Source of the DNA: a virus
Length of the DNA stretch: 64,000 nucleotides
Virus record (IMG/VR): IMGVR_UViG_3300042463_000207
Location: 3,037-67,036 of that record
Direction: 5' to 3' (one strand)
The position numbers were made by a program, and so were the translations under genes. The notes below the pieces were generated by a model, which worked only from the letters and a program-made list of their open reading frames with translations, searched no databases and was not told the DNA's origin. This document shows positions 1 to 64,000 of the stretch, one piece after another; position 1 is the first letter of the stretch, and each line of letters opens with the position of its first letter.

Positions 1-1
1 G

Positions 2-580
2 GATATCTGCAAGAGATGGGAAGATATTACACAGCTTCAATTAGAGCATGACACTTATAGTAAGATTATTCTTGGGGACGTGAATAATTATATTGCCATC
101 ACTGAAGATGGTAAATCTAAGTGCAAGGGTAGGTTTGAATATGATAACCTGGCCCTACATAAGAATAAGAGTTTTCTTATTATACCTAAAGCAATACATG
201 CATATTTTGTAGATGGTATCAAGCCCGAAGATTTTCTGGCTCAGAACCAAAACATATTTGATTATTGTGGTGGTGTTAAGATTAAGGGAGACTGGAGTTT
301 TTATGAACACCATATTGTTAATGGTGAGTATGAGGTTAAACCTTTACAGCATACAATAAGATATTTTGTATCTAAATCCGGGTCAAAAATTATTAAAAAG
401 AATAATACTGACGGAAGAGAAATCCAGGTTGAGGCTGGGAAATGGATGCAGACTACTCTTATTAACTATACTGAGAAAGAATTCAGTGAGTATGATATCA
501 ATTATGATTACTACCTAGAGAATATTTACAAGGAGATAAGGAACCTTGAACCAATTATTACACAACTTAAATTATTTTAA
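2..580 (+). CDS. polB: Family B DNA polymerase, C-terminal part (5' truncated by window edge)
   Basis: The frame is open from position 2: DICKRWEDITQLQLEHDTYSKIILGDVNNYIAITEDGKSKCKGRFE...LHKN. The W-E..LE..Y...DVNNY...K.KG pattern matches phage PolB palm/thumb regions as seen in crAss-like phages. The ORF-track start at 80 is an internal GTG. Confidence 0.85.
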   Translation, partial: DICKRWEDITQLQLEHDTYSKIILGDVNNYIAITEDGKSKCKGRFEYDNLALHKNKSFLIIPKAIHAYFVDGIKPEDFLAQNQNIFDYCGGVKIKGDWSFYEHHIVNGEYEVKPLQHTIRYFVSKSGSKIIKKNNTDGREIQVEAGKWMQTTLINYTEKEFSEYDINYDYYLENIYKEIRNLEPIITQLKLF

Positions 581-581
581 A

Positions 582-1769
582 ATGCCAAAGAAGATTAGTG
601 AGTGGAGTAAAGCACAGTTAGTTGCTGTTGATTTACCAACACATGGTGACAGTTATACTGTAATTAGTCACCAGTCTGTAATTGATTATGTATATGCAGA
701 GCTTGCAGTAGCAGGCTTTGGAGTTGTTTCTGAAACATTTAGAGCAACTGCAGATGGCCAGATTGCACATGGGATTCATGTGTTACAATATCAATCTGAC
801 CCAGAATTATCTATGATGTTTGCTTGGACTAATAGTTACAACAAACAAGTGAGATTTAAATGTGGAGTTGGTGCATATGTAAACCAAGCGGGTACATTCA
901 TGGTACACGGGGATATGGGTAGCTGGGCTAGAAAGCATACTGGTACCGCAGATGAGGAGACTGTAGAAACAATCAAGGGTCAGATTAAAGATGCCCAAAT
1001 GTATTATGATCAGCTTAAGTCTGATAAAGATGCAATGAAGGAGATCAAGATGAATAAGAGAAAACAAGCTCAACTTCTTGGTATTCTGTTTGCAGAGTAT
1101 CAGATCTTAACTACTGAGCAGGCAAATATTGTAAGATCAGAAATGATGAAACCTACACATGTGTTTGAAGACACTAGTAGCTTGTGGGCTTTCTATAATT
1201 ATGTAACTGGTGCACTACAAACTTCTCATCCGAAGACTTGGATGGAGGACCAGAGGGTTCTTCACTATTTTATCTCTAGTGTAAATAACTTTTCTAAACC
1301 TTCTATTCCTCAACCAGTTGTAGAAGCTGAGATAGATCCGTTAACTACAAATTATGGTCAACCAGAGAATCAGACTAATCTTTTAGTTCAAATTGCAGAA
1401 GCAGAAGCTGAGACAGCAGAAGTAGAAGAAATAGAAGAAGTCAGGGAAGACAGGGTAGACAAGGTATGCGATGAAATAGTGACCTATACAGATCCTATGG
1501 GTAATACTTTTGAGACACCAGTAGTTATAGATTCTATTGAACTAAATAGAGAAACTAAAATGTCTGTTATAATCAGCCCATGTGCAGCTCATGATTTAGA
1601 AGCAGATGAGTTTATGGATGCTCCTGATGAAACAATAGAAGAGGTTCCATCTTTAGAACCAACTCCAGAAGATCATTTAGTGTTTGAAGCACAACAAGTA
1701 GAAACTGAAGATGATTTTGCATTTAATTTCTCAGATGATGAGGATGATGATGCAGCAGCATTCTTCTAA
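582..1769 (+). CDS. DUF932-like protein with long acidic C-terminal tail
   Basis: The ATG at 582 directly follows the polB stop. The N-terminal ~240 aa carry the pattern Y.VISH...F...NSYNK...G.G..V...SLWAFYNYVT.AL, typical of DUF932/DUF945 phage proteins. The tail is E/D-rich and ends DDEDDDAAAFF. Confidence 0.6.
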   Translation: MPKKISEWSKAQLVAVDLPTHGDSYTVISHQSVIDYVYAELAVAGFGVVSETFRATADGQIAHGIHVLQYQSDPELSMMFAWTNSYNKQVRFKCGVGAYVNQAGTFMVHGDMGSWARKHTGTADEETVETIKGQIKDAQMYYDQLKSDKDAMKEIKMNKRKQAQLLGILFAEYQILTTEQANIVRSEMMKPTHVFEDTSSLWAFYNYVTGALQTSHPKTWMEDQRVLHYFISSVNNFSKPSIPQPVVEAEIDPLTTNYGQPENQTNLLVQIAEAEAETAEVEEIEEVREDRVDKVCDEIVTYTDPMGNTFETPVVIDSIELNRETKMSVIISPCAAHDLEADEFMDAPDETIEEVPSLEPTPEDHLVFEAQQVETEDDFAFNFSDDEDDDAAAFF

Positions 1770-1803
1770 GATCCTGAAAGGGAAACAATAATACACAAAA
1801 GAG

Positions 1804-1838
1804 AGGGGGGTGACTTTTTAGTCATCCCCTTTTTTTTT
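1804..1838 (+). terminator. Intrinsic terminator
   Basis: GGGGTGAC-TTTTTA-GTCATCCC stem-loop followed by a run of T. Confidence 0.8.
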
Positions 1839-1849
1839 AACTTTGAAAT

Positions 1850-2236
1850 ATGAAAGAACAACTTAAAGCAGTGGAGACATTCCACAATGCATTTGGACAA
1901 GAGAATGGTAAATATCCGAGACCTTTAAATGAACATGAATTTAACCTTAGACACTCTCTTATGCAAGAAGAGAATGATGAATACCTAGAAGCTTGCTTTA
2001 AGAATTCATTAGTAGAAATTGCAGATGCATTGGGTGATCAATTATATATCCTCTGCGGAACTATTCTTAAACATGGTATGCAACATGTTATAGAAGATGT
2101 ATTTAATGAGATACAAGCAAGTAACATGAGTAAGTTAGGAGATGATGGCAAACCTGTTCTCCGTGAAGATGGTAAGATCTTAAAGGGACCTGGATACTTT
2201 AGACCCAATCTATCTAAATTTATAGAAGTAAAATGA
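1850..2236 (+). CDS. MazG-like (all-alpha) nucleoside triphosphate pyrophosphohydrolase
   Basis: EENDEY...EIADALGDQLY acidic metal-binding motifs plus the C-terminal SNMSKL...REDGKILKGP.Y..P signature of the DR2231-like NTP-PPase family. Confidence 0.85.
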   Translation: MKEQLKAVETFHNAFGQENGKYPRPLNEHEFNLRHSLMQEENDEYLEACFKNSLVEIADALGDQLYILCGTILKHGMQHVIEDVFNEIQASNMSKLGDDGKPVLREDGKILKGPGYFRPNLSKFIEVK

Positions 2237-2661
2237 CTTTTCTTAATTCACATCCAATTAAGAAGTCAGACCTTGGCTTCCATGGTAATCTTTTTGGGGG
2301 CAAACTGCTTGCATGGATTGATGCAGCTGCTGCTGGTTATGCAATGCAGTTATGTGACACTCCAAGAATGGTTACTGTAAGTATTGATAAATGTAACTTT
2401 GAGAAACCTGCAAGAGAAAGTCAGTTACTTAAGATATATGGTAAACCTCATAAGGTTGGTAATACATCTGTGTCACTTTACATGGAAGCAAGAGCACATA
2501 ATGTTTACACCGGGGCCCAAACTTTGGTGCTGAAAACAAATATCACTTTTGTACACATTGATGAAGAAGGAAACCCTATTCCTATTGGAGAGAAGGGTAG
2601 ACGTAGAATTACAAACTTAATAGAAGATGAGCCCACAACAACTAAAGAAACTCCTTATTGA
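2233..2661 (+). CDS. Acyl-CoA thioesterase (hot-dog fold, YciA-like)
   Basis: DL..HGNLFGGKLLAWID.AA motif, VTVSID...F..P, VG.TS and TFVHIDEEG.P.PI. Start overlaps the upstream stop (ATGA-type overlap). Confidence 0.85.
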   Translation: MTFLNSHPIKKSDLGFHGNLFGGKLLAWIDAAAAGYAMQLCDTPRMVTVSIDKCNFEKPARESQLLKIYGKPHKVGNTSVSLYMEARAHNVYTGAQTLVLKTNITFVHIDEEGNPIPIGEKGRRRITNLIEDEPTTTKETPY

Positions 2662-2797
2662 AGCTTACCTAGCCGGTGCTGAAAGTATGGCATGTGGTTG
2701 TTTACCTATGCAGACTAAAGCAGATGCAAGAGATTGGTTTGAGGAGAACCATCAGTTATTCCAGGAAACAGATAAGAAGAAAGATGGAAAGTCTTAA
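2627..2797 (+). CDS. Small hypothetical protein (56 aa), not in ORF track
   Basis: ATG at 2627 to TAA at 2797: MSPQQLKKLLIEAYLAGAESMACGCLPMQTKADARDWFEENHQLFQETDKKKDGKS. It tiles the gap between the thioesterase and the Zn-finger ORF with short overlaps at both ends. Confidence 0.55.
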   Translation: MSPQQLKKLLIEAYLAGAESMACGCLPMQTKADARDWFEENHQLFQETDKKKDGKS

Positions 2798-3035
2798 GTG
2801 TTTTGAATGTAAGATAGAGAAGCCATTAGAGAAGTTTCCCCCCAATAGAAGGAAGTATCAGATTAAGTCTAGTAAAGGAAGATGTTTAGTCTGCAAAAGG
2901 TGTGTGTTACATAATGCCATCACCAAACTACAAGTAGTTAGATATAACTTTGATGAAAGCAAGTTTGAAATAATACACTTTAAAGATGCTAATGAAGCTG
3001 TAGAATATGTAAATAATGAGGAGGGGGAGTATTAA
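2784..3035 (+). CDS. Small putative Zn-ribbon protein
   Basis: MESLKCFECKIEKPLEKF...GRCLVCKRC has CxxC...CxxCxxC, resembling the Zn-binding N-termini of phage HNH/EndoVII-type proteins. The likely start is ATG 2784 rather than 2676. Confidence 0.6.
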   Translation: MESLKCFECKIEKPLEKFPPNRRKYQIKSSKGRCLVCKRCVLHNAITKLQVVRYNFDESKFEIIHFKDANEAVEYVNNEEGEY

Positions 3036-3046
3036 CTCCCCTCTTT
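3021..3046. terminator. Hairpin at convergence of replication and virion modules (probable terminator)
   Basis: GGGGAGT-ATTA-ACTCCCC hairpin lies at the junction of the two convergent stop codons (3033-3035 and 3045-3047). Confidence 0.6.
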
Positions 3047-6000
3047 ATCTAGATAGACTACCTTCAAAGGCTTTAATAGCTTCTTCAGGACTCATTGTGT
3101 ATCCTGTGATACCCATTAGTCTTAAGAAATAAGCCCAAGATTTATTGTCTCCTTTTTCCCATACACCAGTTCTTCTTTGGTATACTGCTTTTTCAGGATC
3201 TAATGATTGTATAAAAAACTGATCTGTAAATTTAATAGCTCTATCTATAGTAGTAGTAGCTGCAGATGGTGACTTAACAGTTCTATAGGCATCCCTAATA
3301 CCATATATTGGTACATATTGAGATGTTTCACTCCGCATTCTGATTGCTTGATATAATACAAAGTTGTAAGCCCAGTTTTTCTTGAGCTCATCATCATCAT
3401 CATCTGCCATACCTCTTAAGACCATAACTAATGCTGTAAGTGCTAGGATAAGTGTAGCTTCTGCAATTACTCTTTTAGTTTGAGCTTTTTCAAACGGAGA
3501 CATATCTGCCCAGTTTTTAATGAGACTAGTCTTTAGAGTTACCAGGTTCTTGAGATAAAGATTCCAGAAAGTTTTATAGTAACCTTCTGTAGGTGCACCA
3601 AGTTCCTCATCATAGCCAAGATTCTTAAATCTTCTTTTGTAAGCTGGAACTAAATACTTTCTATACATGAAAGCAAGTTTACCTAGACTGTATCTTTGAG
3701 CCGTGGCTTTATCAAAATCATTATAGATACCATGCATTCTCTTATTGAGAGCATGTAGTCTATTCATTACATTCTGTCTTTTACCATCAGTGAAGTCTGT
3801 TTTGTTATAAATCTCCTCTACACCATATTTTTCATAGGCATCTAGTAGTGACATCTCCTGATTAGATTCATTGTCTATTACTGTAGTAGCATCAAGAAGT
3901 GCAAACAGGTTTGATACTTGTATTTCATGTTCACCAAAGTGTTGGTTAAAGAATAGTGTATCTACTCTGAATAGTTTATTAGCTACTGAAGCAGTTACTA
4001 GTCTACCAAAGTTATCCATATAGTCACCCTGCATTGGATCATATAGGTCAAAGAGTTTACCACCAAGACTATCTGCAGTGAACTTACCAAAGTCTCCTAA
4101 GAAACCTGGTATAGATTTCATGTAGTATGATTTACCCCGCATAAGATTCTTTATGCTAAAGAACTCTGAAGATGCTGCTTCAATTAGTACCTGGATATTA
4201 CCTTGTAAGTTATTGGCAACACCCTTCATTATATCAGCTGCAATACTTGTTAGAGCTGCAAAACCAATTAAACTTCCAGTAAGTTTATTTGCTGATAGAC
4301 CAAGCACACTTTGTCTTGTATCCATCTCACCATAGATTATCATATCTATGAAGTCATTTACTCTTTTAGCAGAATAAGATTCTCCCTCTTTAGTAATGTA
4401 TCTTTCTATACCAAGTCTTTTAGCAAGGGGATTTAATAATGGATCTCCCTTTACATTGGTCTCAGCTACATCACGTTCACCTACTATCTTCTTGTATAAT
4501 ACAACTTCAGAGTGGATATCATTTAGTGCTTTAAAGTTGTTGGACATACCAGCAAACATTAGAGTTGATCTCATTAAGTTGAGACTGACATCTTCTGGTT
4601 TGATACTCCAGGTATAGTATACAGGAATGAACTTCTCTTTAGTACCAGCAATAGTTGCTGGACCAAACTGAGTATCACCCTCCATAAAAGTAAACTGTTC
4701 TTGAAGACGTGTTTTAACTCCTCTTCTTGGATTGTCTATCATTCTCTCACCATTGGTCTTATAGATTGATGGTAAAAGATATCCCGGTTGCTGTGCTTCT
4801 GGTAGACCTTCTTGATATGATAGATAAGTATCTGTTAACCACTTATGATACTTTCCTTTAGCATTCTTAGGCTTACCATTCAGATCATATAATTCTAACC
4901 AAGCTTTGTTTAGGAACTTATTACTTGGTTCCGTTAACTCACCCATATAGACTAGTTGACCCGTAGCTGGATCTGTATACGCTACACTTGAGTACCAGTT
5001 ATCATACTCATCTTGTGTAATAATTCTAGCATTGAGTTCTCTTTGCTTACCATTAAGTATCTGTTGAATCTCACTAGCTGACTTTGGCTGGGTATTCTCT
5101 TTAAACCAATCTCTTCTAGCAGCTTGTCTTATTCTATATGCATCAAGTTCAGGTGGGGATGGGTTATCAGATAGTACAAATGCTTGTGGTAAATTCTGTC
5201 TTTCAGCAAAGTACTTAGACATATCATATTTTTGTACATAAGATACTCTATCTTCATACTGAATCTCACCTGCTATTCTTATCACCCTTCCAACAGCATC
5301 TCTTTGGGGTATTCTAATTGTCTCATACAGACCTCTGTTGAGCTCAGCAGGATTATCTCTATTACCACCAACAGCACTTACGTATTCTTCAAATACTTTA
5401 GCAGCCTCTTGCTCAAGTTGTATATTCTTGATTCTGGCATTATCCATTTCTGTCTTTACAGCTTTTGCAAAGATTGAGAGAACCGGATCTGCAGCACTAA
5501 TCATTGCCCCTGTTAGATATTCAAAGCCTGACATATCTCCAGAGATCTCACGTAGATATCTTACAAGACTCTCCTTAGTTAGATTAAAGCCCTTTACTTT
5601 ACTAAGTCTGTCTCTAAGTTTGGTTAGTTCTTTTTCCCTTACTTCATCAGATATTCTAGTATTAGCTTCTACTCTTGCAATATCAGCTTCAAGTGATTTT
5701 ACTTCTTCACCAAGACCTTCTCTGGCTTCAGACTTATATGTCATTAACCAGTCAGCAATTAAAGGTATACCATATTGTGATACCTGTTGCTTGATCTGAT
5801 TTCTTACACTAATAGCATAAGTAAGCTTTTGTTGTGGGGATTTAATTCCTGCAGCTTCTTGTTCCTCCGGAGACAAATCACTGGTAAAGTGCTCAAAGAC
5901 ATCTTCTTTGGATATTTCATCAAGTAGTTCATATCTGTTAGCAAAGTCATAGAATGCAATGAGCTGATCTATTGCAGCCTTACCTGACTGCTGGTTGATG

Positions 6001-6413
6001 GACTTTACAAATGATTTGAACTGTTTCTCTGCAACGGTAGCTTTATCATAAACGTCATCCACAAAGAGCATAATAGATTGTACACCTTGTACATCACGGA
6101 CTTGTTCTACTAGTCTTTTGATTTCATTCTTAGTTCTTTCATAGTTCTGAACTTTTTTTCTCTGTAGTACAGCAAGCTTAGCTTCTAAGTTTAGAATTAC
6201 ATCATTTACTAGATCTTCAATAGGTGTTGTAGCCTTGTCAGCTTCAGTAACTTTATCTTCTTCTTCTGCCTCCGGATAATAGTTGAGATCATCACGGTCA
6301 CCAAAACCTTCTCTATACCATTCTTGTTCAGCCAGTGCTTCATTACCATTGTTCTTGATTACAAGGTCCTTCCACTCCTGGCTGTTTTTATTTATGCACT
6401 TCTTAATTGACAT
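3045..6413 (-). CDS. Large virion cargo/ejection protein (1122 aa) with C-terminal hydrophobic segment
   Basis: Directly downstream of the virion RNAP, as in crAss-like gene order. Helical composition, a hydrophobic segment VIAEATLILALTALVMVLRG, and a single Cys at residue 6. Confidence 0.7.
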   Translation of the reverse strand: MSIKKCINKNSQEWKDLVIKNNGNEALAEQEWYREGFGDRDDLNYYPEAEEEDKVTEADKATTPIEDLVNDVILNLEAKLAVLQRKKVQNYERTKNEIKRLVEQVRDVQGVQSIMLFVDDVYDKATVAEKQFKSFVKSINQQSGKAAIDQLIAFYDFANRYELLDEISKEDVFEHFTSDLSPEEQEAAGIKSPQQKLTYAISVRNQIKQQVSQYGIPLIADWLMTYKSEAREGLGEEVKSLEADIARVEANTRISDEVREKELTKLRDRLSKVKGFNLTKESLVRYLREISGDMSGFEYLTGAMISAADPVLSIFAKAVKTEMDNARIKNIQLEQEAAKVFEEYVSAVGGNRDNPAELNRGLYETIRIPQRDAVGRVIRIAGEIQYEDRVSYVQKYDMSKYFAERQNLPQAFVLSDNPSPPELDAYRIRQAARRDWFKENTQPKSASEIQQILNGKQRELNARIITQDEYDNWYSSVAYTDPATGQLVYMGELTEPSNKFLNKAWLELYDLNGKPKNAKGKYHKWLTDTYLSYQEGLPEAQQPGYLLPSIYKTNGERMIDNPRRGVKTRLQEQFTFMEGDTQFGPATIAGTKEKFIPVYYTWSIKPEDVSLNLMRSTLMFAGMSNNFKALNDIHSEVVLYKKIVGERDVAETNVKGDPLLNPLAKRLGIERYITKEGESYSAKRVNDFIDMIIYGEMDTRQSVLGLSANKLTGSLIGFAALTSIAADIMKGVANNLQGNIQVLIEAASSEFFSIKNLMRGKSYYMKSIPGFLGDFGKFTADSLGGKLFDLYDPMQGDYMDNFGRLVTASVANKLFRVDTLFFNQHFGEHEIQVSNLFALLDATTVIDNESNQEMSLLDAYEKYGVEEIYNKTDFTDGKRQNVMNRLHALNKRMHGIYNDFDKATAQRYSLGKLAFMYRKYLVPAYKRRFKNLGYDEELGAPTEGYYKTFWNLYLKNLVTLKTSLIKNWADMSPFEKAQTKRVIAEATLILALTALVMVLRGMADDDDDELKKNWAYNFVLYQAIRMRSETSQYVPIYGIRDAYRTVKSPSAATTTIDRAIKFTDQFFIQSLDPEKAVYQRRTGVWEKGDNKSWAYFLRLMGITGYTMSPEEAIKAFEGSLSR

Positions 6414-6416
6414 GAT

Positions 6417-9400
6417 TTAGCAAGTATATTTTCTAATTATTTCTTCAATCCTTTCAACTTCACTCATAGTAGTAGCATTCTTGATGTCTTCCATTAACTG
6501 GAATATATTATACCCATCTTCTGCCATTGCAAGATCTAGACTCATTAGGTTTATCATTTCTTTGATATCTCTAATTGACTGCTTCTTTCTTTCTTCTGTT
6601 ACAGGTACAACTACTTCAGGAACTCTCTCAACTTTTCCAGTTCTGAGATCCATGTTTCTAAGATACATAGTTTTTCCATCAGGACTGACAAGATCATACA
6701 GATTGTTATCATTTAGTAAGTATCTTCTACCATTAGATGAATTGAATTCTTTAGGGAAAACACCATTATTCTCCTCTAAATATGTATTGAATTCAGTAAT
6801 TTCTGGATTTGCTTCAGGTGAAATAGAACCTTCAGAAACACTTCTAACACTATTTACCGGCTCTACTTGGTAGACCTGTCTAGCCTGACCTTTATTTATG
6901 AAGCTAGCACTAAGGAGATTGTTCTTCTTAAAATCAGCAGCACTCTTAAATCCTTCTGATTTAGCAAATTGATCTAGAGTTCTATTTGTTTTAGAACCGG
7001 TCTCCTTATTTGTAATAGTAACAATATCTGTTTTGTTATTTACTGTAGCCTCACCAAGGTACTTAACTTTTACAATAGCACCATTGTCCATAGTATAGAA
7101 CTCAGAATCTGTAGATAGAGCATTAATTCTATTAGTCATGGTCTTAGTACCATTCATAATCTTCTTAATATCTGACTCTGCAAGTGTAAGCCTAGGATAT
7201 GTGTTCTCTTTTTTCTGTTGTGCACTAAAGTCTAGTCCAAATAGTAATGGTTGATTGAAATTATAGTTTGTTAAATCAACTAAATAACCTCCAGTACTTC
7301 CTTTTAGACCATCAATTTTTGGTTGATACTGGAGTGATACACCCGGTACTTTACTTAACATAGTGTAAATAGCACCAACAGAAATTGGTGAACCTTGTGT
7401 TAATTGAACTTGTCTTTTTATTATATCATCATTAGTCTGCGGATTCTTTTTGGCTTCAGTTAGTGCTTTTAGAGCAAAGTCCATTTCATCTTGTGGAATT
7501 GGATCACCAGTTACACGATCTTTTTCTACAACAATATTGTAGTCATTCATCTTTAAAGTAAGTTGCTCATCATATGCTAGTTTATATTTGATCATGTCAA
7601 CTTCTTCTCTTGAGTACTTAACCTCTTCAGGACCAGCATAGATTTGTGCTGTTCTTGGATTTGCTTGGGTTAACATAGTTGCATCAGAACCAGTAAAGAA
7701 TAGAGGAGTCTCCTTACCATATTGTTTAATGTGTGTCTGGAGTACTTGATGAATTAGTGGCATGAAATACTGTAACTCAACATTTAAAAGTTTTTCAAGA
7801 TCTGTTTTAGCAGCTTCAATAGCTTCAGTTTGATTTTCACTTAGTTCAGTTGCTCTTTTTATTAGCTCTTCTGAGTCAGCTTTTAAACTATCAAGGCGCC
7901 ATGCCCCATAATTACTATCATAATCTTGTGCCATTCTCTCATTAAGAGCTATTGCAGATGCTTCATCTCTTAGTCTTACAAGTTCATTATAGTTATAGTT
8001 AATATTATTTACTAATACATTGTACTCATCTCTTGTAAGCTTAAGCATTCTCTCAACAAAGTATGCTTTATTTCTATTTGCAATATTAGATAGTACAAAT
8101 TGCTTCTTGTTTGCAATATCTTTGTTAAGTGAATTAGTAATAGCATTTGGTAGTACAACTTTTAAGAAGTAGTTAACAGAAGTATTAAGCTGGGTTCTAT
8201 TTGTTCTTGGTTGATATTGTGGTTTAATAACACCACCATATTGTTGGGAGAACATTGTATCAAAAGCTGCGCGGTCAAAAGCAGGGAACTTCTTTTGTAT
8301 TTTTGAGAACATATCTTTATAGACTTGTTCTGGAAACTGAAAGCTTTGTCTATTATTACCAGTAGTTCTATTAGCATCTTCTATGGCTTTCTTTATCATC
8401 TGTTTATCATCTTCTGATAGGAACTGTTCAAAACCACCAGTAGATCTAATGCTATTTACTATTCTAGTTTGAGTATATAGACCATCAAGCAGTTCTTGTT
8501 GACGTCTTATAATGTCAGTATACTGAGATGGTTGTTCTAAGTAGACCTGATCATGCTGATAGAGATCTCTAAACTGCTTATAACTAAAATCATCATCTTT
8601 TAATCTATTATCAATTACTCTTTGATAGACAGGAGATTTGAATATATTTAGATATTTAGGATCATTAGATAATATTTCAAACCCACCTGTTGCTACTTGA
8701 GCCTCAGCATCTTTCATGACATCTGTCATTTCATCTACATATTTTTGTAGTGGATTTGATAATGTTTTAAGTCTTGATGTACCTTCTCTCAGTGTTTCAA
8801 TCTGGTCATTTTGGATTTCATGTAATAATACAGCTACCCTTCCAGATTTATCTTGTGGGAATGCAGTTAAACTTGCAAATGCTGAAGGTGCAAGACTAAA
8901 GTGTGGAGCTCTCTTATAATATGTATCATTAAATCTTAGAGATATTTTTTGGTGGAGTACTGGGTCACCAGATGGTAACCGTGTATCTTCAAAGGTATTG
9001 TATACCATATAGTCCAAGTGATCTAGCTCATTAGCAAAGCCTAGCATGTAATTTGTTTCTAGGAAAACATATGCTTCATTAACAAATTCTTCTGCAGTGA
9101 TGGACTTTTTATTAGGGTTTTCTGCCTTAATAGCTTCAATTACATTTTGTAGTAATGCCAGTTCTTCCTTCTTTACACCATCTACTTTTAGTTTTTCAGA
9201 AAGTGAAATTGGATTCTTCTTGTACTTGGTTAGTATCTGGGGAATTGCTTTTAGTGTAGGTGTAATTGTTTGATAATCTCTTGCAGTTTCTAGATCTTTT
9301 CTTTCTTCTGGAGTTAGTTTCTTTGTTAAGCTTAAACTGCTACCAGTTGCAAACCTACTCTCTACATTTTGTAAGTACATTGGAATAGTAGGCATTCCTT

Positions 9401-12400
9401 TATCATAGATACTATATAGTTTATTAAGGGTCTTTCTTAGATACCTTGTTTTTCTTTTATATGTTTTATTGAGAAGTCTATCTACAAACTTTTTCTGATC
9501 TTCTATCTGTTGGATTACTTGTTTAGAATCTTGAGCATAATTAGTATTAGCATATACCCAGCTATCAAGTTCTTCTATTGTAGAGAACAGTGGTGAGTCT
9601 GCTACAGCAAAGAGGTTGTTACCTTCCTCATCTGTTGTGATCAACAAGTTATCTTGGAAGTATGCGTAGTCAACAGGATCTATAGAAGCTTCAGTTATTG
9701 CTGTATCAGGGAATGCTTGATTACTCAGCTCAAGATATTCTTCCCACGTCATTAGATCAGATAGATCTGAGCTTAAGATCTTAATAGCAGCAACTTCAAA
9801 TATATCTTCTTTGGTTTCATTTTGTTTATAGATACCAAGTACTCTCTTGATAAAGTTAATAAACCTAGTAAAGAAAGACTTATCCTCCGGAGTGCTCTCT
9901 CTAGTTTCTACTCTCTTGATTGCAGCAGCAATTAACTGACCAATAGACTCCTCGGTAAGATCTTCTGGACTACTAACTAGATTACCATATTGGGTTCTGT
10001 ATAGTTCATTATTCTTAACTGATGTTTCATGAGCATCCCATAGAGCCTTCTTAAGTGGACTATCAGCTTTTAACAATCTGTACCAGAAGTGAGCTGCCTC
10101 TTCAGGAAGTTTGTTCCATGCAAGAGGTCTCTTTTCAAATTGGTCTATGATGTCTACTGTACCCTGCATGAAATTGGCTACAGCAAGTGCATTATCTACA
10201 ACAGAACCATTAGCAGATAGAATTTCTGGAACAAGTCTCTGCTCAATACCAACAGCATCAAGGAAATTAGATACTTGATTAAGTGTACCTGTTTGGAACT
10301 CAAGGTTTTGTTGGTTAGATATATCCAGACCAAACAGTTCATCACTAGCAGTACTATTGATATTGGAGAATCTAGACTTGAAGCTACTTTCACTTGATAT
10401 ATCAACTCCTGATATGTTTCTAAACTTCCAGCCCTTAGGTGCAAGAACAATTGTAGGTAAGCCTAATCTTATTCCAGCTTTTGCACCAGCTTCATCAAAA
10501 CCAGTCTGACCACCACTTCTTACAGACTCAATCTTGTTATTTAGTCTAGGTGATTCTGTAACAGCTTTTAGAAGTCCGTATGTGAAATTGTCTATTTGAG
10601 CTTGAGTATATTTACCCCTCATTGTATAGATACCATTTCCAGCAATGTTCAGAGTTTTTGCATTGACAGAATTCAACATATCTACTATCCTATTTACTCT
10701 CTCAGCTGTAACTTCTATAGAACTAGCATCAATAGGAATGTACATTTTATTTTGAGCTAGCACAGAAGACTTAGTCAACTTTTCTCCAGCACTATTAAAA
10801 TCAGTAGCTAGTGCTATAGTAGCATCAGCAGATGCATTTATTCTAGTTCTTGCAGCATAACCAGTATTTTGATCTTCTTGGAAGTCAATCTGATTTATAG
10901 GTGTAACAGGTTGAGTTTGTTGACCAACTGTACTTACAATTTCTTCTGGATCAAATGATGGCTCAATAACAGTTCTTACATTAGAAGGATTGTTAATTTG
11001 TACTGGAGTAAGTAAATAGTTCTTAAATAACTTACGGTTGTTCTCAATAGATACCAGCTTATCAAATATTAGATTAAGAGTATCTTGAGTCCAGTAGTTT
11101 AGTTTAAATAAATCTCCAGCATTTCTAGTGGCTGCAATAACAGTTTCTTGTGGTACTACTAGCTCTAATCCAAATGGAGTAGTTCCATTACCATGTTGAT
11201 ACACTGCTATTTTTGGAAGAAGACTGAAGATAGCACTAATTCTATTATTAGCATCTCCTCTAACTTTCTGAATTCTTGGGTTACCAAGTGCTCTGATATT
11301 AGCAGCATACTGACTCTTAGTACTACCATCTACTACATCTCTGTCATTTAGAGTTAGAAGATAACTATCTCTAGAAGCTCTAGCTGATAGTTGTTCTAAT
11401 ACAGGGTACTCAGATCTAAGACCAGGAAACTCATCAACAAGATCAAGTACCATTTTGGTATATGAGTATTCAGTATTTTTAGTAAGAGCACTTGGATTGT
11501 ATACAGTCATTAGAGATACTTGGTTTAGTTGTAAACCAGTTAGACCCTGAGTCTTTTGGTATGCTCTTTCTAAAACGTATCTAATATACTGCTCTTCTGT
11601 AGTAAATGGATCTTCTGTAATATTAAATGGTTTTAGACCATCTCTATTTTTGTAAGCTGTGCCAGCCTCTGAATTAGCTAGATAAGCTTTTTCTCTGTAG
11701 TCTCTCTTGATGTTATCAAGGTTTATGATGAACCCTTTATCTGTATAGATAGCATCATTATCTAATGCTTTATTGTTAGTAACATTTGCATCACGATAAG
11801 TTTCTGGTACAGAAATAATATTACCCCTTGCATCTACAAAATTTGATAAGTAGTTCTGGTATATAAAGTTTACTATAGCATCTTTATAAGCATCAATGAA
11901 AGCTACAACACCATCTGTCCCAATACCAAAAGATGATATATCTCTGGTAGCAATAATTTCTTTAATAGCATTATTGGTAATACTGTTGTTAATGAGATCC
12001 ATCATTGGAGCAGCAACATCAGTGATGATGCTCTTATCAAAGAGTGAGCTTACAATACTTTGCTTGAATAGCCTTTCCTTAGTTACTTGATCAATCTTAC
12101 TATTCTCATCTAAGAGATCTCTGTTTACATCATCTAGATATACCTGTTGGAAGTTACTATAGGTTTTTGTATCTGGTTTTAGAAGTCTCTTCATTGCAGA
12201 TAGACCCATGAGTTGTTTTTGGATCTCATAGAAGTGTAAAAACATACCCATCTGAGCTATAATCTGCTCATTGTTGAGATCATTTACATTCTTTTTACCT
12301 TCAATGATATCCTGCATCATGTCTACTGAGAAGTTACCATCTACTCTTTCAGCTTTCTTTATAGCAAAATCAGCTGCATTATAGTATAATTGGTTTCTTA

Positions 12401-15400
12401 GATCTGGTGCAAAATAGATATCAGCTTTTGATGGTCCACCTTTTTCCGGATATATTCTCATTATTTCAAGAGGATTAATATTTCCTCTCTGGATTTCTAG
12501 TGCAAGTTGTCTCTTCTTAACCTTAGTCATCACTGGTTTTGGCTGCTCTCTAAAGTCATCCACTGGTCTGAACTCAACATTGAATTCAATATCAGGTCTC
12601 ACACCATCCATGATAGCATATAAATATCTTGCAGTATATTTATTTACTACATCTCTAGCAGATTGAAACTTAGTGAACTGTGATGCACTTGGTGCTATTC
12701 CTAAAATTGCACCATAGTCACCACCAATAAGTCTTTGCTGTTCTGCAAATTCACGGATCATTGGTTGTGATACAAAGTATGCTGCATCTCTTACAGGTAC
12801 ACCAGCTTTAATTAAGTATAGAAATGTTGGAGCAATCTCATAGTTACCTTGGATATAGAAGATCCACTCGTCTTTTTCTACATCTACCCAACCATTCATA
12901 CCTTGAGAATATACATCAGCAATCTTATCAATACCATCAGCGGTATCAGTATCTGATATAGAAATGTGATCTCCAATTTTATTGTGACGGAGATTCAGTC
13001 TCATATTGTATTCAGCAGGGTTCTTAGTATCTACAACATATCTACCATTTACATATTTGGTAGCTTTATACGTCAGTGGCATTTTACCACCAGCAGCATC
13101 AAACATTGGACTTAGTTTGTTTTCAATAGCTGCAATACCAAGTACTGCTTTACCAACTAAATTCTCCTCATGTTTGGCTAAATTGTATAGTGGCTCTAAT
13201 GTAGTAGTAGGGCTAAGTATCTTTTTGTTACCCTTCATGTTAATCTCACCATTTTGTTTGGTGAACTTATCATAAGTACTAACATCATCCTGCAGTTTAT
13301 CAGCAAGATCTTTTAGTATATAGGTATCATTAGGTCTAACTAGTGGAGCATAGTTTTCAGGTAGCTCAAGGATAGATCTAATACTATCAATAAATTGATT
13401 TTGTGTAGCAAACTTCTGTTGTTCAATAAACTTCTTTCTAGCTTTCTTATCCTTAATCTTATTTGCTTCTGCCATGAAGTCTTTATTACTAGCAGGAGCT
13501 TTATATAGATTACCATTCTTATCAATGTTAGGGAAGAATGTGGTAAGTTTATCAACGTCAAAGTCACCACCAGACTTAGCAACAATCTCTGTTGGTAGCA
13601 TGATTAGGTTACCTGCTGCTGGATCTAAGAACTCATATACTTCCATGAACTCCATAGAGTTGAGACCCTGTACAGGAATACGTACAGCAGCCATAGTGAT
13701 CTTCTTTCTGTTATCTTCAGTATCTAACCACTTTTCATTCTTGATCATCTCATTGAGTCTTTGTCTAGTCTCAATAGGTTTACCATCAATGTGTTTTAGA
13801 TTCAGTAAGTTTTCAAAGTCACCCTGTAAAGCAATAGCAACTTTCATTGCATTGGTTTTACCATCCTCACCAGGGTGGTAGAATGGAAGGTTATTAGTTC
13901 CTAGAAACTTCTTTCTCTCAGCATCAGTTGGTTTTTCAAATCTTGGTCCACCTGTAATTAGACCATTACTGAATGTGCTGGCTACTTGTACAAGAGGTTC
14001 ACCTTTGACATACTGTCTTACAAATCTTTTTTCTACAATAGATAGAATAGTTTTTTCAATAGTTTTTCTATCTATAAAGTATGATAGGTCACCCTTAAGT
14101 GTCCCATCACTATTTGTTTGTAGTTGTCTGAGTAAGTGATCTGGATAGTCTTTTCTTTCTAAGTTCTCTCTGATTAGTTTTAAGAACTTATCAGGTTTAC
14201 CTACAAGCTTGTTACCGTCTTTATTATACTCAATCTCATTTAGTAGTTCATACTTAAGGAGATCAGTATAGAAGTCTACAGTCTCCTTATACTCATTTAC
14301 AATTGGTGCATAATCTTTATTAACCAGCTGACCTTGTTGATATAAACCACTAGTAATTAGGGCTCTCAACTGTGTAGAGAATACAGTCTCACCCTTGTAC
14401 TTACTATTTACAGAAGCAGCTTCTTTTAGAAATCCTGCATGTATTGTATTTACTGTAAACTTGATATTCTTTTTAACAATAGTTTGAGCAGCATCTTCAA
14501 ATACTATATCGGCTTTACTACCAGTAGGTGCAACATGACCTACTTTAGAACCAGACTCAAATGTAGCATAATGTACATTTTCCGTCATCATCTGTTTGTG
14601 AAGTGACTCAAAATCAGTTCCCTTAATCATACTTGGAATTAGAGGCATAAGTGCAAACTTGTGCATTGCAGTTACAGGGAGTACTGTGCCTTCAACAAAA
14701 CCAAAGTTCTGTAATTTATAAACCGGGAACATCTCAATAATCTCAGATGCTTTTACATCTTCTTTATTTACAATTCTCTGGTATAGATTTTCTTGTGGGT
14801 CAGACCATTTATTCTGTAATACCTTAAGCATTCTATATGCATCAAAGGTAATGTATCCTTGACCATCTGCTTCTTTAAGTTCGTCAGCAGAATATTTAGC
14901 TACTTCCTTTTCAACACGTTCTTTAATAAGAGCTTCTTTATTTGGAATGTTTCTGTTCTTATATCTTCTTTCATAATCAGCAGTAAGACCCTTACGGATT
15001 ACATCAGCATAAATACTCTCTCTCTGTACTTCCTGCATAATAGCAGTATTAACATAACCCTTATACATAATAGGAGCCATGTTCTCACTTGCTGCATATG
15101 AAGTTTCTCCAAGATACTGACTGAATGTTTGTGCATCTAAATCACTTCTAACTCTAGGTCCATTTGATATGAGACCTGAAATTCTCTTATGTAGTTCTTG
15201 TTTCTTATGGTCATACTGAGCAATGTCACCCAAGAATAGGATACTGGTCTCCATATTATGGATCCAGTAGTTGTACATGAAAGCTTTTACTAATGTTTTT
15301 TCTCTTTGCTCATTGGTTAGATTATCAAACTTTAATCTATCCATGAGTGTTTTGTCAACAAATGGAGCTTGTTTTAAATAGTTATAGAGCTCATTTGTCT

Positions 15401-18400
15401 TGTTAGTAAAGTATCCCTTGATCTCAGCCTTTATCTTCTTTGCTAGTTCAGGATCTGTTTTAAGATAGTCTTGTAATTTAACTCCAGGACTCTTAACCTT
15501 TTCTAGGATTTCATTTTGAGTATTTTCAGTTAGTATACCATCAAAGTAGACAAATGATTCACCAAAGGTTTTACCATTTTTAAACTCTCTGTTATAGCCG
15601 ACATAGTTTTTAGCTTCAGGACTCTCATTGTAAATGTTAATTCTCTTGAGCTCAGAAGATAAATATGGAATCATAATGGTCTCTATAGTATCAGCTTCAC
15701 CGGCTGTATTTGGTAGAAGAGACTCAATATCAACATAGAGATGTGCATCTTTTTTATTTATAGCACTTGTAGCTATACCACCATCTATCTTCCAACCAAA
15801 AGATGAGTTCTTGGATCCAGGGCGCATTAGTTCTACTCTACCAGTCTTTAAGAACGTGTGCATCTCTTGGATGAACTTACCTCTCTTATCTAAAGATGTA
15901 GTATTTGAACCTGTGATAGCACCATCTCTAATAGAACCATTTTGACCAATTATAGTATTAATTGTTTGAGTACCAGAAATTGTCTCAACCATAACAGATC
16001 TATTAGGTCTCTTTGTATTATCTGGTAAGAACATTGATCTTATTGCAAGTGATGACTCTGCAAATGGGTTTATAGAAGGATCAAGATGCTTTGCAGTTGA
16101 ACCAAAACGGTACATATCAGTTCTACCATTAGCGGTATTTATAGCATCAGCAATAACTGTTAGTGAACTATCATTAACATGTTCATTAACCCTATTCTTT
16201 TCAGGGTTCTGTACTGAGAATGTAGAAGCAGTTGAACCAAATTTATTCTGTAGAGTTACAATTCTATCAATCTGGGTACTTTGTTTAGATCCTTTTTTAA
16301 ATACAAAACTATCTTTCAGACCTATTACTCCAGGATCTATACCGTTCCTGAGTGCAGTAATTGGATTCCTCATAAAATTATTAAGAATCCTTCTTGCTCC
16401 ATCAGACATTGATCCAGCTTTCTGAGCATTATTTAGATCTTTAATTGTATCAAATATGTAACTAACACCAAAATACTTGGCATTATTGGGATCAGATAGT
16501 TCTTGTTTGATCTTACCAAGGTCATCTAAGTTGAAGCCCATAGCATTTAAGAACAAGAACTCACTGCCTGTTTTGAAGTTACCAGACCTATCTGAAAACT
16601 GTTCAATGATTTTATCAAGTTTTAGAATAGTATTGTTGTCAGCATCTCTTCTAGTAAATGCACTATCTAGTCTTGCTGCAAAACTAGCCTCAAACTTACG
16701 GATGGTATTACTAATATCAGTAGATGCATTAGTTACTTCTACTCCACTTGTTTCAGATCTAGTTATCTTTTTGTTTCCTTTATTATCAATCTCTTCATAC
16801 TGATTTCTAAACACAGTAAGTTGCATGTATGGCACACGTGGTAAACTAAACACAGACCAGAAGGATGTAACAATCCCAAATGATCTCATCTTGTTACCTA
16901 TTGTACCCTCTGCACCAATTGATTCTGGATTCGGAAGTCTAAACTTAATAAGTTGTTCTAGTTCAGGATATGTAGCAATAGCATCTTGAATGTTCTTGTA
17001 CATCTGTCTAGGATCCTTAGTACTATTTGTTGCTCTTACAACAGCATTCCAGACCTTTTTGTAATTTGCAAGTTTCTTGTAACCAAGTTTATTGTACTCA
17101 TAGATTGGTTTTCCTCTAGAGTCTCTTGTGACTGCAAACAAACTTTTTAGAATATAGACTACTTCTTTATCTACAATCTCTAGTAAATTTACATCAGCAC
17201 CCTTATCAAATTTCTGGGACTTAGTTGCATCTAGTTGAGCATCTTCATCTTGAGTATCATTTTCTGGATCAGTTTCTTGAATCCTTACTTTTTTGGTCAT
17301 TATATTAAATGAAGACTTCTCTTCAAAGTATTTAATAACCTTATCCCAGTTGTCTCTTGCCGCTTGTAAAACTCTTAGATTGTCTAAGAGAGCAGCCTGA
17401 TCATAGTCAACTTCAAAAGCACCTACTGTTCTATCTGGAAAGAGCTCAATATCTGTAAAAGAAGTATCATCATCTTTTTCATATGCATCAAATTGGGCTT
17501 GAGCTTCTTCTAATGAATTTACAACAATGATGTCAACTGCATCTTTGTCTTTGGACTTAATAGTCTTATGACTATAGTAGTCACCTATAATCTCAATAGT
17601 ACCTTTGTATAGTTCACCTTTAATTCTTTCACCACTCTTGGTATCTAAATTAAGATTACTAAAGTCTTCAACCTGACCTTTTAAGAAGATGTACTTATCA
17701 TCTCCCTCTTTACTCCTAATAATAGCAACAGCATTATCTTCAAGGTTCTGAAGTGTTTCAAATGAGTTAAAAGATTTAGCTGGCTTTACATTAAGTTGAC
17801 CTTGTATGTTTTCAATATCTTTTAGAAATCTCTTTCTTGCAAAATCAAAGAACTGGCTCTTATTATTCTCATTACTAATAATAGATATTGCTGCATCTAG
17901 AGCTCCCTTTTTCTCAAATGTATTGTCAACAACTGTTGATAGAAGTGAGTCTAGTGATTCAATAACAAGAGCAGAGTCAATCTCATCAAGAGCATCTTCT
18001 TGATTATTGTTGACTTGTTCTATACCACGGTTTAGCTCATCAAGTGCAACATTAGTAATTAATGGTGTATAGTTGTTGAGCAGTGCTGGATTCTTAGATG
18101 CAAAGTATAAGTTTTGGAATAGCTCACCTGCAACACCTTCTGTTGCAAGTTCTTCACCCCTAATTAAATCAGCTGTAGAAGGTGTAATTCTAAATAACTT
18201 TTTGAGGAAGTTAAGTATTCTTCTAAAGAGTGTATTTCTTTTTGGTTGACCCTTAATTACTTTTGGATTAAGTGCATAAGATCTAAAATCTTCAGCTAAC
18301 ATTTCTTCTACTTCTCTTGCAGAGAGATTAGCATATTCAGGTTTTAGTTTTCTTACTTCATTATATAATGCAGTCTTCTCTTCTTTTGTTAGGAACAACT

Positions 18401-21125
18401 GAGAGAATACGTGCCATGCCTCATGATATGCATCTACCATTGTGCCGCCTGTGGTTGGATTGATTAAGATAGCACCCATTTTACCGTCAAGGTCAAGGTT
18501 CATATCAGTAATTAATCTTGCACCAGCTGCAACAAACTTACCGTATACATTAGAGTTTACAATGTTAGCTGCAGGGAATAGTCTAATGTATTTACTAAGT
18601 GGAGAGTTTTTCCACCACTTGATTGCATTTTCTACTTGTGCTGCAGTTACACCATTTGGTAGACTAGCTGATCTGTCTAGTTCAAAATTATCAATTAGAT
18701 CACTTATATCTGTTGAATCCTCAGGTTGATTAGTATATGGTGGATTAGTAATATTTACATCACCAGCTTTAGCCTGATCCTCTGTTACAGTTTTGCTAAA
18801 TGGTTCTACTGATTCTACAGCTTCATCTTCAGCTGCTCTCTCTGCAGTTACAGTTTGAACAGGAATAGGTTCTCTTATAGGTTCATCAGCCTTAAAATCT
18901 CTTTCAGCAAGAGATCCCATATCATAGATTCTACCTTCTACTTCAGCATATGCTTTTACAACATCTTTGAATAGGAACCCATTATCAATTACATCCCTGA
19001 CTTCAAGATAGATCTTATCACCGACTTTTGCTTTACTACTTAGATAAAACTTATGTACTCCTTCTTGACCATCTATTTTTACATCTAGTGTATAAGTTGA
19101 CCCATCTTTAGTTTGTGTTTCTCTAACTTCTACTACTTCTCCAGTAATACTTTTTGGATCAGCAAATAAAATTGCTTCAACCATCTTGTCTTTAAACTTA
19201 CGGACTTCAGATCTATTATCTACTTCTTCAGATTGATCATTTGTAATTTCACCTAGTACTCCAGTTGGTAGACCAAATTTAACATAGGCATTAAATAATG
19301 GAACACCTTTTTTACCTAATATTATTTCTCCATCTTGTTGTCTCAGGAAGTCTATATAGTTTTTCTCTACACGCTCCCCATCTACATAGTCCATATATGT
19401 ACCCTTACTTAATAAGGGCTGACTGTAATCAAACTTGGCTGCATAGTATTTTCCTGACTCAGAGGTCTTACCATTCATGAGAATTTCAAAGATCTTCTTC
19501 TTATTACTTTCTTTAAGATTCTTATCTTCTAGATTGAGTGTTGTGGATGGATTGACTTTTGAGTCACTTAATTCAACCTGTTTTCCTGTAAAAGCAAAGT
19601 ACTTAAATGTAATCACATTAGTATCCCTATCAAAGTATACCTGATGTCTTCTAGTTGAATTGGGAATGTCTACTATCTCCTTTGCATAGAACTGACTATA
19701 CCAGTCAAACTTTTGTGTAGGAGTTAGTTCATCTGAAGTTAGTACTTCAGCAATCTTGGTAGCTAAATCTGATTTGATATCAGATCTATCTAGTTGTACT
19801 ATTGTACCATTGCCCAACTTTATGATAGTCTCACCACTACCAAAACCATAAGAGGGTTTATCTAGAGTTTGTATGTTACCAATAATTAGTTCACTAAGTG
19901 TTTTCCCATTAGATTCTCTTGCATAGAATGACTCAAGCTGATTTATCTTTAGGTTCTTGATACTAGTATTAGATACACCCTCACTAGCTCCAGTAATAGG
20001 TAGAATGAACTTCTCACCCTTAATTAACTTTTGTCTTAGATCATATAGCTGTTTAGCCTCTGCTTGTTGTTCTGCTTCAATTTCTGCAGCAAATTGCTGT
20101 ATGGTCTTACCAGTTTTTGCTTTGAATTCAACGGGGGTTGAGTACCCCATTTCTTTCATGCGTAGTCTAGCTTCTTCTGCTGGTAAGATGATTTTATTTT
20201 CTATACCATACATATTGGTAACTACAAACTTACCACTACTATCTCGTCTTACTTCTCTAAGAGTCTGATAAGCATACTTACCATTTTCTTTTGTAGTAAT
20301 ATTACCATCCTCATCAAAGTAAAGTGGTTTGCCTTGTTTATCTGAGATAACAAGCATGAACACCTCACTTGGTAGGGTTACTTTTCCTGTACCCGTACCC
20401 TGGGCCTCAATAGAATTCATTCTAATTAGAAGATCAGATGTTTCTTTTGTCATCTGAGCATCTGGCATTCTATTTAATGCAATTGGAACAAGAGTAATTT
20501 CTTGTCCCTGGTATATAGGATTACCTAGAGTTGTATCAAACTGAAAAGTAGTTCTATGTATTCTAGAGATTGTATTGTAAATTCTTGTCTTATCTCTGTC
20601 AAGTCTTTCTACAGTAGTTTGTGTTTTCTTTGTTGGATCTAGAGTTATGAATTCCTGACCTGTTCCAGAAAAAATTGTTCTACTTTTTAGTTCAATCTCT
20701 TCAATCTCAGCATCCGGATCAATTGGATCTGATGTAGTTCCTACAGGATTGTTTGCTTTATAATTAGCCTCTGCAGCTAGCTCCTCAGGAGTAAGTGGTG
20801 CTAAACCTAAATACTTTTCAATAGCAGATAAACCTGTATCAACATTTCTAAAAGCTCTTGTAATTTGTCTTAGTTCTTCAATGGGCATATTCAAACTAAG
20901 TTCACCACCTAGTTGTGCTTCTACACTACCTATGATATATGGTATTTGTTGAATATACTGTAGTGCTACATCACTACCCTGGGCCTTTTTAAAACCATTG
21001 TACATATAATTTATGTACTGATTTACATCAAAAGTTTCTCCAGCAGGAGTAGTAAGCATCTTTTTATAGACAGCATCTAAAAGTTTGATAATATTATCAC
21101 GACCAAGGGTACAAGTAATTGCCAT
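6417..21125 (-). CDS. Giant virion-packaged single-chain DNA-dependent RNA polymerase polyprotein (crAss-type) with zincin, SLOG and ASCH-like domains
   Basis: RIPVQGLNSM...SGGDFDVDKL catalytic loop (13551-13565; crAss-like vRNAPs have a DFDxD loop). Also ADGQGYI, ESGSKVG and STQ motifs, an HEAWH zincin (18411-18425), a SLOG-like SGGQTG motif and an ASCH-like GTKTMTNR motif. Confidence 0.9.
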   Translation of the reverse strand: MAITCTLGRDNIIKLLDAVYKKMLTTPAGETFDVNQYINYMYNGFKKAQGSDVALQYIQQIPYIIGSVEAQLGGELSLNMPIEELRQITRAFRNVDTGLSAIEKYLGLAPLTPEELAAEANYKANNPVGTTSDPIDPDAEIEEIELKSRTIFSGTGQEFITLDPTKKTQTTVERLDRDKTRIYNTISRIHRTTFQFDTTLGNPIYQGQEITLVPIALNRMPDAQMTKETSDLLIRMNSIEAQGTGTGKVTLPSEVFMLVISDKQGKPLYFDEDGNITTKENGKYAYQTLREVRRDSSGKFVVTNMYGIENKIILPAEEARLRMKEMGYSTPVEFKAKTGKTIQQFAAEIEAEQQAEAKQLYDLRQKLIKGEKFILPITGASEGVSNTSIKNLKINQLESFYARESNGKTLSELIIGNIQTLDKPSYGFGSGETIIKLGNGTIVQLDRSDIKSDLATKIAEVLTSDELTPTQKFDWYSQFYAKEIVDIPNSTRRHQVYFDRDTNVITFKYFAFTGKQVELSDSKVNPSTTLNLEDKNLKESNKKKIFEILMNGKTSESGKYYAAKFDYSQPLLSKGTYMDYVDGERVEKNYIDFLRQQDGEIILGKKGVPLFNAYVKFGLPTGVLGEITNDQSEEVDNRSEVRKFKDKMVEAILFADPKSITGEVVEVRETQTKDGSTYTLDVKIDGQEGVHKFYLSSKAKVGDKIYLEVRDVIDNGFLFKDVVKAYAEVEGRIYDMGSLAERDFKADEPIREPIPVQTVTAERAAEDEAVESVEPFSKTVTEDQAKAGDVNITNPPYTNQPEDSTDISDLIDNFELDRSASLPNGVTAAQVENAIKWWKNSPLSKYIRLFPAANIVNSNVYGKFVAAGARLITDMNLDLDGKMGAILINPTTGGTMVDAYHEAWHVFSQLFLTKEEKTALYNEVRKLKPEYANLSAREVEEMLAEDFRSYALNPKVIKGQPKRNTLFRRILNFLKKLFRITPSTADLIRGEELATEGVAGELFQNLYFASKNPALLNNYTPLITNVALDELNRGIEQVNNNQEDALDEIDSALVIESLDSLLSTVVDNTFEKKGALDAAISIISNENNKSQFFDFARKRFLKDIENIQGQLNVKPAKSFNSFETLQNLEDNAVAIIRSKEGDDKYIFLKGQVEDFSNLNLDTKSGERIKGELYKGTIEIIGDYYSHKTIKSKDKDAVDIIVVNSLEEAQAQFDAYEKDDDTSFTDIELFPDRTVGAFEVDYDQAALLDNLRVLQAARDNWDKVIKYFEEKSSFNIMTKKVRIQETDPENDTQDEDAQLDATKSQKFDKGADVNLLEIVDKEVVYILKSLFAVTRDSRGKPIYEYNKLGYKKLANYKKVWNAVVRATNSTKDPRQMYKNIQDAIATYPELEQLIKFRLPNPESIGAEGTIGNKMRSFGIVTSFWSVFSLPRVPYMQLTVFRNQYEEIDNKGNKKITRSETSGVEVTNASTDISNTIRKFEASFAARLDSAFTRRDADNNTILKLDKIIEQFSDRSGNFKTGSEFLFLNAMGFNLDDLGKIKQELSDPNNAKYFGVSYIFDTIKDLNNAQKAGSMSDGARRILNNFMRNPITALRNGIDPGVIGLKDSFVFKKGSKQSTQIDRIVTLQNKFGSTASTFSVQNPEKNRVNEHVNDSSLTVIADAINTANGRTDMYRFGSTAKHLDPSINPFAESSLAIRSMFLPDNTKRPNRSVMVETISGTQTINTIIGQNGSIRDGAITGSNTTSLDKRGKFIQEMHTFLKTGRVELMRPGSKNSSFGWKIDGGIATSAINKKDAHLYVDIESLLPNTAGEADTIETIMIPYLSSELKRINIYNESPEAKNYVGYNREFKNGKTFGESFVYFDGILTENTQNEILEKVKSPGVKLQDYLKTDPELAKKIKAEIKGYFTNKTNELYNYLKQAPFVDKTLMDRLKFDNLTNEQREKTLVKAFMYNYWIHNMETSILFLGDIAQYDHKKQELHKRISGLISNGPRVRSDLDAQTFSQYLGETSYAASENMAPIMYKGYVNTAIMQEVQRESIYADVIRKGLTADYERRYKNRNIPNKEALIKERVEKEVAKYSADELKEADGQGYITFDAYRMLKVLQNKWSDPQENLYQRIVNKEDVKASEIIEMFPVYKLQNFGFVEGTVLPVTAMHKFALMPLIPSMIKGTDFESLHKQMMTENVHYATFESGSKVGHVAPTGSKADIVFEDAAQTIVKKNIKFTVNTIHAGFLKEAASVNSKYKGETVFSTQLRALITSGLYQQGQLVNKDYAPIVNEYKETVDFYTDLLKYELLNEIEYNKDGNKLVGKPDKFLKLIRENLERKDYPDHLLRQLQTNSDGTLKGDLSYFIDRKTIEKTILSIVEKRFVRQYVKGEPLVQVASTFSNGLITGGPRFEKPTDAERKKFLGTNNLPFYHPGEDGKTNAMKVAIALQGDFENLLNLKHIDGKPIETRQRLNEMIKNEKWLDTEDNRKKITMAAVRIPVQGLNSMEFMEVYEFLDPAAGNLIMLPTEIVAKSGGDFDVDKLTTFFPNIDKNGNLYKAPASNKDFMAEANKIKDKKARKKFIEQQKFATQNQFIDSIRSILELPENYAPLVRPNDTYILKDLADKLQDDVSTYDKFTKQNGEINMKGNKKILSPTTTLEPLYNLAKHEENLVGKAVLGIAAIENKLSPMFDAAGGKMPLTYKATKYVNGRYVVDTKNPAEYNMRLNLRHNKIGDHISISDTDTADGIDKIADVYSQGMNGWVDVEKDEWIFYIQGNYEIAPTFLYLIKAGVPVRDAAYFVSQPMIREFAEQQRLIGGDYGAILGIAPSASQFTKFQSARDVVNKYTARYLYAIMDGVRPDIEFNVEFRPVDDFREQPKPVMTKVKKRQLALEIQRGNINPLEIMRIYPEKGGPSKADIYFAPDLRNQLYYNAADFAIKKAERVDGNFSVDMMQDIIEGKKNVNDLNNEQIIAQMGMFLHFYEIQKQLMGLSAMKRLLKPDTKTYSNFQQVYLDDVNRDLLDENSKIDQVTKERLFKQSIVSSLFDKSIITDVAAPMMDLINNSITNNAIKEIIATRDISSFGIGTDGVVAFIDAYKDAIVNFIYQNYLSNFVDARGNIISVPETYRDANVTNNKALDNDAIYTDKGFIINLDNIKRDYREKAYLANSEAGTAYKNRDGLKPFNITEDPFTTEEQYIRYVLERAYQKTQGLTGLQLNQVSLMTVYNPSALTKNTEYSYTKMVLDLVDEFPGLRSEYPVLEQLSARASRDSYLLTLNDRDVVDGSTKSQYAANIRALGNPRIQKVRGDANNRISAIFSLLPKIAVYQHGNGTTPFGLELVVPQETVIAATRNAGDLFKLNYWTQDTLNLIFDKLVSIENNRKLFKNYLLTPVQINNPSNVRTVIEPSFDPEEIVSTVGQQTQPVTPINQIDFQEDQNTGYAARTRINASADATIALATDFNSAGEKLTKSSVLAQNKMYIPIDASSIEVTAERVNRIVDMLNSVNAKTLNIAGNGIYTMRGKYTQAQIDNFTYGLLKAVTESPRLNNKIESVRSGGQTGFDEAGAKAGIRLGLPTIVLAPKGWKFRNISGVDISSESSFKSRFSNINSTASDELFGLDISNQQNLEFQTGTLNQVSNFLDAVGIEQRLVPEILSANGSVVDNALAVANFMQGTVDIIDQFEKRPLAWNKLPEEAAHFWYRLLKADSPLKKALWDAHETSVKNNELYRTQYGNLVSSPEDLTEESIGQLIAAAIKRVETRESTPEDKSFFTRFINFIKRVLGIYKQNETKEDIFEVAAIKILSSDLSDLMTWEEYLELSNQAFPDTAITEASIDPVDYAYFQDNLLITTDEEGNNLFAVADSPLFSTIEELDSWVYANTNYAQDSKQVIQQIEDQKKFVDRLLNKTYKRKTRYLRKTLNKLYSIYDKGMPTIPMYLQNVESRFATGSSLSLTKKLTPEERKDLETARDYQTITPTLKAIPQILTKYKKNPISLSEKLKVDGVKKEELALLQNVIEAIKAENPNKKSITAEEFVNEAYVFLETNYMLGFANELDHLDYMVYNTFEDTRLPSGDPVLHQKISLRFNDTYYKRAPHFSLAPSAFASLTAFPQDKSGRVAVLLHEIQNDQIETLREGTSRLKTLSNPLQKYVDEMTDVMKDAEAQVATGGFEILSNDPKYLNIFKSPVYQRVIDNRLKDDDFSYKQFRDLYQHDQVYLEQPSQYTDIIRRQQELLDGLYTQTRIVNSIRSTGGFEQFLSEDDKQMIKKAIEDANRTTGNNRQSFQFPEQVYKDMFSKIQKKFPAFDRAAFDTMFSQQYGGVIKPQYQPRTNRTQLNTSVNYFLKVVLPNAITNSLNKDIANKKQFVLSNIANRNKAYFVERMLKLTRDEYNVLVNNINYNYNELVRLRDEASAIALNERMAQDYDSNYGAWRLDSLKADSEELIKRATELSENQTEAIEAAKTDLEKLLNVELQYFMPLIHQVLQTHIKQYGKETPLFFTGSDATMLTQANPRTAQIYAGPEEVKYSREEVDMIKYKLAYDEQLTLKMNDYNIVVEKDRVTGDPIPQDEMDFALKALTEAKKNPQTNDDIIKRQVQLTQGSPISVGAIYTMLSKVPGVSLQYQPKIDGLKGSTGGYLVDLTNYNFNQPLLFGLDFSAQQKKENTYPRLTLAESDIKKIMNGTKTMTNRINALSTDSEFYTMDNGAIVKVKYLGEATVNNKTDIVTITNKETGSKTNRTLDQFAKSEGFKSAADFKKNNLLSASFINKGQARQVYQVEPVNSVRSVSEGSISPEANPEITEFNTYLEENNGVFPKEFNSSNGRRYLLNDNNLYDLVSPDGKTMYLRNMDLRTGKVERVPEVVVPVTEERKKQSIRDIKEMINLMSLDLAMAEDGYNIFQLMEDIKNATTMSEVERIEEIIRKYTC

Positions 21126-21128
21126 TGA

Positions 21129-24100
21129 TTAACAAGGTTTTGAGTTAAATGCATCAGTTTCTAAGTCCTCAAGCTTAGCATCTTTGATTCTATCTTCAAC
21201 ATTATTTATTTCTGTTTTGATAACCTCCTGCGTTAGATCAGAACTTTCTTTTAGTACTGCTTTAGTATCATCAGTTTGTTTTACCACTGGTGCTTGGGGT
21301 TTGATTGCTGTGCTCATTTCTGTTTGAGAAGTTAATTGATTGAAAGTAATAAAGATACTGCTTTTGCCATTGATTCTGCTAACATTTATTCCTTTATCTG
21401 TAATAGATGTAATAGTAATTGGGTCACCCGGAAGTGCCCAGAACCTACCATTATTGTCTGTCATGGGTTGTGTCACAACTCTATTAGCATATTGTTCTTT
21501 TGGAATACCGTTCTTTATAATATACTCAATTTCTGCTTTAGGTAATAAATTAATTGTAGAATCACTATAACCCATTAGGTTTAACTGATTTCTAAGATCT
21601 TTTTGTATACTAGTTACAACTTTGATTCCTGTAGCAGCTTGTGGACTACTTTGTACTTGTTGTGAAGTAGATTGTTGTTCAATAAGAACTGCAGTAGCAC
21701 CAACAGCATCCTGCGGAGTAATCTCTACACCAGATAGTACATCAATAGTTCTTGTACTATTTCCCCCTGCATCATAGTCTAATGCAATTGGTAATACAGC
21801 AAGTGTTCTAGCTTTAAGACCATGAGTATTATTTAGTAGGATTCTATATAATGATAACTGTTCTGTATGCTGTTCACGTTTAGATTTACCAAACCTCTTA
21901 GATTCATATTTAACTAGGTTCTCACCTTCATATGTTTCAGCAAACTGATTACCTCTCATTGTTTTGATGTCATAGATTCTTACATCACCATTTCTATCAA
22001 AGGTTAATAAATCTACAGTACCTGCAATACCAAGTTCATCATTGTATAGTACAACATTATTAGCTAAAACTATTTCTCCTCTTGCATCAAGAGAAGCTTT
22101 AATAGTCTCTAGTCTGGCTTTAAGTTTTTCTATTTCTTCAACTGGAGCAAATGTATACTTACTAGTATCTTTTAGTTTACCAGCAAAGAAGTCTCTAATA
22201 TAATCATCAATAGCATTGCCAAGAGTAGTAGAACTTGCAAGTAATAGTTTATTATTAATGTCTTTATCACTATAACCTAGATCTTTAAGTCTTCTTGTAT
22301 AGTCTTCCATAGACTCAGTTTCCAACTTAGGATCTTTGATCTCATCTTCTTTAGTGTAACTGGTAACCCGCATATACTCTTTACCAGTTCTGGTATTAAT
22401 ATACTTGGTACCATCTTCAGTCAGTTTAATGAAGGATGCATTTTTAAGAACTTCTCTGATAGTACTTCTTACAGAATCAAGTTTTTGTTCTTGTGCTGTA
22501 AGTGGTCTACCTGCTTTTTCACTTAGTGCTTGATCTAGATCAGCAATGTCAGCAAGGGAGAATGTAGAAATAATAGTTTTTTCTTCTTCATCTTCAAATA
22601 CCTGTTCAACAGTTTGTGCCCTTACTTCAGTAGGAACTGGACTCTGAACGTCTCCGCTACTAATTGGTTCTCTAATAATATCTCCAGCAACCGGTTCAAG
22701 TAGATCATATAGATATCTAAGTTGATCTTGATACTTCTGTAGAGCTGCTTCTAGCTCCATCATTCTATTTGTCTCTTGTTCTCTAACCTCATCAATGAAC
22801 TCTACATCATCCATAGCTTGATTTATTTCTCTTTCAAGTCTCTGGAGTTCAGCTTTATTTTGTGCATACTCATCAAGTCTAGGATCATTTGTTCCTCTCA
22901 ACTGAGTTAGTGTGTAATCTGAAAGTTCTTTATATCCTGAGTTCTTAAACTTACTTAAAGCTTTATCATGTGTTTGCCAGATTTTTAAGTATTCTCTAAG
23001 ATATTCTAAAGAACTAGCAATAGCTTTTCTTAGAATATCAATAAGTCTCTGGATTGTACCCATCTTCTTCTCAATCTTCTTGATCTTATTGCGGATATCA
23101 GTTTTAGTAAATAGATCAAAGTTAGGATCAGCAAGTAGATTTCTATAGTAGTCAGCTTGTTTTTTAAGATCCTTTTTAATTGGAATAAGAATTTTTTCTA
23201 TCTCTGCTTTATAGATATTTATTTGATTCTGAATTTCATTTGCTACTGCAAATTCTCTTCTAACCTGACCCTTATAAGCATTAATTCTTTCTCTTATTTT
23301 AGCAGCAAGTTTCTTTTGACTATTAGATTTTATTAATTGGAAGTTAGTCTTTTCCAGTTGTGTAATTTTATTTAGTATATCTTCAATTTGTACACCACTT
23401 AGTTCTACAGTATTGTCAAGAAGTTGTTGTAGGTAGTCAAGAGTGTCTCTAATCTCAGCCTCTTCTTTTTCAATTAGTGCTCTCTTTTCTTCAACAAGGG
23501 CTATTCTTCTTTGAAGTGCTTGCTCTGCTAATTGTTTACGTTTTGCAGTTTCAGCAGCAAGTTGTTCTGCATCAGAAGAAAATTCTTTCTCGGCAACCTC
23601 AGCTTGTTCACCATAAGCTTCTACATCAGCAATGTATCTTCTTAGACGTGCGATGTTGAGCTCATCTATAAGTAGATCTTCTTTCTCTTCATCAGTTAGT
23701 TCTTTCTGTGATCTAATAGCATACTGTGATTCTAGATCTGCAAGAATTTCTTTAGCTTGTTCTAGAGTGTACATAGCCATATCCATCTCCTTGCCATTGT
23801 AGTCAATGATAGGTGGTATAATACTTATAGCCTGTTCTTCAAGCTTTCTGGCCTGCATTTCTTTATTGTAGTTCTCAATAACTTCTTTGGCTTTTGGATT
23901 TGTTCTAACAAACTCTTCAAATTTATCAAGGAGTTCCTCTTCAGTTAGTCTAGAATAAACATCTATTAATGGTTCCCCATTCTCATCTTTGTTAATATAG
24001 TTTCCATCCTTATCTTGTTCTGCCACAAAGTCATTAAACTCAACTTGTAGATCTGTATATAAACCTCTATCAAGTTGATCAAGTGGTGTATTTACTGTAA

Positions 24101-27100
24101 ATGGTACAAAGTCTTCTGTCTTAACTTGTGGTGTAGATTTTATATCAGCAATAGCATTACGGATAGCTTCTTCTCTTTTCTGAGCATATTTGTTCTTGAT
24201 CTTCTGTGCTTCAATTGCATCTGCAGGAACTTTTTCAATAGTAAAAATCTTACCATCTATAATATCATATGAAAGTTGTGGTACATCTATTACCTCACCG
24301 TTCTTATCATTAAACCTAATTACATCACCATCTCTATAGACTATTAACTCATTTGGTTGCCCATCTACTAGATAGAATGCAGTAAGAGTATCTCCACTCT
24401 GTAGTTGACTAGCAACTTCGGATAACTTTACAGTTTCCTTACCAAGCATGTCAAGATCACCTTTCTCTTTTCTCTGTTCTTTTTGTGGTAGTGCAGCTAG
24501 TTCTTCTTGTTCCTGAACAGCTAGTTGCATTAGTTCCATACCTAATTTCTCATTAGTATCTTTTCTAGCTTTTGGATTTAGATTTTTTAACTTAACAGCC
24601 TCCAAGAATAGCATAGCATATTGATCATATTCTGGACTACCTCTTCTAATGACTATTTTTCTACCATTGTCAAAGAACTCATCCGGGATCTTATTGTTTC
24701 TACGGAACTCATAGATGTCATCAGCACTAACATAGACGTTTTTATCAGCTAGTTCATTAAGAAGAGCATTGAGTTCTATGTCACTGAGTTCTTGATTTAC
24801 AAGTTCATCATAGTATTGTTTTCTATTCTGATATGCTTGGGTCATCCATGCATAGTTCCTTTCAACATGGTCGAGAAACTCATTTGGATTGTACAGTAAG
24901 TTAATGTACTTGTTTAGAGTAGATACCTCTCTACCTAGTCTATAGTTATCTAAGATGTATTCAAATGCCTTGTCAGCATTTTTTTCTAAGTACTCATCTT
25001 TTCTTACATCAGCAATTGACTTCAGATATTCCTTATATGCAAGTTCTAAATCTGATTCAGCTCTTGTTGTATTCTGATCATTTTTTTCCTTTATATTGTA
25101 TCTCTTTTGGAGAATCTCTCTTGTTCTTGCTTCTGCTTCTTCTTCATCAAGGACAACACCTTCATCTGATACATTCTTAAACATGCCCTGTTCGCGCATA
25201 TTAGAGATTGTAGCCTCTAGTTCAGCACTATCGTATCTGTAGTAGTACTCTACTTTATCCTGTAAGTCCTGCATAGCAGCAAGAACTCTTTCTTTTTTCT
25301 TTAGCTCGGCAGCAGAAACTAAACCCTTACTAGATTCAATTTCAGTTTTAAGCATACCAATTTCAGAAGTAAGCCTATCTGTATCAAATAGAACCATTAG
25401 TTCTGTATCAGACATCTTATTTAGTGGCTTCTCAGATCTTACTGTTGATGCCATACTGTCCATTCTAAACTTGTGTCTTCTGTGTGTTTGACCTAAGAAT
25501 ATTACATTGTTTCTAGCAGTTGTCCATGCAGATAAATATAGAGCAGCTTTGTTATAAGCTTCAGTACCTTTTTTATAACCTGCTAGATCTATGGGATCTG
25601 GATATCTTTCATAGTTTTCCTTGTAATCTGCTTCTATCTCATCTATTCTTTGTAAAACAGAGTCAATCTTAGATAGGGATTTCTTACCAGTCCCCTTTTC
25701 AAGTTTAAAGGCATCTTCAAATTCTTGTTCTGTTAGATTTTTATATGATGCAATTTGTTCTTTAAAAGCACCAATAGAGTCTGTCATCATAGCTGTAATA
25801 ACAGCAGATGTAAAAGCTCTTTCTGAAGCATCTGTTGTAAGCTTTCTAGAACCAGAACCCTTCATCTTATTTGCATCTTCTTGGATTGCTAGATTTAGAA
25901 GCTTTTGGTTTATTACATTTATAGGATCTTTAAACAAGTTGTTATTAAGTGTAGCAGCAAGTTTCTCACCATAGGCATTTTTACCATCAATATACTCTTG
26001 ATATTTTTCAGGCTTAAACAGTCTATTATAGCTCTTGGATACAAATCCAGGAACCATATTCATACCGCCACCAAAAATACCCATGACAAATCCAGTAGCA
26101 AAAGTTTCAAAACCTCTTTCTGTAAATGGATTCTGTTCCCCCCAGGCATCTGAGTAGTAGGAGAACTTATCTCTCATACCAGCTGTTTGTGCAGCTCTAG
26201 CAAATAGATGGCTCTTTACAGCCTGACTATTATACATATCTACGTAGTAGTTTTCTGTTGCTTGAGCAATAGTTTCTTGAGCATTTTCTTGAAGACCTTC
26301 TGCAACATTTGCTCTAGTGTATCTACCAACAGCACCCAATGTTTTCTGTAATGGTGCTTCTTTAAATGCTTTTATACTTTCTTTCCAACTATTTTGAATG
26401 TACTTAGCTTCAGCTTGTATAGCTTTACCACCTGCAATTTTAGTTGACTCAATTACCATTCTACCCTCAGCTGTACGCATTAGATCTGCAGTCTTACCCT
26501 CAAGTAATCTACCAAACCCACCTTTTGGTTTAAAGATATTACCAAAAGTTATGTTGTTTGATAGGTACACAAGACCTGTATTCCACCCAATAGTTTCTGC
26601 AGATGCTTCTTTTGACATCTTACGCATCTTGTAATCTTCTTCATCAGAAGGGGCTTTACCATTCTTATCCCAGTATTCATTGTAGAGTCTATCATACATG
26701 TTATTCTCTACAAGAGCACCCTCAAGTCTACCTTCAGAAAAAGCCGCATTTAGGTTTCTAACATCTGCGTAAAAACCACCTGCAGTTTTAGATATTTTAG
26801 CTAGACCTGTTAGGTTATCAAACTTACTTATCTTAGATACATTATTGACAGCTTCAAATGTATTAGATAACGGGTTAAAGAATCTACCCATTGGGGTATT
26901 AGCAGCCTTCCAAAAATTTCTAGCTGCTTCTGTATTCTTCAAACTTGTCAAAGATTTACCAAGTACATTAGCAAATCTATCCATGTAAAAGGCTTGTGAG
27001 AATCCCTTTCCTATTCTTGATAGGTTACTTGCTGTTCTTACAGCAGCAACACCTCCGGCAGCACCACCAGTTACTCCTGTTAGTGCACCAAGAACAAGTT

Positions 27101-27836
27101 CTTCAGCCATGACTTCACCAATGATACCAGCAGTGTATCCGAAGTTCATTAGTGCATTATTGAAGAATGAACCAACCCCACCTCTAGAAGAGTAACCAAT
27201 TGATGTAGCTTCTTCATATGCTTTTGCTTCTTGTAGATCTCCACCGAAGTCACCACCAATTGCTTTTAGTAAGCTCTTAGGACCTGATACAAGACCTAAA
27301 CCAGCTAATGGAAGAAAGGAGTAGTTGACCATTCTTTGAAAGTCATCCCAACCTGTAGTGCCAGCATTAAAGTTAGCTTCATTATCTCTTAATGGAGTGA
27401 AACCAATTTTATCAAATGTTTTTTGGCCAAGTGCAGCATATCTATCATAGTATGCATTACCCTTAGAGCTTGAATCATATTGATAGATTCTAGCATAGGT
27501 ATTTTTATCTTGAGATGCTTTTATACTACTGTGTATATAATCACCAAATCCAGACAAGATATCTTTTGTTGAAGCACTTTTTGGTGGACCGGGTTTTCCT
27601 GGTGAATTACCAACAATATTTTGTTTTACATTAAGCTGTTCTTGATTTAGTTTATCAAACTGTGGTAGAACAGGAGTAAAAGAATCTGGTGTAGGAAAAT
27701 TTATCTCAGGCATTTGTATTCTATCTCCTCCAAAAGGAAGCATAGACTGTGGAGTATTAGGAAGGTTTAGATCTCCATAACCTGCACCTAAATTATCTAG
27801 AGGGCTAAAGCCTTCAGTGTTATTTTCAGTAGCCAT
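21129..27836 (-). CDS. Giant virion cargo/ejection protein (2235 aa) with membrane-like segments, coiled coil and PD-(D/E)XK nuclease domain
   Basis: Gly-rich hydrophobic N-terminal segments, a long coiled-coil-like middle region, and a RecB-like motif set G..ID...GIAGTVDLL...IYDIKT...QLSLY at about 21730-22410. Confidence 0.75.
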   Translation of the reverse strand: MATENNTEGFSPLDNLGAGYGDLNLPNTPQSMLPFGGDRIQMPEINFPTPDSFTPVLPQFDKLNQEQLNVKQNIVGNSPGKPGPPKSASTKDILSGFGDYIHSSIKASQDKNTYARIYQYDSSSKGNAYYDRYAALGQKTFDKIGFTPLRDNEANFNAGTTGWDDFQRMVNYSFLPLAGLGLVSGPKSLLKAIGGDFGGDLQEAKAYEEATSIGYSSRGGVGSFFNNALMNFGYTAGIIGEVMAEELVLGALTGVTGGAAGGVAAVRTASNLSRIGKGFSQAFYMDRFANVLGKSLTSLKNTEAARNFWKAANTPMGRFFNPLSNTFEAVNNVSKISKFDNLTGLAKISKTAGGFYADVRNLNAAFSEGRLEGALVENNMYDRLYNEYWDKNGKAPSDEEDYKMRKMSKEASAETIGWNTGLVYLSNNITFGNIFKPKGGFGRLLEGKTADLMRTAEGRMVIESTKIAGGKAIQAEAKYIQNSWKESIKAFKEAPLQKTLGAVGRYTRANVAEGLQENAQETIAQATENYYVDMYNSQAVKSHLFARAAQTAGMRDKFSYYSDAWGEQNPFTERGFETFATGFVMGIFGGGMNMVPGFVSKSYNRLFKPEKYQEYIDGKNAYGEKLAATLNNNLFKDPINVINQKLLNLAIQEDANKMKGSGSRKLTTDASERAFTSAVITAMMTDSIGAFKEQIASYKNLTEQEFEDAFKLEKGTGKKSLSKIDSVLQRIDEIEADYKENYERYPDPIDLAGYKKGTEAYNKAALYLSAWTTARNNVIFLGQTHRRHKFRMDSMASTVRSEKPLNKMSDTELMVLFDTDRLTSEIGMLKTEIESSKGLVSAAELKKKERVLAAMQDLQDKVEYYYRYDSAELEATISNMREQGMFKNVSDEGVVLDEEEAEARTREILQKRYNIKEKNDQNTTRAESDLELAYKEYLKSIADVRKDEYLEKNADKAFEYILDNYRLGREVSTLNKYINLLYNPNEFLDHVERNYAWMTQAYQNRKQYYDELVNQELSDIELNALLNELADKNVYVSADDIYEFRRNNKIPDEFFDNGRKIVIRRGSPEYDQYAMLFLEAVKLKNLNPKARKDTNEKLGMELMQLAVQEQEELAALPQKEQRKEKGDLDMLGKETVKLSEVASQLQSGDTLTAFYLVDGQPNELIVYRDGDVIRFNDKNGEVIDVPQLSYDIIDGKIFTIEKVPADAIEAQKIKNKYAQKREEAIRNAIADIKSTPQVKTEDFVPFTVNTPLDQLDRGLYTDLQVEFNDFVAEQDKDGNYINKDENGEPLIDVYSRLTEEELLDKFEEFVRTNPKAKEVIENYNKEMQARKLEEQAISIIPPIIDYNGKEMDMAMYTLEQAKEILADLESQYAIRSQKELTDEEKEDLLIDELNIARLRRYIADVEAYGEQAEVAEKEFSSDAEQLAAETAKRKQLAEQALQRRIALVEEKRALIEKEEAEIRDTLDYLQQLLDNTVELSGVQIEDILNKITQLEKTNFQLIKSNSQKKLAAKIRERINAYKGQVRREFAVANEIQNQINIYKAEIEKILIPIKKDLKKQADYYRNLLADPNFDLFTKTDIRNKIKKIEKKMGTIQRLIDILRKAIASSLEYLREYLKIWQTHDKALSKFKNSGYKELSDYTLTQLRGTNDPRLDEYAQNKAELQRLEREINQAMDDVEFIDEVREQETNRMMELEAALQKYQDQLRYLYDLLEPVAGDIIREPISSGDVQSPVPTEVRAQTVEQVFEDEEEKTIISTFSLADIADLDQALSEKAGRPLTAQEQKLDSVRSTIREVLKNASFIKLTEDGTKYINTRTGKEYMRVTSYTKEDEIKDPKLETESMEDYTRRLKDLGYSDKDINNKLLLASSTTLGNAIDDYIRDFFAGKLKDTSKYTFAPVEEIEKLKARLETIKASLDARGEIVLANNVVLYNDELGIAGTVDLLTFDRNGDVRIYDIKTMRGNQFAETYEGENLVKYESKRFGKSKREQHTEQLSLYRILLNNTHGLKARTLAVLPIALDYDAGGNSTRTIDVLSGVEITPQDAVGATAVLIEQQSTSQQVQSSPQAATGIKVVTSIQKDLRNQLNLMGYSDSTINLLPKAEIEYIIKNGIPKEQYANRVVTQPMTDNNGRFWALPGDPITITSITDKGINVSRINGKSSIFITFNQLTSQTEMSTAIKPQAPVVKQTDDTKAVLKESSDLTQEVIKTEINNVEDRIKDAKLEDLETDAFNSKPC

Positions 27837-30800
27837 TTACACGTTGATTGTTTACTTGTTTTGCTCCATTAAAACCTTGGATAATGTTGTCTCTAAGATC
27901 ACTTAAGTTTTGCTTAGCATTATCTGCAATAGTGGTATAGTTACCTATTTGCCATGTGTTAGTTTCTGTATCAAATACAGGGAGACTGTAGTCCATTTGA
28001 TAACTACCATCACCACCAATTGAAGACTGACTGATATCAATTTTATATCTACTATCAGTAGGGTCTGACCAGTTATATGTATTATCTCTATCTACATAAG
28101 CAGCTAGTGGATCTACAAACATACTATTATACATATCACTATTGAATGCTTTTCTGTTCATTATAACAGATAGACCATTCTCCATAAGTTGTGTTGCTTG
28201 ACTTGGAGATAATAGACCACCTTCTACATCACCTTCATCATTCTCTTTACCAGTAAGTTTTTTAATTAATTCTGGTGGAAGTTGAAATATATATGCAGAC
28301 TTACCAGCATTATTCATAGCAATAGGTGCTACACCAAGTCTAAAGTTAAAACCTTTAGGTGCAGCATCCATAGATCTTTGTAGTTCAGCAAGTATTGCTC
28401 TTGTAGTATCATCTGATAGTTTGTTTTCTGCACCACTTTGACTAATACCTCCTATACTTAGAGTAACATTTTTAGCATCTCCTAGATCTTGTGATCTAAT
28501 ATTATTTAGTACTTGACCATAATGATATGTACCCCAGGAACTCTTTGGATTAATAACAGTAAACTGTGCTTTACCAAACATACCTGAACCATCAGAAATC
28601 TTTTCTAATCCTGGTATTGTTTTTCTACCAGTTATTTTAGATACCACAGTTGGATCACTTACTATTTGACTTGCTGCTGTAATAGCTTCTTTATAGTAAT
28701 TACCATAGAGCTTAGATTCAATTATCTGGTCGAGCCAGTTACCTGGTCCAATTCTATCAGCATTTGCAACTGTTTTAGCAACAGTTCCTAATATTTTATC
28801 AGTAACTGACCAACCAGTCATTCCACGTGTTACAGCATCAAGTACAATATTTTTTCCTGTTCTATTAGCAGTTTCTCTCTTGATTCTATTAATATTATCC
28901 ATCTCTTCTTTGGATAACTGACCTGATTTCATGAGTGCTTCAAAGAATTGTTTTTCATTTCTCTTATTACCCTTCTCATCATATAATAGATCGGCTCCTT
29001 TAATACCTTGTTTTGCAAGTTCTTTTTCTACTCCGGTAGCAAGATCTCTCTCAAACTTCTTGCTTTCTCCAAGGAACAACAGATAGTCATCAAACTTAGT
29101 AGATGTAGTAGCTAATTGATCTTGTACATTTTTTATACTAGATAGTTCAGAGTTTTCACTAACAAAAGTTTTAAATCTAGTATTAATGGCCTTCATCCAA
29201 TTAATACCAACTTTATCTGCCAAGAATGTATTTGGGTTAGATTGAATTTGTTTTGCCCATTTGTTTAGATCAGCATACTTATCTTCATTACCATTGATGA
29301 TATAGTTAATCTGTTTCTGAGTTAACTTAGCTCCGGCAGTACTGCCTTCAGTAAGCACTCTCATCATGGTATTGAAATATGGTACAGCATAGTTTTGAGT
29401 ATATCTTTGCTGAACTACTTCATTCTCTGCTCTTAAATTTGTTTTAGATGTTGCAGTACCTGCATCAAGAACTTCTGTAAAGAAGTGAGCTTGGTCAAAC
29501 TTTTCTACTAACTCACCTTTTTCATTTAAGTAGTGTGTTCCAGCATCAAGTTTGTATTTTCTATCATCAAGTTTTTGTTTTAACCCAGCTTTGTATTCAG
29601 CAAGTGCTGCCTCATTTTGATACTTCTTGTTCATCAAAGATAAGTTCTGAGCATACTTTTCATTATTTACTTGATATGGGTTGGCATCCATATCTTGGAA
29701 ATAGTTTCTAAATGCGTACACGTGAGCTGCTTCACCAAGTTTTTTACTCATTAGATCAGCTGCCACACCAGAGTCTACCTTATATCTAAAAGACTTGATA
29801 TCTCCATATGGATTATTCTGATCTGCACCTTGATTACTATTAAAGAGATCATTTTCTTTTTTTACTCTTTCAAGTACTTGATCATTAATTTCTTTGTTCA
29901 TTAAATACTGATCAAGAGCCTTTTTTAATTTTGGATCTTTATTACCAGCATCTATCTGACCCTTAATGTCAGCTATCTTATTATCATAAACTACACTCTG
30001 CTCCTGCATTTGTTTGTAAGCAGCTTGGTTTTTTATCTTCATAACATTAAACTTATCTTGAAGATAACTCATCTCAGCAGCATTCTTATCACCATTAAAT
30101 TGAGCAGCATTGTATTCAGCATAGTTCTTTCTTTCTACATATGCTTGAGTTTTAAAATATGCCTGTACAGATGGATCACTACCTAGTCTAGCTTGAAATA
30201 ATTTTTCTAGTGGTTCTTCAAGCTGTTCACCATTTTTTGTTTTGATTACCCATCTATTATCACCACTAATAGTTACAGATTGTACATCACCAAAGTCTTT
30301 TGCAATTTCATTAGCTCTACCTAGGATGTCTACATTTGGTGTATACTTTACATTAGCAAATGACATTGCTTCCTCATCAGTAGCATTTTTAAACTCTTCA
30401 GTTTTGTACATTATTTCTTGTACTCCCGGCTCCCAGTACTTTTTATTCATCTCAGGATCCAACGAGTTTCTAAAAGAATCAGCACCAGCAAGTTCAGTGT
30501 TCCTGTTTTTAGTCCAAGCCATGTCTTTCATGAGATCTTTATTCTCATAGAAAGGTCTAAACACTTGAGTAGCTTGTCTTACATTCTGCTCAAGAGAAAG
30601 ATCTAATTGTGATATTCTTTTTAGATTAAACTGGGCATCTTTGATAAATGCATCTCTTGAAGCAACATTTTTATCACGGGTAAGCTCTGCATAATAGTAC
30701 TTACTGTACATATTGTTGAGAGCTTTCCAGTTATTGTCATACTGAGTCTGCTTTGTTTGTAAAACATTACCATAGAAATTAAGGTCAGGCTGAAAAGGCT

Positions 30801-30846
30801 GAAACTGTGGTATGAAATCTGTAACTCCCTGTAAGTAGGTTGCCAT
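27826..30846 (-). CDS. Virion cargo/ejection protein (1006 aa)
   Basis: Long helical ORF upstream of the giant cargo genes; N-terminus Q.FQPDLNFY...LQTKQ.QYD resembles crAss-like cargo proteins. No Cys seen. Confidence 0.6.
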   Translation of the reverse strand: MATYLQGVTDFIPQFQPFQPDLNFYGNVLQTKQTQYDNNWKALNNMYSKYYYAELTRDKNVASRDAFIKDAQFNLKRISQLDLSLEQNVRQATQVFRPFYENKDLMKDMAWTKNRNTELAGADSFRNSLDPEMNKKYWEPGVQEIMYKTEEFKNATDEEAMSFANVKYTPNVDILGRANEIAKDFGDVQSVTISGDNRWVIKTKNGEQLEEPLEKLFQARLGSDPSVQAYFKTQAYVERKNYAEYNAAQFNGDKNAAEMSYLQDKFNVMKIKNQAAYKQMQEQSVVYDNKIADIKGQIDAGNKDPKLKKALDQYLMNKEINDQVLERVKKENDLFNSNQGADQNNPYGDIKSFRYKVDSGVAADLMSKKLGEAAHVYAFRNYFQDMDANPYQVNNEKYAQNLSLMNKKYQNEAALAEYKAGLKQKLDDRKYKLDAGTHYLNEKGELVEKFDQAHFFTEVLDAGTATSKTNLRAENEVVQQRYTQNYAVPYFNTMMRVLTEGSTAGAKLTQKQINYIINGNEDKYADLNKWAKQIQSNPNTFLADKVGINWMKAINTRFKTFVSENSELSSIKNVQDQLATTSTKFDDYLLFLGESKKFERDLATGVEKELAKQGIKGADLLYDEKGNKRNEKQFFEALMKSGQLSKEEMDNINRIKRETANRTGKNIVLDAVTRGMTGWSVTDKILGTVAKTVANADRIGPGNWLDQIIESKLYGNYYKEAITAASQIVSDPTVVSKITGRKTIPGLEKISDGSGMFGKAQFTVINPKSSWGTYHYGQVLNNIRSQDLGDAKNVTLSIGGISQSGAENKLSDDTTRAILAELQRSMDAAPKGFNFRLGVAPIAMNNAGKSAYIFQLPPELIKKLTGKENDEGDVEGGLLSPSQATQLMENGLSVIMNRKAFNSDMYNSMFVDPLAAYVDRDNTYNWSDPTDSRYKIDISQSSIGGDGSYQMDYSLPVFDTETNTWQIGNYTTIADNAKQNLSDLRDNIIQGFNGAKQVNNQRVNGY

Positions 30847-30857
30847 ATGTAATTCTT

Positions 30858-30909
30858 TATATTATAAAAATATCAAAATTTTTTAAGTTTAATAAACTTA
30901 AAAAGTTTA
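30858..30909 (-). promoter_or_regulatory. Putative late promoter region with AAACTT/AAGTTT inverted repeats
   Basis: Perfect 11-bp inverted repeat TTTTTAAGTTT-AAT-AAACTTAAAAA (30880-30904) plus TTATAATATA on the minus strand, upstream of the cargo/RNAP genes. Confidence 0.4.
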
Positions 30910-30912
30910 AGA

Positions 30913-33204
30913 CTAGAGACTTATGGCTGGAAACACAGTGTAGATAAAGCCTCCATCACGGAATGTTGTCCCTCCACCAAATCTTTTACCATACTTTATT
31001 TTGATGGCTTCTCTAAGCAAATCTTTGTCCATACCCTTGTTAGCTTCAATGTACTCTTCCATTGTCATTTCTGGTTTAGTTGCAGTAGGATCTTTAGCAC
31101 CCGGAGCTGCATAGACTCTACCACCAGAAGCAGGAGATACTTGATAGTCTGGGTACATTTGATTAAGAGCATCAGTCTTCCACTTATTAGTAACTGCAGT
31201 ATTGTAAGCTTGAGCCATGTTTGCTCTACCAGCTCTCTTAGCATTTTGGAACTGCTGATCTGCAATTACATTTTTGTCATAGACTCTATTAGCCATTTGT
31301 TGGTTCATCAACTGTTCTTGGTTTCTAATACCTACTTGTTGTCCTTCAAACTGATTAGCAATGCCAACATTCTGATTATTAATTCTAGATAGGGTATCTG
31401 CAGCAGCTGCTGCTCCCTTACCTTGAATAGCAGATAGTCTAGAACCAAGAGCTTGTGGTCCGGCAAACTGTGCAGAAGCCTGAGCAGCAATATTAGCTTG
31501 TTCAGATTGTGCAGCAAGTTCTCTTGTAGGATCTAAGAATGTAGGTCTTGGTTCTTCAAGATCAACTCTTGCTTCCCACGGCATTCTTTTTCTAATGCCC
31601 ATAAGATCACCAAAAGCACCTGCAGCATTTACTGTATCTTGCAACCACCATTCAGCTTCTCTTATTGGTGGTTTTTCAACTGACATTTCATCACCGTCTT
31701 CAGTTGTTTCTTCAGAACACTTCTCACAATTACCATCTTTATCTTTACCAACAGTATATGTACTACCATCAGATTTTTTACAAGTACATTCTTCAAGACA
31801 TGGTTTACAGTTACCGTTTTCATCTTTCTGCGCAAACTTACCAGGTATTACATTACCTTGTGCATCTTTACATGGACAATCTTGTGCTGGTGGTTTTTGT
31901 TCAGTAGCAATAGCATCTATCGTAGTTACTTCACCTTTTTGTTCACAGGCTTGAAGTTTTACAAGATTTGTATTATATATTGATGTACCTGGTCTATAAC
32001 CTGCATATGCCAGAACTTCAGCAGCAGTTTTACCATAGTGTCTGCTACCCTTAGTTTTCATATTTCTACATAGATCATTGATAAGATTAGGATTTGAACC
32101 ACCAGAAGGAGCTCTTTGTCTTTCATATTCTTTTCTACCTTCTACTTGACCACGAGTTTCTTTAATTTTATACTCTCCTTGCTCATCTTTTCTTGTTTCA
32201 TAATCGGTAGCTTTATTATATTCTTCAGTACCTACTTTTCGTATTTCTTTAGGTCTTGGAGTACCATCAATTGCAATTGGTAAATCTCCACCCATAGCAT
32301 ACATTCTTCTCCTATTTCCCATATAGTTTTGAGACATACCTGTACCCATTGGCATACCATATTCTGCTTCTGGTAGGTCATAGAATGGCATATCATAACC
32401 ACCCATAGACATACCATATTGAGCCATTGGTGCCATACCAGGTTCTGGCATTTGTTGAGGCATTGGTTGTGGTTGTGCAATAGGTTGACCATCAGGCATT
32501 TGTTGCGGAAACTCTTCTTCTACTTCCTCCATTTCCTGCATAGGCATCTGCTGTTCTTGCTGCATTGCAAGTTCTGGTATAAGATCTTCATCTCTTAGAC
32601 CCATAGCTTCCATGTAGGGTCTAGCAATTAATGGGATACCTTGTGGGAATGCTTTCTTAGATTCTTGTGCTAAAGCAAGTGCACCAAGTTTCATTACATA
32701 GTTCTTGATCATAATCTCAGCAGTAGTTCTAGCTATCTTATCCGAGTTAGGATCTTGAAGTATTTTTCTATAGTTATTTATATCATATTTCTTAGATAGT
32801 TCTGCTGGAGTATAGCCACCTTTCTTAGGCTTTACACCAAACATATCTAGTACTTTAGGATCTGAAATCTTCATGGATTTAGTATCACTATAGATAAAAC
32901 TATCTTCAGGTAATAATAGTGGTACACCACCATTAGAGTGTCTTGGACCCTTAATAGTTTTAAATGATGGCATCTTACTACCATCTAGGTTACCTACTAC
33001 AGTCTCACCACCCTCTGCTTCTAAGTTTGCAGCTGATCTAGGAACAGCAGTTAGAGTTTTAGAAACCTGTGGTTTATGTGTTCCTATATAGGCATTGTAA
33101 TCTGCCCCACCAAATGCAGGTACATCATTAGCAAGAGAACCTTGTACTTGATACCCGGTTCTTGCTTTTGGAACAGACTTGATTATTTTTACTTTTCTTA
33201 ACAT
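30913..33204 (-). CDS. Virion cargo protein (763 aa)
   Basis: The EAEGGETV...GPRHSNGGV...FIYSD motif is typical of crAss-like cargo/internal proteins. Also has a Q/M/P low-complexity linker, a duplicated Cys module and a Q/A/N-rich helical C-terminus. Confidence 0.65.
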   Translation of the reverse strand: MLRKVKIIKSVPKARTGYQVQGSLANDVPAFGGADYNAYIGTHKPQVSKTLTAVPRSAANLEAEGGETVVGNLDGSKMPSFKTIKGPRHSNGGVPLLLPEDSFIYSDTKSMKISDPKVLDMFGVKPKKGGYTPAELSKKYDINNYRKILQDPNSDKIARTTAEIMIKNYVMKLGALALAQESKKAFPQGIPLIARPYMEAMGLRDEDLIPELAMQQEQQMPMQEMEEVEEEFPQQMPDGQPIAQPQPMPQQMPEPGMAPMAQYGMSMGGYDMPFYDLPEAEYGMPMGTGMSQNYMGNRRRMYAMGGDLPIAIDGTPRPKEIRKVGTEEYNKATDYETRKDEQGEYKIKETRGQVEGRKEYERQRAPSGGSNPNLINDLCRNMKTKGSRHYGKTAAEVLAYAGYRPGTSIYNTNLVKLQACEQKGEVTTIDAIATEQKPPAQDCPCKDAQGNVIPGKFAQKDENGNCKPCLEECTCKKSDGSTYTVGKDKDGNCEKCSEETTEDGDEMSVEKPPIREAEWWLQDTVNAAGAFGDLMGIRKRMPWEARVDLEEPRPTFLDPTRELAAQSEQANIAAQASAQFAGPQALGSRLSAIQGKGAAAAADTLSRINNQNVGIANQFEGQQVGIRNQEQLMNQQMANRVYDKNVIADQQFQNAKRAGRANMAQAYNTAVTNKWKTDALNQMYPDYQVSPASGGRVYAAPGAKDPTATKPEMTMEEYIEANKGMDKDLLREAIKIKYGKRFGGGTTFRDGGFIYTVFPAISL

Positions 33205-33213
33205 GATATAAAG

Positions 33214-36200
33214 TTAAATAAATTCTATTTGGCCACCATTTGCCATGTACTCCCTGATCTCTTCATCTGTCATGTAAACTTCTTCTCCATCTTCAAAGTC
33301 ATCATCTACATAACCACCCATTTGTGCAGATCTACCATACCAGGTCTGACCTTGTTCATCCGGTCTGTATAGTCCAGATTCTGCATAGTCACCACGGTCT
33401 CTACTTGGATCAGAAGCATAAAGATTATCAGCAGTAAGGTTATCATAGAAACCTTCCATCTGTTTAGTATCATCTATTCTATTCTTGTATCCAGCAATTC
33501 CGCGTAGTAGTGAATTACCTGCAATTAGTCTAGCCTCTCTTTCACCCTGTGAAAGTTTGTTCTTAACATCAATTGCTAGGGGTTCAGAGTATGTTTTATC
33601 AACTTGGTATTCTTCTTTTTGCATTGGATCAATCCTAATCTCAGTAGGTTGAGTTCCTTTATAAGAAGCATCAACACCATAAGATCTTGTACCATCATTA
33701 TTTTGTTGCGTAACCGTATTAGTTGGAGAAAGTTGTCCCCAATTAACTTGACCCTGTGCACCCTGAATTCCTGAATTTAAACTGATGAGATCTAAATCAG
33801 ACTTGCCCTGCATTAGAGGATTATTAGTATAAGCTACAGGATTCTCACCCGTAAACGGTTGGTTATTTCCACCATTTACAAACCTACTTAGAGCACCACC
33901 ATATTTACGACTATTTGCAGCTCTGTCAATAACATCCCATCTTTGTTGCATTTGTAAGACAACTTTCTCTCTAGCTTTATTTTTTTCAGCAGCTGATGCT
34001 GAACTATTCATAATTTGATTTATAGCTCTCTGAGCTTGAGAAGCAATCCTATCTTTTTCTTGTTGAGCTTGTTTTTGTTTAAAGATTCTTATAGCATTTT
34101 CAGATTCTTGATTAGTTACAACACCATCTTTGCCTGCAGCTTGCATTGCCCTTATATAGTCAGGATCTTTTTGCATACCTGTCATATTAGGCTTATAGGT
34201 ATAGGTCTTACCATAGTTAGGACGTTTTCTTTCACTAGCTTTCCATTCATCAAGAGTCTGTCTTTTATTTTGGTTAGGTTTTACGGATGGTTTAACAGGT
34301 TGTATAACTGGTTGTGCAAATGGAGGATAGTATTCCTCACCTCCACCTACAGGTAGTTCAAATGGATTTACACCAGGTTCAAGTATATCAGCTGGACCAG
34401 ACATACCAGACCATGCTCCCATATCAGTCATAGGATTAAGTTCTTGCAACCTTGCATTGTATGCAGCTTCAGGATCTTGAATGAAATTATAGTCAATCAT
34501 TCCTGGAGTAACTAAAGCAGTATTAGGATCATATGGTGTTGAATCTCCCATATACTCTTGTGCAAACTGAGCTCTAGCTGCAGCATCTTCTTCTGGAGTT
34601 AACTGATCTTCTTCACCAGCAACAGGACCCACATTAGACATAAGGTCTCCAAACCCTACTGTTGGATATGGGACATCTCCTTCTTGAACCATGTCATTTC
34701 CTTCAACAACATCTTCTTGCTGAGTGTTAACCGGACCTTTATTAAAGCCCATGAACATAGGATTTCTCTGTAGATTGCTTTGATTGATCTTTTCTTGTTC
34801 TGGAGATGCAAAGAATGATGGATCTGGACCCATATCTCTTGCTCTTTGTTCAAGTAGTTCAGCTACCTTATCATCTATTTGTTCAGGTGTAGGATCTGTC
34901 TTTAAAAACTCATCAAGATTTGTTTGAAGATCTGGATTAAGATCCCCTCTAACATCTCCCCAAGAAGTAGTTAAATAATCTTGTGCAGATAATTTAGGCT
35001 TTGGTTGAGTATAATCAAAAGGAGCATTCTGATCAATTGCCGTAAACTCTACACTAGTAGGATCTACTTCATATAGTTTTTTAAGATCTCTGTCTCTTTG
35101 TCTTTCTCCTTGTCTAATAGCTCTTTTAGATTTTCCTTTAAGACCAGATACATCAGTTCTATCACCGTAACCTGCATTTTCTAGTGCTTGTTGTTTTTGA
35201 GATTTTTGTGTTGTTTTAGTATCCTTACCTTTTGCTCCATCAAGAGTAATTAAGTTTTCATATCTTGGATCACCTTCAGAACCGTAGTAAATAGTATATT
35301 TTTTAGGTCGTCCTGTTATACCTCTTTTTCTTACATCAATAGCAGATATATAATTACCAGCACCAGGACCACCTTGTCTTGTCTGACCAGTAACTGGATT
35401 ATATATTCTTTGAACTACATCATTTTGTGCACTCCTTGTAAGATTAGCGGGAATAAAGTTTTTAATAAAACCACCACCTTGCATATAAGCATCAGTAATA
35501 TCTTTAGAATTCATATACTGAATATTGTCTTCAGTAAGATCTGGAATAGATGGATCATATCCACCACCTACAAATTTTTGCAATGGTTCAAGTGGATTGG
35601 AAAAAGGGTTTTCAATAGTACCTCCATATTGTAGTACTCCAGCATCTCTAAGTTTTTTAAGATAGTCATCAAGATTACCTGCCATAGGAGCTACAGTAGG
35701 TAATAAAGTTTCACTTACTTTTATATTCTTAGCAACATAGTTATATTCTTTGTCACCCTTTTTAATTGTAGTAATAGGTTGTTTGGACCTTGTATGTTTT
35801 GCAGGATCACCTTTAAACTTAATAAATGATCCATCATTTGCAATTCTGTAATAGTATCCTGGTTTGTCTTTTAAAGTACCAAATGCAGCAGATCTAGCTT
35901 TACCAGCTTCTAGTGCTTCTAGTCTATTTTTATCACTAGAAGGTTTAAACTTACCAGCTTTTTCATCATAGTAAACCCAATTACCAAAAGCATCTTTTGA
36001 ATACGTTGTATTTACACCAGGTAGTTTTTGGTAGTTAAGTACTTTACTTTCTTTAAGTTGTTTAATTCTAGCGGGATCTACAATTTCAAAGTAATCTTGA
36101 CCTACTTGTTTATAGTATCTACCGTTTTCTTTATAGTAATTACCTTCTGGATTAGCTGCAGAATATAACCGTGTTGCAGCCGCACTTGGTTCATAGTTAC

Positions 36201-37806
36201 TAGCCTCAGTAAATACTTTTTTACTTTCATCAAATCCATACCATCTATCACCAGGTTGACGTCCCCATGCATCTACACTTTCTACAACAACTGGAGTAGC
36301 TGAACTAGAAGAAGAATTTGATTGATTTCTCTGTACATTAGATACTGTAGCTACAGGTGTTTCCTTACCTTTTTGTTCATTAACAGTAGTAGATTTATTT
36401 TCAGGAGTATTTTTATCTACTTCCTTGAGTGATTCCTGGTTAACTGCATCTGCTGCAAGATTAGTATATGTTTTAACAGCATCAAAAGTTCTTGTATATT
36501 TTCTTGCTGCTGTATTACCTGATCCATAACCATAAACTTGTGCAGCCATTGGGTTGCTTAATTGTTGTAATGGTAATGGGTCAAAGTACATTGTGTACTG
36601 TTTTGGACCAAAGAGCCCGGACTTTCTTACATCAACTTCTCTAAGGTTTGGAATGTTACCAAATCTTTTCATAGCTCTTCTATAAAAACCTTTAGGAAGA
36701 TCATCTCCTACAATCATACCATTCTGAGCTTTTATTGTTTCATTCATTGGCTCACCAAAAATTCCGCTAGCAGTTTGAGAATATAATTGTAAGTGGTGCA
36801 TTGGATTCTCTACATCCTGTTCTGGCATAGGTACACCACCTTCCTGCATCATCTGATCATACTGTTGTTCAATCTGATTTTGCATTGCTGACATCTGTGC
36901 ATCATTCTTTATAGAATCTGTAAACAATTTTAGTCTACCCTCTCTAAAGTTTGCTCCTGTTGGATCACCTTGATTTGGATCTACATCACTTCCATTTGTT
37001 CCTCCCATTTGTTTTTTAAGGAGGCCCATAACAGAGGTTACATATTTCTTTTTTGCTTTTTTATAAGCACCACCATTTTGTAACTTAGAATAATCTAAAG
37101 TTGTATTAGCATATTCTTTTTGAGCATACGGTGACATTGATTCCTCTCCAGAGTTCCAGGCCATTCGTGAAACTAAATCATAACCAGTCATTGGTTGTAC
37201 CAGATCTTCGTAGTTATCTGCACTTGGTAAAGCAACATCATATTCTCCACCACTCTGATATCTTCTCATTGTAGAACCACCATATCTTTGTTCAGCAAGT
37301 GGATCTAAAGCCTCATCAAGAATATCTGGACCTTGATCTGAATCATCCATTACAATATCTGAACCAGTATCATCAAATAGATCATAGTCAGTTTCTTGTT
37401 CAGGATTTTCTGTAATTACGGCATCTTTTGTTAGAGGATTCTCTTTTATTCTTGGCTGACCTGTTTCCTCCTCATAAGTTTTATCATCTTCTCTTTCAAT
37501 ATCCTCTGTGAGTTTTTCAGCAATTGTAACATATAGTTCAGTAGCTGCATCAACAGGCACACCCATAATATTTACCAACTTAAATAGCGTCTCTTCTTTT
37601 GCTACTTGGTTAGTAATATCATTAACAACAAATTGAATTATCTGTCCTGATTTATCTTGTTGTTGGGTTGGTTGTGCGCCAGGGTATCCTAGCATAGATG
37701 GATCTGGAGTACCTCCCATTTGTGCCTTAGCAAGGAACTTAGAGGTCTTGTTCACATACTTTCCTTTGCCATCCGGAGCCTTATAAATTCTTACTTTTTT
37801 CTTCAT
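33214..37806 (-). CDS. Large low-complexity virion cargo protein (1530 aa) with ~13 x-x-x-GG motifs
   Basis: Long ORF in the cargo block with repeated AQMGG/YQSGG/MQEGG-like motifs and a C-terminal MTDEEIREYMANGGQIEFI module. Confidence 0.6.
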   Translation of the reverse strand: MKKKVRIYKAPDGKGKYVNKTSKFLAKAQMGGTPDPSMLGYPGAQPTQQQDKSGQIIQFVVNDITNQVAKEETLFKLVNIMGVPVDAATELYVTIAEKLTEDIEREDDKTYEEETGQPRIKENPLTKDAVITENPEQETDYDLFDDTGSDIVMDDSDQGPDILDEALDPLAEQRYGGSTMRRYQSGGEYDVALPSADNYEDLVQPMTGYDLVSRMAWNSGEESMSPYAQKEYANTTLDYSKLQNGGAYKKAKKKYVTSVMGLLKKQMGGTNGSDVDPNQGDPTGANFREGRLKLFTDSIKNDAQMSAMQNQIEQQYDQMMQEGGVPMPEQDVENPMHHLQLYSQTASGIFGEPMNETIKAQNGMIVGDDLPKGFYRRAMKRFGNIPNLREVDVRKSGLFGPKQYTMYFDPLPLQQLSNPMAAQVYGYGSGNTAARKYTRTFDAVKTYTNLAADAVNQESLKEVDKNTPENKSTTVNEQKGKETPVATVSNVQRNQSNSSSSSATPVVVESVDAWGRQPGDRWYGFDESKKVFTEASNYEPSAAATRLYSAANPEGNYYKENGRYYKQVGQDYFEIVDPARIKQLKESKVLNYQKLPGVNTTYSKDAFGNWVYYDEKAGKFKPSSDKNRLEALEAGKARSAAFGTLKDKPGYYYRIANDGSFIKFKGDPAKHTRSKQPITTIKKGDKEYNYVAKNIKVSETLLPTVAPMAGNLDDYLKKLRDAGVLQYGGTIENPFSNPLEPLQKFVGGGYDPSIPDLTEDNIQYMNSKDITDAYMQGGGFIKNFIPANLTRSAQNDVVQRIYNPVTGQTRQGGPGAGNYISAIDVRKRGITGRPKKYTIYYGSEGDPRYENLITLDGAKGKDTKTTQKSQKQQALENAGYGDRTDVSGLKGKSKRAIRQGERQRDRDLKKLYEVDPTSVEFTAIDQNAPFDYTQPKPKLSAQDYLTTSWGDVRGDLNPDLQTNLDEFLKTDPTPEQIDDKVAELLEQRARDMGPDPSFFASPEQEKINQSNLQRNPMFMGFNKGPVNTQQEDVVEGNDMVQEGDVPYPTVGFGDLMSNVGPVAGEEDQLTPEEDAAARAQFAQEYMGDSTPYDPNTALVTPGMIDYNFIQDPEAAYNARLQELNPMTDMGAWSGMSGPADILEPGVNPFELPVGGGEEYYPPFAQPVIQPVKPSVKPNQNKRQTLDEWKASERKRPNYGKTYTYKPNMTGMQKDPDYIRAMQAAGKDGVVTNQESENAIRIFKQKQAQQEKDRIASQAQRAINQIMNSSASAAEKNKAREKVVLQMQQRWDVIDRAANSRKYGGALSRFVNGGNNQPFTGENPVAYTNNPLMQGKSDLDLISLNSGIQGAQGQVNWGQLSPTNTVTQQNNDGTRSYGVDASYKGTQPTEIRIDPMQKEEYQVDKTYSEPLAIDVKNKLSQGEREARLIAGNSLLRGIAGYKNRIDDTKQMEGFYDNLTADNLYASDPSRDRGDYAESGLYRPDEQGQTWYGRSAQMGGYVDDDFEDGEEVYMTDEEIREYMANGGQIEFI

Positions 37807-37815
37807 TACACAGTG

Positions 37816-37868
37816 TATATACTAAATATAGTAAATTAAAATTTAAACTGTAAACTTATTTAGTTTAC
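37816..37868 (-). promoter_or_regulatory. Putative late promoter with TAAACT/AGTTTA inverted repeat
   Basis: ACTATATT on the minus strand (37825-37832) and the inverted repeat GTAAACT-TATTT-AGTTTAC (37850-37868). Confidence 0.4.
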
Positions 37869-40800
37869 TTATATCCTCTGCTCTTTAAGTACTTGAGAAT
37901 TCTTCTGTACTCACTATCAGTTATATCTGGTTTTCTACCTGGTGCAACCATAGCGTGCGTAATAATATCTTCAGTACTTACATTATACTTTCTAGCAAGT
38001 TGGTCAAAGTACTCTACAAAAGATTTAATCTGAGCACTTGTTAGTGGCTTAACATTTGTATCTCCTTGGAACTCAACACCAATACCAAAGTCATTCACAT
38101 TACTTCTACCATCCCATGATGATTTTCCGGCATGAAAAGTTACTTGATCTGGAGATGCATAGATAGTTCTTTGTCCATCTTCTTCAATTACAATATGTGC
38201 TGATGTTTCACTACTAGGATTCATGAAGTGATTGTATACATATTTGTTATTGTTCTTCTCATCAGTAGAACCTGTATGGTGAAGAACCACTTTCTTCACT
38301 TCATTTTTTAAAGGACTACCCTGTATAAAACTCTGACTTTTAGTAGTTCTAATATTTGGCATTCCCTCAACCATTACCTCAGGATATTTATAAGATGGAG
38401 TACTTTCTATTTCTATTTTCCTTTGACTAGCTTCAATTTGTTTTCTAAGTTTTTGAGCCTTAGCAATTCTATCTTGTTCCTGTTTATTAATAATAGTTTG
38501 AAAACTATCAACAGTCATAATAGGTGATGAGTTACTAACATCATATTTGTTTAATATAGTAGACATACTATCTACACTAACCTCAGGAACTGGTTTTGGT
38601 TTTGGCTTAAGAGTCTCTTGTGGTTTTGGACTAGTTGTAGGTCTAGGAGTTGTACTTTGAGTTTTTAGAGATGCTGAAGGTTTGTAAGACAGCCCCTCAG
38701 TATTAAGGTTAATACTTGGAGCAACAGTAACTTTTGGTTTAGAAGTAGTTCTCGGAGTATATCCTACATTTGATGTAGTGGTTTTTTTATTTACAGCTTT
38801 ACCAGCATCTGGTTTGTAATCTAGTTCTTCTACTACAAAACCACCATTAGCATATTGTTGTATTTCATCATCAGATAACTCCATTATAATACCACCATCC
38901 TGGTATTCCATATCTTGTTGCATCTCTTCTTGACCTGCAAGACCAGTAGCTCCAACACCAAGACCAACAGGTATGGCATATGGTGCAATACCCTTAATCT
39001 TATTAAGATTTTTAGAAAGGGTCTTAAATGATTTTTCAGTAGGCTTCATAATGTCAAAGATCCTAAGATCTAAGAATTTGAATTCTGGATTAGACATGTA
39101 TGCTTCATAAAGTTTTTCCAACATCTCTGGTGTAACTTTATCAAAATCATTTTTAATTAACCCAATTCTCTTTAGAGCAGGACGTAGTTCAACTGCAAAA
39201 GCAGTTGGTTCCATACTACCAAAATTATTACCTCCTTCTAAGAAATATTCTTTTGAACTATTAAAGTATCCATCTGGATCTTTATACTTTTTTATTCCTT
39301 GACTAGTAAGATTATATGGGGCTGTTTCAGATAGTACTTTATTTGGATCAATAGACTGAAATAAGTATTCCGGTGCTTCATCTAAAAGATCAATATTATC
39401 AATTAGATCTCTATCAATTGCTGAATTTGAATTGAGTGGTATGAATGAACCTTCTGTTATATGCCCAAATTCATGATACATAGTTGGTTCTAGGTTTCCA
39501 ATACTTGTATACGGGTTACCAAGATTTATTGAGTTTTCTAGTAAGTCTGCATTTGCATTACTTCTATTTAAATACTGAGTTGCATTTTTTAAACTAGCTT
39601 CAGCATTTTTTAATTGTAGTTCTAGATCTAGAACATCTTGATTAAGTACTCTTTGAGTTTTCTTATAGTCTGCTTGAGATATATTACCCGCATCGTATTC
39701 TCTTCTTAATTGGTTCCTTTCATTAACCTTATCTTTTAGACTTTTCCCTATGTTTTTAACACGCATTTCTTCACCTGAAATTTGCATGAACATGTCATCA
39801 TATTGAGTTTCTTCAATACGTTTAATATAGTCATCAACTGTAAGTTTTGTAAAACCCTCTGTATTTCTTGGATCTGTTTTAGCAAGAGAACCTGATATAG
39901 TTTGCTTTAATATCACATCATTAATACCATTAGGATTAACTATTCTTTCAAGATCTGCAGCAGTTAATTCATCCCATGACCCTAATCCAGAGTTCTTAGC
40001 AGCTCTAGTGCCCATAAGTCCTCTGTTATTTTGATAATTTTTAACTCTCTCAATTATACTATTAATTTCATTAGCATCTGAATTTTTAATTATTTCTGGA
40101 AGTTTTACTTTATACTCATCTTCTAATTGAAGATAATTGCCCTCATCATATGATCCTTTTAGATTGTTATCATCAATGAATTCTTGAATTCTACGTCTTC
40201 CTTCCGGGGTATTAAGATCTTTTAATTTTTGTTCTTGCAAGTCATTAAATGTAAGGAATGCTTCATCTTGACCCATTATGGTTTGTTTTCTAAGAGTTTC
40301 TAGATCTGACAATGCATTCTGTTGTGCAGTTCCTCTTGGAAGTCTAGGACTTGGTGTCGGTGTTTCTGGAACCGCATTTAATGATATACGGTTGCCTCCA
40401 GGTCTGATCTGTTCTAGACCAGCATATCTAACTGGTATTCTTGGTGTATCTGGAAAGTCATCCATCTTAAACTTAAGATCATCACCCATAATAAGTTTCT
40501 TAAAAGCTTCATTAGTTACTTTAGACTTATCAATCTTATCTAGAGCTTCTTTTGCACCAAATCCTGATAGTTCATCAGATACAGCTTTTAGTTCTTTAAG
40601 TTCTTGTTGTAAGTTATCATAGAGCTCTTTATTTTTTGGATTAAACCACTCATATTGTCCAGCAGGTAGTTCTAGTGGTTGTTGTCCAGTAAATCTACGT
40701 AGTGCCTCTGCTTGTTGTACAGCTGCTTCTGATGTACCAAGTGCTCTATTACCAGTAAGATAATAACTTTGGAATGGGGTAGTTGCTGTGTTACCTCTTA

Positions 40801-43800
40801 GAGCTTCAATAGCTCTTAGATCATCAAGTGTTGCTGCAGGCTTGCCAAGATTTTTAGCTATACCAAATCCAGGAGCAACAGATAAAGCTGTCATGCCAGC
40901 ATCAAATAGGGCATCTCCTGTATTTTCCCAAGATGGATTTTCAAATGCTCTACCAATACTATTTACTGTACCAGGAATCATTTTGAGTCCTTGAGCAACC
41001 ATACCTGGGCCTATAAAATATGATGCAAAGTCAATAGCTTTATTTACATTATTGTTTGCAGTAACAGGATCTTCAAGTCCGGCAGCTTCTAATCTATTCT
41101 CATAGTTAGTCATGTTCCATGGAGTAGTAACTGTACCCTTTGGTCTTAATGCATATGATGCATAGTCAAGTGGATTAGTTACTACATCCCAACCTTTATC
41201 TACATAGTCACCTAGTGTTAAATTCTTTGGAGCCTTTCCTGGATCTAATGAGACCAGGTTCTTTCTCTCTTTAGTAGTTCCATATGGATTAATAGTAGGA
41301 CCACTCATAGTAGGCTTATACACTCCAGCATCTACATAAGCTCTATTGTAGATATCCTGGTAAGCATCATCGTATTCTTCTTGAGTTAATGGTTTACCAG
41401 TTTGTTGTTGATGGTATTTAGCATAATCATCTGCAGTCTTTTGAATCTTATCTTCTACAACTTCCATTTTACTCTTACCGGTAACTTGAAAGTTCTTGTC
41501 AAATTGTTCCTGTGCAGCTTTATCTTGAACAGTAGGTTTTTTAGCTGGGGTAGGTTTTGGTGCGGCTGTATATGCACTTCTCTGAGTTGCATATAGGTCA
41601 TCATATGTAGCATCATATAATGGTTTAGCTTTCTTATCTAGTACAGCTGCTCTCTTTTTTACATCACCTTTTGATAAGGGTTGAAACTTTCCAGATCTAT
41701 TCCAGTCTACTTCCCATCTACCATTTACTTTTCTATAGACACCTCCGCTACCTTCAACTGTATAGAAATTAGTTCTTGGATCTGGTGAACCACCTTCTTG
41801 TGCAACATTAAGTTCTGGTTTATTATCTTCAGTTTTAGACATATTATTTAGCAACCAGATAATCTCTTCATCACTAAATGTATCTTGGAGTTGTCTCATT
41901 GGATCAAAACCTGATTTGTCACCTTTTTCAAACTGATAGTTCTTTAGTTTTTTATAGTACAAATCTGGTGAAACACCTTGTGTAAATGGATCATATAGGC
42001 CAGCTTCTTTTGATAACTGTCTAATAGCATTAAGTCTTGCTCTTACTTCAGTTGGTTCACCTACATAGTCTGATGAGAATTCTTTAAAATTGTCATCTAC
42101 TTGTTCTTTATATTCAGGGTATTCTTTAAACATAGGATCATACTCATCTTTATAGTTATGGTATGCCCTACTATCTGCAATAGTCTTTGCCTTGTTTTTA
42201 TTTACATAATCAACATCTCTCTGTGGAATTAATCTACTTCTCTTACCCCTAACTGGTCTATCAGAAGAATGGGATAACTCATGAGAGTGAGTACCGCGTG
42301 TACGGAATCCTTCAGGAAGAATTACAATCTGACCAGTAGCATTCATTGAGTAACCACCTGTATTTGGCTCATCTTCTGGTTGTGGTAATATTTGCAATGG
42401 TGGAGTTGAATCAAGTTGTTGTTGACGCATCTTCTTCATGTACTCATAAGACTCAGGACTTCTTGCACCTGCTTTTAACATCTTATCATACATAGGAGAA
42501 TTTTGCCAATCTTTCATAAACTGATATCCCTCATAGTATCTTCTATTTTCTCTAAGCGCATCATCTACATTAATGTCATCTTTTTCAGCTGCTCTATTTA
42601 GTCTGTAAGCATGTTCAGGTACACATCTACCTGCTTTTGGATCAAATATATATCCAGGAGGACACGGTCTAGCAACTTCATTTGTAGCATCAACATCTTC
42701 TACTATATACCCACCCATTTGATATTGTTCAATTTCTTCTGGAGAAAGTTCTAGTTCTATTGCTCCTTCAGGTCCACCTTCTATTTGTGGTAATACTACA
42801 TTAGTTGCATCAGGAACATTAGCTAATGGAATTGTTACACCATTACTTGGTTTCTCAGGTATAGGTTGTGTTAGATTATCAATAACATTTAGTGTCCACT
42901 GATTTCTTCTAGTAAGTGGATCTTTGCCGCCATATCTTGTATGTTCAGCTATCATAGTCTTAGTATCTCCTTCAACAACAGCTTTAACAAACTTTGGGAA
43001 TTCTGCTAAAGTACCAAGATTATATTGGTAGTCTACCAAGAGCATTTGTCTATCTTGTGGTAGTGAGTCAAATGTACCTTCTCCAAATTTAGCATCTACT
43101 TGTTTTTTAGCTAGTGCTTGGTTTTGTAGTACATCTTTTAATAATAGTGCTTCTGCTTGTTCATCTGATATACCTTGATAGTATGGACTATTTCTTGAAG
43201 TAAGTTTATGTCCATAAGCAATGGTATCTAAACCTCCTTCAGGACTAGGATGAGGATACCATTTACCACTTCTGTAACCCTTTTTAATATTGTTTTCTTG
43301 GTTTTTAAGATCAGCAAGATATCTCTTCATTGTTTTTGGATCAAGATCAAAAGGAGATGCTGCTGCTCCACCTATTTGATATTCTTTTCTATAAGATGGA
43401 TCTGGTGTTACTTCTTTATAATGTTCTGCAAAGTACTGTGCATCATCTGGATTATCAAACCGCATGGCTTCTGCAGACTCAGGTCCAAAATCACCAAGCA
43501 TAAGTTGACCATTAACATCTTGTATTAATGGTACGGCATAGTTATCCATAGATGCCATAAAATGAGTTCCAGTATCCCCGTCATCAAATACATATGGTTG
43601 ATCAGGAGCTACTACCATTCTTTGTGCTGCAGGATTACCATGCATGTAAGCATAAGCTAATCTTGCTTTCATCATAGCATTATTAGCATCATCAATAGCT
43701 TCCTGTGTGCTTATACCACCCTCTTGATAATATGCAGCATTGGGGTCAAATACTTTTCTTTTTCTAGACTTTGGTTTTGCAAAGAGATAGTTTTCAGTAA

Positions 43801-44173
43801 ATAATTTGTTGGTAGCTTCTAGACTCCTTGAAAATTTTTTAGATGCTAGACCTTTCTTACTTGGCTTTGGCATCTTAACTAGACTCTTAGGTGTACCACC
43901 TTTTTTCATTTGTGGATACTCATCTACATAGTCTGCTCCAGGAAATACGTAATCTTGTCCTGGATACATCATTTGTGGTTCTCCCATATTAGGGTATGCC
44001 ATAACAGGATATGGTACACCCTGCATTGTAATTTTATCAGATGGAATTCTAGTTATCTCACCTGGGTATGCCCATTGACCTCTTGGATCTTCAATAATAT
44101 TTTTAGGTGCAGCAAATCTCTTAGTCTTATTTAACTCTCTAGTAGCTTTGCTTAATACTTTTTTGTTACCCAT
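37865..44173 (-). CDS. Multidomain virion protein (2102 aa): lysozyme-like, two zincin-like and C-terminal N-acetylmuramoyl-L-alanine amidase domains
   Basis: Lysozyme-like E...Y...EGGLDTIAYGHKL...YNLG at about 42880-43320. HELSH (42269-42283) and HEFGH (39461-39475). Amidase_2-type VVLHHT..SAH..FHAG.S.W...GIGVE..THAMVAPGRKPD at about 37868-38310. Confidence 0.8.
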   Translation of the reverse strand: MGNKKVLSKATRELNKTKRFAAPKNIIEDPRGQWAYPGEITRIPSDKITMQGVPYPVMAYPNMGEPQMMYPGQDYVFPGADYVDEYPQMKKGGTPKSLVKMPKPSKKGLASKKFSRSLEATNKLFTENYLFAKPKSRKRKVFDPNAAYYQEGGISTQEAIDDANNAMMKARLAYAYMHGNPAAQRMVVAPDQPYVFDDGDTGTHFMASMDNYAVPLIQDVNGQLMLGDFGPESAEAMRFDNPDDAQYFAEHYKEVTPDPSYRKEYQIGGAAASPFDLDPKTMKRYLADLKNQENNIKKGYRSGKWYPHPSPEGGLDTIAYGHKLTSRNSPYYQGISDEQAEALLLKDVLQNQALAKKQVDAKFGEGTFDSLPQDRQMLLVDYQYNLGTLAEFPKFVKAVVEGDTKTMIAEHTRYGGKDPLTRRNQWTLNVIDNLTQPIPEKPSNGVTIPLANVPDATNVVLPQIEGGPEGAIELELSPEEIEQYQMGGYIVEDVDATNEVARPCPPGYIFDPKAGRCVPEHAYRLNRAAEKDDINVDDALRENRRYYEGYQFMKDWQNSPMYDKMLKAGARSPESYEYMKKMRQQQLDSTPPLQILPQPEDEPNTGGYSMNATGQIVILPEGFRTRGTHSHELSHSSDRPVRGKRSRLIPQRDVDYVNKNKAKTIADSRAYHNYKDEYDPMFKEYPEYKEQVDDNFKEFSSDYVGEPTEVRARLNAIRQLSKEAGLYDPFTQGVSPDLYYKKLKNYQFEKGDKSGFDPMRQLQDTFSDEEIIWLLNNMSKTEDNKPELNVAQEGGSPDPRTNFYTVEGSGGVYRKVNGRWEVDWNRSGKFQPLSKGDVKKRAAVLDKKAKPLYDATYDDLYATQRSAYTAAPKPTPAKKPTVQDKAAQEQFDKNFQVTGKSKMEVVEDKIQKTADDYAKYHQQQTGKPLTQEEYDDAYQDIYNRAYVDAGVYKPTMSGPTINPYGTTKERKNLVSLDPGKAPKNLTLGDYVDKGWDVVTNPLDYASYALRPKGTVTTPWNMTNYENRLEAAGLEDPVTANNNVNKAIDFASYFIGPGMVAQGLKMIPGTVNSIGRAFENPSWENTGDALFDAGMTALSVAPGFGIAKNLGKPAATLDDLRAIEALRGNTATTPFQSYYLTGNRALGTSEAAVQQAEALRRFTGQQPLELPAGQYEWFNPKNKELYDNLQQELKELKAVSDELSGFGAKEALDKIDKSKVTNEAFKKLIMGDDLKFKMDDFPDTPRIPVRYAGLEQIRPGGNRISLNAVPETPTPSPRLPRGTAQQNALSDLETLRKQTIMGQDEAFLTFNDLQEQKLKDLNTPEGRRRIQEFIDDNNLKGSYDEGNYLQLEDEYKVKLPEIIKNSDANEINSIIERVKNYQNNRGLMGTRAAKNSGLGSWDELTAADLERIVNPNGINDVILKQTISGSLAKTDPRNTEGFTKLTVDDYIKRIEETQYDDMFMQISGEEMRVKNIGKSLKDKVNERNQLRREYDAGNISQADYKKTQRVLNQDVLDLELQLKNAEASLKNATQYLNRSNANADLLENSINLGNPYTSIGNLEPTMYHEFGHITEGSFIPLNSNSAIDRDLIDNIDLLDEAPEYLFQSIDPNKVLSETAPYNLTSQGIKKYKDPDGYFNSSKEYFLEGGNNFGSMEPTAFAVELRPALKRIGLIKNDFDKVTPEMLEKLYEAYMSNPEFKFLDLRIFDIMKPTEKSFKTLSKNLNKIKGIAPYAIPVGLGVGATGLAGQEEMQQDMEYQDGGIIMELSDDEIQQYANGGFVVEELDYKPDAGKAVNKKTTTSNVGYTPRTTSKPKVTVAPSINLNTEGLSYKPSASLKTQSTTPRPTTSPKPQETLKPKPKPVPEVSVDSMSTILNKYDVSNSSPIMTVDSFQTIINKQEQDRIAKAQKLRKQIEASQRKIEIESTPSYKYPEVMVEGMPNIRTTKSQSFIQGSPLKNEVKKVVLHHTGSTDEKNNNKYVYNHFMNPSSETSAHIVIEEDGQRTIYASPDQVTFHAGKSSWDGRSNVNDFGIGVEFQGDTNVKPLTSAQIKSFVEYFDQLARKYNVSTEDIITHAMVAPGRKPDITDSEYRRILKYLKSRGYK

Positions 44174-47100
44174 TATCTGAGAGATATTTGATTTTTACTA
44201 TTTACAATTTTTAAGATCATGTTAGTATCTGAACTGTCTTCTCTAATTAAAGTTAAGTAATTTAAGTAATGTCTAAACTTCTTTCTTTGTAGTTCAGGTT
44301 TGTTGTAGTCTAAGTTTGTTGGATTAAGAGTTCTCTTATAACCATTTGATTCAGTAAACCAGATGTTTCTATCTGCATAATTACCTTGTAGTACTGTTGT
44401 ACCTGGAATGACTGGTCCTGTTGGTGGATAGTCTGATCCAATTGGAAACTCTGATCTATCTCTAGTAATATCCCAGAACTGGTTAAATCTATACTTGTTC
44501 TCTTCTTTACTAAATAAGATATCAAAAGAAGATAAGTTAGATTGATTTACCTTAGGATAAGTCTCACTTAGAGTTACATTGTTCTTAGGAAAGATATTAA
44601 GATTTAAGTATCCTGATACTTGTTCAGAATTGTATACTACAGCTTTATCAAAGTTATAATCTAAGACATGGAACTGATCAATACAGTTTTGTGGTCTTCT
44701 TCTATAACACTCTAATATGTATTCAATAGATTTAACAGTGGTAACTGTTTGGCCAGTAATAATTGGCATCTCTATTTCAAACGGATACTGATCACCATAG
44801 AAGTTACAGAAACTTGTACAACCTTCATTATGTTTCCAGATACCGTTCTTCTTAGTAGTTAAGAATACATCTTTGGTACCCATGTTTAGATCAGGATGCC
44901 AGTCATGGAAAGAAATCCAGAATTCATTCTTAGGGTCATAACTTATTGTCCAGGATGCATCTTCAAATAGTAACGGATTACCAAGTTGATATATACCAGG
45001 TTGTATAGTACCATTAGCATTCTGTATTTGGAAATAGTCTCCCTGACCTTTCTTAGGTCCTGATGTAATTAGAGGCACATATATAATTGTACCTGTAAAG
45101 TTTGGAGACTTCCATTTTTCTAATAGTTGGTAATCTCTTTTAGAAAAATACAAGATACTGTTTTCATTATCATATATAGACTGACAACCAATACCAGATA
45201 CAGGGTTATCCTGATATGGGTAATCTGGGAAGTCATCAGTTAACTTATAAGGTAAGAAATTATTAAACCACCATTTGAGACCAATCTGAGAGATCTCTTT
45301 TAGATTGCTTCCTAGTGAGAATATCTTAGCTTGGTTCTGTGAGATGTAATAAATACCAGCTGGAGTAGAAATTACAGATAGTCTATTCTGTGATGAACCA
45401 TATTCATAAGACTGATCTGCATTAATCACAGACTGTCCCGGTTGACTAAATAGACCACCATCTCCAATAGTAATCTTAGTACCAAGATCTGTTTGTAGAG
45501 TATCTACACCTTGATACATCAATGGACTATTGTTCTTAAATGTAATTACAATACCATTTTTATTAATAGCCTTAACACCTGAAATCTGTGACTGGAATTC
45601 TTTGTAATTATTTACTAAGAATACAAACCAACTATCTTTAATTGCCTCCTGTTGTTGTGGAAGAGAATAGATAATTCTATCAGGAAAATAAGTATAACAC
45701 AGTTTGGCAATATTTGGATTATAGTATCTGCTCTGTAAGTTACCAGCTGAGAAGTACTGACTAAATGCTTTAGTAATACTCAATGAATAATCATACCTAT
45801 ATTCATTACCTCTAGTAATAATTTGTGGGTCCATATTAAACATACTGATGAGATCCGTATATCCATATGGGTCATAATATTTTTCTGCTTCAGTAATACC
45901 TTGAATTCTAAAATCTACAAGTACTTCTGATTCTACAAAGAAATCTCTCACTGAAGAAACAGCTAGGTAGAAGTAACAATCTTTTGGTCTAAAAATACCA
46001 GGGTAGTTTCCAGCTGTATTGTCTCTATAATCAAAGCCCTTAAAGTCCATTGAATAGAACTGAGTAGGTTTCCAACCAGTTCCCGGAGGAGTACCACCAT
46101 TAAAGAACTGAGTAAGTATATTTGAAAAATCAGATACGTCATACTTAGTTGAGTTAACCCAGAACTTAGGTTCCGGTATCATCTGTCTTAGTAGATAGTT
46201 AAATTCAAAACCATCTGGTTGACCATATAACCAGTCATAGAAAAAGAACATTGAGTTCTTCTCAGTGTATCTGTTTACAAAAGTATCTCCGCCAAAGAAT
46301 ATTGGTGTAAGAGTAATTTTATTTATAGTGTATTGAATACCTGTTGAACACGTGTACTGCTCTGGCCATATATGATTTGCATAATAACTATCATCTAGTT
46401 TTTGCTCACATGGGGTTATTGCAATTTGTTTTACAGATTCAAGTTGACCATACTGGTTTCTTTTTCTAACTTTAATAGCACCATAGTGACTTGCAATTGG
46501 AAGAGAGAATGGTGTTGAAATACTTCTATCATCAAAAGATGGTCCAGAAATATTACCCCAGGCATTACCTTGACCAGAAGCATTATTCTCAAAGTATGAC
46601 ATTGTCACAAGTGACTGGTCATAGTATTTGTTAGAACTATTTAAAATAAACTTAGGACCTAGATCTACACCGTTAGGATATGCTGGTTGAAAGTATGGAC
46701 CACTAAGAGTTCTTAAAACAACTGAGTCAGATCTTTTAAGATTGTTAATAGAGTATCTATTATTTACAACAGCAGGCCACTGAGATTGATAATATGGAAC
46801 TTCTTGTATATTACCTCTAATATAAAAAGCATCATCTATTTTTAATCTAGTAACGTATGGTTGATTTGATCTCTGAATAAAACTAGGTGGTAAGAAACTA
46901 TCATACAACCCATGTGATATCATTTGGAGTGCGTACTGATCAAAAGGTAGAAATGCATAAATTACACCAAGTGTTGCATCAGCACCTTCTGAGAAGTAAT
47001 AGAAAAATTTATTTAGAGCACCAAGAACATTACTTACAGCACCAAAAAAAGATACGTTACCAGAAGATTCTAAGTATGTTGCTGCAGATAATTCTACATC

Positions 47101-49767
47101 AATATCAGGAGCTGTAAATGTTCCTCCCATTTTAAATCCAACGTCATAGTTGAAACCTTCAAATATTTGATCAAGTGTATTAGTTCCACCAAATACATTA
47201 GTAATAATACTACCCTGATTAAAATATGTTTTTAATTTTTGAAAATATGATCCTGGTATTGCCACACCTGTTGGATTACCTACATCTAAGTTCTTAATTT
47301 GAGTTTGTGCAATTTGATTAGGAGCTTCATAGAAGGGATCCGTAGGATTAGTTAGAGTAACCCCAGGTCCAGTACTTACTAGATTTAAAACAGGTTGTGT
47401 AGTAAAACTAGCACCAGGTTGTCTCATTACTTTTTTACCTGTAAGTGAAACAAGTGCTTCTGCAAAACCTATTAGTAGTGCTAGGCCCATAGCAGCATCA
47501 CTTATCAACTTAAACTTAGGATGCTCATCCGGATACTTAAATGATTGAAATGAATAACCACTAAGTGCACCATATAGTTTTAGTTCAGTCCCTTCTAAGA
47601 AAGGAGTTCTAAACATTGTATCTGGAGAGTGAAAAGTATTTATTTCAATAGGTACAGTTTGACTATAACCCTGGTCTAATTTAATATATGGATCATTAAA
47701 CCGATAGTTTGCTTCTGAAGAGTTACCTGTATTCATTGGTGTTTGAATACAGTTAAAAGGATAGTTAGGATATAGTCCAGTTCTATTTCTAGCAACATCT
47801 CCTTTGATCTTATAGGTTCTCATGTTATTGAGCATACCCTTTGCCACAATTGATCTGTTACCTTCTCTTGAACCTCTTAAGATTTCATAACCTACAATAC
47901 CTGGAATATCATTACCGTCATTATCTTTTGGTAATGCTATGTTCTCAAATACTACTCCCATTAATCTGATATTCAGATTGTTAGAGTCTCCTGGTACAGA
48001 AGCTGTACTTGGTCTATAGTGTAAAGTATTAGCACTTAAATGATTATCTGGAAACTTATGGTGTCTAATATTGAGACCACAAAGATCATTAATGTAAATA
48101 GTATTTCCTTGTGGATCTATATAACTAGCATGTCCATCTGAACCAGTCCAACAGTGCTCAGTAGAATTCCATATCTCTGGTTGTCTATCTGGATATATCT
48201 CAGATGACTCCCAGTAACCCATTTCTCCAGAGGCAATTACAGTGCCACCATCATTTGTAGTTGTACCAAGAATAGATGCAACACCATTGGTATTAGCAGT
48301 ATTATACATCTCAAATAGTTGATCACTATTTGTTAAAGTATTTACATCATTAATAGTATTTGTTCTCTCATTACCTGATACTGTAGTATTTGTTCCTGTA
48401 AGGATATAACTATAATCTTGAGGAGGTCTTCCTGGAATGTGATATGATGCAGACTTGTCTCCAGTATTATATACCCAACGAATAAAGAATGCATATACTT
48501 CATCTCTTAAGTAACTACCTTTATTACCACCCTTTACATAATAGTCTGCAGGATATTCTACAGATACCCATTTAGCTCTAATTATGTTTGCTAGTGGTTG
48601 GTAGTTAAAGTCAAATCTTGTTCTTGGACCAACTCTAAGTAAGTAACTATTTACATCTGTAATCTGATCTGATGTTTCATAGATTGGATTGGTAATTGGA
48701 AGAAATTCTAGTGGGACAGTTATTAAGTCATCTTTTATTTGATCTAACTCAATAACATTAGTCTTTGTAGAGTATGTACCAATTTGTTTTGCAACAGTAC
48801 CCTGATTAATATTCTGTACAACTACTAATACAAACTCATCAAAGTTTTCTTGATCTGCTTCTACATTAATTGTAATAGCTCCTTGTAGATCATCAGGAAA
48901 ATAAATTGGTTGGGTATTACTTGGAGAAAAATAATCTGTAACTCTCTGACCCTTTATTAAATAAGCAATAACAGCAAAGTATGTTCCATTTCTAAGTGTC
49001 CCACCAGACTCACCTCTTTGAATAGAAAGACATGGTGTTTGTACAAGTCTTGCAAGTCTAATACGATCACAATCTAATTCATTAGTGTCATCACAGGTTG
49101 TACAGTTTACATTAGTGGAACAGTCTTGCACCCATGCTACACCAGGCCATAGTGTCAGATCACCTGTAGAGTTTACATACTGGTTTACTGATGTATTATA
49201 AACAGCTGGAGTAGGGTTAGTAATAGTATTAAGTAGCCACTGATAGTCATTAGATGGCCAAGTTTGTGGATCTCCTACATTTAAAAATCTATCTGGATTT
49301 AAACCATCAGCCCAATATACTTGCCATGAGCAGTCTTCTTTTTCTCTAGATGATCCTGATATAAGAAATCTCTTATCAAAACCTAAGCATTCATCTTGAA
49401 CAATAGGTCTGTAAATACATCTCTCTTCTTCTAGTAAACCAATCTCTGACATAACAGGCTTACCATTTAAAGCATGACCTGCAGAATAGATGATCCACTT
49501 ATCTGAGTAGAGATGAATTGCTCCTATTATATAAACATCTGTTACTCCATTTGCACCAGTTGTAGGCATAGTAACTCCGGCTACAGCACATAGCACATTA
49601 GATGCTTCATTTGATAGAGTACCTAAATTACCTTCTGATGTATTGTTAGTTGCATTACGGGCATGTATCCACATACCTTCTGATACAAATGAAGGATCTG
49701 AATCTTTATTAAGACCCTTTACAAATGTGTGCGTAACACTCTGAGATGTATCCTGAAGTTTTGCCAT
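44173..49767 (-). CDS. Tail stabilization / muzzle protein (crAss-type, P22 gp10-like)
   Basis: N-terminal F.KGLNKD.DP...A.N..N...G.LSNE and C-terminal WTISY....WISFHDW.P are beta-propeller-type motifs of this family. It sits after the ring proteins and before the cargo genes. Confidence 0.75.
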   Translation of the reverse strand: MAKLQDTSQSVTHTFVKGLNKDSDPSFVSEGMWIHARNATNNTSEGNLGTLSNEASNVLCAVAGVTMPTTGANGVTDVYIIGAIHLYSDKWIIYSAGHALNGKPVMSEIGLLEEERCIYRPIVQDECLGFDKRFLISGSSREKEDCSWQVYWADGLNPDRFLNVGDPQTWPSNDYQWLLNTITNPTPAVYNTSVNQYVNSTGDLTLWPGVAWVQDCSTNVNCTTCDDTNELDCDRIRLARLVQTPCLSIQRGESGGTLRNGTYFAVIAYLIKGQRVTDYFSPSNTQPIYFPDDLQGAITINVEADQENFDEFVLVVVQNINQGTVAKQIGTYSTKTNVIELDQIKDDLITVPLEFLPITNPIYETSDQITDVNSYLLRVGPRTRFDFNYQPLANIIRAKWVSVEYPADYYVKGGNKGSYLRDEVYAFFIRWVYNTGDKSASYHIPGRPPQDYSYILTGTNTTVSGNERTNTINDVNTLTNSDQLFEMYNTANTNGVASILGTTTNDGGTVIASGEMGYWESSEIYPDRQPEIWNSTEHCWTGSDGHASYIDPQGNTIYINDLCGLNIRHHKFPDNHLSANTLHYRPSTASVPGDSNNLNIRLMGVVFENIALPKDNDGNDIPGIVGYEILRGSREGNRSIVAKGMLNNMRTYKIKGDVARNRTGLYPNYPFNCIQTPMNTGNSSEANYRFNDPYIKLDQGYSQTVPIEINTFHSPDTMFRTPFLEGTELKLYGALSGYSFQSFKYPDEHPKFKLISDAAMGLALLIGFAEALVSLTGKKVMRQPGASFTTQPVLNLVSTGPGVTLTNPTDPFYEAPNQIAQTQIKNLDVGNPTGVAIPGSYFQKLKTYFNQGSIITNVFGGTNTLDQIFEGFNYDVGFKMGGTFTAPDIDVELSAATYLESSGNVSFFGAVSNVLGALNKFFYYFSEGADATLGVIYAFLPFDQYALQMISHGLYDSFLPPSFIQRSNQPYVTRLKIDDAFYIRGNIQEVPYYQSQWPAVVNNRYSINNLKRSDSVVLRTLSGPYFQPAYPNGVDLGPKFILNSSNKYYDQSLVTMSYFENNASGQGNAWGNISGPSFDDRSISTPFSLPIASHYGAIKVRKRNQYGQLESVKQIAITPCEQKLDDSYYANHIWPEQYTCSTGIQYTINKITLTPIFFGGDTFVNRYTEKNSMFFFYDWLYGQPDGFEFNYLLRQMIPEPKFWVNSTKYDVSDFSNILTQFFNGGTPPGTGWKPTQFYSMDFKGFDYRDNTAGNYPGIFRPKDCYFYLAVSSVRDFFVESEVLVDFRIQGITEAEKYYDPYGYTDLISMFNMDPQIITRGNEYRYDYSLSITKAFSQYFSAGNLQSRYYNPNIAKLCYTYFPDRIIYSLPQQQEAIKDSWFVFLVNNYKEFQSQISGVKAINKNGIVITFKNNSPLMYQGVDTLQTDLGTKITIGDGGLFSQPGQSVINADQSYEYGSSQNRLSVISTPAGIYYISQNQAKIFSLGSNLKEISQIGLKWWFNNFLPYKLTDDFPDYPYQDNPVSGIGCQSIYDNENSILYFSKRDYQLLEKWKSPNFTGTIIYVPLITSGPKKGQGDYFQIQNANGTIQPGIYQLGNPLLFEDASWTISYDPKNEFWISFHDWHPDLNMGTKDVFLTTKKNGIWKHNEGCTSFCNFYGDQYPFEIEMPIITGQTVTTVKSIEYILECYRRRPQNCIDQFHVLDYNFDKAVVYNSEQVSGYLNLNIFPKNNVTLSETYPKVNQSNLSSFDILFSKEENKYRFNQFWDITRDRSEFPIGSDYPPTGPVIPGTTVLQGNYADRNIWFTESNGYKRTLNPTNLDYNKPELQRKKFRHYLNYLTLIREDSSDTNMILKIVNSKNQISLR

Positions 49768-50846
49768 TACATGTATCTTCTATTGTAACCATTGGTACCA
49801 TTGTAACCATTATTTCTATAGTATCTATTATCTGGAGAATAACTCTCAAACATATAATAATATTTACCGTACATAGCTTTTCTATTAGCCCACCACATAT
49901 CAGCCATCTCTCTAAAGTTTGGAGTATTGACAAGACTTAATGCAGCATTTCTAGCTACTCTTACTCTCTGTTCAATAAGCTGCATTCTTTGTGCTACATC
50001 CTCTCCATTCAAATAAAGGTTTTCCATGATTCTTGCTTTTAATGCATACTCATAGTATTCATTAAGTAGATCATGATCTGGAACTAATAGGTTACCATTC
50101 TCATCCTCCATTTGACCTTGGTAGTTTAAATATACTTTACCAGTATCAAAGGTTGTGAATAAGAACCCATCTTTGATCCAACCTTCATTTGGGGTGTTCC
50201 AATAAAGATTTGGACAGTCACATTCTATATTCTGACTAGTCTTCATTCTTAATGGAAAGAGTTGTGTATAAACTCTTGTAGATCCTGGATTACTAATTAC
50301 TTGAACAAGTTCATACTTATCTCCTTTACAGTTCATAAAAACCCTTGGTCTTGTACAAACATCTCCATAAGGAGCTAAAGGATCATACTCAGTTGGAATA
50401 GGATTGGGAGCACATGTAGCAGGACATGTATTGTCTGGACATGCTGCAGTATGGTTACATGGGTTTGCATTACATGTAGCACAGTTTACTGTAATTGGTG
50501 CACATACATCTACGGTAGCTGGAGTCTCTACATATGGTACTTCTTGGATATTAGTACCACCCACCCATCCATTATAACCCACGTGTTCAGTAAAGTGACC
50601 ACAGATAAATGCAAAGTTGAATGTGTAGAAATCATCTGGTAGTTTTACTTTACCATGACACACATCAAGAATTACTTCTCTTTGTTGATTGATTCTTAAA
50701 CCAAGATCATAGTTTAATTTCTTCACCAGTTTAATTAACTGCTGTGGCTCTATCATATTTTCTAGAGCAAATGTATTTAAGTCAACTGTTACATCTTCTA
50801 ACAATTGATTAAATGTTCTGTACCGGAGTGTGTAATTAAAGTCCAT
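49767..50846 (-). CDS. Tail ring / tubular protein with Cys-rich insertion
   Basis: KLP.DF and I..G.L.T.F..G.V.LNY......G...VPD motifs of crAss ring (P22 gp4-like) proteins; immediately upstream of the muzzle gene. Confidence 0.65.
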   Translation of the reverse strand: MDFNYTLRYRTFNQLLEDVTVDLNTFALENMIEPQQLIKLVKKLNYDLGLRINQQREVILDVCHGKVKLPDDFYTFNFAFICGHFTEHVGYNGWVGGTNIQEVPYVETPATVDVCAPITVNCATCNANPCNHTAACPDNTCPATCAPNPIPTEYDPLAPYGDVCTRPRVFMNCKGDKYELVQVISNPGSTRVYTQLFPLRMKTSQNIECDCPNLYWNTPNEGWIKDGFLFTTFDTGKVYLNYQGQMEDENGNLLVPDHDLLNEYYEYALKARIMENLYLNGEDVAQRMQLIEQRVRVARNAALSLVNTPNFREMADMWWANRKAMYGKYYYMFESYSPDNRYYRNNGYNGTNGYNRRYM

Positions 50847-51508
50847 TATCTAAGAGTGTTTTGGCTATCATCTATATTATCTGAAGGAGCCTGTAATGAT
50901 ATGGTTAATTCTTTAACAGTATACTGTTCAATTTCAGAGAACAGATATTCTGGAAATGGTAATGGTTGATCTTGTCTTATAAGACAATCATCTGTAGTAC
51001 ATGTGTCTGCTTGACCTTCAAAGATTGCTTCTATTCTAACAGCATCCCAATCTACATTAGGAAAGTATACATAACCATTTAAGTACCAAAAATAAATACT
51101 TCTATTGTACTTAAAGGTTGTAGTTTTAGTCATAGAAACCCAAGTACCAGGATCTGTACGGAATAACTCTATTGTACCATCTATTGAAGATACAGTACGT
51201 ATAATTGGACCAAATACACCATTTAAAATAGTTGGTAGTTTTTCTTTTGATCTTTTAAAATAACAACCTGAGTAAACACCAATACATCCAGCTTCCACCT
51301 TGTCTACATCAATGAGTTCAACATAAGGCAGTACTTGGAAGATAGAACTAATTTTCATCAGCCTGAACTGATTGTCTTCTCTCTTAAGCAATGTTTGCCC
51401 ATACTTAGTCAGTAGAAAGTATATGTTTCTATCAGTTAAGAAAGCATCTTCCTTTACTGCTTTGAGTGTATTTCTAACTCTTGAGATTGCTTCTCCAATT
51501 GTGGTCAT
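50846..51508 (-). CDS. Tail ring protein
   Basis: 220 aa with D...DR.I...Q.L..VEL..VD...C......RS..KLP...YF.Y.NGY.Y pattern; lies between the IHF-like and ring genes as in crAss-like synteny. Confidence 0.6.
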   Translation of the reverse strand: MTTIGEAISRVRNTLKAVKEDAFLTDRNIYFLLTKYGQTLLKREDNQFRLMKISSIFQVLPYVELIDVDKVEAGCIGVYSGCYFKRSKEKLPTILNGVFGPIIRTVSSIDGTIELFRTDPGTWVSMTKTTTFKYNRSIYFWYLNGYVYFPNVDWDAVRIEAIFEGQADTCTTDDCLIRQDQPLPFPEYLFSEIEQYTVKELTISLQAPSDNIDDSQNTLR

Positions 51509-52086
51509 AGATCAAATTCATTATAGTCTTTTAAACCATCTTGTTGCTGCTTTAAAAGAACACTTTTATAATACTGTTTTCTATTCTCTAGTCTTAGTTT
51601 TTTTGTAGGATCAACTACAATATAAGTATTCCAGTTTTCAGGATAGGATTTAGCAACAGATCTTTTAAAGTCTCTATTGGCCACAAACTTCCACAACTCT
51701 CTATTCTTCATCTTGTGTTTAATTGCAAAACTGGTAAAGAATATCTTAGCTAGTTTACCATCTGTTTCCCAATTCTTGTTTGTAACTTTTACACCATATT
51801 TCTTGGACTTGGCATAATCAATATTTTCTTTCCTACTATTGTCACACGAACCAATAAAAAGCCAACCTACAGAGTTTGGTAATTGCATACCATCTCTTGT
51901 ATCTATTACTTTTGTCCAAACACTTTTATTAAAAGATCTAATAATCTTTCTTAGTGTGTCATTATCCACATCCTTGTATCTGGGATACTTTTTTCTAAAA
52001 CTATCAAAGAACTCTTTGTTCAACATAGTATGGACTTTAGGTCTGTATCTTGGGCCTGTCAAATCCGGGCTCTTAAATTCCTTCAT
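51505..52086 (-). CDS. IHF/HU-like basic protein of crAss-like tail module
   Basis: Basic 193-aa protein with II..FN......G..LP..G.L.I...ID...K.G...N..TDG...F...R.FKR pattern; position matches the IHF-like gene of crAss-like phages. Confidence 0.6.
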   Translation of the reverse strand: MKEFKSPDLTGPRYRPKVHTMLNKEFFDSFRKKYPRYKDVDNDTLRKIIRSFNKSVWTKVIDTRDGMQLPNSVGWLFIGSCDNSRKENIDYAKSKKYGVKVTNKNWETDGKLAKIFFTSFAIKHKMKNRELWKFVANRDFKRSVAKSYPENWNTYIVVDPTKKLRLENRKQYYKSVLLKQQQDGLKDYNEFDL

Positions 52087-52097
52087 ACCATATAGAT

Positions 52098-52108
52098 TAA
52101 TATACTAA
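52098..52108 (-). promoter_or_regulatory. Putative late promoter TTAGTATATTA
   Basis: The identical 11-mer occurs at 54428-54438. It lies just downstream of a terminator and upstream of the IHF-like gene. Confidence 0.5.
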
Positions 52109-52136
52109 AAATTATGCACTTTAGCAAATATAAGCA

Positions 52137-52170
52137 TAAAACAAAACCCCCGCTAGTGCGAGGGCTTTGC
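52137..52170 (-). terminator. Intrinsic terminator
   Basis: Minus strand CAAAGCCCTCGC-ACTA-GCGGGGGTTTTG stem-loop followed by TTTT. Confidence 0.75.
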
Positions 52171-52203
52171 CTTGTTGTCACAGAAACCAACAACTGTAAC
52201 TTC

Positions 52204-52749
52204 TTAGAATATTAATACGGCTCTTAACCTTGTTGTTGTACCCATAGGTCTTACAATACCAATAGTAATTAAACCTGTTGTATCATTTACAGATACACCA
52301 TAGAATTCTGTTGGAGATTCATATGGTTGAAGGAGTTTCCAAACACCTGCAGAAAGATACCAAAGACTAATAACAAAATCTGAAGGTTCAGAACCACTTA
52401 AACTACATAGAGATGGTGTAATACCGCATGCTGCTAATTCAGCTTGTGTAATTGTAAGTGTTGTATTATCAAAGTTTGTATTAATCTCTTTTACATATCT
52501 TAACTTCTGTTGAGTAAGTTCTTGACAGAAGTATGTAGTAATTTCATTTAGAGCAACTGCTACATTAGTATCTGATGTTACTACTGTATCATCACCACAT
52601 TCAATATCTGCACCGGTGTATATAATACACTGTGCATCAAAGACCTCAGAACACGGTTCTGGATCTGGGCATCCGGCTGGAGTTGGGCATGGTGGAAGAG
52701 TTACTAGTGCATCATCACACCCACAATTTTGACATTTATTTAGTGACAT
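52204..52749 (-). CDS. Cys-rich putative tail/fibre-associated protein (181 aa)
   Basis: CQNCGC...CPTPAGCPDPEPCSE...QCIIYTG.DI.C. It shares the C(V/I)I(W/Y).G.DI.C motif with the upstream 553-aa protein. Confidence 0.55.
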   Translation of the reverse strand: MSLNKCQNCGCDDALVTLPPCPTPAGCPDPEPCSEVFDAQCIIYTGADIECGDDTVVTSDTNVAVALNEITTYFCQELTQQKLRYVKEINTNFDNTTLTITQAELAACGITPSLCSLSGSEPSDFVISLWYLSAGVWKLLQPYESPTEFYGVSVNDTTGLITIGIVRPMGTTTRLRAVLIF

Positions 52750-52760
52750 ATCTTATATTA

Positions 52761-54422
52761 TTATGGACATACAATTGATAAGCCCGTTTCAGTATTACAT
52801 GGATCTAGATATGCAATCATACCATCTAGACTAAGTTCAAAACCACCAATCTGATCTGGTTGAGCAGCATCACAACTAAAGTTCCAAGTATTATTAAATG
52901 TATTAGATACTAACGGAAAGTTTGCATTAGATGGTGCATTATGAATATCAGAAGCTGCTGCAATATAATTTGGTAAATATTCACCAGATCTAATGTTAGA
53001 TGTTATAAATCTAAATGGACTATTACCTACTGCAGAAGTTCCTATTGTTGTTTCTTCAATATCTAATAGAGTTTGGATTTGGAGTTGTTTAGTAGATGTA
53101 ATAAATATATTTACAATACTAGTTAAAGCTGTACCAGTAGACCCTCCTACATTAATTTGTCTTGCAATTGGTTGCCATCCTGATCTATACAGTCCATCAA
53201 AGTTACCAGCAGTAATTGAAGTTGGTACCACTGAAGCACCATTATTAAAAGTAATTGAACCACTAGCATTGATTGAACATCCACCAACACCACTCCATGT
53301 AGTACATCCTTGAATTGAATTATATGCATTCAATGAAGTAAAAGGAATAACAGATCCTGGAGATGCTGGATTTTCTAAAGGAATATACACATTACCTCTA
53401 AAATGAACTTGATTACCAATTCTTCTACACTGTGGTTTTGTTACTCCAGAGTAATAAGCAAAACCATTAAGATCTACCCAACCAGTATCTGTAATATTTG
53501 CTGTAATTACATTACCTGTGTTATCTAAATTTACAGTAGCGGTGTCAGCTACTGTAATTGAGAATGTACTTACATAATTATATACATCACAGATTGCAAT
53601 CCATAAGTTATTAATTGCCTCTGCTGCTGTATTTAAATTAGCTGATGTTACCCATGTACCTGCATATGCTACAGAAAATGCTGTACCAAATACAAGTGAT
53701 GTATCTGCATCAGTAATACATTGAGATAATACTGCTGCAGTTATTGCAGATGCTTCTCCCGTTGCTGCTTTTAATGCACAGTAACCATAAGTATTATCAT
53801 TAAGTAATGCATTTAAAACTGTATCAATAGGATAGTTACCTGGAGATACAACTGTTCCACTTAATGTACAATCTACCGGAATAGAAGGTAATGTAAATGT
53901 AGGAACTGGTGCAGACTCTAAAGCTGTAACTCTAAGATCTAAACTTGTTATACTAGCTTGAATAGTTGCAATTTCTGTTACAAGGGAACAAACTTTAATA
54001 CCGATTGCTTGAGCATATTGAGAAACAGTCATTACTGTTACACCACCTACTACAAAACATGGTGCAACTGTAACTAATGTATCAGCACCTGTAGATTTAG
54101 TTGTATTTACAATAGGACTTGTTGATGGATCTGCAATAGTATTTATTTCAGTTTGTAGTGCACAAATTCTTTCAATTAAAAACTGAATAAGTGCTGTAAA
54201 ATCATTTGGTGCACAGGCAGTTAAATTGAAACATGACAAATCATAATTTGTTACATTCAAGATATCTAGAACAGTACATAGTTCTGCAGCAAGCTTAGCT
54301 ACTACATCAGATACTGTATCACCCGCACATAGTTTAATGCACGGAATATCAGGACCCTGCCAAATAACACAGTTAGATGAAATTGGGCTGCAAGGTTTGT
54401 TATCTAGATTCAAAGGTTTCAT
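52761..54422 (-). CDS. Putative tail fibre/spike protein (553 aa), Cys-rich N-terminus
   Basis: CSPISSNCVIWQGPDIPC N-terminus, short coiled coils, and a DTGWVDL...RRIGNQVHFRG motif typical of phage fibre/receptor-binding C-terminal domains. Confidence 0.6.
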   Translation of the reverse strand: MKPLNLDNKPCSPISSNCVIWQGPDIPCIKLCAGDTVSDVVAKLAAELCTVLDILNVTNYDLSCFNLTACAPNDFTALIQFLIERICALQTEINTIADPSTSPIVNTTKSTGADTLVTVAPCFVVGGVTVMTVSQYAQAIGIKVCSLVTEIATIQASITSLDLRVTALESAPVPTFTLPSIPVDCTLSGTVVSPGNYPIDTVLNALLNDNTYGYCALKAATGEASAITAAVLSQCITDADTSLVFGTAFSVAYAGTWVTSANLNTAAEAINNLWIAICDVYNYVSTFSITVADTATVNLDNTGNVITANITDTGWVDLNGFAYYSGVTKPQCRRIGNQVHFRGNVYIPLENPASPGSVIPFTSLNAYNSIQGCTTWSGVGGCSINASGSITFNNGASVVPTSITAGNFDGLYRSGWQPIARQINVGGSTGTALTSIVNIFITSTKQLQIQTLLDIEETTIGTSAVGNSPFRFITSNIRSGEYLPNYIAAASDIHNAPSNANFPLVSNTFNNTWNFSCDAAQPDQIGGFELSLDGMIAYLDPCNTETGLSIVCP

Positions 54423-54427
54423 ATCTA

Positions 54428-54438
54428 TAATATACTAA
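54428..54438 (-). promoter_or_regulatory. Putative late promoter TTAGTATATTA
   Basis: Exact copy of the motif at 52098-52108, within a 19-bp intergenic gap. Confidence 0.45.
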
Positions 54439-54441
54439 TTA

Positions 54442-56331
54442 TTAATGAGAATTACAAGTTCTAAGTGTTGTTCCACAGCTACATCCACATGTTGAAGGTG
54501 GGCAGTCACATGTGTTTACTTCACACATATATTCTGGATCTCTTAGAGCTTCTAAATCTATAAGTTCTTTTTTAATTAACCACTTGTTATCTTCTTCAGG
54601 ACAACAGTTACTAATGCCATATCTTAATTCAAGTACAGATTTGTATAATACTTCTGCAGACTTACAAGTTATCTTTTCATATTTTTCTGTACTACAGATT
54701 GGTGTTACATATCCTGGTTCAACATTTCTCTTTGGATAGATTTGAGGAGGACATACACCATTAGTACAATTACCAAATGTTTCAACATAATCTGTTGCAA
54801 AAGAAGTAAGAAGTAACTTCATGCAAATTCTATCAGATCTTTCTCCTGAAAGAAGTGATATAGTTTGTACTACACCATTGCAATCTACATAATCATAGTT
54901 ATGAGCTACTGCATCATGATTTTTAATTCTTTTACAAACACATGGAAAACTATTAAGACATTCTAAACATGAACTATATTCATTTAGTATATCTCCAAGA
55001 ACTCCAGATCCTGTACTTGTTTGAGAAACAGAAACTGTCCAGCAAGTAGTAGGACACCATTCAAGAATGATAGTACTTCCTACATAATCAGAAAGATCTG
55101 TTGATGTAATTATAGGGGCTTCTGTATCTGTACAATCTGTAAGTTGATAATAAGTAGTCTTACATGCTTCACAATCTGTAAATTCCTGAGCTACAGTTAC
55201 ATCTACATCTGATGGAATTGGATTTGGATAGACATCTACAATCCAACAACCTGGACAATCTGGACTGAGTTCTACTACTTGACCTACATATCCACTAAGA
55301 TCATTTGAAGTATAAATAGTAGTACCCAAATCATCACAGTTTGTAAGTGTGTAATTTGGACCTGCTGTACATGTAGCACAATCTGCAAATGCTTGAGTTA
55401 CAACAACATCAATTGCACAGTCACAATCTACAACATCATTTACAGTCCAACAGTTAGTATAACCATCTATAATTACTACTTGACCTAATGTGGCAAATGG
55501 TGATAATGATTGAGCTGTTGTATAAATAGGATCTTCTATACCAGCACAGTCTACAAGTTCATAACATTCTGTAGGACATAAACCATCTATACAATCACCA
55601 TGATTTATAATTGTAAGATTTGGTCCAGCAGCTGGAGTTGTAAATGGATATACTTTAGAACAATCTTTCCAATAACCATTTACAAATGTGCTTACTGGAT
55701 TGCCATCACAGTCAACATAATCTAGTTTTGCTGTACCAATTATTTCATAACACTCACATGCACATGGACATGGTATATCTCCATCTACAACTACAGTAAT
55801 TGCATTATCACAATCCGGAGCAAGAGTTACCATGTAACAATCAAACCCAAGATCTGCATCTACTTGTATTGATGCACTACCACCAACATATGCTGATAAA
55901 TCTGTATTAGTAGTAAGTGGTGGAACACTACCATCACATGAGTATATAGTATAACACTGAGCTACACAATCTGGACAAAATCCAGGTTCTTCATCACCAC
56001 ATGGTGTTTCATATGTAGTAGTACTATCCCAAATATAGTTACCTCCAAAATTAGTGGGTACTATTTGTAAGTTTCCATAATTAGACCCATTAATTGGATT
56101 TCCTGGAGCTGAAGCATCACCTCTAAATATTCTATAACATTGATTTGTTAAAGGGACATAAGTATCAGTTAATGGATCATAACCAATTGCTGGAGGACCA
56201 TTGTATATATTAATACCTAAGTTAGGTTGTACAGTTGTACCATTAAAACTAAAGTACACCGTATTTCCTCCACAGCAGGGTTCAAAACCAAAGTATGATG
56301 CAGAGAGTCCAGGAGGAGGAAATTTTGTCAT
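54442..56331 (-). CDS. Very Cys-rich repeat protein (629 aa), putative virion surface/fibre-associated protein
   Basis: Four copies of Y.L..C....I.T..DLS.YVG....C(W/Y).V and two copies of DYVDC.G...C...G.C..G.CP. Confidence 0.6.
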   Translation of the reverse strand: MTKFPPPGLSASYFGFEPCCGGNTVYFSFNGTTVQPNLGINIYNGPPAIGYDPLTDTYVPLTNQCYRIFRGDASAPGNPINGSNYGNLQIVPTNFGGNYIWDSTTTYETPCGDEEPGFCPDCVAQCYTIYSCDGSVPPLTTNTDLSAYVGGSASIQVDADLGFDCYMVTLAPDCDNAITVVVDGDIPCPCACECYEIIGTAKLDYVDCDGNPVSTFVNGYWKDCSKVYPFTTPAAGPNLTIINHGDCIDGLCPTECYELVDCAGIEDPIYTTAQSLSPFATLGQVVIIDGYTNCWTVNDVVDCDCAIDVVVTQAFADCATCTAGPNYTLTNCDDLGTTIYTSNDLSGYVGQVVELSPDCPGCWIVDVYPNPIPSDVDVTVAQEFTDCEACKTTYYQLTDCTDTEAPIITSTDLSDYVGSTIILEWCPTTCWTVSVSQTSTGSGVLGDILNEYSSCLECLNSFPCVCKRIKNHDAVAHNYDYVDCNGVVQTISLLSGERSDRICMKLLLTSFATDYVETFGNCTNGVCPPQIYPKRNVEPGYVTPICSTEKYEKITCKSAEVLYKSVLELRYGISNCCPEEDNKWLIKKELIDLEALRDPEYMCEVNTCDCPPSTCGCSCGTTLRTCNSH

Positions 56332-56334
56332 AGT

Positions 56335-56520
56335 TTATTTATTATATCTATCTTTTCCCCAGACTTGATTTGTCTGAGATACTGTTGCCATTGTTTGTCT
56401 TTGTTTTAATTGTTCTTCGTATGTATTAGCACACTTAGAACATACAGTTTTGCCATCTGATGCTTGTCTCTTCTGACACCCGCATGACATTTTGTTTCTA
56501 CAGTTTGGACATGTTGCCAT
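56335..56520 (-). CDS. Small Cys-rich (Zn-finger-like) protein, 61 aa
   Basis: CPNC..SCGC...VCSKC; tightly packed between neighbours with an A-rich leader. Confidence 0.6.
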   Translation of the reverse strand: MATCPNCRNKMSCGCQKRQASDGKTVCSKCANTYEEQLKQRQTMATVSQTNQVWGKDRYNK

Positions 56521-56541
56521 ATTTTGTTGGTTTTAAAATTG

Positions 56542-57102
56542 TTAACAGTTTACACAATCTAATTTGTTTAGAAGTTTAAGTGCATAGTTATATAATGACA
56601 TTCCCTTTTGTGGCTCATGACAGTATTCTACTTTAGCCTTAGCAGCTTCTAAATACATTTTAATTAGACCTAGTGCTTCAAGTCTTTGTTTAGTTTTGAG
56701 AGGTGGTTCACATGCATTTGCATCTACCTCACATAAAGTTTTATAATATCTATTGAGAGCATAGCTTATTCTCATATGATTGTATTCTACAAACACCTGA
56801 TCATTGGGAGATACACTATACTTAATTACATAAATACCATCTGGCAGATTTGCATACTGTGTCCCACAATTACTTGTTTGTAAGTTAAGATCACATGCCG
56901 TTAATGTAATATGCCCACTAGCTACAAACTCAGTCATCTGAGTTCCTTCAAGTTGAACTGAATATGCAAACCCAGGAACAGTTACATTTAATGTAGGACA
57001 AGTTACTGGCAACAGATCAAAGTATACACTTGTGTCCATAATCTTTAGAACACAGGTATTCATTACTGTTGGAACTTCTAAACTTAATACGTGATTAGCC
57101 AT
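56542..57102 (-). CDS. Putative tail hub/structural protein (186 aa)
   Basis: D.S.Y...L.VTVPGF...LPDGIY.I.YSV.P pattern; follows the putative auxiliary capsid gene as in crAss-like synteny. Confidence 0.55.
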   Translation of the reverse strand: MANHVLSLEVPTVMNTCVLKIMDTSVYFDLLPVTCPTLNVTVPGFAYSVQLEGTQMTEFVASGHITLTACDLNLQTSNCGTQYANLPDGIYVIKYSVSPNDQVFVEYNHMRISYALNRYYKTLCEVDANACEPPLKTKQRLEALGLIKMYLEAAKAKVEYCHEPQKGMSLYNYALKLLNKLDCVNC

Positions 57103-57113
57103 AGGTATTTAAT

Positions 57114-57152
57114 AAAAAAGGGGATAGGAGTTTAGAACTCTTCTCCCCTTTT
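57114..57152 (-). terminator. Intrinsic terminator after the 554-aa structural gene
   Basis: Minus strand AAAAGGGGAGAAGAGTT-CTA-AACTCCTATCCCC-TTTTTT. Confidence 0.8.
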
Positions 57153-57171
57153 GTTTAAGTTTTAATTATTC

Positions 57172-58836
57172 TTAGTTACAAGAAACTACATTGTAAGGAT
57201 TGTACAATGGAAGTGCTGGGAAATTAACACCAACATTACATACAGTATTACAAGTAAATGCTTCAACATTACATGCATTATCACAACCAGTTAACCAAGC
57301 AGTCACATCACTTACAAAAGTAGGAATTGGATTAGTTGAGAAAATAGTCAATGCATACTGATCATTATCAAATACACCAGTTGGGTTATTGAAACGTGGT
57401 ACATTGTGAATAAGTACATATCTGTAGTATAATGCTCCACGGTCAATTGCACCAATGATCTGGTTACCTTGAGTAATCTCACGGATACGGAAATCAGTAG
57501 CCAAGAAGTTTTGTCTGTAAGACTCAGAAAGAACAAGTTCTCTAAGAACTGTTTCACCAAGACCTTGAACTTGAAGACCATCACATTGTGTAACTACACA
57601 AAGTGTTTGGAACAAACAAGGCTCACCTGTATAGTCTACTTCAGAAGCATAAAGTTTAACTGGCTCTTTTTCATAGAAGTCAGAAACTTGGAATGTACAG
57701 TCACCAAATCTTGTGTCAACATAAGCACCGTTAAGGATAAGACCAGCACATCTACCATCTACGTGAGCAGTAGCAGGATATAGATCCCAAGTAGTTGCAC
57801 CATTTGCAGCTAAGAAAGCAGCAGATGTTCCTGGAGCATATAGTAATTGACCATTTTCAGCTTGTACAACTGGTTGAATAAATGGAGCAATGATTGGGTT
57901 ATTTACAATTGCATTAGCCCATTTGATCATTACTTCAGTTGAGTCAACTGCAGTTGGAGCAATAGCATCTGGTGCACAACATCCTGTGTATGCATCAACA
58001 GTTGCATAAGCATTGTGATTTAAGAAACGTAATGCAGGAGAACCTTTTACATCCAAACGAAGGTAGTAAGTCTCACCACATAAAAATTCTTTGCAGCAGT
58101 CAGCATCAGTACCACAACCAACTTGCGGATGTGCATCAGTTACATCAGTAATTGTATATACTGCAAGAGTACCAGGAGTTCCTGAAGGTGAGTTGATTGT
58201 TACAGTGTTACCTACAACATATCCTTTACCTGGATTAACAATACCTGTTACTGTTGGTACACCAGCAGCAATAGTAATTGCTAATTCTAAACCTATACCT
58301 GTACCAGTTACGTTAGTTGTATTAACTCCTACAGCTGTAGTAGAGTTAGGTGCATAACCAACACCTGGAGTAGTAATAGAACCAGCTTCTACACCACCAC
58401 CTGCAGTCCAGAATGTAGAACCTACGTGGATCACATTGTTTTGTGGAACACATGGAGCTACAGAATAGAAACGTGATACATACTTAGGGTTGATCATTTT
58501 AGACTTGTTAGTCTCTTGATAACCACCTGCTAAAGGACCAATCTTATCATTGTCATAAATTGCAGAACCTGCAAGATATACATTACAACAAGAAGATGGA
58601 GTAATAGTCAAGTTAGTTGATGGGCTAAAGATACCAAAGTAACCATTTGCATACTCAGAAGCAGCAGATGCTTTTAATTGGTTCAAACCGTAAGTTGGTA
58701 CACCATCAGTAGTAACATAACCAAACTCAGTGGAAGTAGAAATAGGTGTAGTACCCAATCTATCAACCGCAACACTTGCGCGAGTAGCACCAGTGCCTAA
58801 GAAAGCTTTTTGAAAAGCATGATTAAAATAAGCCAT
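57172..58836 (-). CDS. Abundant structural protein, probable auxiliary capsid protein (554 aa)
   Basis: Has its own promoter-like motif and terminator. Beta-rich T/G/V composition with CGETY.LRLD.KG motif. Position after the ring gene matches the crAss auxiliary capsid gene; the function is inferred from synteny. Confidence 0.55.
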   Translation of the reverse strand: MAYFNHAFQKAFLGTGATRASVAVDRLGTTPISTSTEFGYVTTDGVPTYGLNQLKASAASEYANGYFGIFSPSTNLTITPSSCCNVYLAGSAIYDNDKIGPLAGGYQETNKSKMINPKYVSRFYSVAPCVPQNNVIHVGSTFWTAGGGVEAGSITTPGVGYAPNSTTAVGVNTTNVTGTGIGLELAITIAAGVPTVTGIVNPGKGYVVGNTVTINSPSGTPGTLAVYTITDVTDAHPQVGCGTDADCCKEFLCGETYYLRLDVKGSPALRFLNHNAYATVDAYTGCCAPDAIAPTAVDSTEVMIKWANAIVNNPIIAPFIQPVVQAENGQLLYAPGTSAAFLAANGATTWDLYPATAHVDGRCAGLILNGAYVDTRFGDCTFQVSDFYEKEPVKLYASEVDYTGEPCLFQTLCVVTQCDGLQVQGLGETVLRELVLSESYRQNFLATDFRIREITQGNQIIGAIDRGALYYRYVLIHNVPRFNNPTGVFDNDQYALTIFSTNPIPTFVSDVTAWLTGCDNACNVEAFTCNTVCNVGVNFPALPLYNPYNVVSCN

Positions 58837-58862
58837 TTTTTCTAATTTTTAATTAATAAACA

Positions 58863-58895
58863 TATATTATAATATAGTGAAAGTTTTTAAAACTT
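58863..58895 (-). promoter_or_regulatory. Putative late promoter with AAGTTTT/AAAACTT inverted repeat
   Basis: Minus strand ACTATATTATAATATA (58863-58878) preceded by the inverted repeat AAGTTTT-T-AAAACTT (58881-58895). Confidence 0.45.
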
Positions 58896-58900
58896 CCAAA

Positions 58901-59419
58901 TTATTTCAAGAAAAGTAATTTATACTTAGTTGAATTAATAGAGTCTTTAACAAGATCCAGATTATTTACTATCTCTGAGTAAGGCATCATACCTTGGAGC
59001 TTGTTAATTGTATTATATAGATCTCTTAAATAACCTACAGCATCTGCAGTAGTATCTAGAGTTCTAATTGGCATGTCTGTATATTTCAGAAGTTTTTCTG
59101 CTATACCTTGATATCCTTCTACAAGAGTATCTGCATGTCCATGTAATCCTTCATAAAATTCTCCTAGTGCTTTGTGTGCAGCATAAGAACCATCACCAGT
59201 AACTTTTAAATGAAGTCTGTGAAAACTAGTTGCAGCATTCATCATTTCTGTAGCACATGCTGCTGTCATTGTATCTAATGAACTACCACCAACTCCAGCA
59301 TCTGGAGTAGGTTGTGGTTTAGCTGGTTCACTCTTAGGTTGTGTAACAGTGACTTGTGGTCTGCTAAGTGTTTTAGCTGGCTCTGGATTTCTTTTTAATA
59401 GTCTTGTTTTATTTTCCAT
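58901..59419 (-). CDS. Ferritin/Dps-like four-helix protein (DUF5856-like) with Pro-rich N-terminal extension
   Basis: FHRLHL...SYAAHKALGEFYE.L...D.LVEGYQG pattern resembles the Dps ferroxidase-type H...H...D..E motif. Confidence 0.75.
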   Translation of the reverse strand: MENKTRLLKRNPEPAKTLSRPQVTVTQPKSEPAKPQPTPDAGVGGSSLDTMTAACATEMMNAATSFHRLHLKVTGDGSYAAHKALGEFYEGLHGHADTLVEGYQGIAEKLLKYTDMPIRTLDTTADAVGYLRDLYNTINKLQGMMPYSEIVNNLDLVKDSINSTKYKLLFLK

Positions 59420-59421
59420 GA

Positions 59422-60120
59422 TTAATTGTTACGTTCTGCTGTTTCTGTACCTCTAGAGAATTGGTTTCCTGACTCAATGTCTCCAGCAAGAATACTTGCT
59501 GCTTCATCAATTATTAATTCTACTATATCATCCTTAAATTCACATTCTACATTCTGTGTAGATTGTACACTTGTATATGGGTCTACACATCCTTGTATCT
59601 GAATTTTAATTGGCTGTCTATAATAAATTAGATCTGCACTCTGTATTTCAAATTCATTGTTAGTATAGATATGTGTGGTATTACCAATGAGAGTAGCAAA
59701 TGTTTCACCCCACTCAAAGTTTGGCTGCTTACCCTTGTCTCTTAGAAGAACATTAAGATCTCCTTCTTGAGCAAGATATACTGTCATTCTTCTTTTCTCA
59801 CAGCATTCTTGTTTAGCAAGAACATCTACTCTTTTCCACTGTAAATAGTTTTCAGGAAGATTGCCAAAGTAATAATATTCTTTATCTGAAAGTGTAAGTG
59901 GTTCTCTATTAAGTAATACTTGTAGATCATCTTTTCTACGAGTAGAACCTTCATCACCTTCTTTAACCAAGTTAATGCCATGCAATTGTCTTCTAGCCCA
60001 CTCAACCTGTGCTTTATTAAATGCCTCAACTATTTGCCAACATTCAATGTTGTCATAGTCCTGGCTATCTAATTTATTTAGCCGTTGCTTGATCTTTATT
60101 TCAATTGTACTATTTAACAT
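59422..60120 (-). CDS. Ring / head-tail adaptor protein
   Basis: LNKLDS....I...FNKAQ.E...DDL..L...LP.NYL...Y.R.P...CE......IID.A pattern of crAss ring proteins. Confidence 0.7.
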   Translation of the reverse strand: MLNSTIEIKIKQRLNKLDSQDYDNIECWQIVEAFNKAQVEWARRQLHGINLVKEGDEGSTRRKDDLQVLLNREPLTLSDKEYYYFGNLPENYLQWKRVDVLAKQECCEKRRMTVYLAQEGDLNVLLRDKGKQPNFEWGETFATLIGNTTHIYTNNEFEIQSADLIYYRQPIKIQIQGCVDPYTSVQSTQNVECEFKDDIVELIIDEAASILAGDIESGNQFSRGTETAERNN

Positions 60121-60123
60121 TTC

Positions 60124-60483
60124 TTATCTTTTTTTAGCCATCTTTTTTAAAGTAATAGCAAGTGCTTTTCTCTTTGGGGTACAAGTAGATTTAGTCATTG
60201 GAGTGCAGTAACCCTTATGTGCAGGATTAATTGCTTTCTGTATCCACTTTTTATCACCAGTAGATCCGCCTTTTTTTGCATATCTTAGAGGTTCTTCTTT
60301 AATTAATGGAGCTGTGCCAGAACTAGGCTTTGCAACTTTATTAATTACACCTTTAACAGTTCTTGTTTCTTTAACTGTTTCTGGTGCACCATATCTTTTC
60401 TTAACTGTTGTTTTATAATTACCGTCAGGTGAATAAAACTTTTGTTTAGACTCTCTTGGTGAAGTACTCTTTTTAACAGGCAT
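60124..60483 (-). CDS. Small basic protein (119 aa)
   Basis: Lys-rich; YAKKGG followed by KKWIQKAI...KRKALA.TLKKM, a module common in small phage proteins. Confidence 0.65.
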   Translation of the reverse strand: MPVKKSTSPRESKQKFYSPDGNYKTTVKKRYGAPETVKETRTVKGVINKVAKPSSGTAPLIKEEPLRYAKKGGSTGDKKWIQKAINPAHKGYCTPMTKSTCTPKRKALAITLKKMAKKR

Positions 60484-60485
60484 GA

Positions 60486-60788
60486 CTATTTTCTTTTAGT
60501 AGTTGTACGTTTTGCAACTGCACCACCTCTTTTTGCAATAAGATCAGAATTTTTCTTAGCTGCTCTTTTTGCTTGTCTAACAGGTTTGTTCTCCTTTATG
60601 TTTTTTGCAACTCTGGTTCCAATTGCAGCAAGACCTGCTCCAATAATGCCGGCACCAATTTTTGCACTTGTATTACCAAGTATTCCTGGTTTTTTTGCCC
60701 ATGGAACACACTTACCATCTACACAACCATGTTGTGGAGGACAGTCTGATCCGTAATTACAATCCTGACTTTTTTTACTTACTGCCAT
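60486..60788 (-). CDS. Small basic protein with Cys knot and hydrophobic segment (100 aa)
   Basis: CNYGSDCPPQHGCVDGKCVP, then IGAGIIGAGLAAIG, then a K/R-rich tail with AKRGG. Confidence 0.6.
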   Translation of the reverse strand: MAVSKKSQDCNYGSDCPPQHGCVDGKCVPWAKKPGILGNTSAKIGAGIIGAGLAAIGTRVAKNIKENKPVRQAKRAAKKNSDLIAKRGGAVAKRTTTKRK

Positions 60789-60790
60789 AA

Positions 60791-61207
60791 CTATTTCTTT
60801 TTTCTAATTGTACCCCCCATTTTCTTACGTGTACCTACAGGAACAGTACCTACACCAGATGAAGATCTAACTCTACCTGGAGCTGGAGAACGTTGTACTG
60901 GAACAGATGCTCCAAACTTAGCTTTCTTTTTAGCACCAACAATTCTGTCTGCTGCAGTAGGCTTAGGGTTTTTATCCACACCGGCTTTTACTGAAAGCAT
61001 ACCAAAACTAGTTGCACCTCCTTTAGCCATCTTCTTAACCATACCACCTTTCTTCATGGTATCAATACCTTGATAGTTGGGACCAGTAGGACCAGTTTGT
61101 GGAATACCATAAATTTGACCGCCATCAGCCATCTTCTTTACTTTCTTAACAGTTCCTCCGGATTTCATTTTACCGCAACCTGTTTTACAAGTCTTCAACA
61201 TTTTCAT
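60791..61207 (-). CDS. Small basic protein with multiple M-x-x-GG motifs (138 aa)
   Basis: MKSGG, MADGG, MKKGG, MAKGG and KMGG, plus FGMLSVKAGVDKNPKPT.ADRI.GAK. Confidence 0.65.
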   Translation of the reverse strand: MKMLKTCKTGCGKMKSGGTVKKVKKMADGGQIYGIPQTGPTGPNYQGIDTMKKGGMVKKMAKGGATSFGMLSVKAGVDKNPKPTAADRIVGAKKKAKFGASVPVQRSPAPGRVRSSSGVGTVPVGTRKKMGGTIRKKK

Positions 61208-61219
61208 CTTATATAATTT

Positions 61220-61501
61220 TTAACAGTTCCACTTTCTCAAAGACTTATTGATCCTTGAGTTAGGATCATTTGCTGTCTTTGAACTTGTAAGTTTTTTCTT
61301 CATACCAGACATTCTAGCACAAAAAGATTTTCTCCTATTAGCATCTTTACTATCTGGAGCAAGCTTTGATGGTTTAGTAGTTACAGCAGTTTTAAGTTTA
61401 CTGCCTGGATTGGCTTTTCTATAAGAAGCAACACCTTTAGCATTAAGACCTCCTGATGGATTCTTACCTTCTTTTCTTTGCCATGCTGGGGACTTTGCCA
61501 T
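61220..61501 (-). CDS. Small basic phage protein, DUF6321-like
   Basis: MAKSPAWQRKEGKNPSGGLNAKG.ASY...RRKSFCARMSG...DPNSRINKSLRKWNC is a recognisable widespread phage family. Confidence 0.75.
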   Translation of the reverse strand: MAKSPAWQRKEGKNPSGGLNAKGVASYRKANPGSKLKTAVTTKPSKLAPDSKDANRRKSFCARMSGMKKKLTSSKTANDPNSRINKSLRKWNC

Positions 61502-61503
61502 TG

Positions 61504-61842
61504 TTATGCTTTTTTAACTCTTCTTCCCATGCCTACTCTAGACTTCTCAGCTTTCTTAGCAGCTAGTTTAGAAGGAGTTAATTCATACTTTGTTTTAGGT
61601 GTATCTTTAGATACTTTTCTTGTTGGCCGGCAGTATTCATTTTTACCACCGGCACCACAAGCTTTTCCAGATTTTGTATCTTGCCACTTCTCTGCTTGCC
61701 ATCTTTTAAGATCACTACCAGCTTTAGTTTTCCTAACATTACCAGAACCTTTACGGCACTTAGCAATAGCCTGCGAAGCCCTAGCTGAAGGAAACACAGC
61801 ATACTGTGCTTTTACTTTAGAATAGCATGCATCTTTTGGCAT
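61504..61842 (-). CDS. Small basic phage protein, DUF5872-like
   Basis: KDACY.KVK..Y.V.PSA.AS.A..KCRK and LKRW..EKW.D...G..CG....YCRP..KVS..TPKT motifs. Confidence 0.7.
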   Translation of the reverse strand: MPKDACYSKVKAQYAVFPSARASQAIAKCRKGSGNVRKTKAGSDLKRWQAEKWQDTKSGKACGAGGKNEYCRPTRKVSKDTPKTKYELTPSKLAAKKAEKSRVGMGRRVKKA

Positions 61843-61847
61843 AGTAA

Positions 61848-62717
61848 TTATTTCTTACGCATTACCATACCATACTTAGCTTTAGGTACAGCAGTCTTAG
61901 GAGCAGAACTTGTTCCACCAACTCTACCTCTAGCAACTTTAGATGCAGCAGCTTTAGGATTAACTCCAGATTTAACACCTTTTGATCCAGCAGATTTTAA
62001 TGCAGAAACTTTTGCATTAGAGTTTACCATACCACCTGTTTTGTATCTTACAGGACTTTTAACACTATCTTTATTTACTGTTTTAACACTAGTTCTTGTA
62101 TATTCTGGTTTTGGTTTACCTGCAGGAATATTAGGTTTAGTTACAGTTTTACCAGTAGTTTTTGTAGATCCTGGAGTAGTTTTAGGCGTTCTAGGAGCTT
62201 CATTATTATTAACTGTAGATGTAGAATTTGATGTAGATGTAGATGTAGAAACTGATCTTGGAGTTTTAGCTCTAGCAGTTCCTGCCATTGTAGATACACG
62301 TTTAGCTCTGTTATCTCTTTTTTGAGCAACAGTACCTTCTCCTTCAATCTTAGCAACAGTTGCTTTTGTCTCTGCTCTACCTACCTTTTTAGCTTGTCTT
62401 CTTTCAAAACCGGTCATTCCACCATCTTGATACTTTCTAACAGAGCCACCTTTTTTCATTCCACCAGGACCACTCATACCAGTTCTTGTATCTCTAACTG
62501 CATCAGCAACTTGAGCTGCACTTGCTGCAGTTTTAGCTACATTACCAGTAATATTTGCAACTTTTTCGTATGTAGAGGGTTCTGTACCAGCATTGATTCT
62601 ATTAAGTTTAGCTTGCATTTTAGCTTGCTTGATATCTTGTCTGGTTACTGGACCTGGGCCGCCATCTTCATATTTTTTAACTTTGCCGCCCATTTTCTTT
62701 TTGACCATTTTTTTCAT
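61848..62717 (-). CDS. Basic low-complexity protein with multiple x-x-x-GG motifs (289 aa)
   Basis: K/T/A/G-rich with KMGG, YEDGG, MKKGG, YQDGG and YKTGG. Confidence 0.7.
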   Translation of the reverse strand: MKKMVKKKMGGKVKKYEDGGPGPVTRQDIKQAKMQAKLNRINAGTEPSTYEKVANITGNVAKTAASAAQVADAVRDTRTGMSGPGGMKKGGSVRKYQDGGMTGFERRQAKKVGRAETKATVAKIEGEGTVAQKRDNRAKRVSTMAGTARAKTPRSVSTSTSTSNSTSTVNNNEAPRTPKTTPGSTKTTGKTVTKPNIPAGKPKPEYTRTSVKTVNKDSVKSPVRYKTGGMVNSNAKVSALKSAGSKGVKSGVNPKAAASKVARGRVGGTSSAPKTAVPKAKYGMVMRKK

Positions 62718-62729
62718 TTTATTTTAAGT

Positions 62730-63746
62730 TTAAGAATTCCAAAATTTCTCACAGGCTTTGTTGAGATCAATTAGAACATCCTCATTGAGTGGGTTCTTCA
62801 AGTACTCTATTACATCTGATACATTCCTTCCTAACATTGAATTAGTTTTAGAATGATAGATATAACCATCAGCCTTATTAATAATATACTTAAAAAATAT
62901 GGAATCTCTTACAATTGACTTAATTTTAAGTGTTTCCATATCCATATTTACAGCTTCAAGGAAAGACTTAGCTGCTCTTTCTTTGTTGCTCTCAACACCT
63001 TCACCATTAATGTACAAGTCCATGTTCTCATACATAACATCATTAGGTGTTGATTTTCTATATTGTGTACTGTTACCATCTACTACTTTAGCTACATAGA
63101 ATAGTTTAGTACTGTTTTTGTCAAATAATTTCTGAAGTTCAGAAAGTGCTTTGTTACGCATTTTCTTGTATTCAGTTCTTGCAACAACTGTCTGTTCTTG
63201 TTTGTCTAAGTAAAACTTAGGTGGAACAGCTCTTGATCTTGCATCATCAAAACTTTTTGCTACAATAGAAAAACCTCCAGCTTCAATAGCATAAAGTTTA
63301 ATTCTATCATATGGATCTGTAGGATCTAAGAATAAAGGATCATTACCACATGCAATATGAATTCTATTCCAGAAGTCTTTATTGTCAGGTTTAAGTAACT
63401 TTACTTTGTTCCAGAACTGAGGATCATCAATCTCTATAACATTAGCTGCTAACTCTGTCTCAAGTTCAGCAATAGCTGTTCTAATTTCTTTTACTCTTGC
63501 TTCTTTGTCATTACCTTTTAGAAGTTTAATCTCTGGTGCAAATTCATTTAGACCGGTAAGATATCTAATAACTCCGTTTTGCTCTAAGCAAGCAAGTTGT
63601 TCAAAGTGCTTAACTCCGTCATACAGAGATAAGCCATAATTTTCTAGTCCCATATTAGAGACTGCATTGTCAAAGAACGGTCTTACAGCAATTGCTGTTT
63701 TCTTTACGGTACCATTGCCCGTTTCTACCATTGTGAAATTTTCCAT
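62730..63746 (-). CDS. Conserved crAss-like protein encoded directly after the major capsid gene (338 aa)
   Basis: Y.TGL.E...LE..L...FW...LD..DP.D...G.......YL.NP.N pattern and position immediately downstream of the major capsid gene. Confidence 0.65.
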   Translation of the reverse strand: MENFTMVETGNGTVKKTAIAVRPFFDNAVSNMGLENYGLSLYDGVKHFEQLACLEQNGVIRYLTGLNEFAPEIKLLKGNDKEARVKEIRTAIAELETELAANVIEIDDPQFWNKVKLLKPDNKDFWNRIHIACGNDPLFLDPTDPYDRIKLYAIEAGGFSIVAKSFDDARSRAVPPKFYLDKQEQTVVARTEYKKMRNKALSELQKLFDKNSTKLFYVAKVVDGNSTQYRKSTPNDVMYENMDLYINGEGVESNKERAAKSFLEAVNMDMETLKIKSIVRDSIFFKYIINKADGYIYHSKTNSMLGRNVSDVIEYLKNPLNEDVLIDLNKACEKFWNS

Positions 63747-63785
63747 GTTTTGTTGGTTTTATTTTTATGTTGGTTAAATATAAAG

Positions 63786-63813
63786 AAAAAAAGGGAGGAG
63801 TTTCCCCCTCCCT
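63786..63813 (-). terminator. Intrinsic terminator after major capsid gene
   Basis: Minus strand AGGGAGGGG-GAAA-CTCCTCCCT stem with a GNRA loop, followed by TTTTTT. Confidence 0.85.
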
Positions 63814-63830
63814 CTCCTTTCTAGTTTAGA

Positions 63831-63998
63831 TTAGAATGATCCACCTGTTACAGGGTTTCTCATAACAATTTTTAAAACTTTAGTTGGGTCTTTAACCCAG
63901 ATAGCTGGCATTGTTTGGCTCATCATTACACGGTAACCATTGAACTGACCAGAAGACTGGAAGCCTTGGCTACGTCCCATGTAGTCCATAGTACCATT
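63831..63998 (-). CDS. Major capsid protein, C-terminal fragment (truncated by window edge; not in ORF track)
   Basis: Manual translation gives NGTMDYMGRSQGFQSSGQFNGYRVMMSQTMPAIWVKDPTKVLKIVMRNPVTGGSF*. IWVKDPT resembles the crAss MCP C-terminus, and a strong terminator follows. Confidence 0.75.
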   Translation of the reverse strand, partial: NGTMDYMGRSQGFQSSGQFNGYRVMMSQTMPAIWVKDPTKVLKIVMRNPVTGGSF

Positions 63999-64000
63999 TT

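Follow-up and report, generated by a model that had tools for sequence, protein, structure and literature searches.

Based on sequence similarity, the window analysed here (a stretch of 64,000 nucleotides, positions 3,037 to 67,036 of the IMG/VR virus record IMGVR_UViG_3300042463_000207) carries the three-gene RNA-polymerase/cargo module of a crAss-like phage (Table 1). In blastp searches the 4902-aa protein matched phi14:2 g066 (E 3e-11) and crAss001 gp50 (E 2e-12), the 2235-aa protein matched crAss001 gp47 (E 1e-17), and the 1122-aa protein matched crAss001 gp49 (E 2e-56) and phi14:2 g065 (E 1e-29). A first-pass annotation of the same DNA had labelled the 4902-aa protein a virion RNA polymerase, and the label stands, given the DFDVD motif at residue 2521 and the homology to phi14:2 gp66 and crAss001 gp50; the DFDxD motif of such polymerases is described in the abstract of the preprint 10.1101/2020.03.07.982082. 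The crAss001 proteins gp47, gp49 and gp50 were found in the virion by mass spectrometry, as the proteomic results of PMC10172136 report, and the GenBank notes of phi14:2 state the same for gp67, gp66 and gp65. By homology, the window proteins are thus probably virion cargo that the host receives.

The window polymerase protein is twice as long as its counterparts in phi14:2 and crAss001 (2,180-2,412 aa). It also has a variable cassette, which contains a cpYpsA SLOG domain at residues 3415-3497 and gives way to other domains in relatives, and a zincin-like motif, whereas in crAss001 the zincin-like module lies in gp47. Upstream of the 2235-aa gene, the window encodes a 1006-aa protein in the position that gp46 (534 aa, 0 Cys) occupies relative to gp47 in crAss001. 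It gave no significant blastp match to crAss001 gp45 or gp46; its position alone points to a gp46-like role, and we place it outside the chain proposed below because it has no coupling Cys. At the other end, a hairpin just past the stop codon of the 1122-aa gene looks like the end of the operon.

Table 1. Features of the giant-protein module and its surroundings, in window coordinates.
Feature	Position	Strand	Remarks
1006-aa protein, upstream of the 2235-aa gene	27826..30846	-	0 Cys
2235-aa protein, putative first chain link	21129..27836	-	orthologue of crAss001 gp47, phi14:2 gp67
Exonuclease-like stretch, residues 1810-2015 of the 2235-aa protein		-	PHROG match
TGT codon, C-terminal Cys2235 of the 2235-aa protein	21132..21134	-	followed by TAA (21129-21131), then TCA, then the ATG of the 4902-aa gene
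4902-aa virion RNAP protein, putative middle link	6417..21125	-	orthologue of crAss001 gp50, phi14:2 gp66
TGT codon, Cys5 (MAITC) of the 4902-aa protein	21111..21113	-
HEAWH zincin-like motif, residues 901-905 of the 4902-aa protein	18411..18425	-
DFDVD catalytic-type motif, residues 2521-2525 of the 4902-aa protein	13551..13565	-	two-barrel RNAP
Hypervariable cassette, ~residues 3400-4640 of the 4902-aa protein	7206..10928	-
Conserved C-terminal module, ~last 130 aa of the 4902-aa protein	6420..6809	-
TGC codon, C-terminal Cys4902 of the 4902-aa protein	6420-6422	-
1122-aa protein, putative last link	3045..6413	-	orthologue of crAss001 gp49, phi14:2 gp65
TGC codon, Cys6 of the 1122-aa protein	6396..6398	-	inside motif C-[PI]-N-K-x-S-x-E-W
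N-terminal all-alpha domain with Cys6, residues 1-320 of the 1122-aa protein	5454..6413	-
Putative terminator, G+C-rich hairpin then T-rich stretch	3012..3043	-	read by eye from the sequence

The three giant proteins are almost devoid of cysteine. In the computed translations, the only Cys of the 2235-aa protein is its last residue (...NSKPC), the 4902-aa protein has two, at residue 5 and at its last residue (...RKYTC), and the 1122-aa protein has one, at residue 6 (MSIKKC). The outer ends of the set, that is the N-terminus of the 2235-aa protein and the C-terminus of the 1122-aa protein, have 0 Cys. The count of 4 Cys in 8,259 aa, each at a terminus facing the neighbouring protein, had been made by eye in the first-pass annotation and proved exact, the computation revealing no internal Cys that the manual scan had overlooked. 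For 4 uniformly placed Cys, the probability that each lies within 6 residues of one of the four facing termini is (24/8259)^4 = 7e-11. As background we used mechanically called ORFs in related loci, which contain 1.09% Cys; their first 7 residues include a Cys in 8 of 166 cases and their last 8 residues in 12 of 166. The other structural ORFs of the window are Cys-rich (3.4-8.3%). In the predicted structures, a final helix of the C-terminal module of the 4902-aa protein (fragment residues 165-179, pLDDT 93-98) is directly followed by Cys4902, and the all-alpha N-terminal domain of the 1122-aa protein has a mean pLDDT of 83.3. Foldseek searches with both terminal modules gave no match in the PDB at E <= 0.001.

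The orthologous trios of crAss001 and phi14:2 display the same Cys pattern. In crAss001, gp47 has one Cys, third from the end, gp50 has Cys5, Cys2404 (ninth from the end) and one internal Cys, and Cys5 is the sole Cys of gp49; in phi14:2, the last residue is the sole Cys of gp67, gp66 has Cys3 and Cys2179 of 2180 residues, and gp65 has only Cys3. Protein searches extended this to 31 gp50-like homologues (26-100% identity, 3,219-5,588 aa), each with two Cys and no more, one at residue 5 and one no further than 6 residues from the C-terminus; their 132,880 residues include 0 internal Cys. A terminal Cys is likewise present in 47 of 47 gp47-like homologues (4 internal Cys in 105,744 residues), and a Cys at residues 3-6 in 14 of 15 gp49-like ones; the exception, a shorter entry of 938 aa covering 83% of the query, is probably an N-terminally truncated gene call. 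A set of 80 IMG/VR loci contains 72 complete gp49-like ORFs, of which 71 carry a Cys within residues 1-7, as does the 72nd if started at GTG, and every upstream ORF has one among its last 8 residues (71/71). Clustering at 70% identity leaves these proportions at 32/33 for the N-terminal and 31/31 for the C-terminal Cys, and at least one facing Cys pair was present in each of the 16 GenBank crAss-like genomes checked. The annotation had proposed looking in orthologues for a C-terminal Cys, a Cys within the first ~10 residues of the next protein and a Cys-free interior, and this pattern holds strongly and across families. In alignments of the terminal modules, whose mean column identity is 19% and 24%, no column other than that of the terminal Cys is invariant. 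At the level of sequence it is thereby shown that these proteins have been purged of Cys except for one per facing terminus, the sole invariant residue of each terminal module.

Such a pattern might be a by-product of the DNA, through gene overlap or translational coupling, or might reflect a read-through polyprotein. The three window ORFs do share one frame, with TAA and one codon between neighbours, and in 32 of 71 loci the TGY codon of the C-terminal Cys shares bases with the ATG of the next gene, so that gene overlap could help part of the signal. We nevertheless regard this explanation as largely refuted, and very improbable: the stop-to-start spacing takes 12 values between -10 and +33 (even the window's close relatives show 0, 1, 2 and 3), TAA serves as the stop in 46 of 71 loci, and the N-terminal Cys lies 2-5 codons into the gene. 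Moreover, in crAss001 and four other Steigviridae (cr85_1, cr128_1, IAS virus and DAC15) the strand opposite to the other two genes encodes the gp47-like protein, which nonetheless has its terminal Cys. The earlier description of Cys-bearing ends that face each other in gene order therefore holds for the facing ends, whereas the gene order is not general.

The Cys also follow the proteins through fission and fusion. In 13 loci, a protein of 242-782 aa lies between the giant protein and the gp49-like one; it has exactly two Cys, at residue 3 and at its very end, and a Cys likewise closes the giant ORF that precedes it. Eight of these 13 small proteins were compared with unsplit gp50-like proteins; in all eight the C-terminal part shows homology to the C-terminal end of the latter, and at the place matching the new boundary the unsplit proteins have no Cys. 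Conversely, a complete fusion, a single ORF of 4,895 aa, has 0 Cys. The large upstream ORFs of FpV4 (4,287 aa, one Cys, at the end) and cr1_1 (4,551 aa, two Cys, one at the end and one 525 residues from it) have no Cys in their first 4,000 residues; their size, together with the lack of a separate gp47-like gene, leads us to read them as probable gp47+gp50 fusions. Of 7 further loci, whose domain orders differ, 6 again combine a first protein with a C-terminal Cys only, middle proteins with Cys at both ends and a last protein with an N-terminal Cys only. The zincin-like HExxH module lies on differing sides of the boundaries in crAss001 (within gp47), the window (in the 4902-aa protein) and phi14:2, which indicates that the Cys follow boundaries and not domains. 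Judged from these genomes, coupling Cys come and go with the boundaries between proteins throughout the order and are kept where the genes stay separate.

Alternatively, a terminal Cys could mark the protein for recognition or processing (in packaging, by a protease or through a modification), pairing across the boundary being then indirect. The passages of the preprint 10.1101/2020.03.07.982082 on the gp65-type proteins describe a zincin-like protease domain and propose cleavage of fused polyproteins, and conservation of the N-terminal motif C-P-N-K-x-S-x-E-W extends past the Cys; both would suit such a mark. It would leave unexplained, however, that the first protein has no mark at its N-terminus and the last none at its C-terminus, and no lipobox or signal peptide precedes the N-terminal Cys in the window proteins. 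We know of no signal that pairs a single Cys at residues 3-6 with a C-terminal Cys, and overall consider a processing mark improbable.

A structural precedent for a direct bond comes from cyanopodophage A4 (Anabaena phage A-4L), in which gp27 (1,717 aa) has a single Cys, Cys1715, and gp26 (1,114 aa) a single Cys5. In the cryo-EM structure of the A4 pre-ejectosome, as the structural description in PMC12002296 (PNAS 2025) presents it, the C-terminal helix of gp27 is docked in gp26 and Cys1715 forms a disulfide with gp26 Cys5. As in the window, adjacent genes encode large, otherwise Cys-free proteins with a C-terminal Cys facing one near residue 5, and in the upstream protein a C-terminal helix comes just before the Cys (seen by cryo-EM in A4, predicted in the window). 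Unlike the single bond between two A4 proteins, the window has two junctions, its relatives three or more, and an RNA polymerase is included. A4 belongs to another family, Saffermanviridae, and its bond was seen by cryo-EM, whereas the crassvirus pattern is known from sequences. Searches with the window proteins by blastp and phmmer gave no match to A4 gp27 or gp26 below E 0.09; as neither these nor the Foldseek searches of the PDB with the terminal modules showed homology, the two systems would be alike in mode of action and not by family membership.

The same precedent bears on two other ways of using the thiols. The facing Cys might jointly bind a metal ion, clasping the two termini with no disulfide. 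Thiolate pairs at interfaces are able to bind zinc, and virion assembly takes place in the reducing cytoplasm, which both count for such a clasp. There is, however, one conserved Cys per terminus and no other invariant ligand column in either terminal module, and the A4 map described in PMC12002296 shows a disulfide, so that we give the metal clasp little credence. Somewhat less improbable, though still unlikely, is that the thiols are covalently linked otherwise, in homodimers through like termini, to other virion proteins, or by an N-to-C loop of the middle protein together with a gp47-gp49 bond. Partners cannot be assigned from sequence alone; candidate third parties (portal, capsid and tail proteins) are Cys-rich, crAss001 virions have structural disulfides, many of them in tail proteins, according to the structural account in PMC10172136, and lone terminal Cys occur in an 861-aa protein of CrAssphage LMMB (C-terminal) and a 598-aa protein of FpV4 (Cys5). 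Against these links, each new boundary is flanked by two Cys and fusions have lost the pair, the A4 bond runs from the C-terminus of gp27 to Cys5 of gp26, and a first protein with a C-terminal Cys only and a last one with an N-terminal Cys only suit a linear chain better than third-party bonds.

We therefore infer that head-to-tail disulfide pairing is the best reading of the terminal Cys in crassviruses, because of their conservation across families, their tracking of protein boundaries and the A4 disulfide. The structural disulfides of crAss001 virions, in which gp47, gp49 and gp50 occur, also count for it. The term cysteine has 0 occurrences in the full text of PMC10172136, and neither cysteine, disulfide nor Cys occurs in the preprint 10.1101/2020.03.07.982082; our literature search found no paper describing the terminal-Cys pattern for crassviruses. 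Within the assembled virion, each protein but the last would be bonded through its C-terminal Cys to the Cys that its successor has at residues 3-6, giving a linear chain of three proteins, 8,259 residues and ~936 kDa. We put at roughly 0.6 the probability that terminal disulfides join the three proteins in this way and that Cys are confined to the ends because the proteins exit partly unfolded. Selection against internal Cys would, as we propose, reflect the route of the proteins, which would pass out of the capsid through a narrow channel, at least partly unfolded, and traverse the periplasm; a link at the extreme ends would keep the chain linear.

Cysteine suppression in injected proteins has been described in Schitoviridae. 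The first-pass annotation had called N4 vRNAP Cys-free, in agreement with the passages on cysteine in PMC11445570, which describe strong suppression in the ejection proteins (N4 gp50 vRNAP, DEV gp71/72/73), essentially no Cys in these proteins, the few found being treated as errors, and passage through the periplasm as the proposed explanation. Both systems combine giant injected proteins, a virion RNA polymerase among them, with suppressed cysteine (delivery in the window being judged by homology). The 4902-aa protein differs from the complete Cys absence of N4 gp50 in its two conserved terminal Cys, and its polymerase (two-barrel, DFDxD) is of another kind than the Schitoviridae vRNAP. A phmmer search with it against all PDB chains, where fragments of N4 vRNAP are deposited, gave 0 matches at E <= 0.01.

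Several observations depart from a strict chain. The C-terminal Cys is loosely positioned (ninth from the end in crAss001 gp50, eighth in cr128_1, 11th in cr10_1), and several gut lineages are less strictly depleted of Cys (10 and 7 Cys in IAS virus, 13 and 13 in cr7_1, 15 in cr271_1); internal Cys hence do not forbid function. In IAS virus as annotated, in a record with ambiguous bases, an 837-aa protein ends in Cys and the next ORF has no N-terminal Cys. One surveyed locus (L055) has a fused ORF, open at its upstream end, with one Cys close to where the junction would be expected, and another (L099) has no Cys pair at the first junction. The lone terminal Cys of CrAssphage LMMB and FpV4 noted above are further exceptions to pairing. 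Anoxic habitats are common among the hosts, which counts against oxidised terminal thiols.

It is less certain what the link would do. The first-pass annotation had proposed a chain threaded out of the tail in fixed order and released in the reducing cytoplasm; of this, the head-to-tail pairing is supported by the conserved facing Cys, whereas fixed order and release would be possible consequences. The link may ensure that the proteins are packaged 1:1:1, determine the order in which they exit, or both; the host cytoplasm may reduce it, so that the polymerase and its partners come apart. Unless the fully fused forms are cleaved, they show that not every phage needs its parts to separate once delivered. 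More tentatively, and with some doubt on our part, the module might form one covalent thread of ~0.94 MDa that exits N-to-C in fixed order and is cut by the reducing cytoplasm, its coupler being an evolvable joint. If this is true, the coupler, a C-terminal helix ending in Cys together with an N-terminal Cys motif, would let these phages split, fuse and reshuffle their giant cargo genes and swap effector cassettes while keeping co-delivery.

Cysteines in the three giant cargo proteins of the window occur only at the termini that adjoin one another in gene order. This pattern had been claimed in the first-pass annotation from a manual reading, and the computed translation matches it exactly: the 8,259 residues contain four Cys, one per facing terminus, and the two outer ends have none. 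Under uniform placement, such an arrangement of four Cys has a probability of ~7e-11. The 1006-aa ORF upstream and a 1530-aa ORF of the window contain no Cys at all, and a G+C-rich hairpin lies 3' of the last cargo gene. Structural ORFs farther upstream (49.7-58.8 kb) reach 3.4-8.3% Cys; this very Cys-rich region (window 49767-58836, minus strand, e.g., 54442-56331) is in sharp contrast to the cargo block, and one of its ORFs, of 629 aa, has 52 Cys. Adjoining the cargo genes, a 763-aa ORF (window 30913-33204, minus strand) carries 10 Cys, all within residues 379-496 (including 443, 445, 466, 469, 473, 475, 493, and 496), a compact cluster, the remainder of the protein being Cys-free. Two Cys, at positions 390 and 398, are present in crAss001 gp45.

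Cargo ORFs of the window with their cysteines, and the zincin-like motif of the RNAP protein
Feature	Window position	Strand	Detail
2235-aa ORF	21129-27836	minus	single Cys, the last residue (computed translation)
4902-aa ORF	6417-21125	minus	Cys5 and last residue (computed translation)
1122-aa ORF	3045-6413	minus	sole Cys, Cys6 (computed translation)
Zincin-like HExxH	18411-18425	minus	in the RNAP protein

Based on tblastn and blastp, the 2235-aa protein is the orthologue of crAss001 gp47 and phi14:2 gp67, the 4902-aa protein that of gp50 and gp66, and the 1122-aa protein that of gp49 and gp65, respectively. The 4902-aa protein displays a DFDVD motif at residue 2521 that matches DFDVD in gp50 and DFDID in gp66, and its earlier label as vRNAP therefore holds. 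In crAss001, mass spectrometry detected gp47, gp50, and gp49 in virions, and these proteins are regarded as cargo that has to exit through the tail partly unfolded (PMC10172136); the annotation of the phi14:2 gp67, gp66, and gp65 genes likewise derives from virion proteomics, and the crystal structure of phi14:2 gp66 has been solved. A sequence search of the PDB gave no match for any of the three window proteins, Pfam detected cpYpsA in the 4902-aa protein and nothing else across the three, and the 2235-aa and the 4902-aa protein each matched one PHROGs family, the 1122-aa protein none. The 4902-aa protein also contains a hypervariable cassette (window 7206-10928, minus strand; residues ~3400-4640), located between a conserved RNAP part of 3,400 aa and a conserved C-terminal module of ~260 aa. 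The cpYpsA SLOG domain lies inside the window's cassette, and the content differs in relatives whose flanks are 43-87% identical, where Pfam labels are kinase, PIF1/RecD-type helicase, PF18760, zeta-toxin-like, and NADAR; in one relative (P0036) the cassette is almost empty. It looks like a set of swappable injected effector domains.

The junction Cys are kept among homologues, both in IMG/VR loci and in named genomes. In crAss001, the only Cys of gp47 is the third residue from its end, gp49 likewise has a single Cys (Cys5), and gp50 combines Cys5 and Cys2404 (of 2412 residues) with one internal Cys; in phi14:2, gp67 and gp65 have one Cys each, the last residue and Cys3, respectively, and gp66 has two, Cys3 and Cys2179, in 2180 residues. 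A protein search retrieved 31 gp50-like proteins (3,219-5,588 aa) that share 26-100% identity over their first 700 residues. All have two Cys and no more, one at residue 5 and one at most six residues from the end, and their 132,880 residues include no internal Cys. The terminal Cys was found in 47/47 gp47-like matches (four internal Cys in 105,744 residues), and a Cys at residues 3-6 in 14/15 gp49-like proteins, the exception being a shorter entry of 938 aa covering 83% of the query, which we read as a truncated gene call. Among 80 IMG/VR loci collected with a gp49-like alignment, 72 contain a complete gp49-like ORF. A Cys lies within the first seven residues in 71 of these ORFs, a count made without the eight incomplete loci (L005, L046, L055, L063, L068, L075, L080, and L081); the upstream ORF has a Cys in its last eight residues in all 71 loci possessing one. 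Locus L077, with no Cys under a first-ATG rule, was dismissed as an exception: a GTG start overlapping the upstream stop gives MASC. Dereplication at 70% identity left 33 clusters, of which 32/33 were positive for the N-terminal and 31/31 for the upstream C-terminal Cys. Background ORFs from the same loci contain 1.09% Cys, with a Cys in the first seven residues in 8/166 and in the last eight in 12/166. The terminal Cys is moreover the sole invariant column in two alignments of 29 sequences each (from 31 usable cluster representatives), one covering the C-terminal 180 aa and the other the N-terminal 320 aa.

At least one junction pair, i.e., a C-terminal Cys facing an N-terminal Cys of the next protein, is kept in all 16 GenBank crAss-like genomes examined, two of them after correction of the annotation. 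These comprise Steigviridae (crAss001, phi14:2, cr85_1, cr128_1, IAS virus, and DAC15), Suoliviridae (cr1_1, cr50_1, cr10_1, cr7_1, and cr56_1), Intestiviridae (CrAssphage LMMB, crAss002, cr3_1, and cr271_1), and the unplaced Flavobacterium phage FpV4. The two corrected cases look like annotation slips: the first Cys of crAss002 gp33 as annotated (L092 15088) is at residue 35, and the internal Met33 gives MSC, making it plausible, if not proven, that the start was called 32 codons too early, and in cr10_1 (L107), an ORF beginning with MKIIC is missing from the annotation after gp_19819, past 18767. Several gut lineages have many internal Cys, so that depletion is relaxed there, and the junction Cys stay. 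Stop-codon recoding is known in some crassviruses, and the in-frame stops seen under table 11 in two cargo genes of cr7_1 (L110; 148 and 60) and in four of cr56_1 (L111; 7 to 38) fit such recoding; the junction Cys are present in both genomes despite these stops. Outside of the three-protein set, lone Cys were observed next to the C-terminus of an 861-aa protein of CrAssphage LMMB (L091 5576-8161) and at residue 5 of a 598-aa protein of FpV4 (L093 3054-4850). One cr128_1 gene product (L088 7548-7793) has the annotation thiol-disulfide isomerase/thioredoxin and may be relevant to thiol chemistry in infection.

Two explanations at the DNA level were considered. The three window ORFs share one reading frame and are separated by a TAA and one codon (6414-6419 and 21126-21131), an arrangement that could allow read-through of the in-frame stops into one polyprotein. 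Yet, spacing and frame vary among relatives, with 12 stop-to-start values from -10 to +33 over 71 loci, and even close relatives of the window show 0, 1, 2, or 3 bases; read-through is therefore not supported. Alternatively, the C-terminal Cys could be a by-product of an ATG/TGY overlap, as its codon overlaps the next ATG in 32/71 loci. This would cover at most these 32 loci and leave the other 39, and it accounts neither for the N-terminal Cys nor for gp47-like genes on the opposite strand, although the overlap may make the arrangement compact.

Four comparative results (fission, fusion, other domain orders, and domain shuffling) show that, in the predicted proteins, the Cys go with the protein boundaries rather than with the domains. 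First, a protein of 242-782 aa lies between the giant protein and the gp49-like one in 13 loci; it has exactly two Cys, at residue 3 and at its end, and the giant ORF upstream is also Cys-ended. Eight of the 13 small proteins were tested, and in each of the eight the last 100-180 aa show homology to the C-terminal end of unsplit gp50-like proteins; the unsplit proteins have no Cys at the site matching the fission boundary. Second, a single ORF of 4,895 aa that includes the gp49-like part (one 91%-complete virus record) has no Cys, nor do the two proteins preceding it. FpV4 and cr1_1 each have a large upstream ORF, of 4,287 and 4,551 aa, respectively, with a single Cys adjacent to the end in FpV4 and Cys 4026 and 4548 in cr1_1. 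Both ORFs are Cys-free over their first 4,000 residues, and from size and gene order we read them as fusions replacing separate gp47-like and gp50-like genes. Third, among seven further loci with other domain orders, six have a C-terminal Cys only in the first protein, both Cys in the middle one, and an N-terminal Cys only in the last, the exception (L099) being without the first pair. Fourth, a zincin-like HExxH module is found in a different protein in each phage (residue 2157 of crAss001 gp47, L001; residue 901 of the RNAP protein of the window; residue 245 of phi14:2 gp65, L085), and domains therefore move across protein boundaries.

A precedent comes from cyanopodophage A4 (Anabaena phage A-4L), in whose virion cryo-EM revealed a disulfide linking Cys1715 of ejection protein gp27 to Cys5 of gp26, as well as docking of the C-terminal gp27 helix in gp26 (PMC12002296). 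In the GenBank record of this phage, gp27 (1,717 aa) contains Cys1715 alone and gp26 (1,114 aa) Cys5 alone; the signature is therefore the same as in crassviruses, with a Cys near the C-terminus of the upstream protein, another near the start of the next, and none elsewhere, and in one phage it corresponds to a disulfide that has been seen. Whereas A4 provides one such bond in a cyanophage, what is new in crassviruses is that the rule spans several junctions and the whole order, with the RNA polymerase among the proteins concerned. Sequence comparison revealed no homology of A4 gp26-29 to crassvirus proteins. In confident AlphaFold2 models of the two terminal modules of the window, the C-terminal module has a pLDDT of 93-98 over its last 130 aa and ends in a final helix followed by the Cys, and the N-terminal module is all-alpha (mean pLDDT 83.3); Foldseek found no match for either in the PDB at E <= 0.001, and no A4 chain was among the matches listed for both. 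When the C-terminal 180 aa of the 4902-aa protein were co-folded with the N-terminal 320 aa of the 1122-aa protein, the scores were 0.55, 0.52, and 0.62, and one control exceeded them with 0.69.

The best reading of these comparisons, and of the analogy with A4, is that the facing Cys would form inter-protein disulfides in the particle, by which the three proteins would make up a single linear chain of ~936 kDa. The corresponding chain of crAss001 would have ~690 kDa, from the masses of gp47 (262.5 kDa), gp50 (276.9 kDa), and gp49 (154.5 kDa; PMC10172136). A head-to-tail disulfide chain, threaded in fixed order and released by the reducing cytoplasm, had been proposed in the first-pass annotation; comparison and the A4 precedent lend strong support to the pairing at protein boundaries, the bond itself, the threading order, and the redox release are putative in crassviruses, and the interpretation as a whole is partly supported. 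Purified crAss001 particles do contain disulfides, and the channel has constrictions under 50 Å (PMC10172136); LC-MS/MS runs of crAss001 virions exist in both reduced and unreduced form. An end-placed link would keep an unfolded chain single-file in the channel, which internal cross-links would not; the suppression of Cys among injected proteins has been attributed to their crossing of the periplasm (PMC11445570). The link might serve equal packaging or the order of exit, might stabilize the pre-ejection assembly as in A4, or might hold the polymerase inactive until reduction.

The word "cysteine" does not occur in the crAss001 atlas paper (PMC10172136), nor do "cysteine", "disulfide", or "Cys" in the phi14:2 preprint (10.1101/2020.03.07.982082), and a literature search excluding supplements and the final phi14:2 text identified no publication on terminal Cys in the cargo proteins of crassviruses. 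These phages are the most abundant ones of the human gut (PMC10172136), and structures of their ejection proteins are described as still needed in a 2026 paper on N4 (PMC13434306). The terminal-Cys rule offers a concrete and cheap hypothesis on the packing, ordering, and delivery of their huge cargo proteins. If true, it would explain why Cys are restricted to the ends of these proteins, how the three enter a capsid in equal amounts, and why the module tolerates gene fission and fusion so freely. A bond so far observed in a single cyanophage would then become a general principle of protein ejection.
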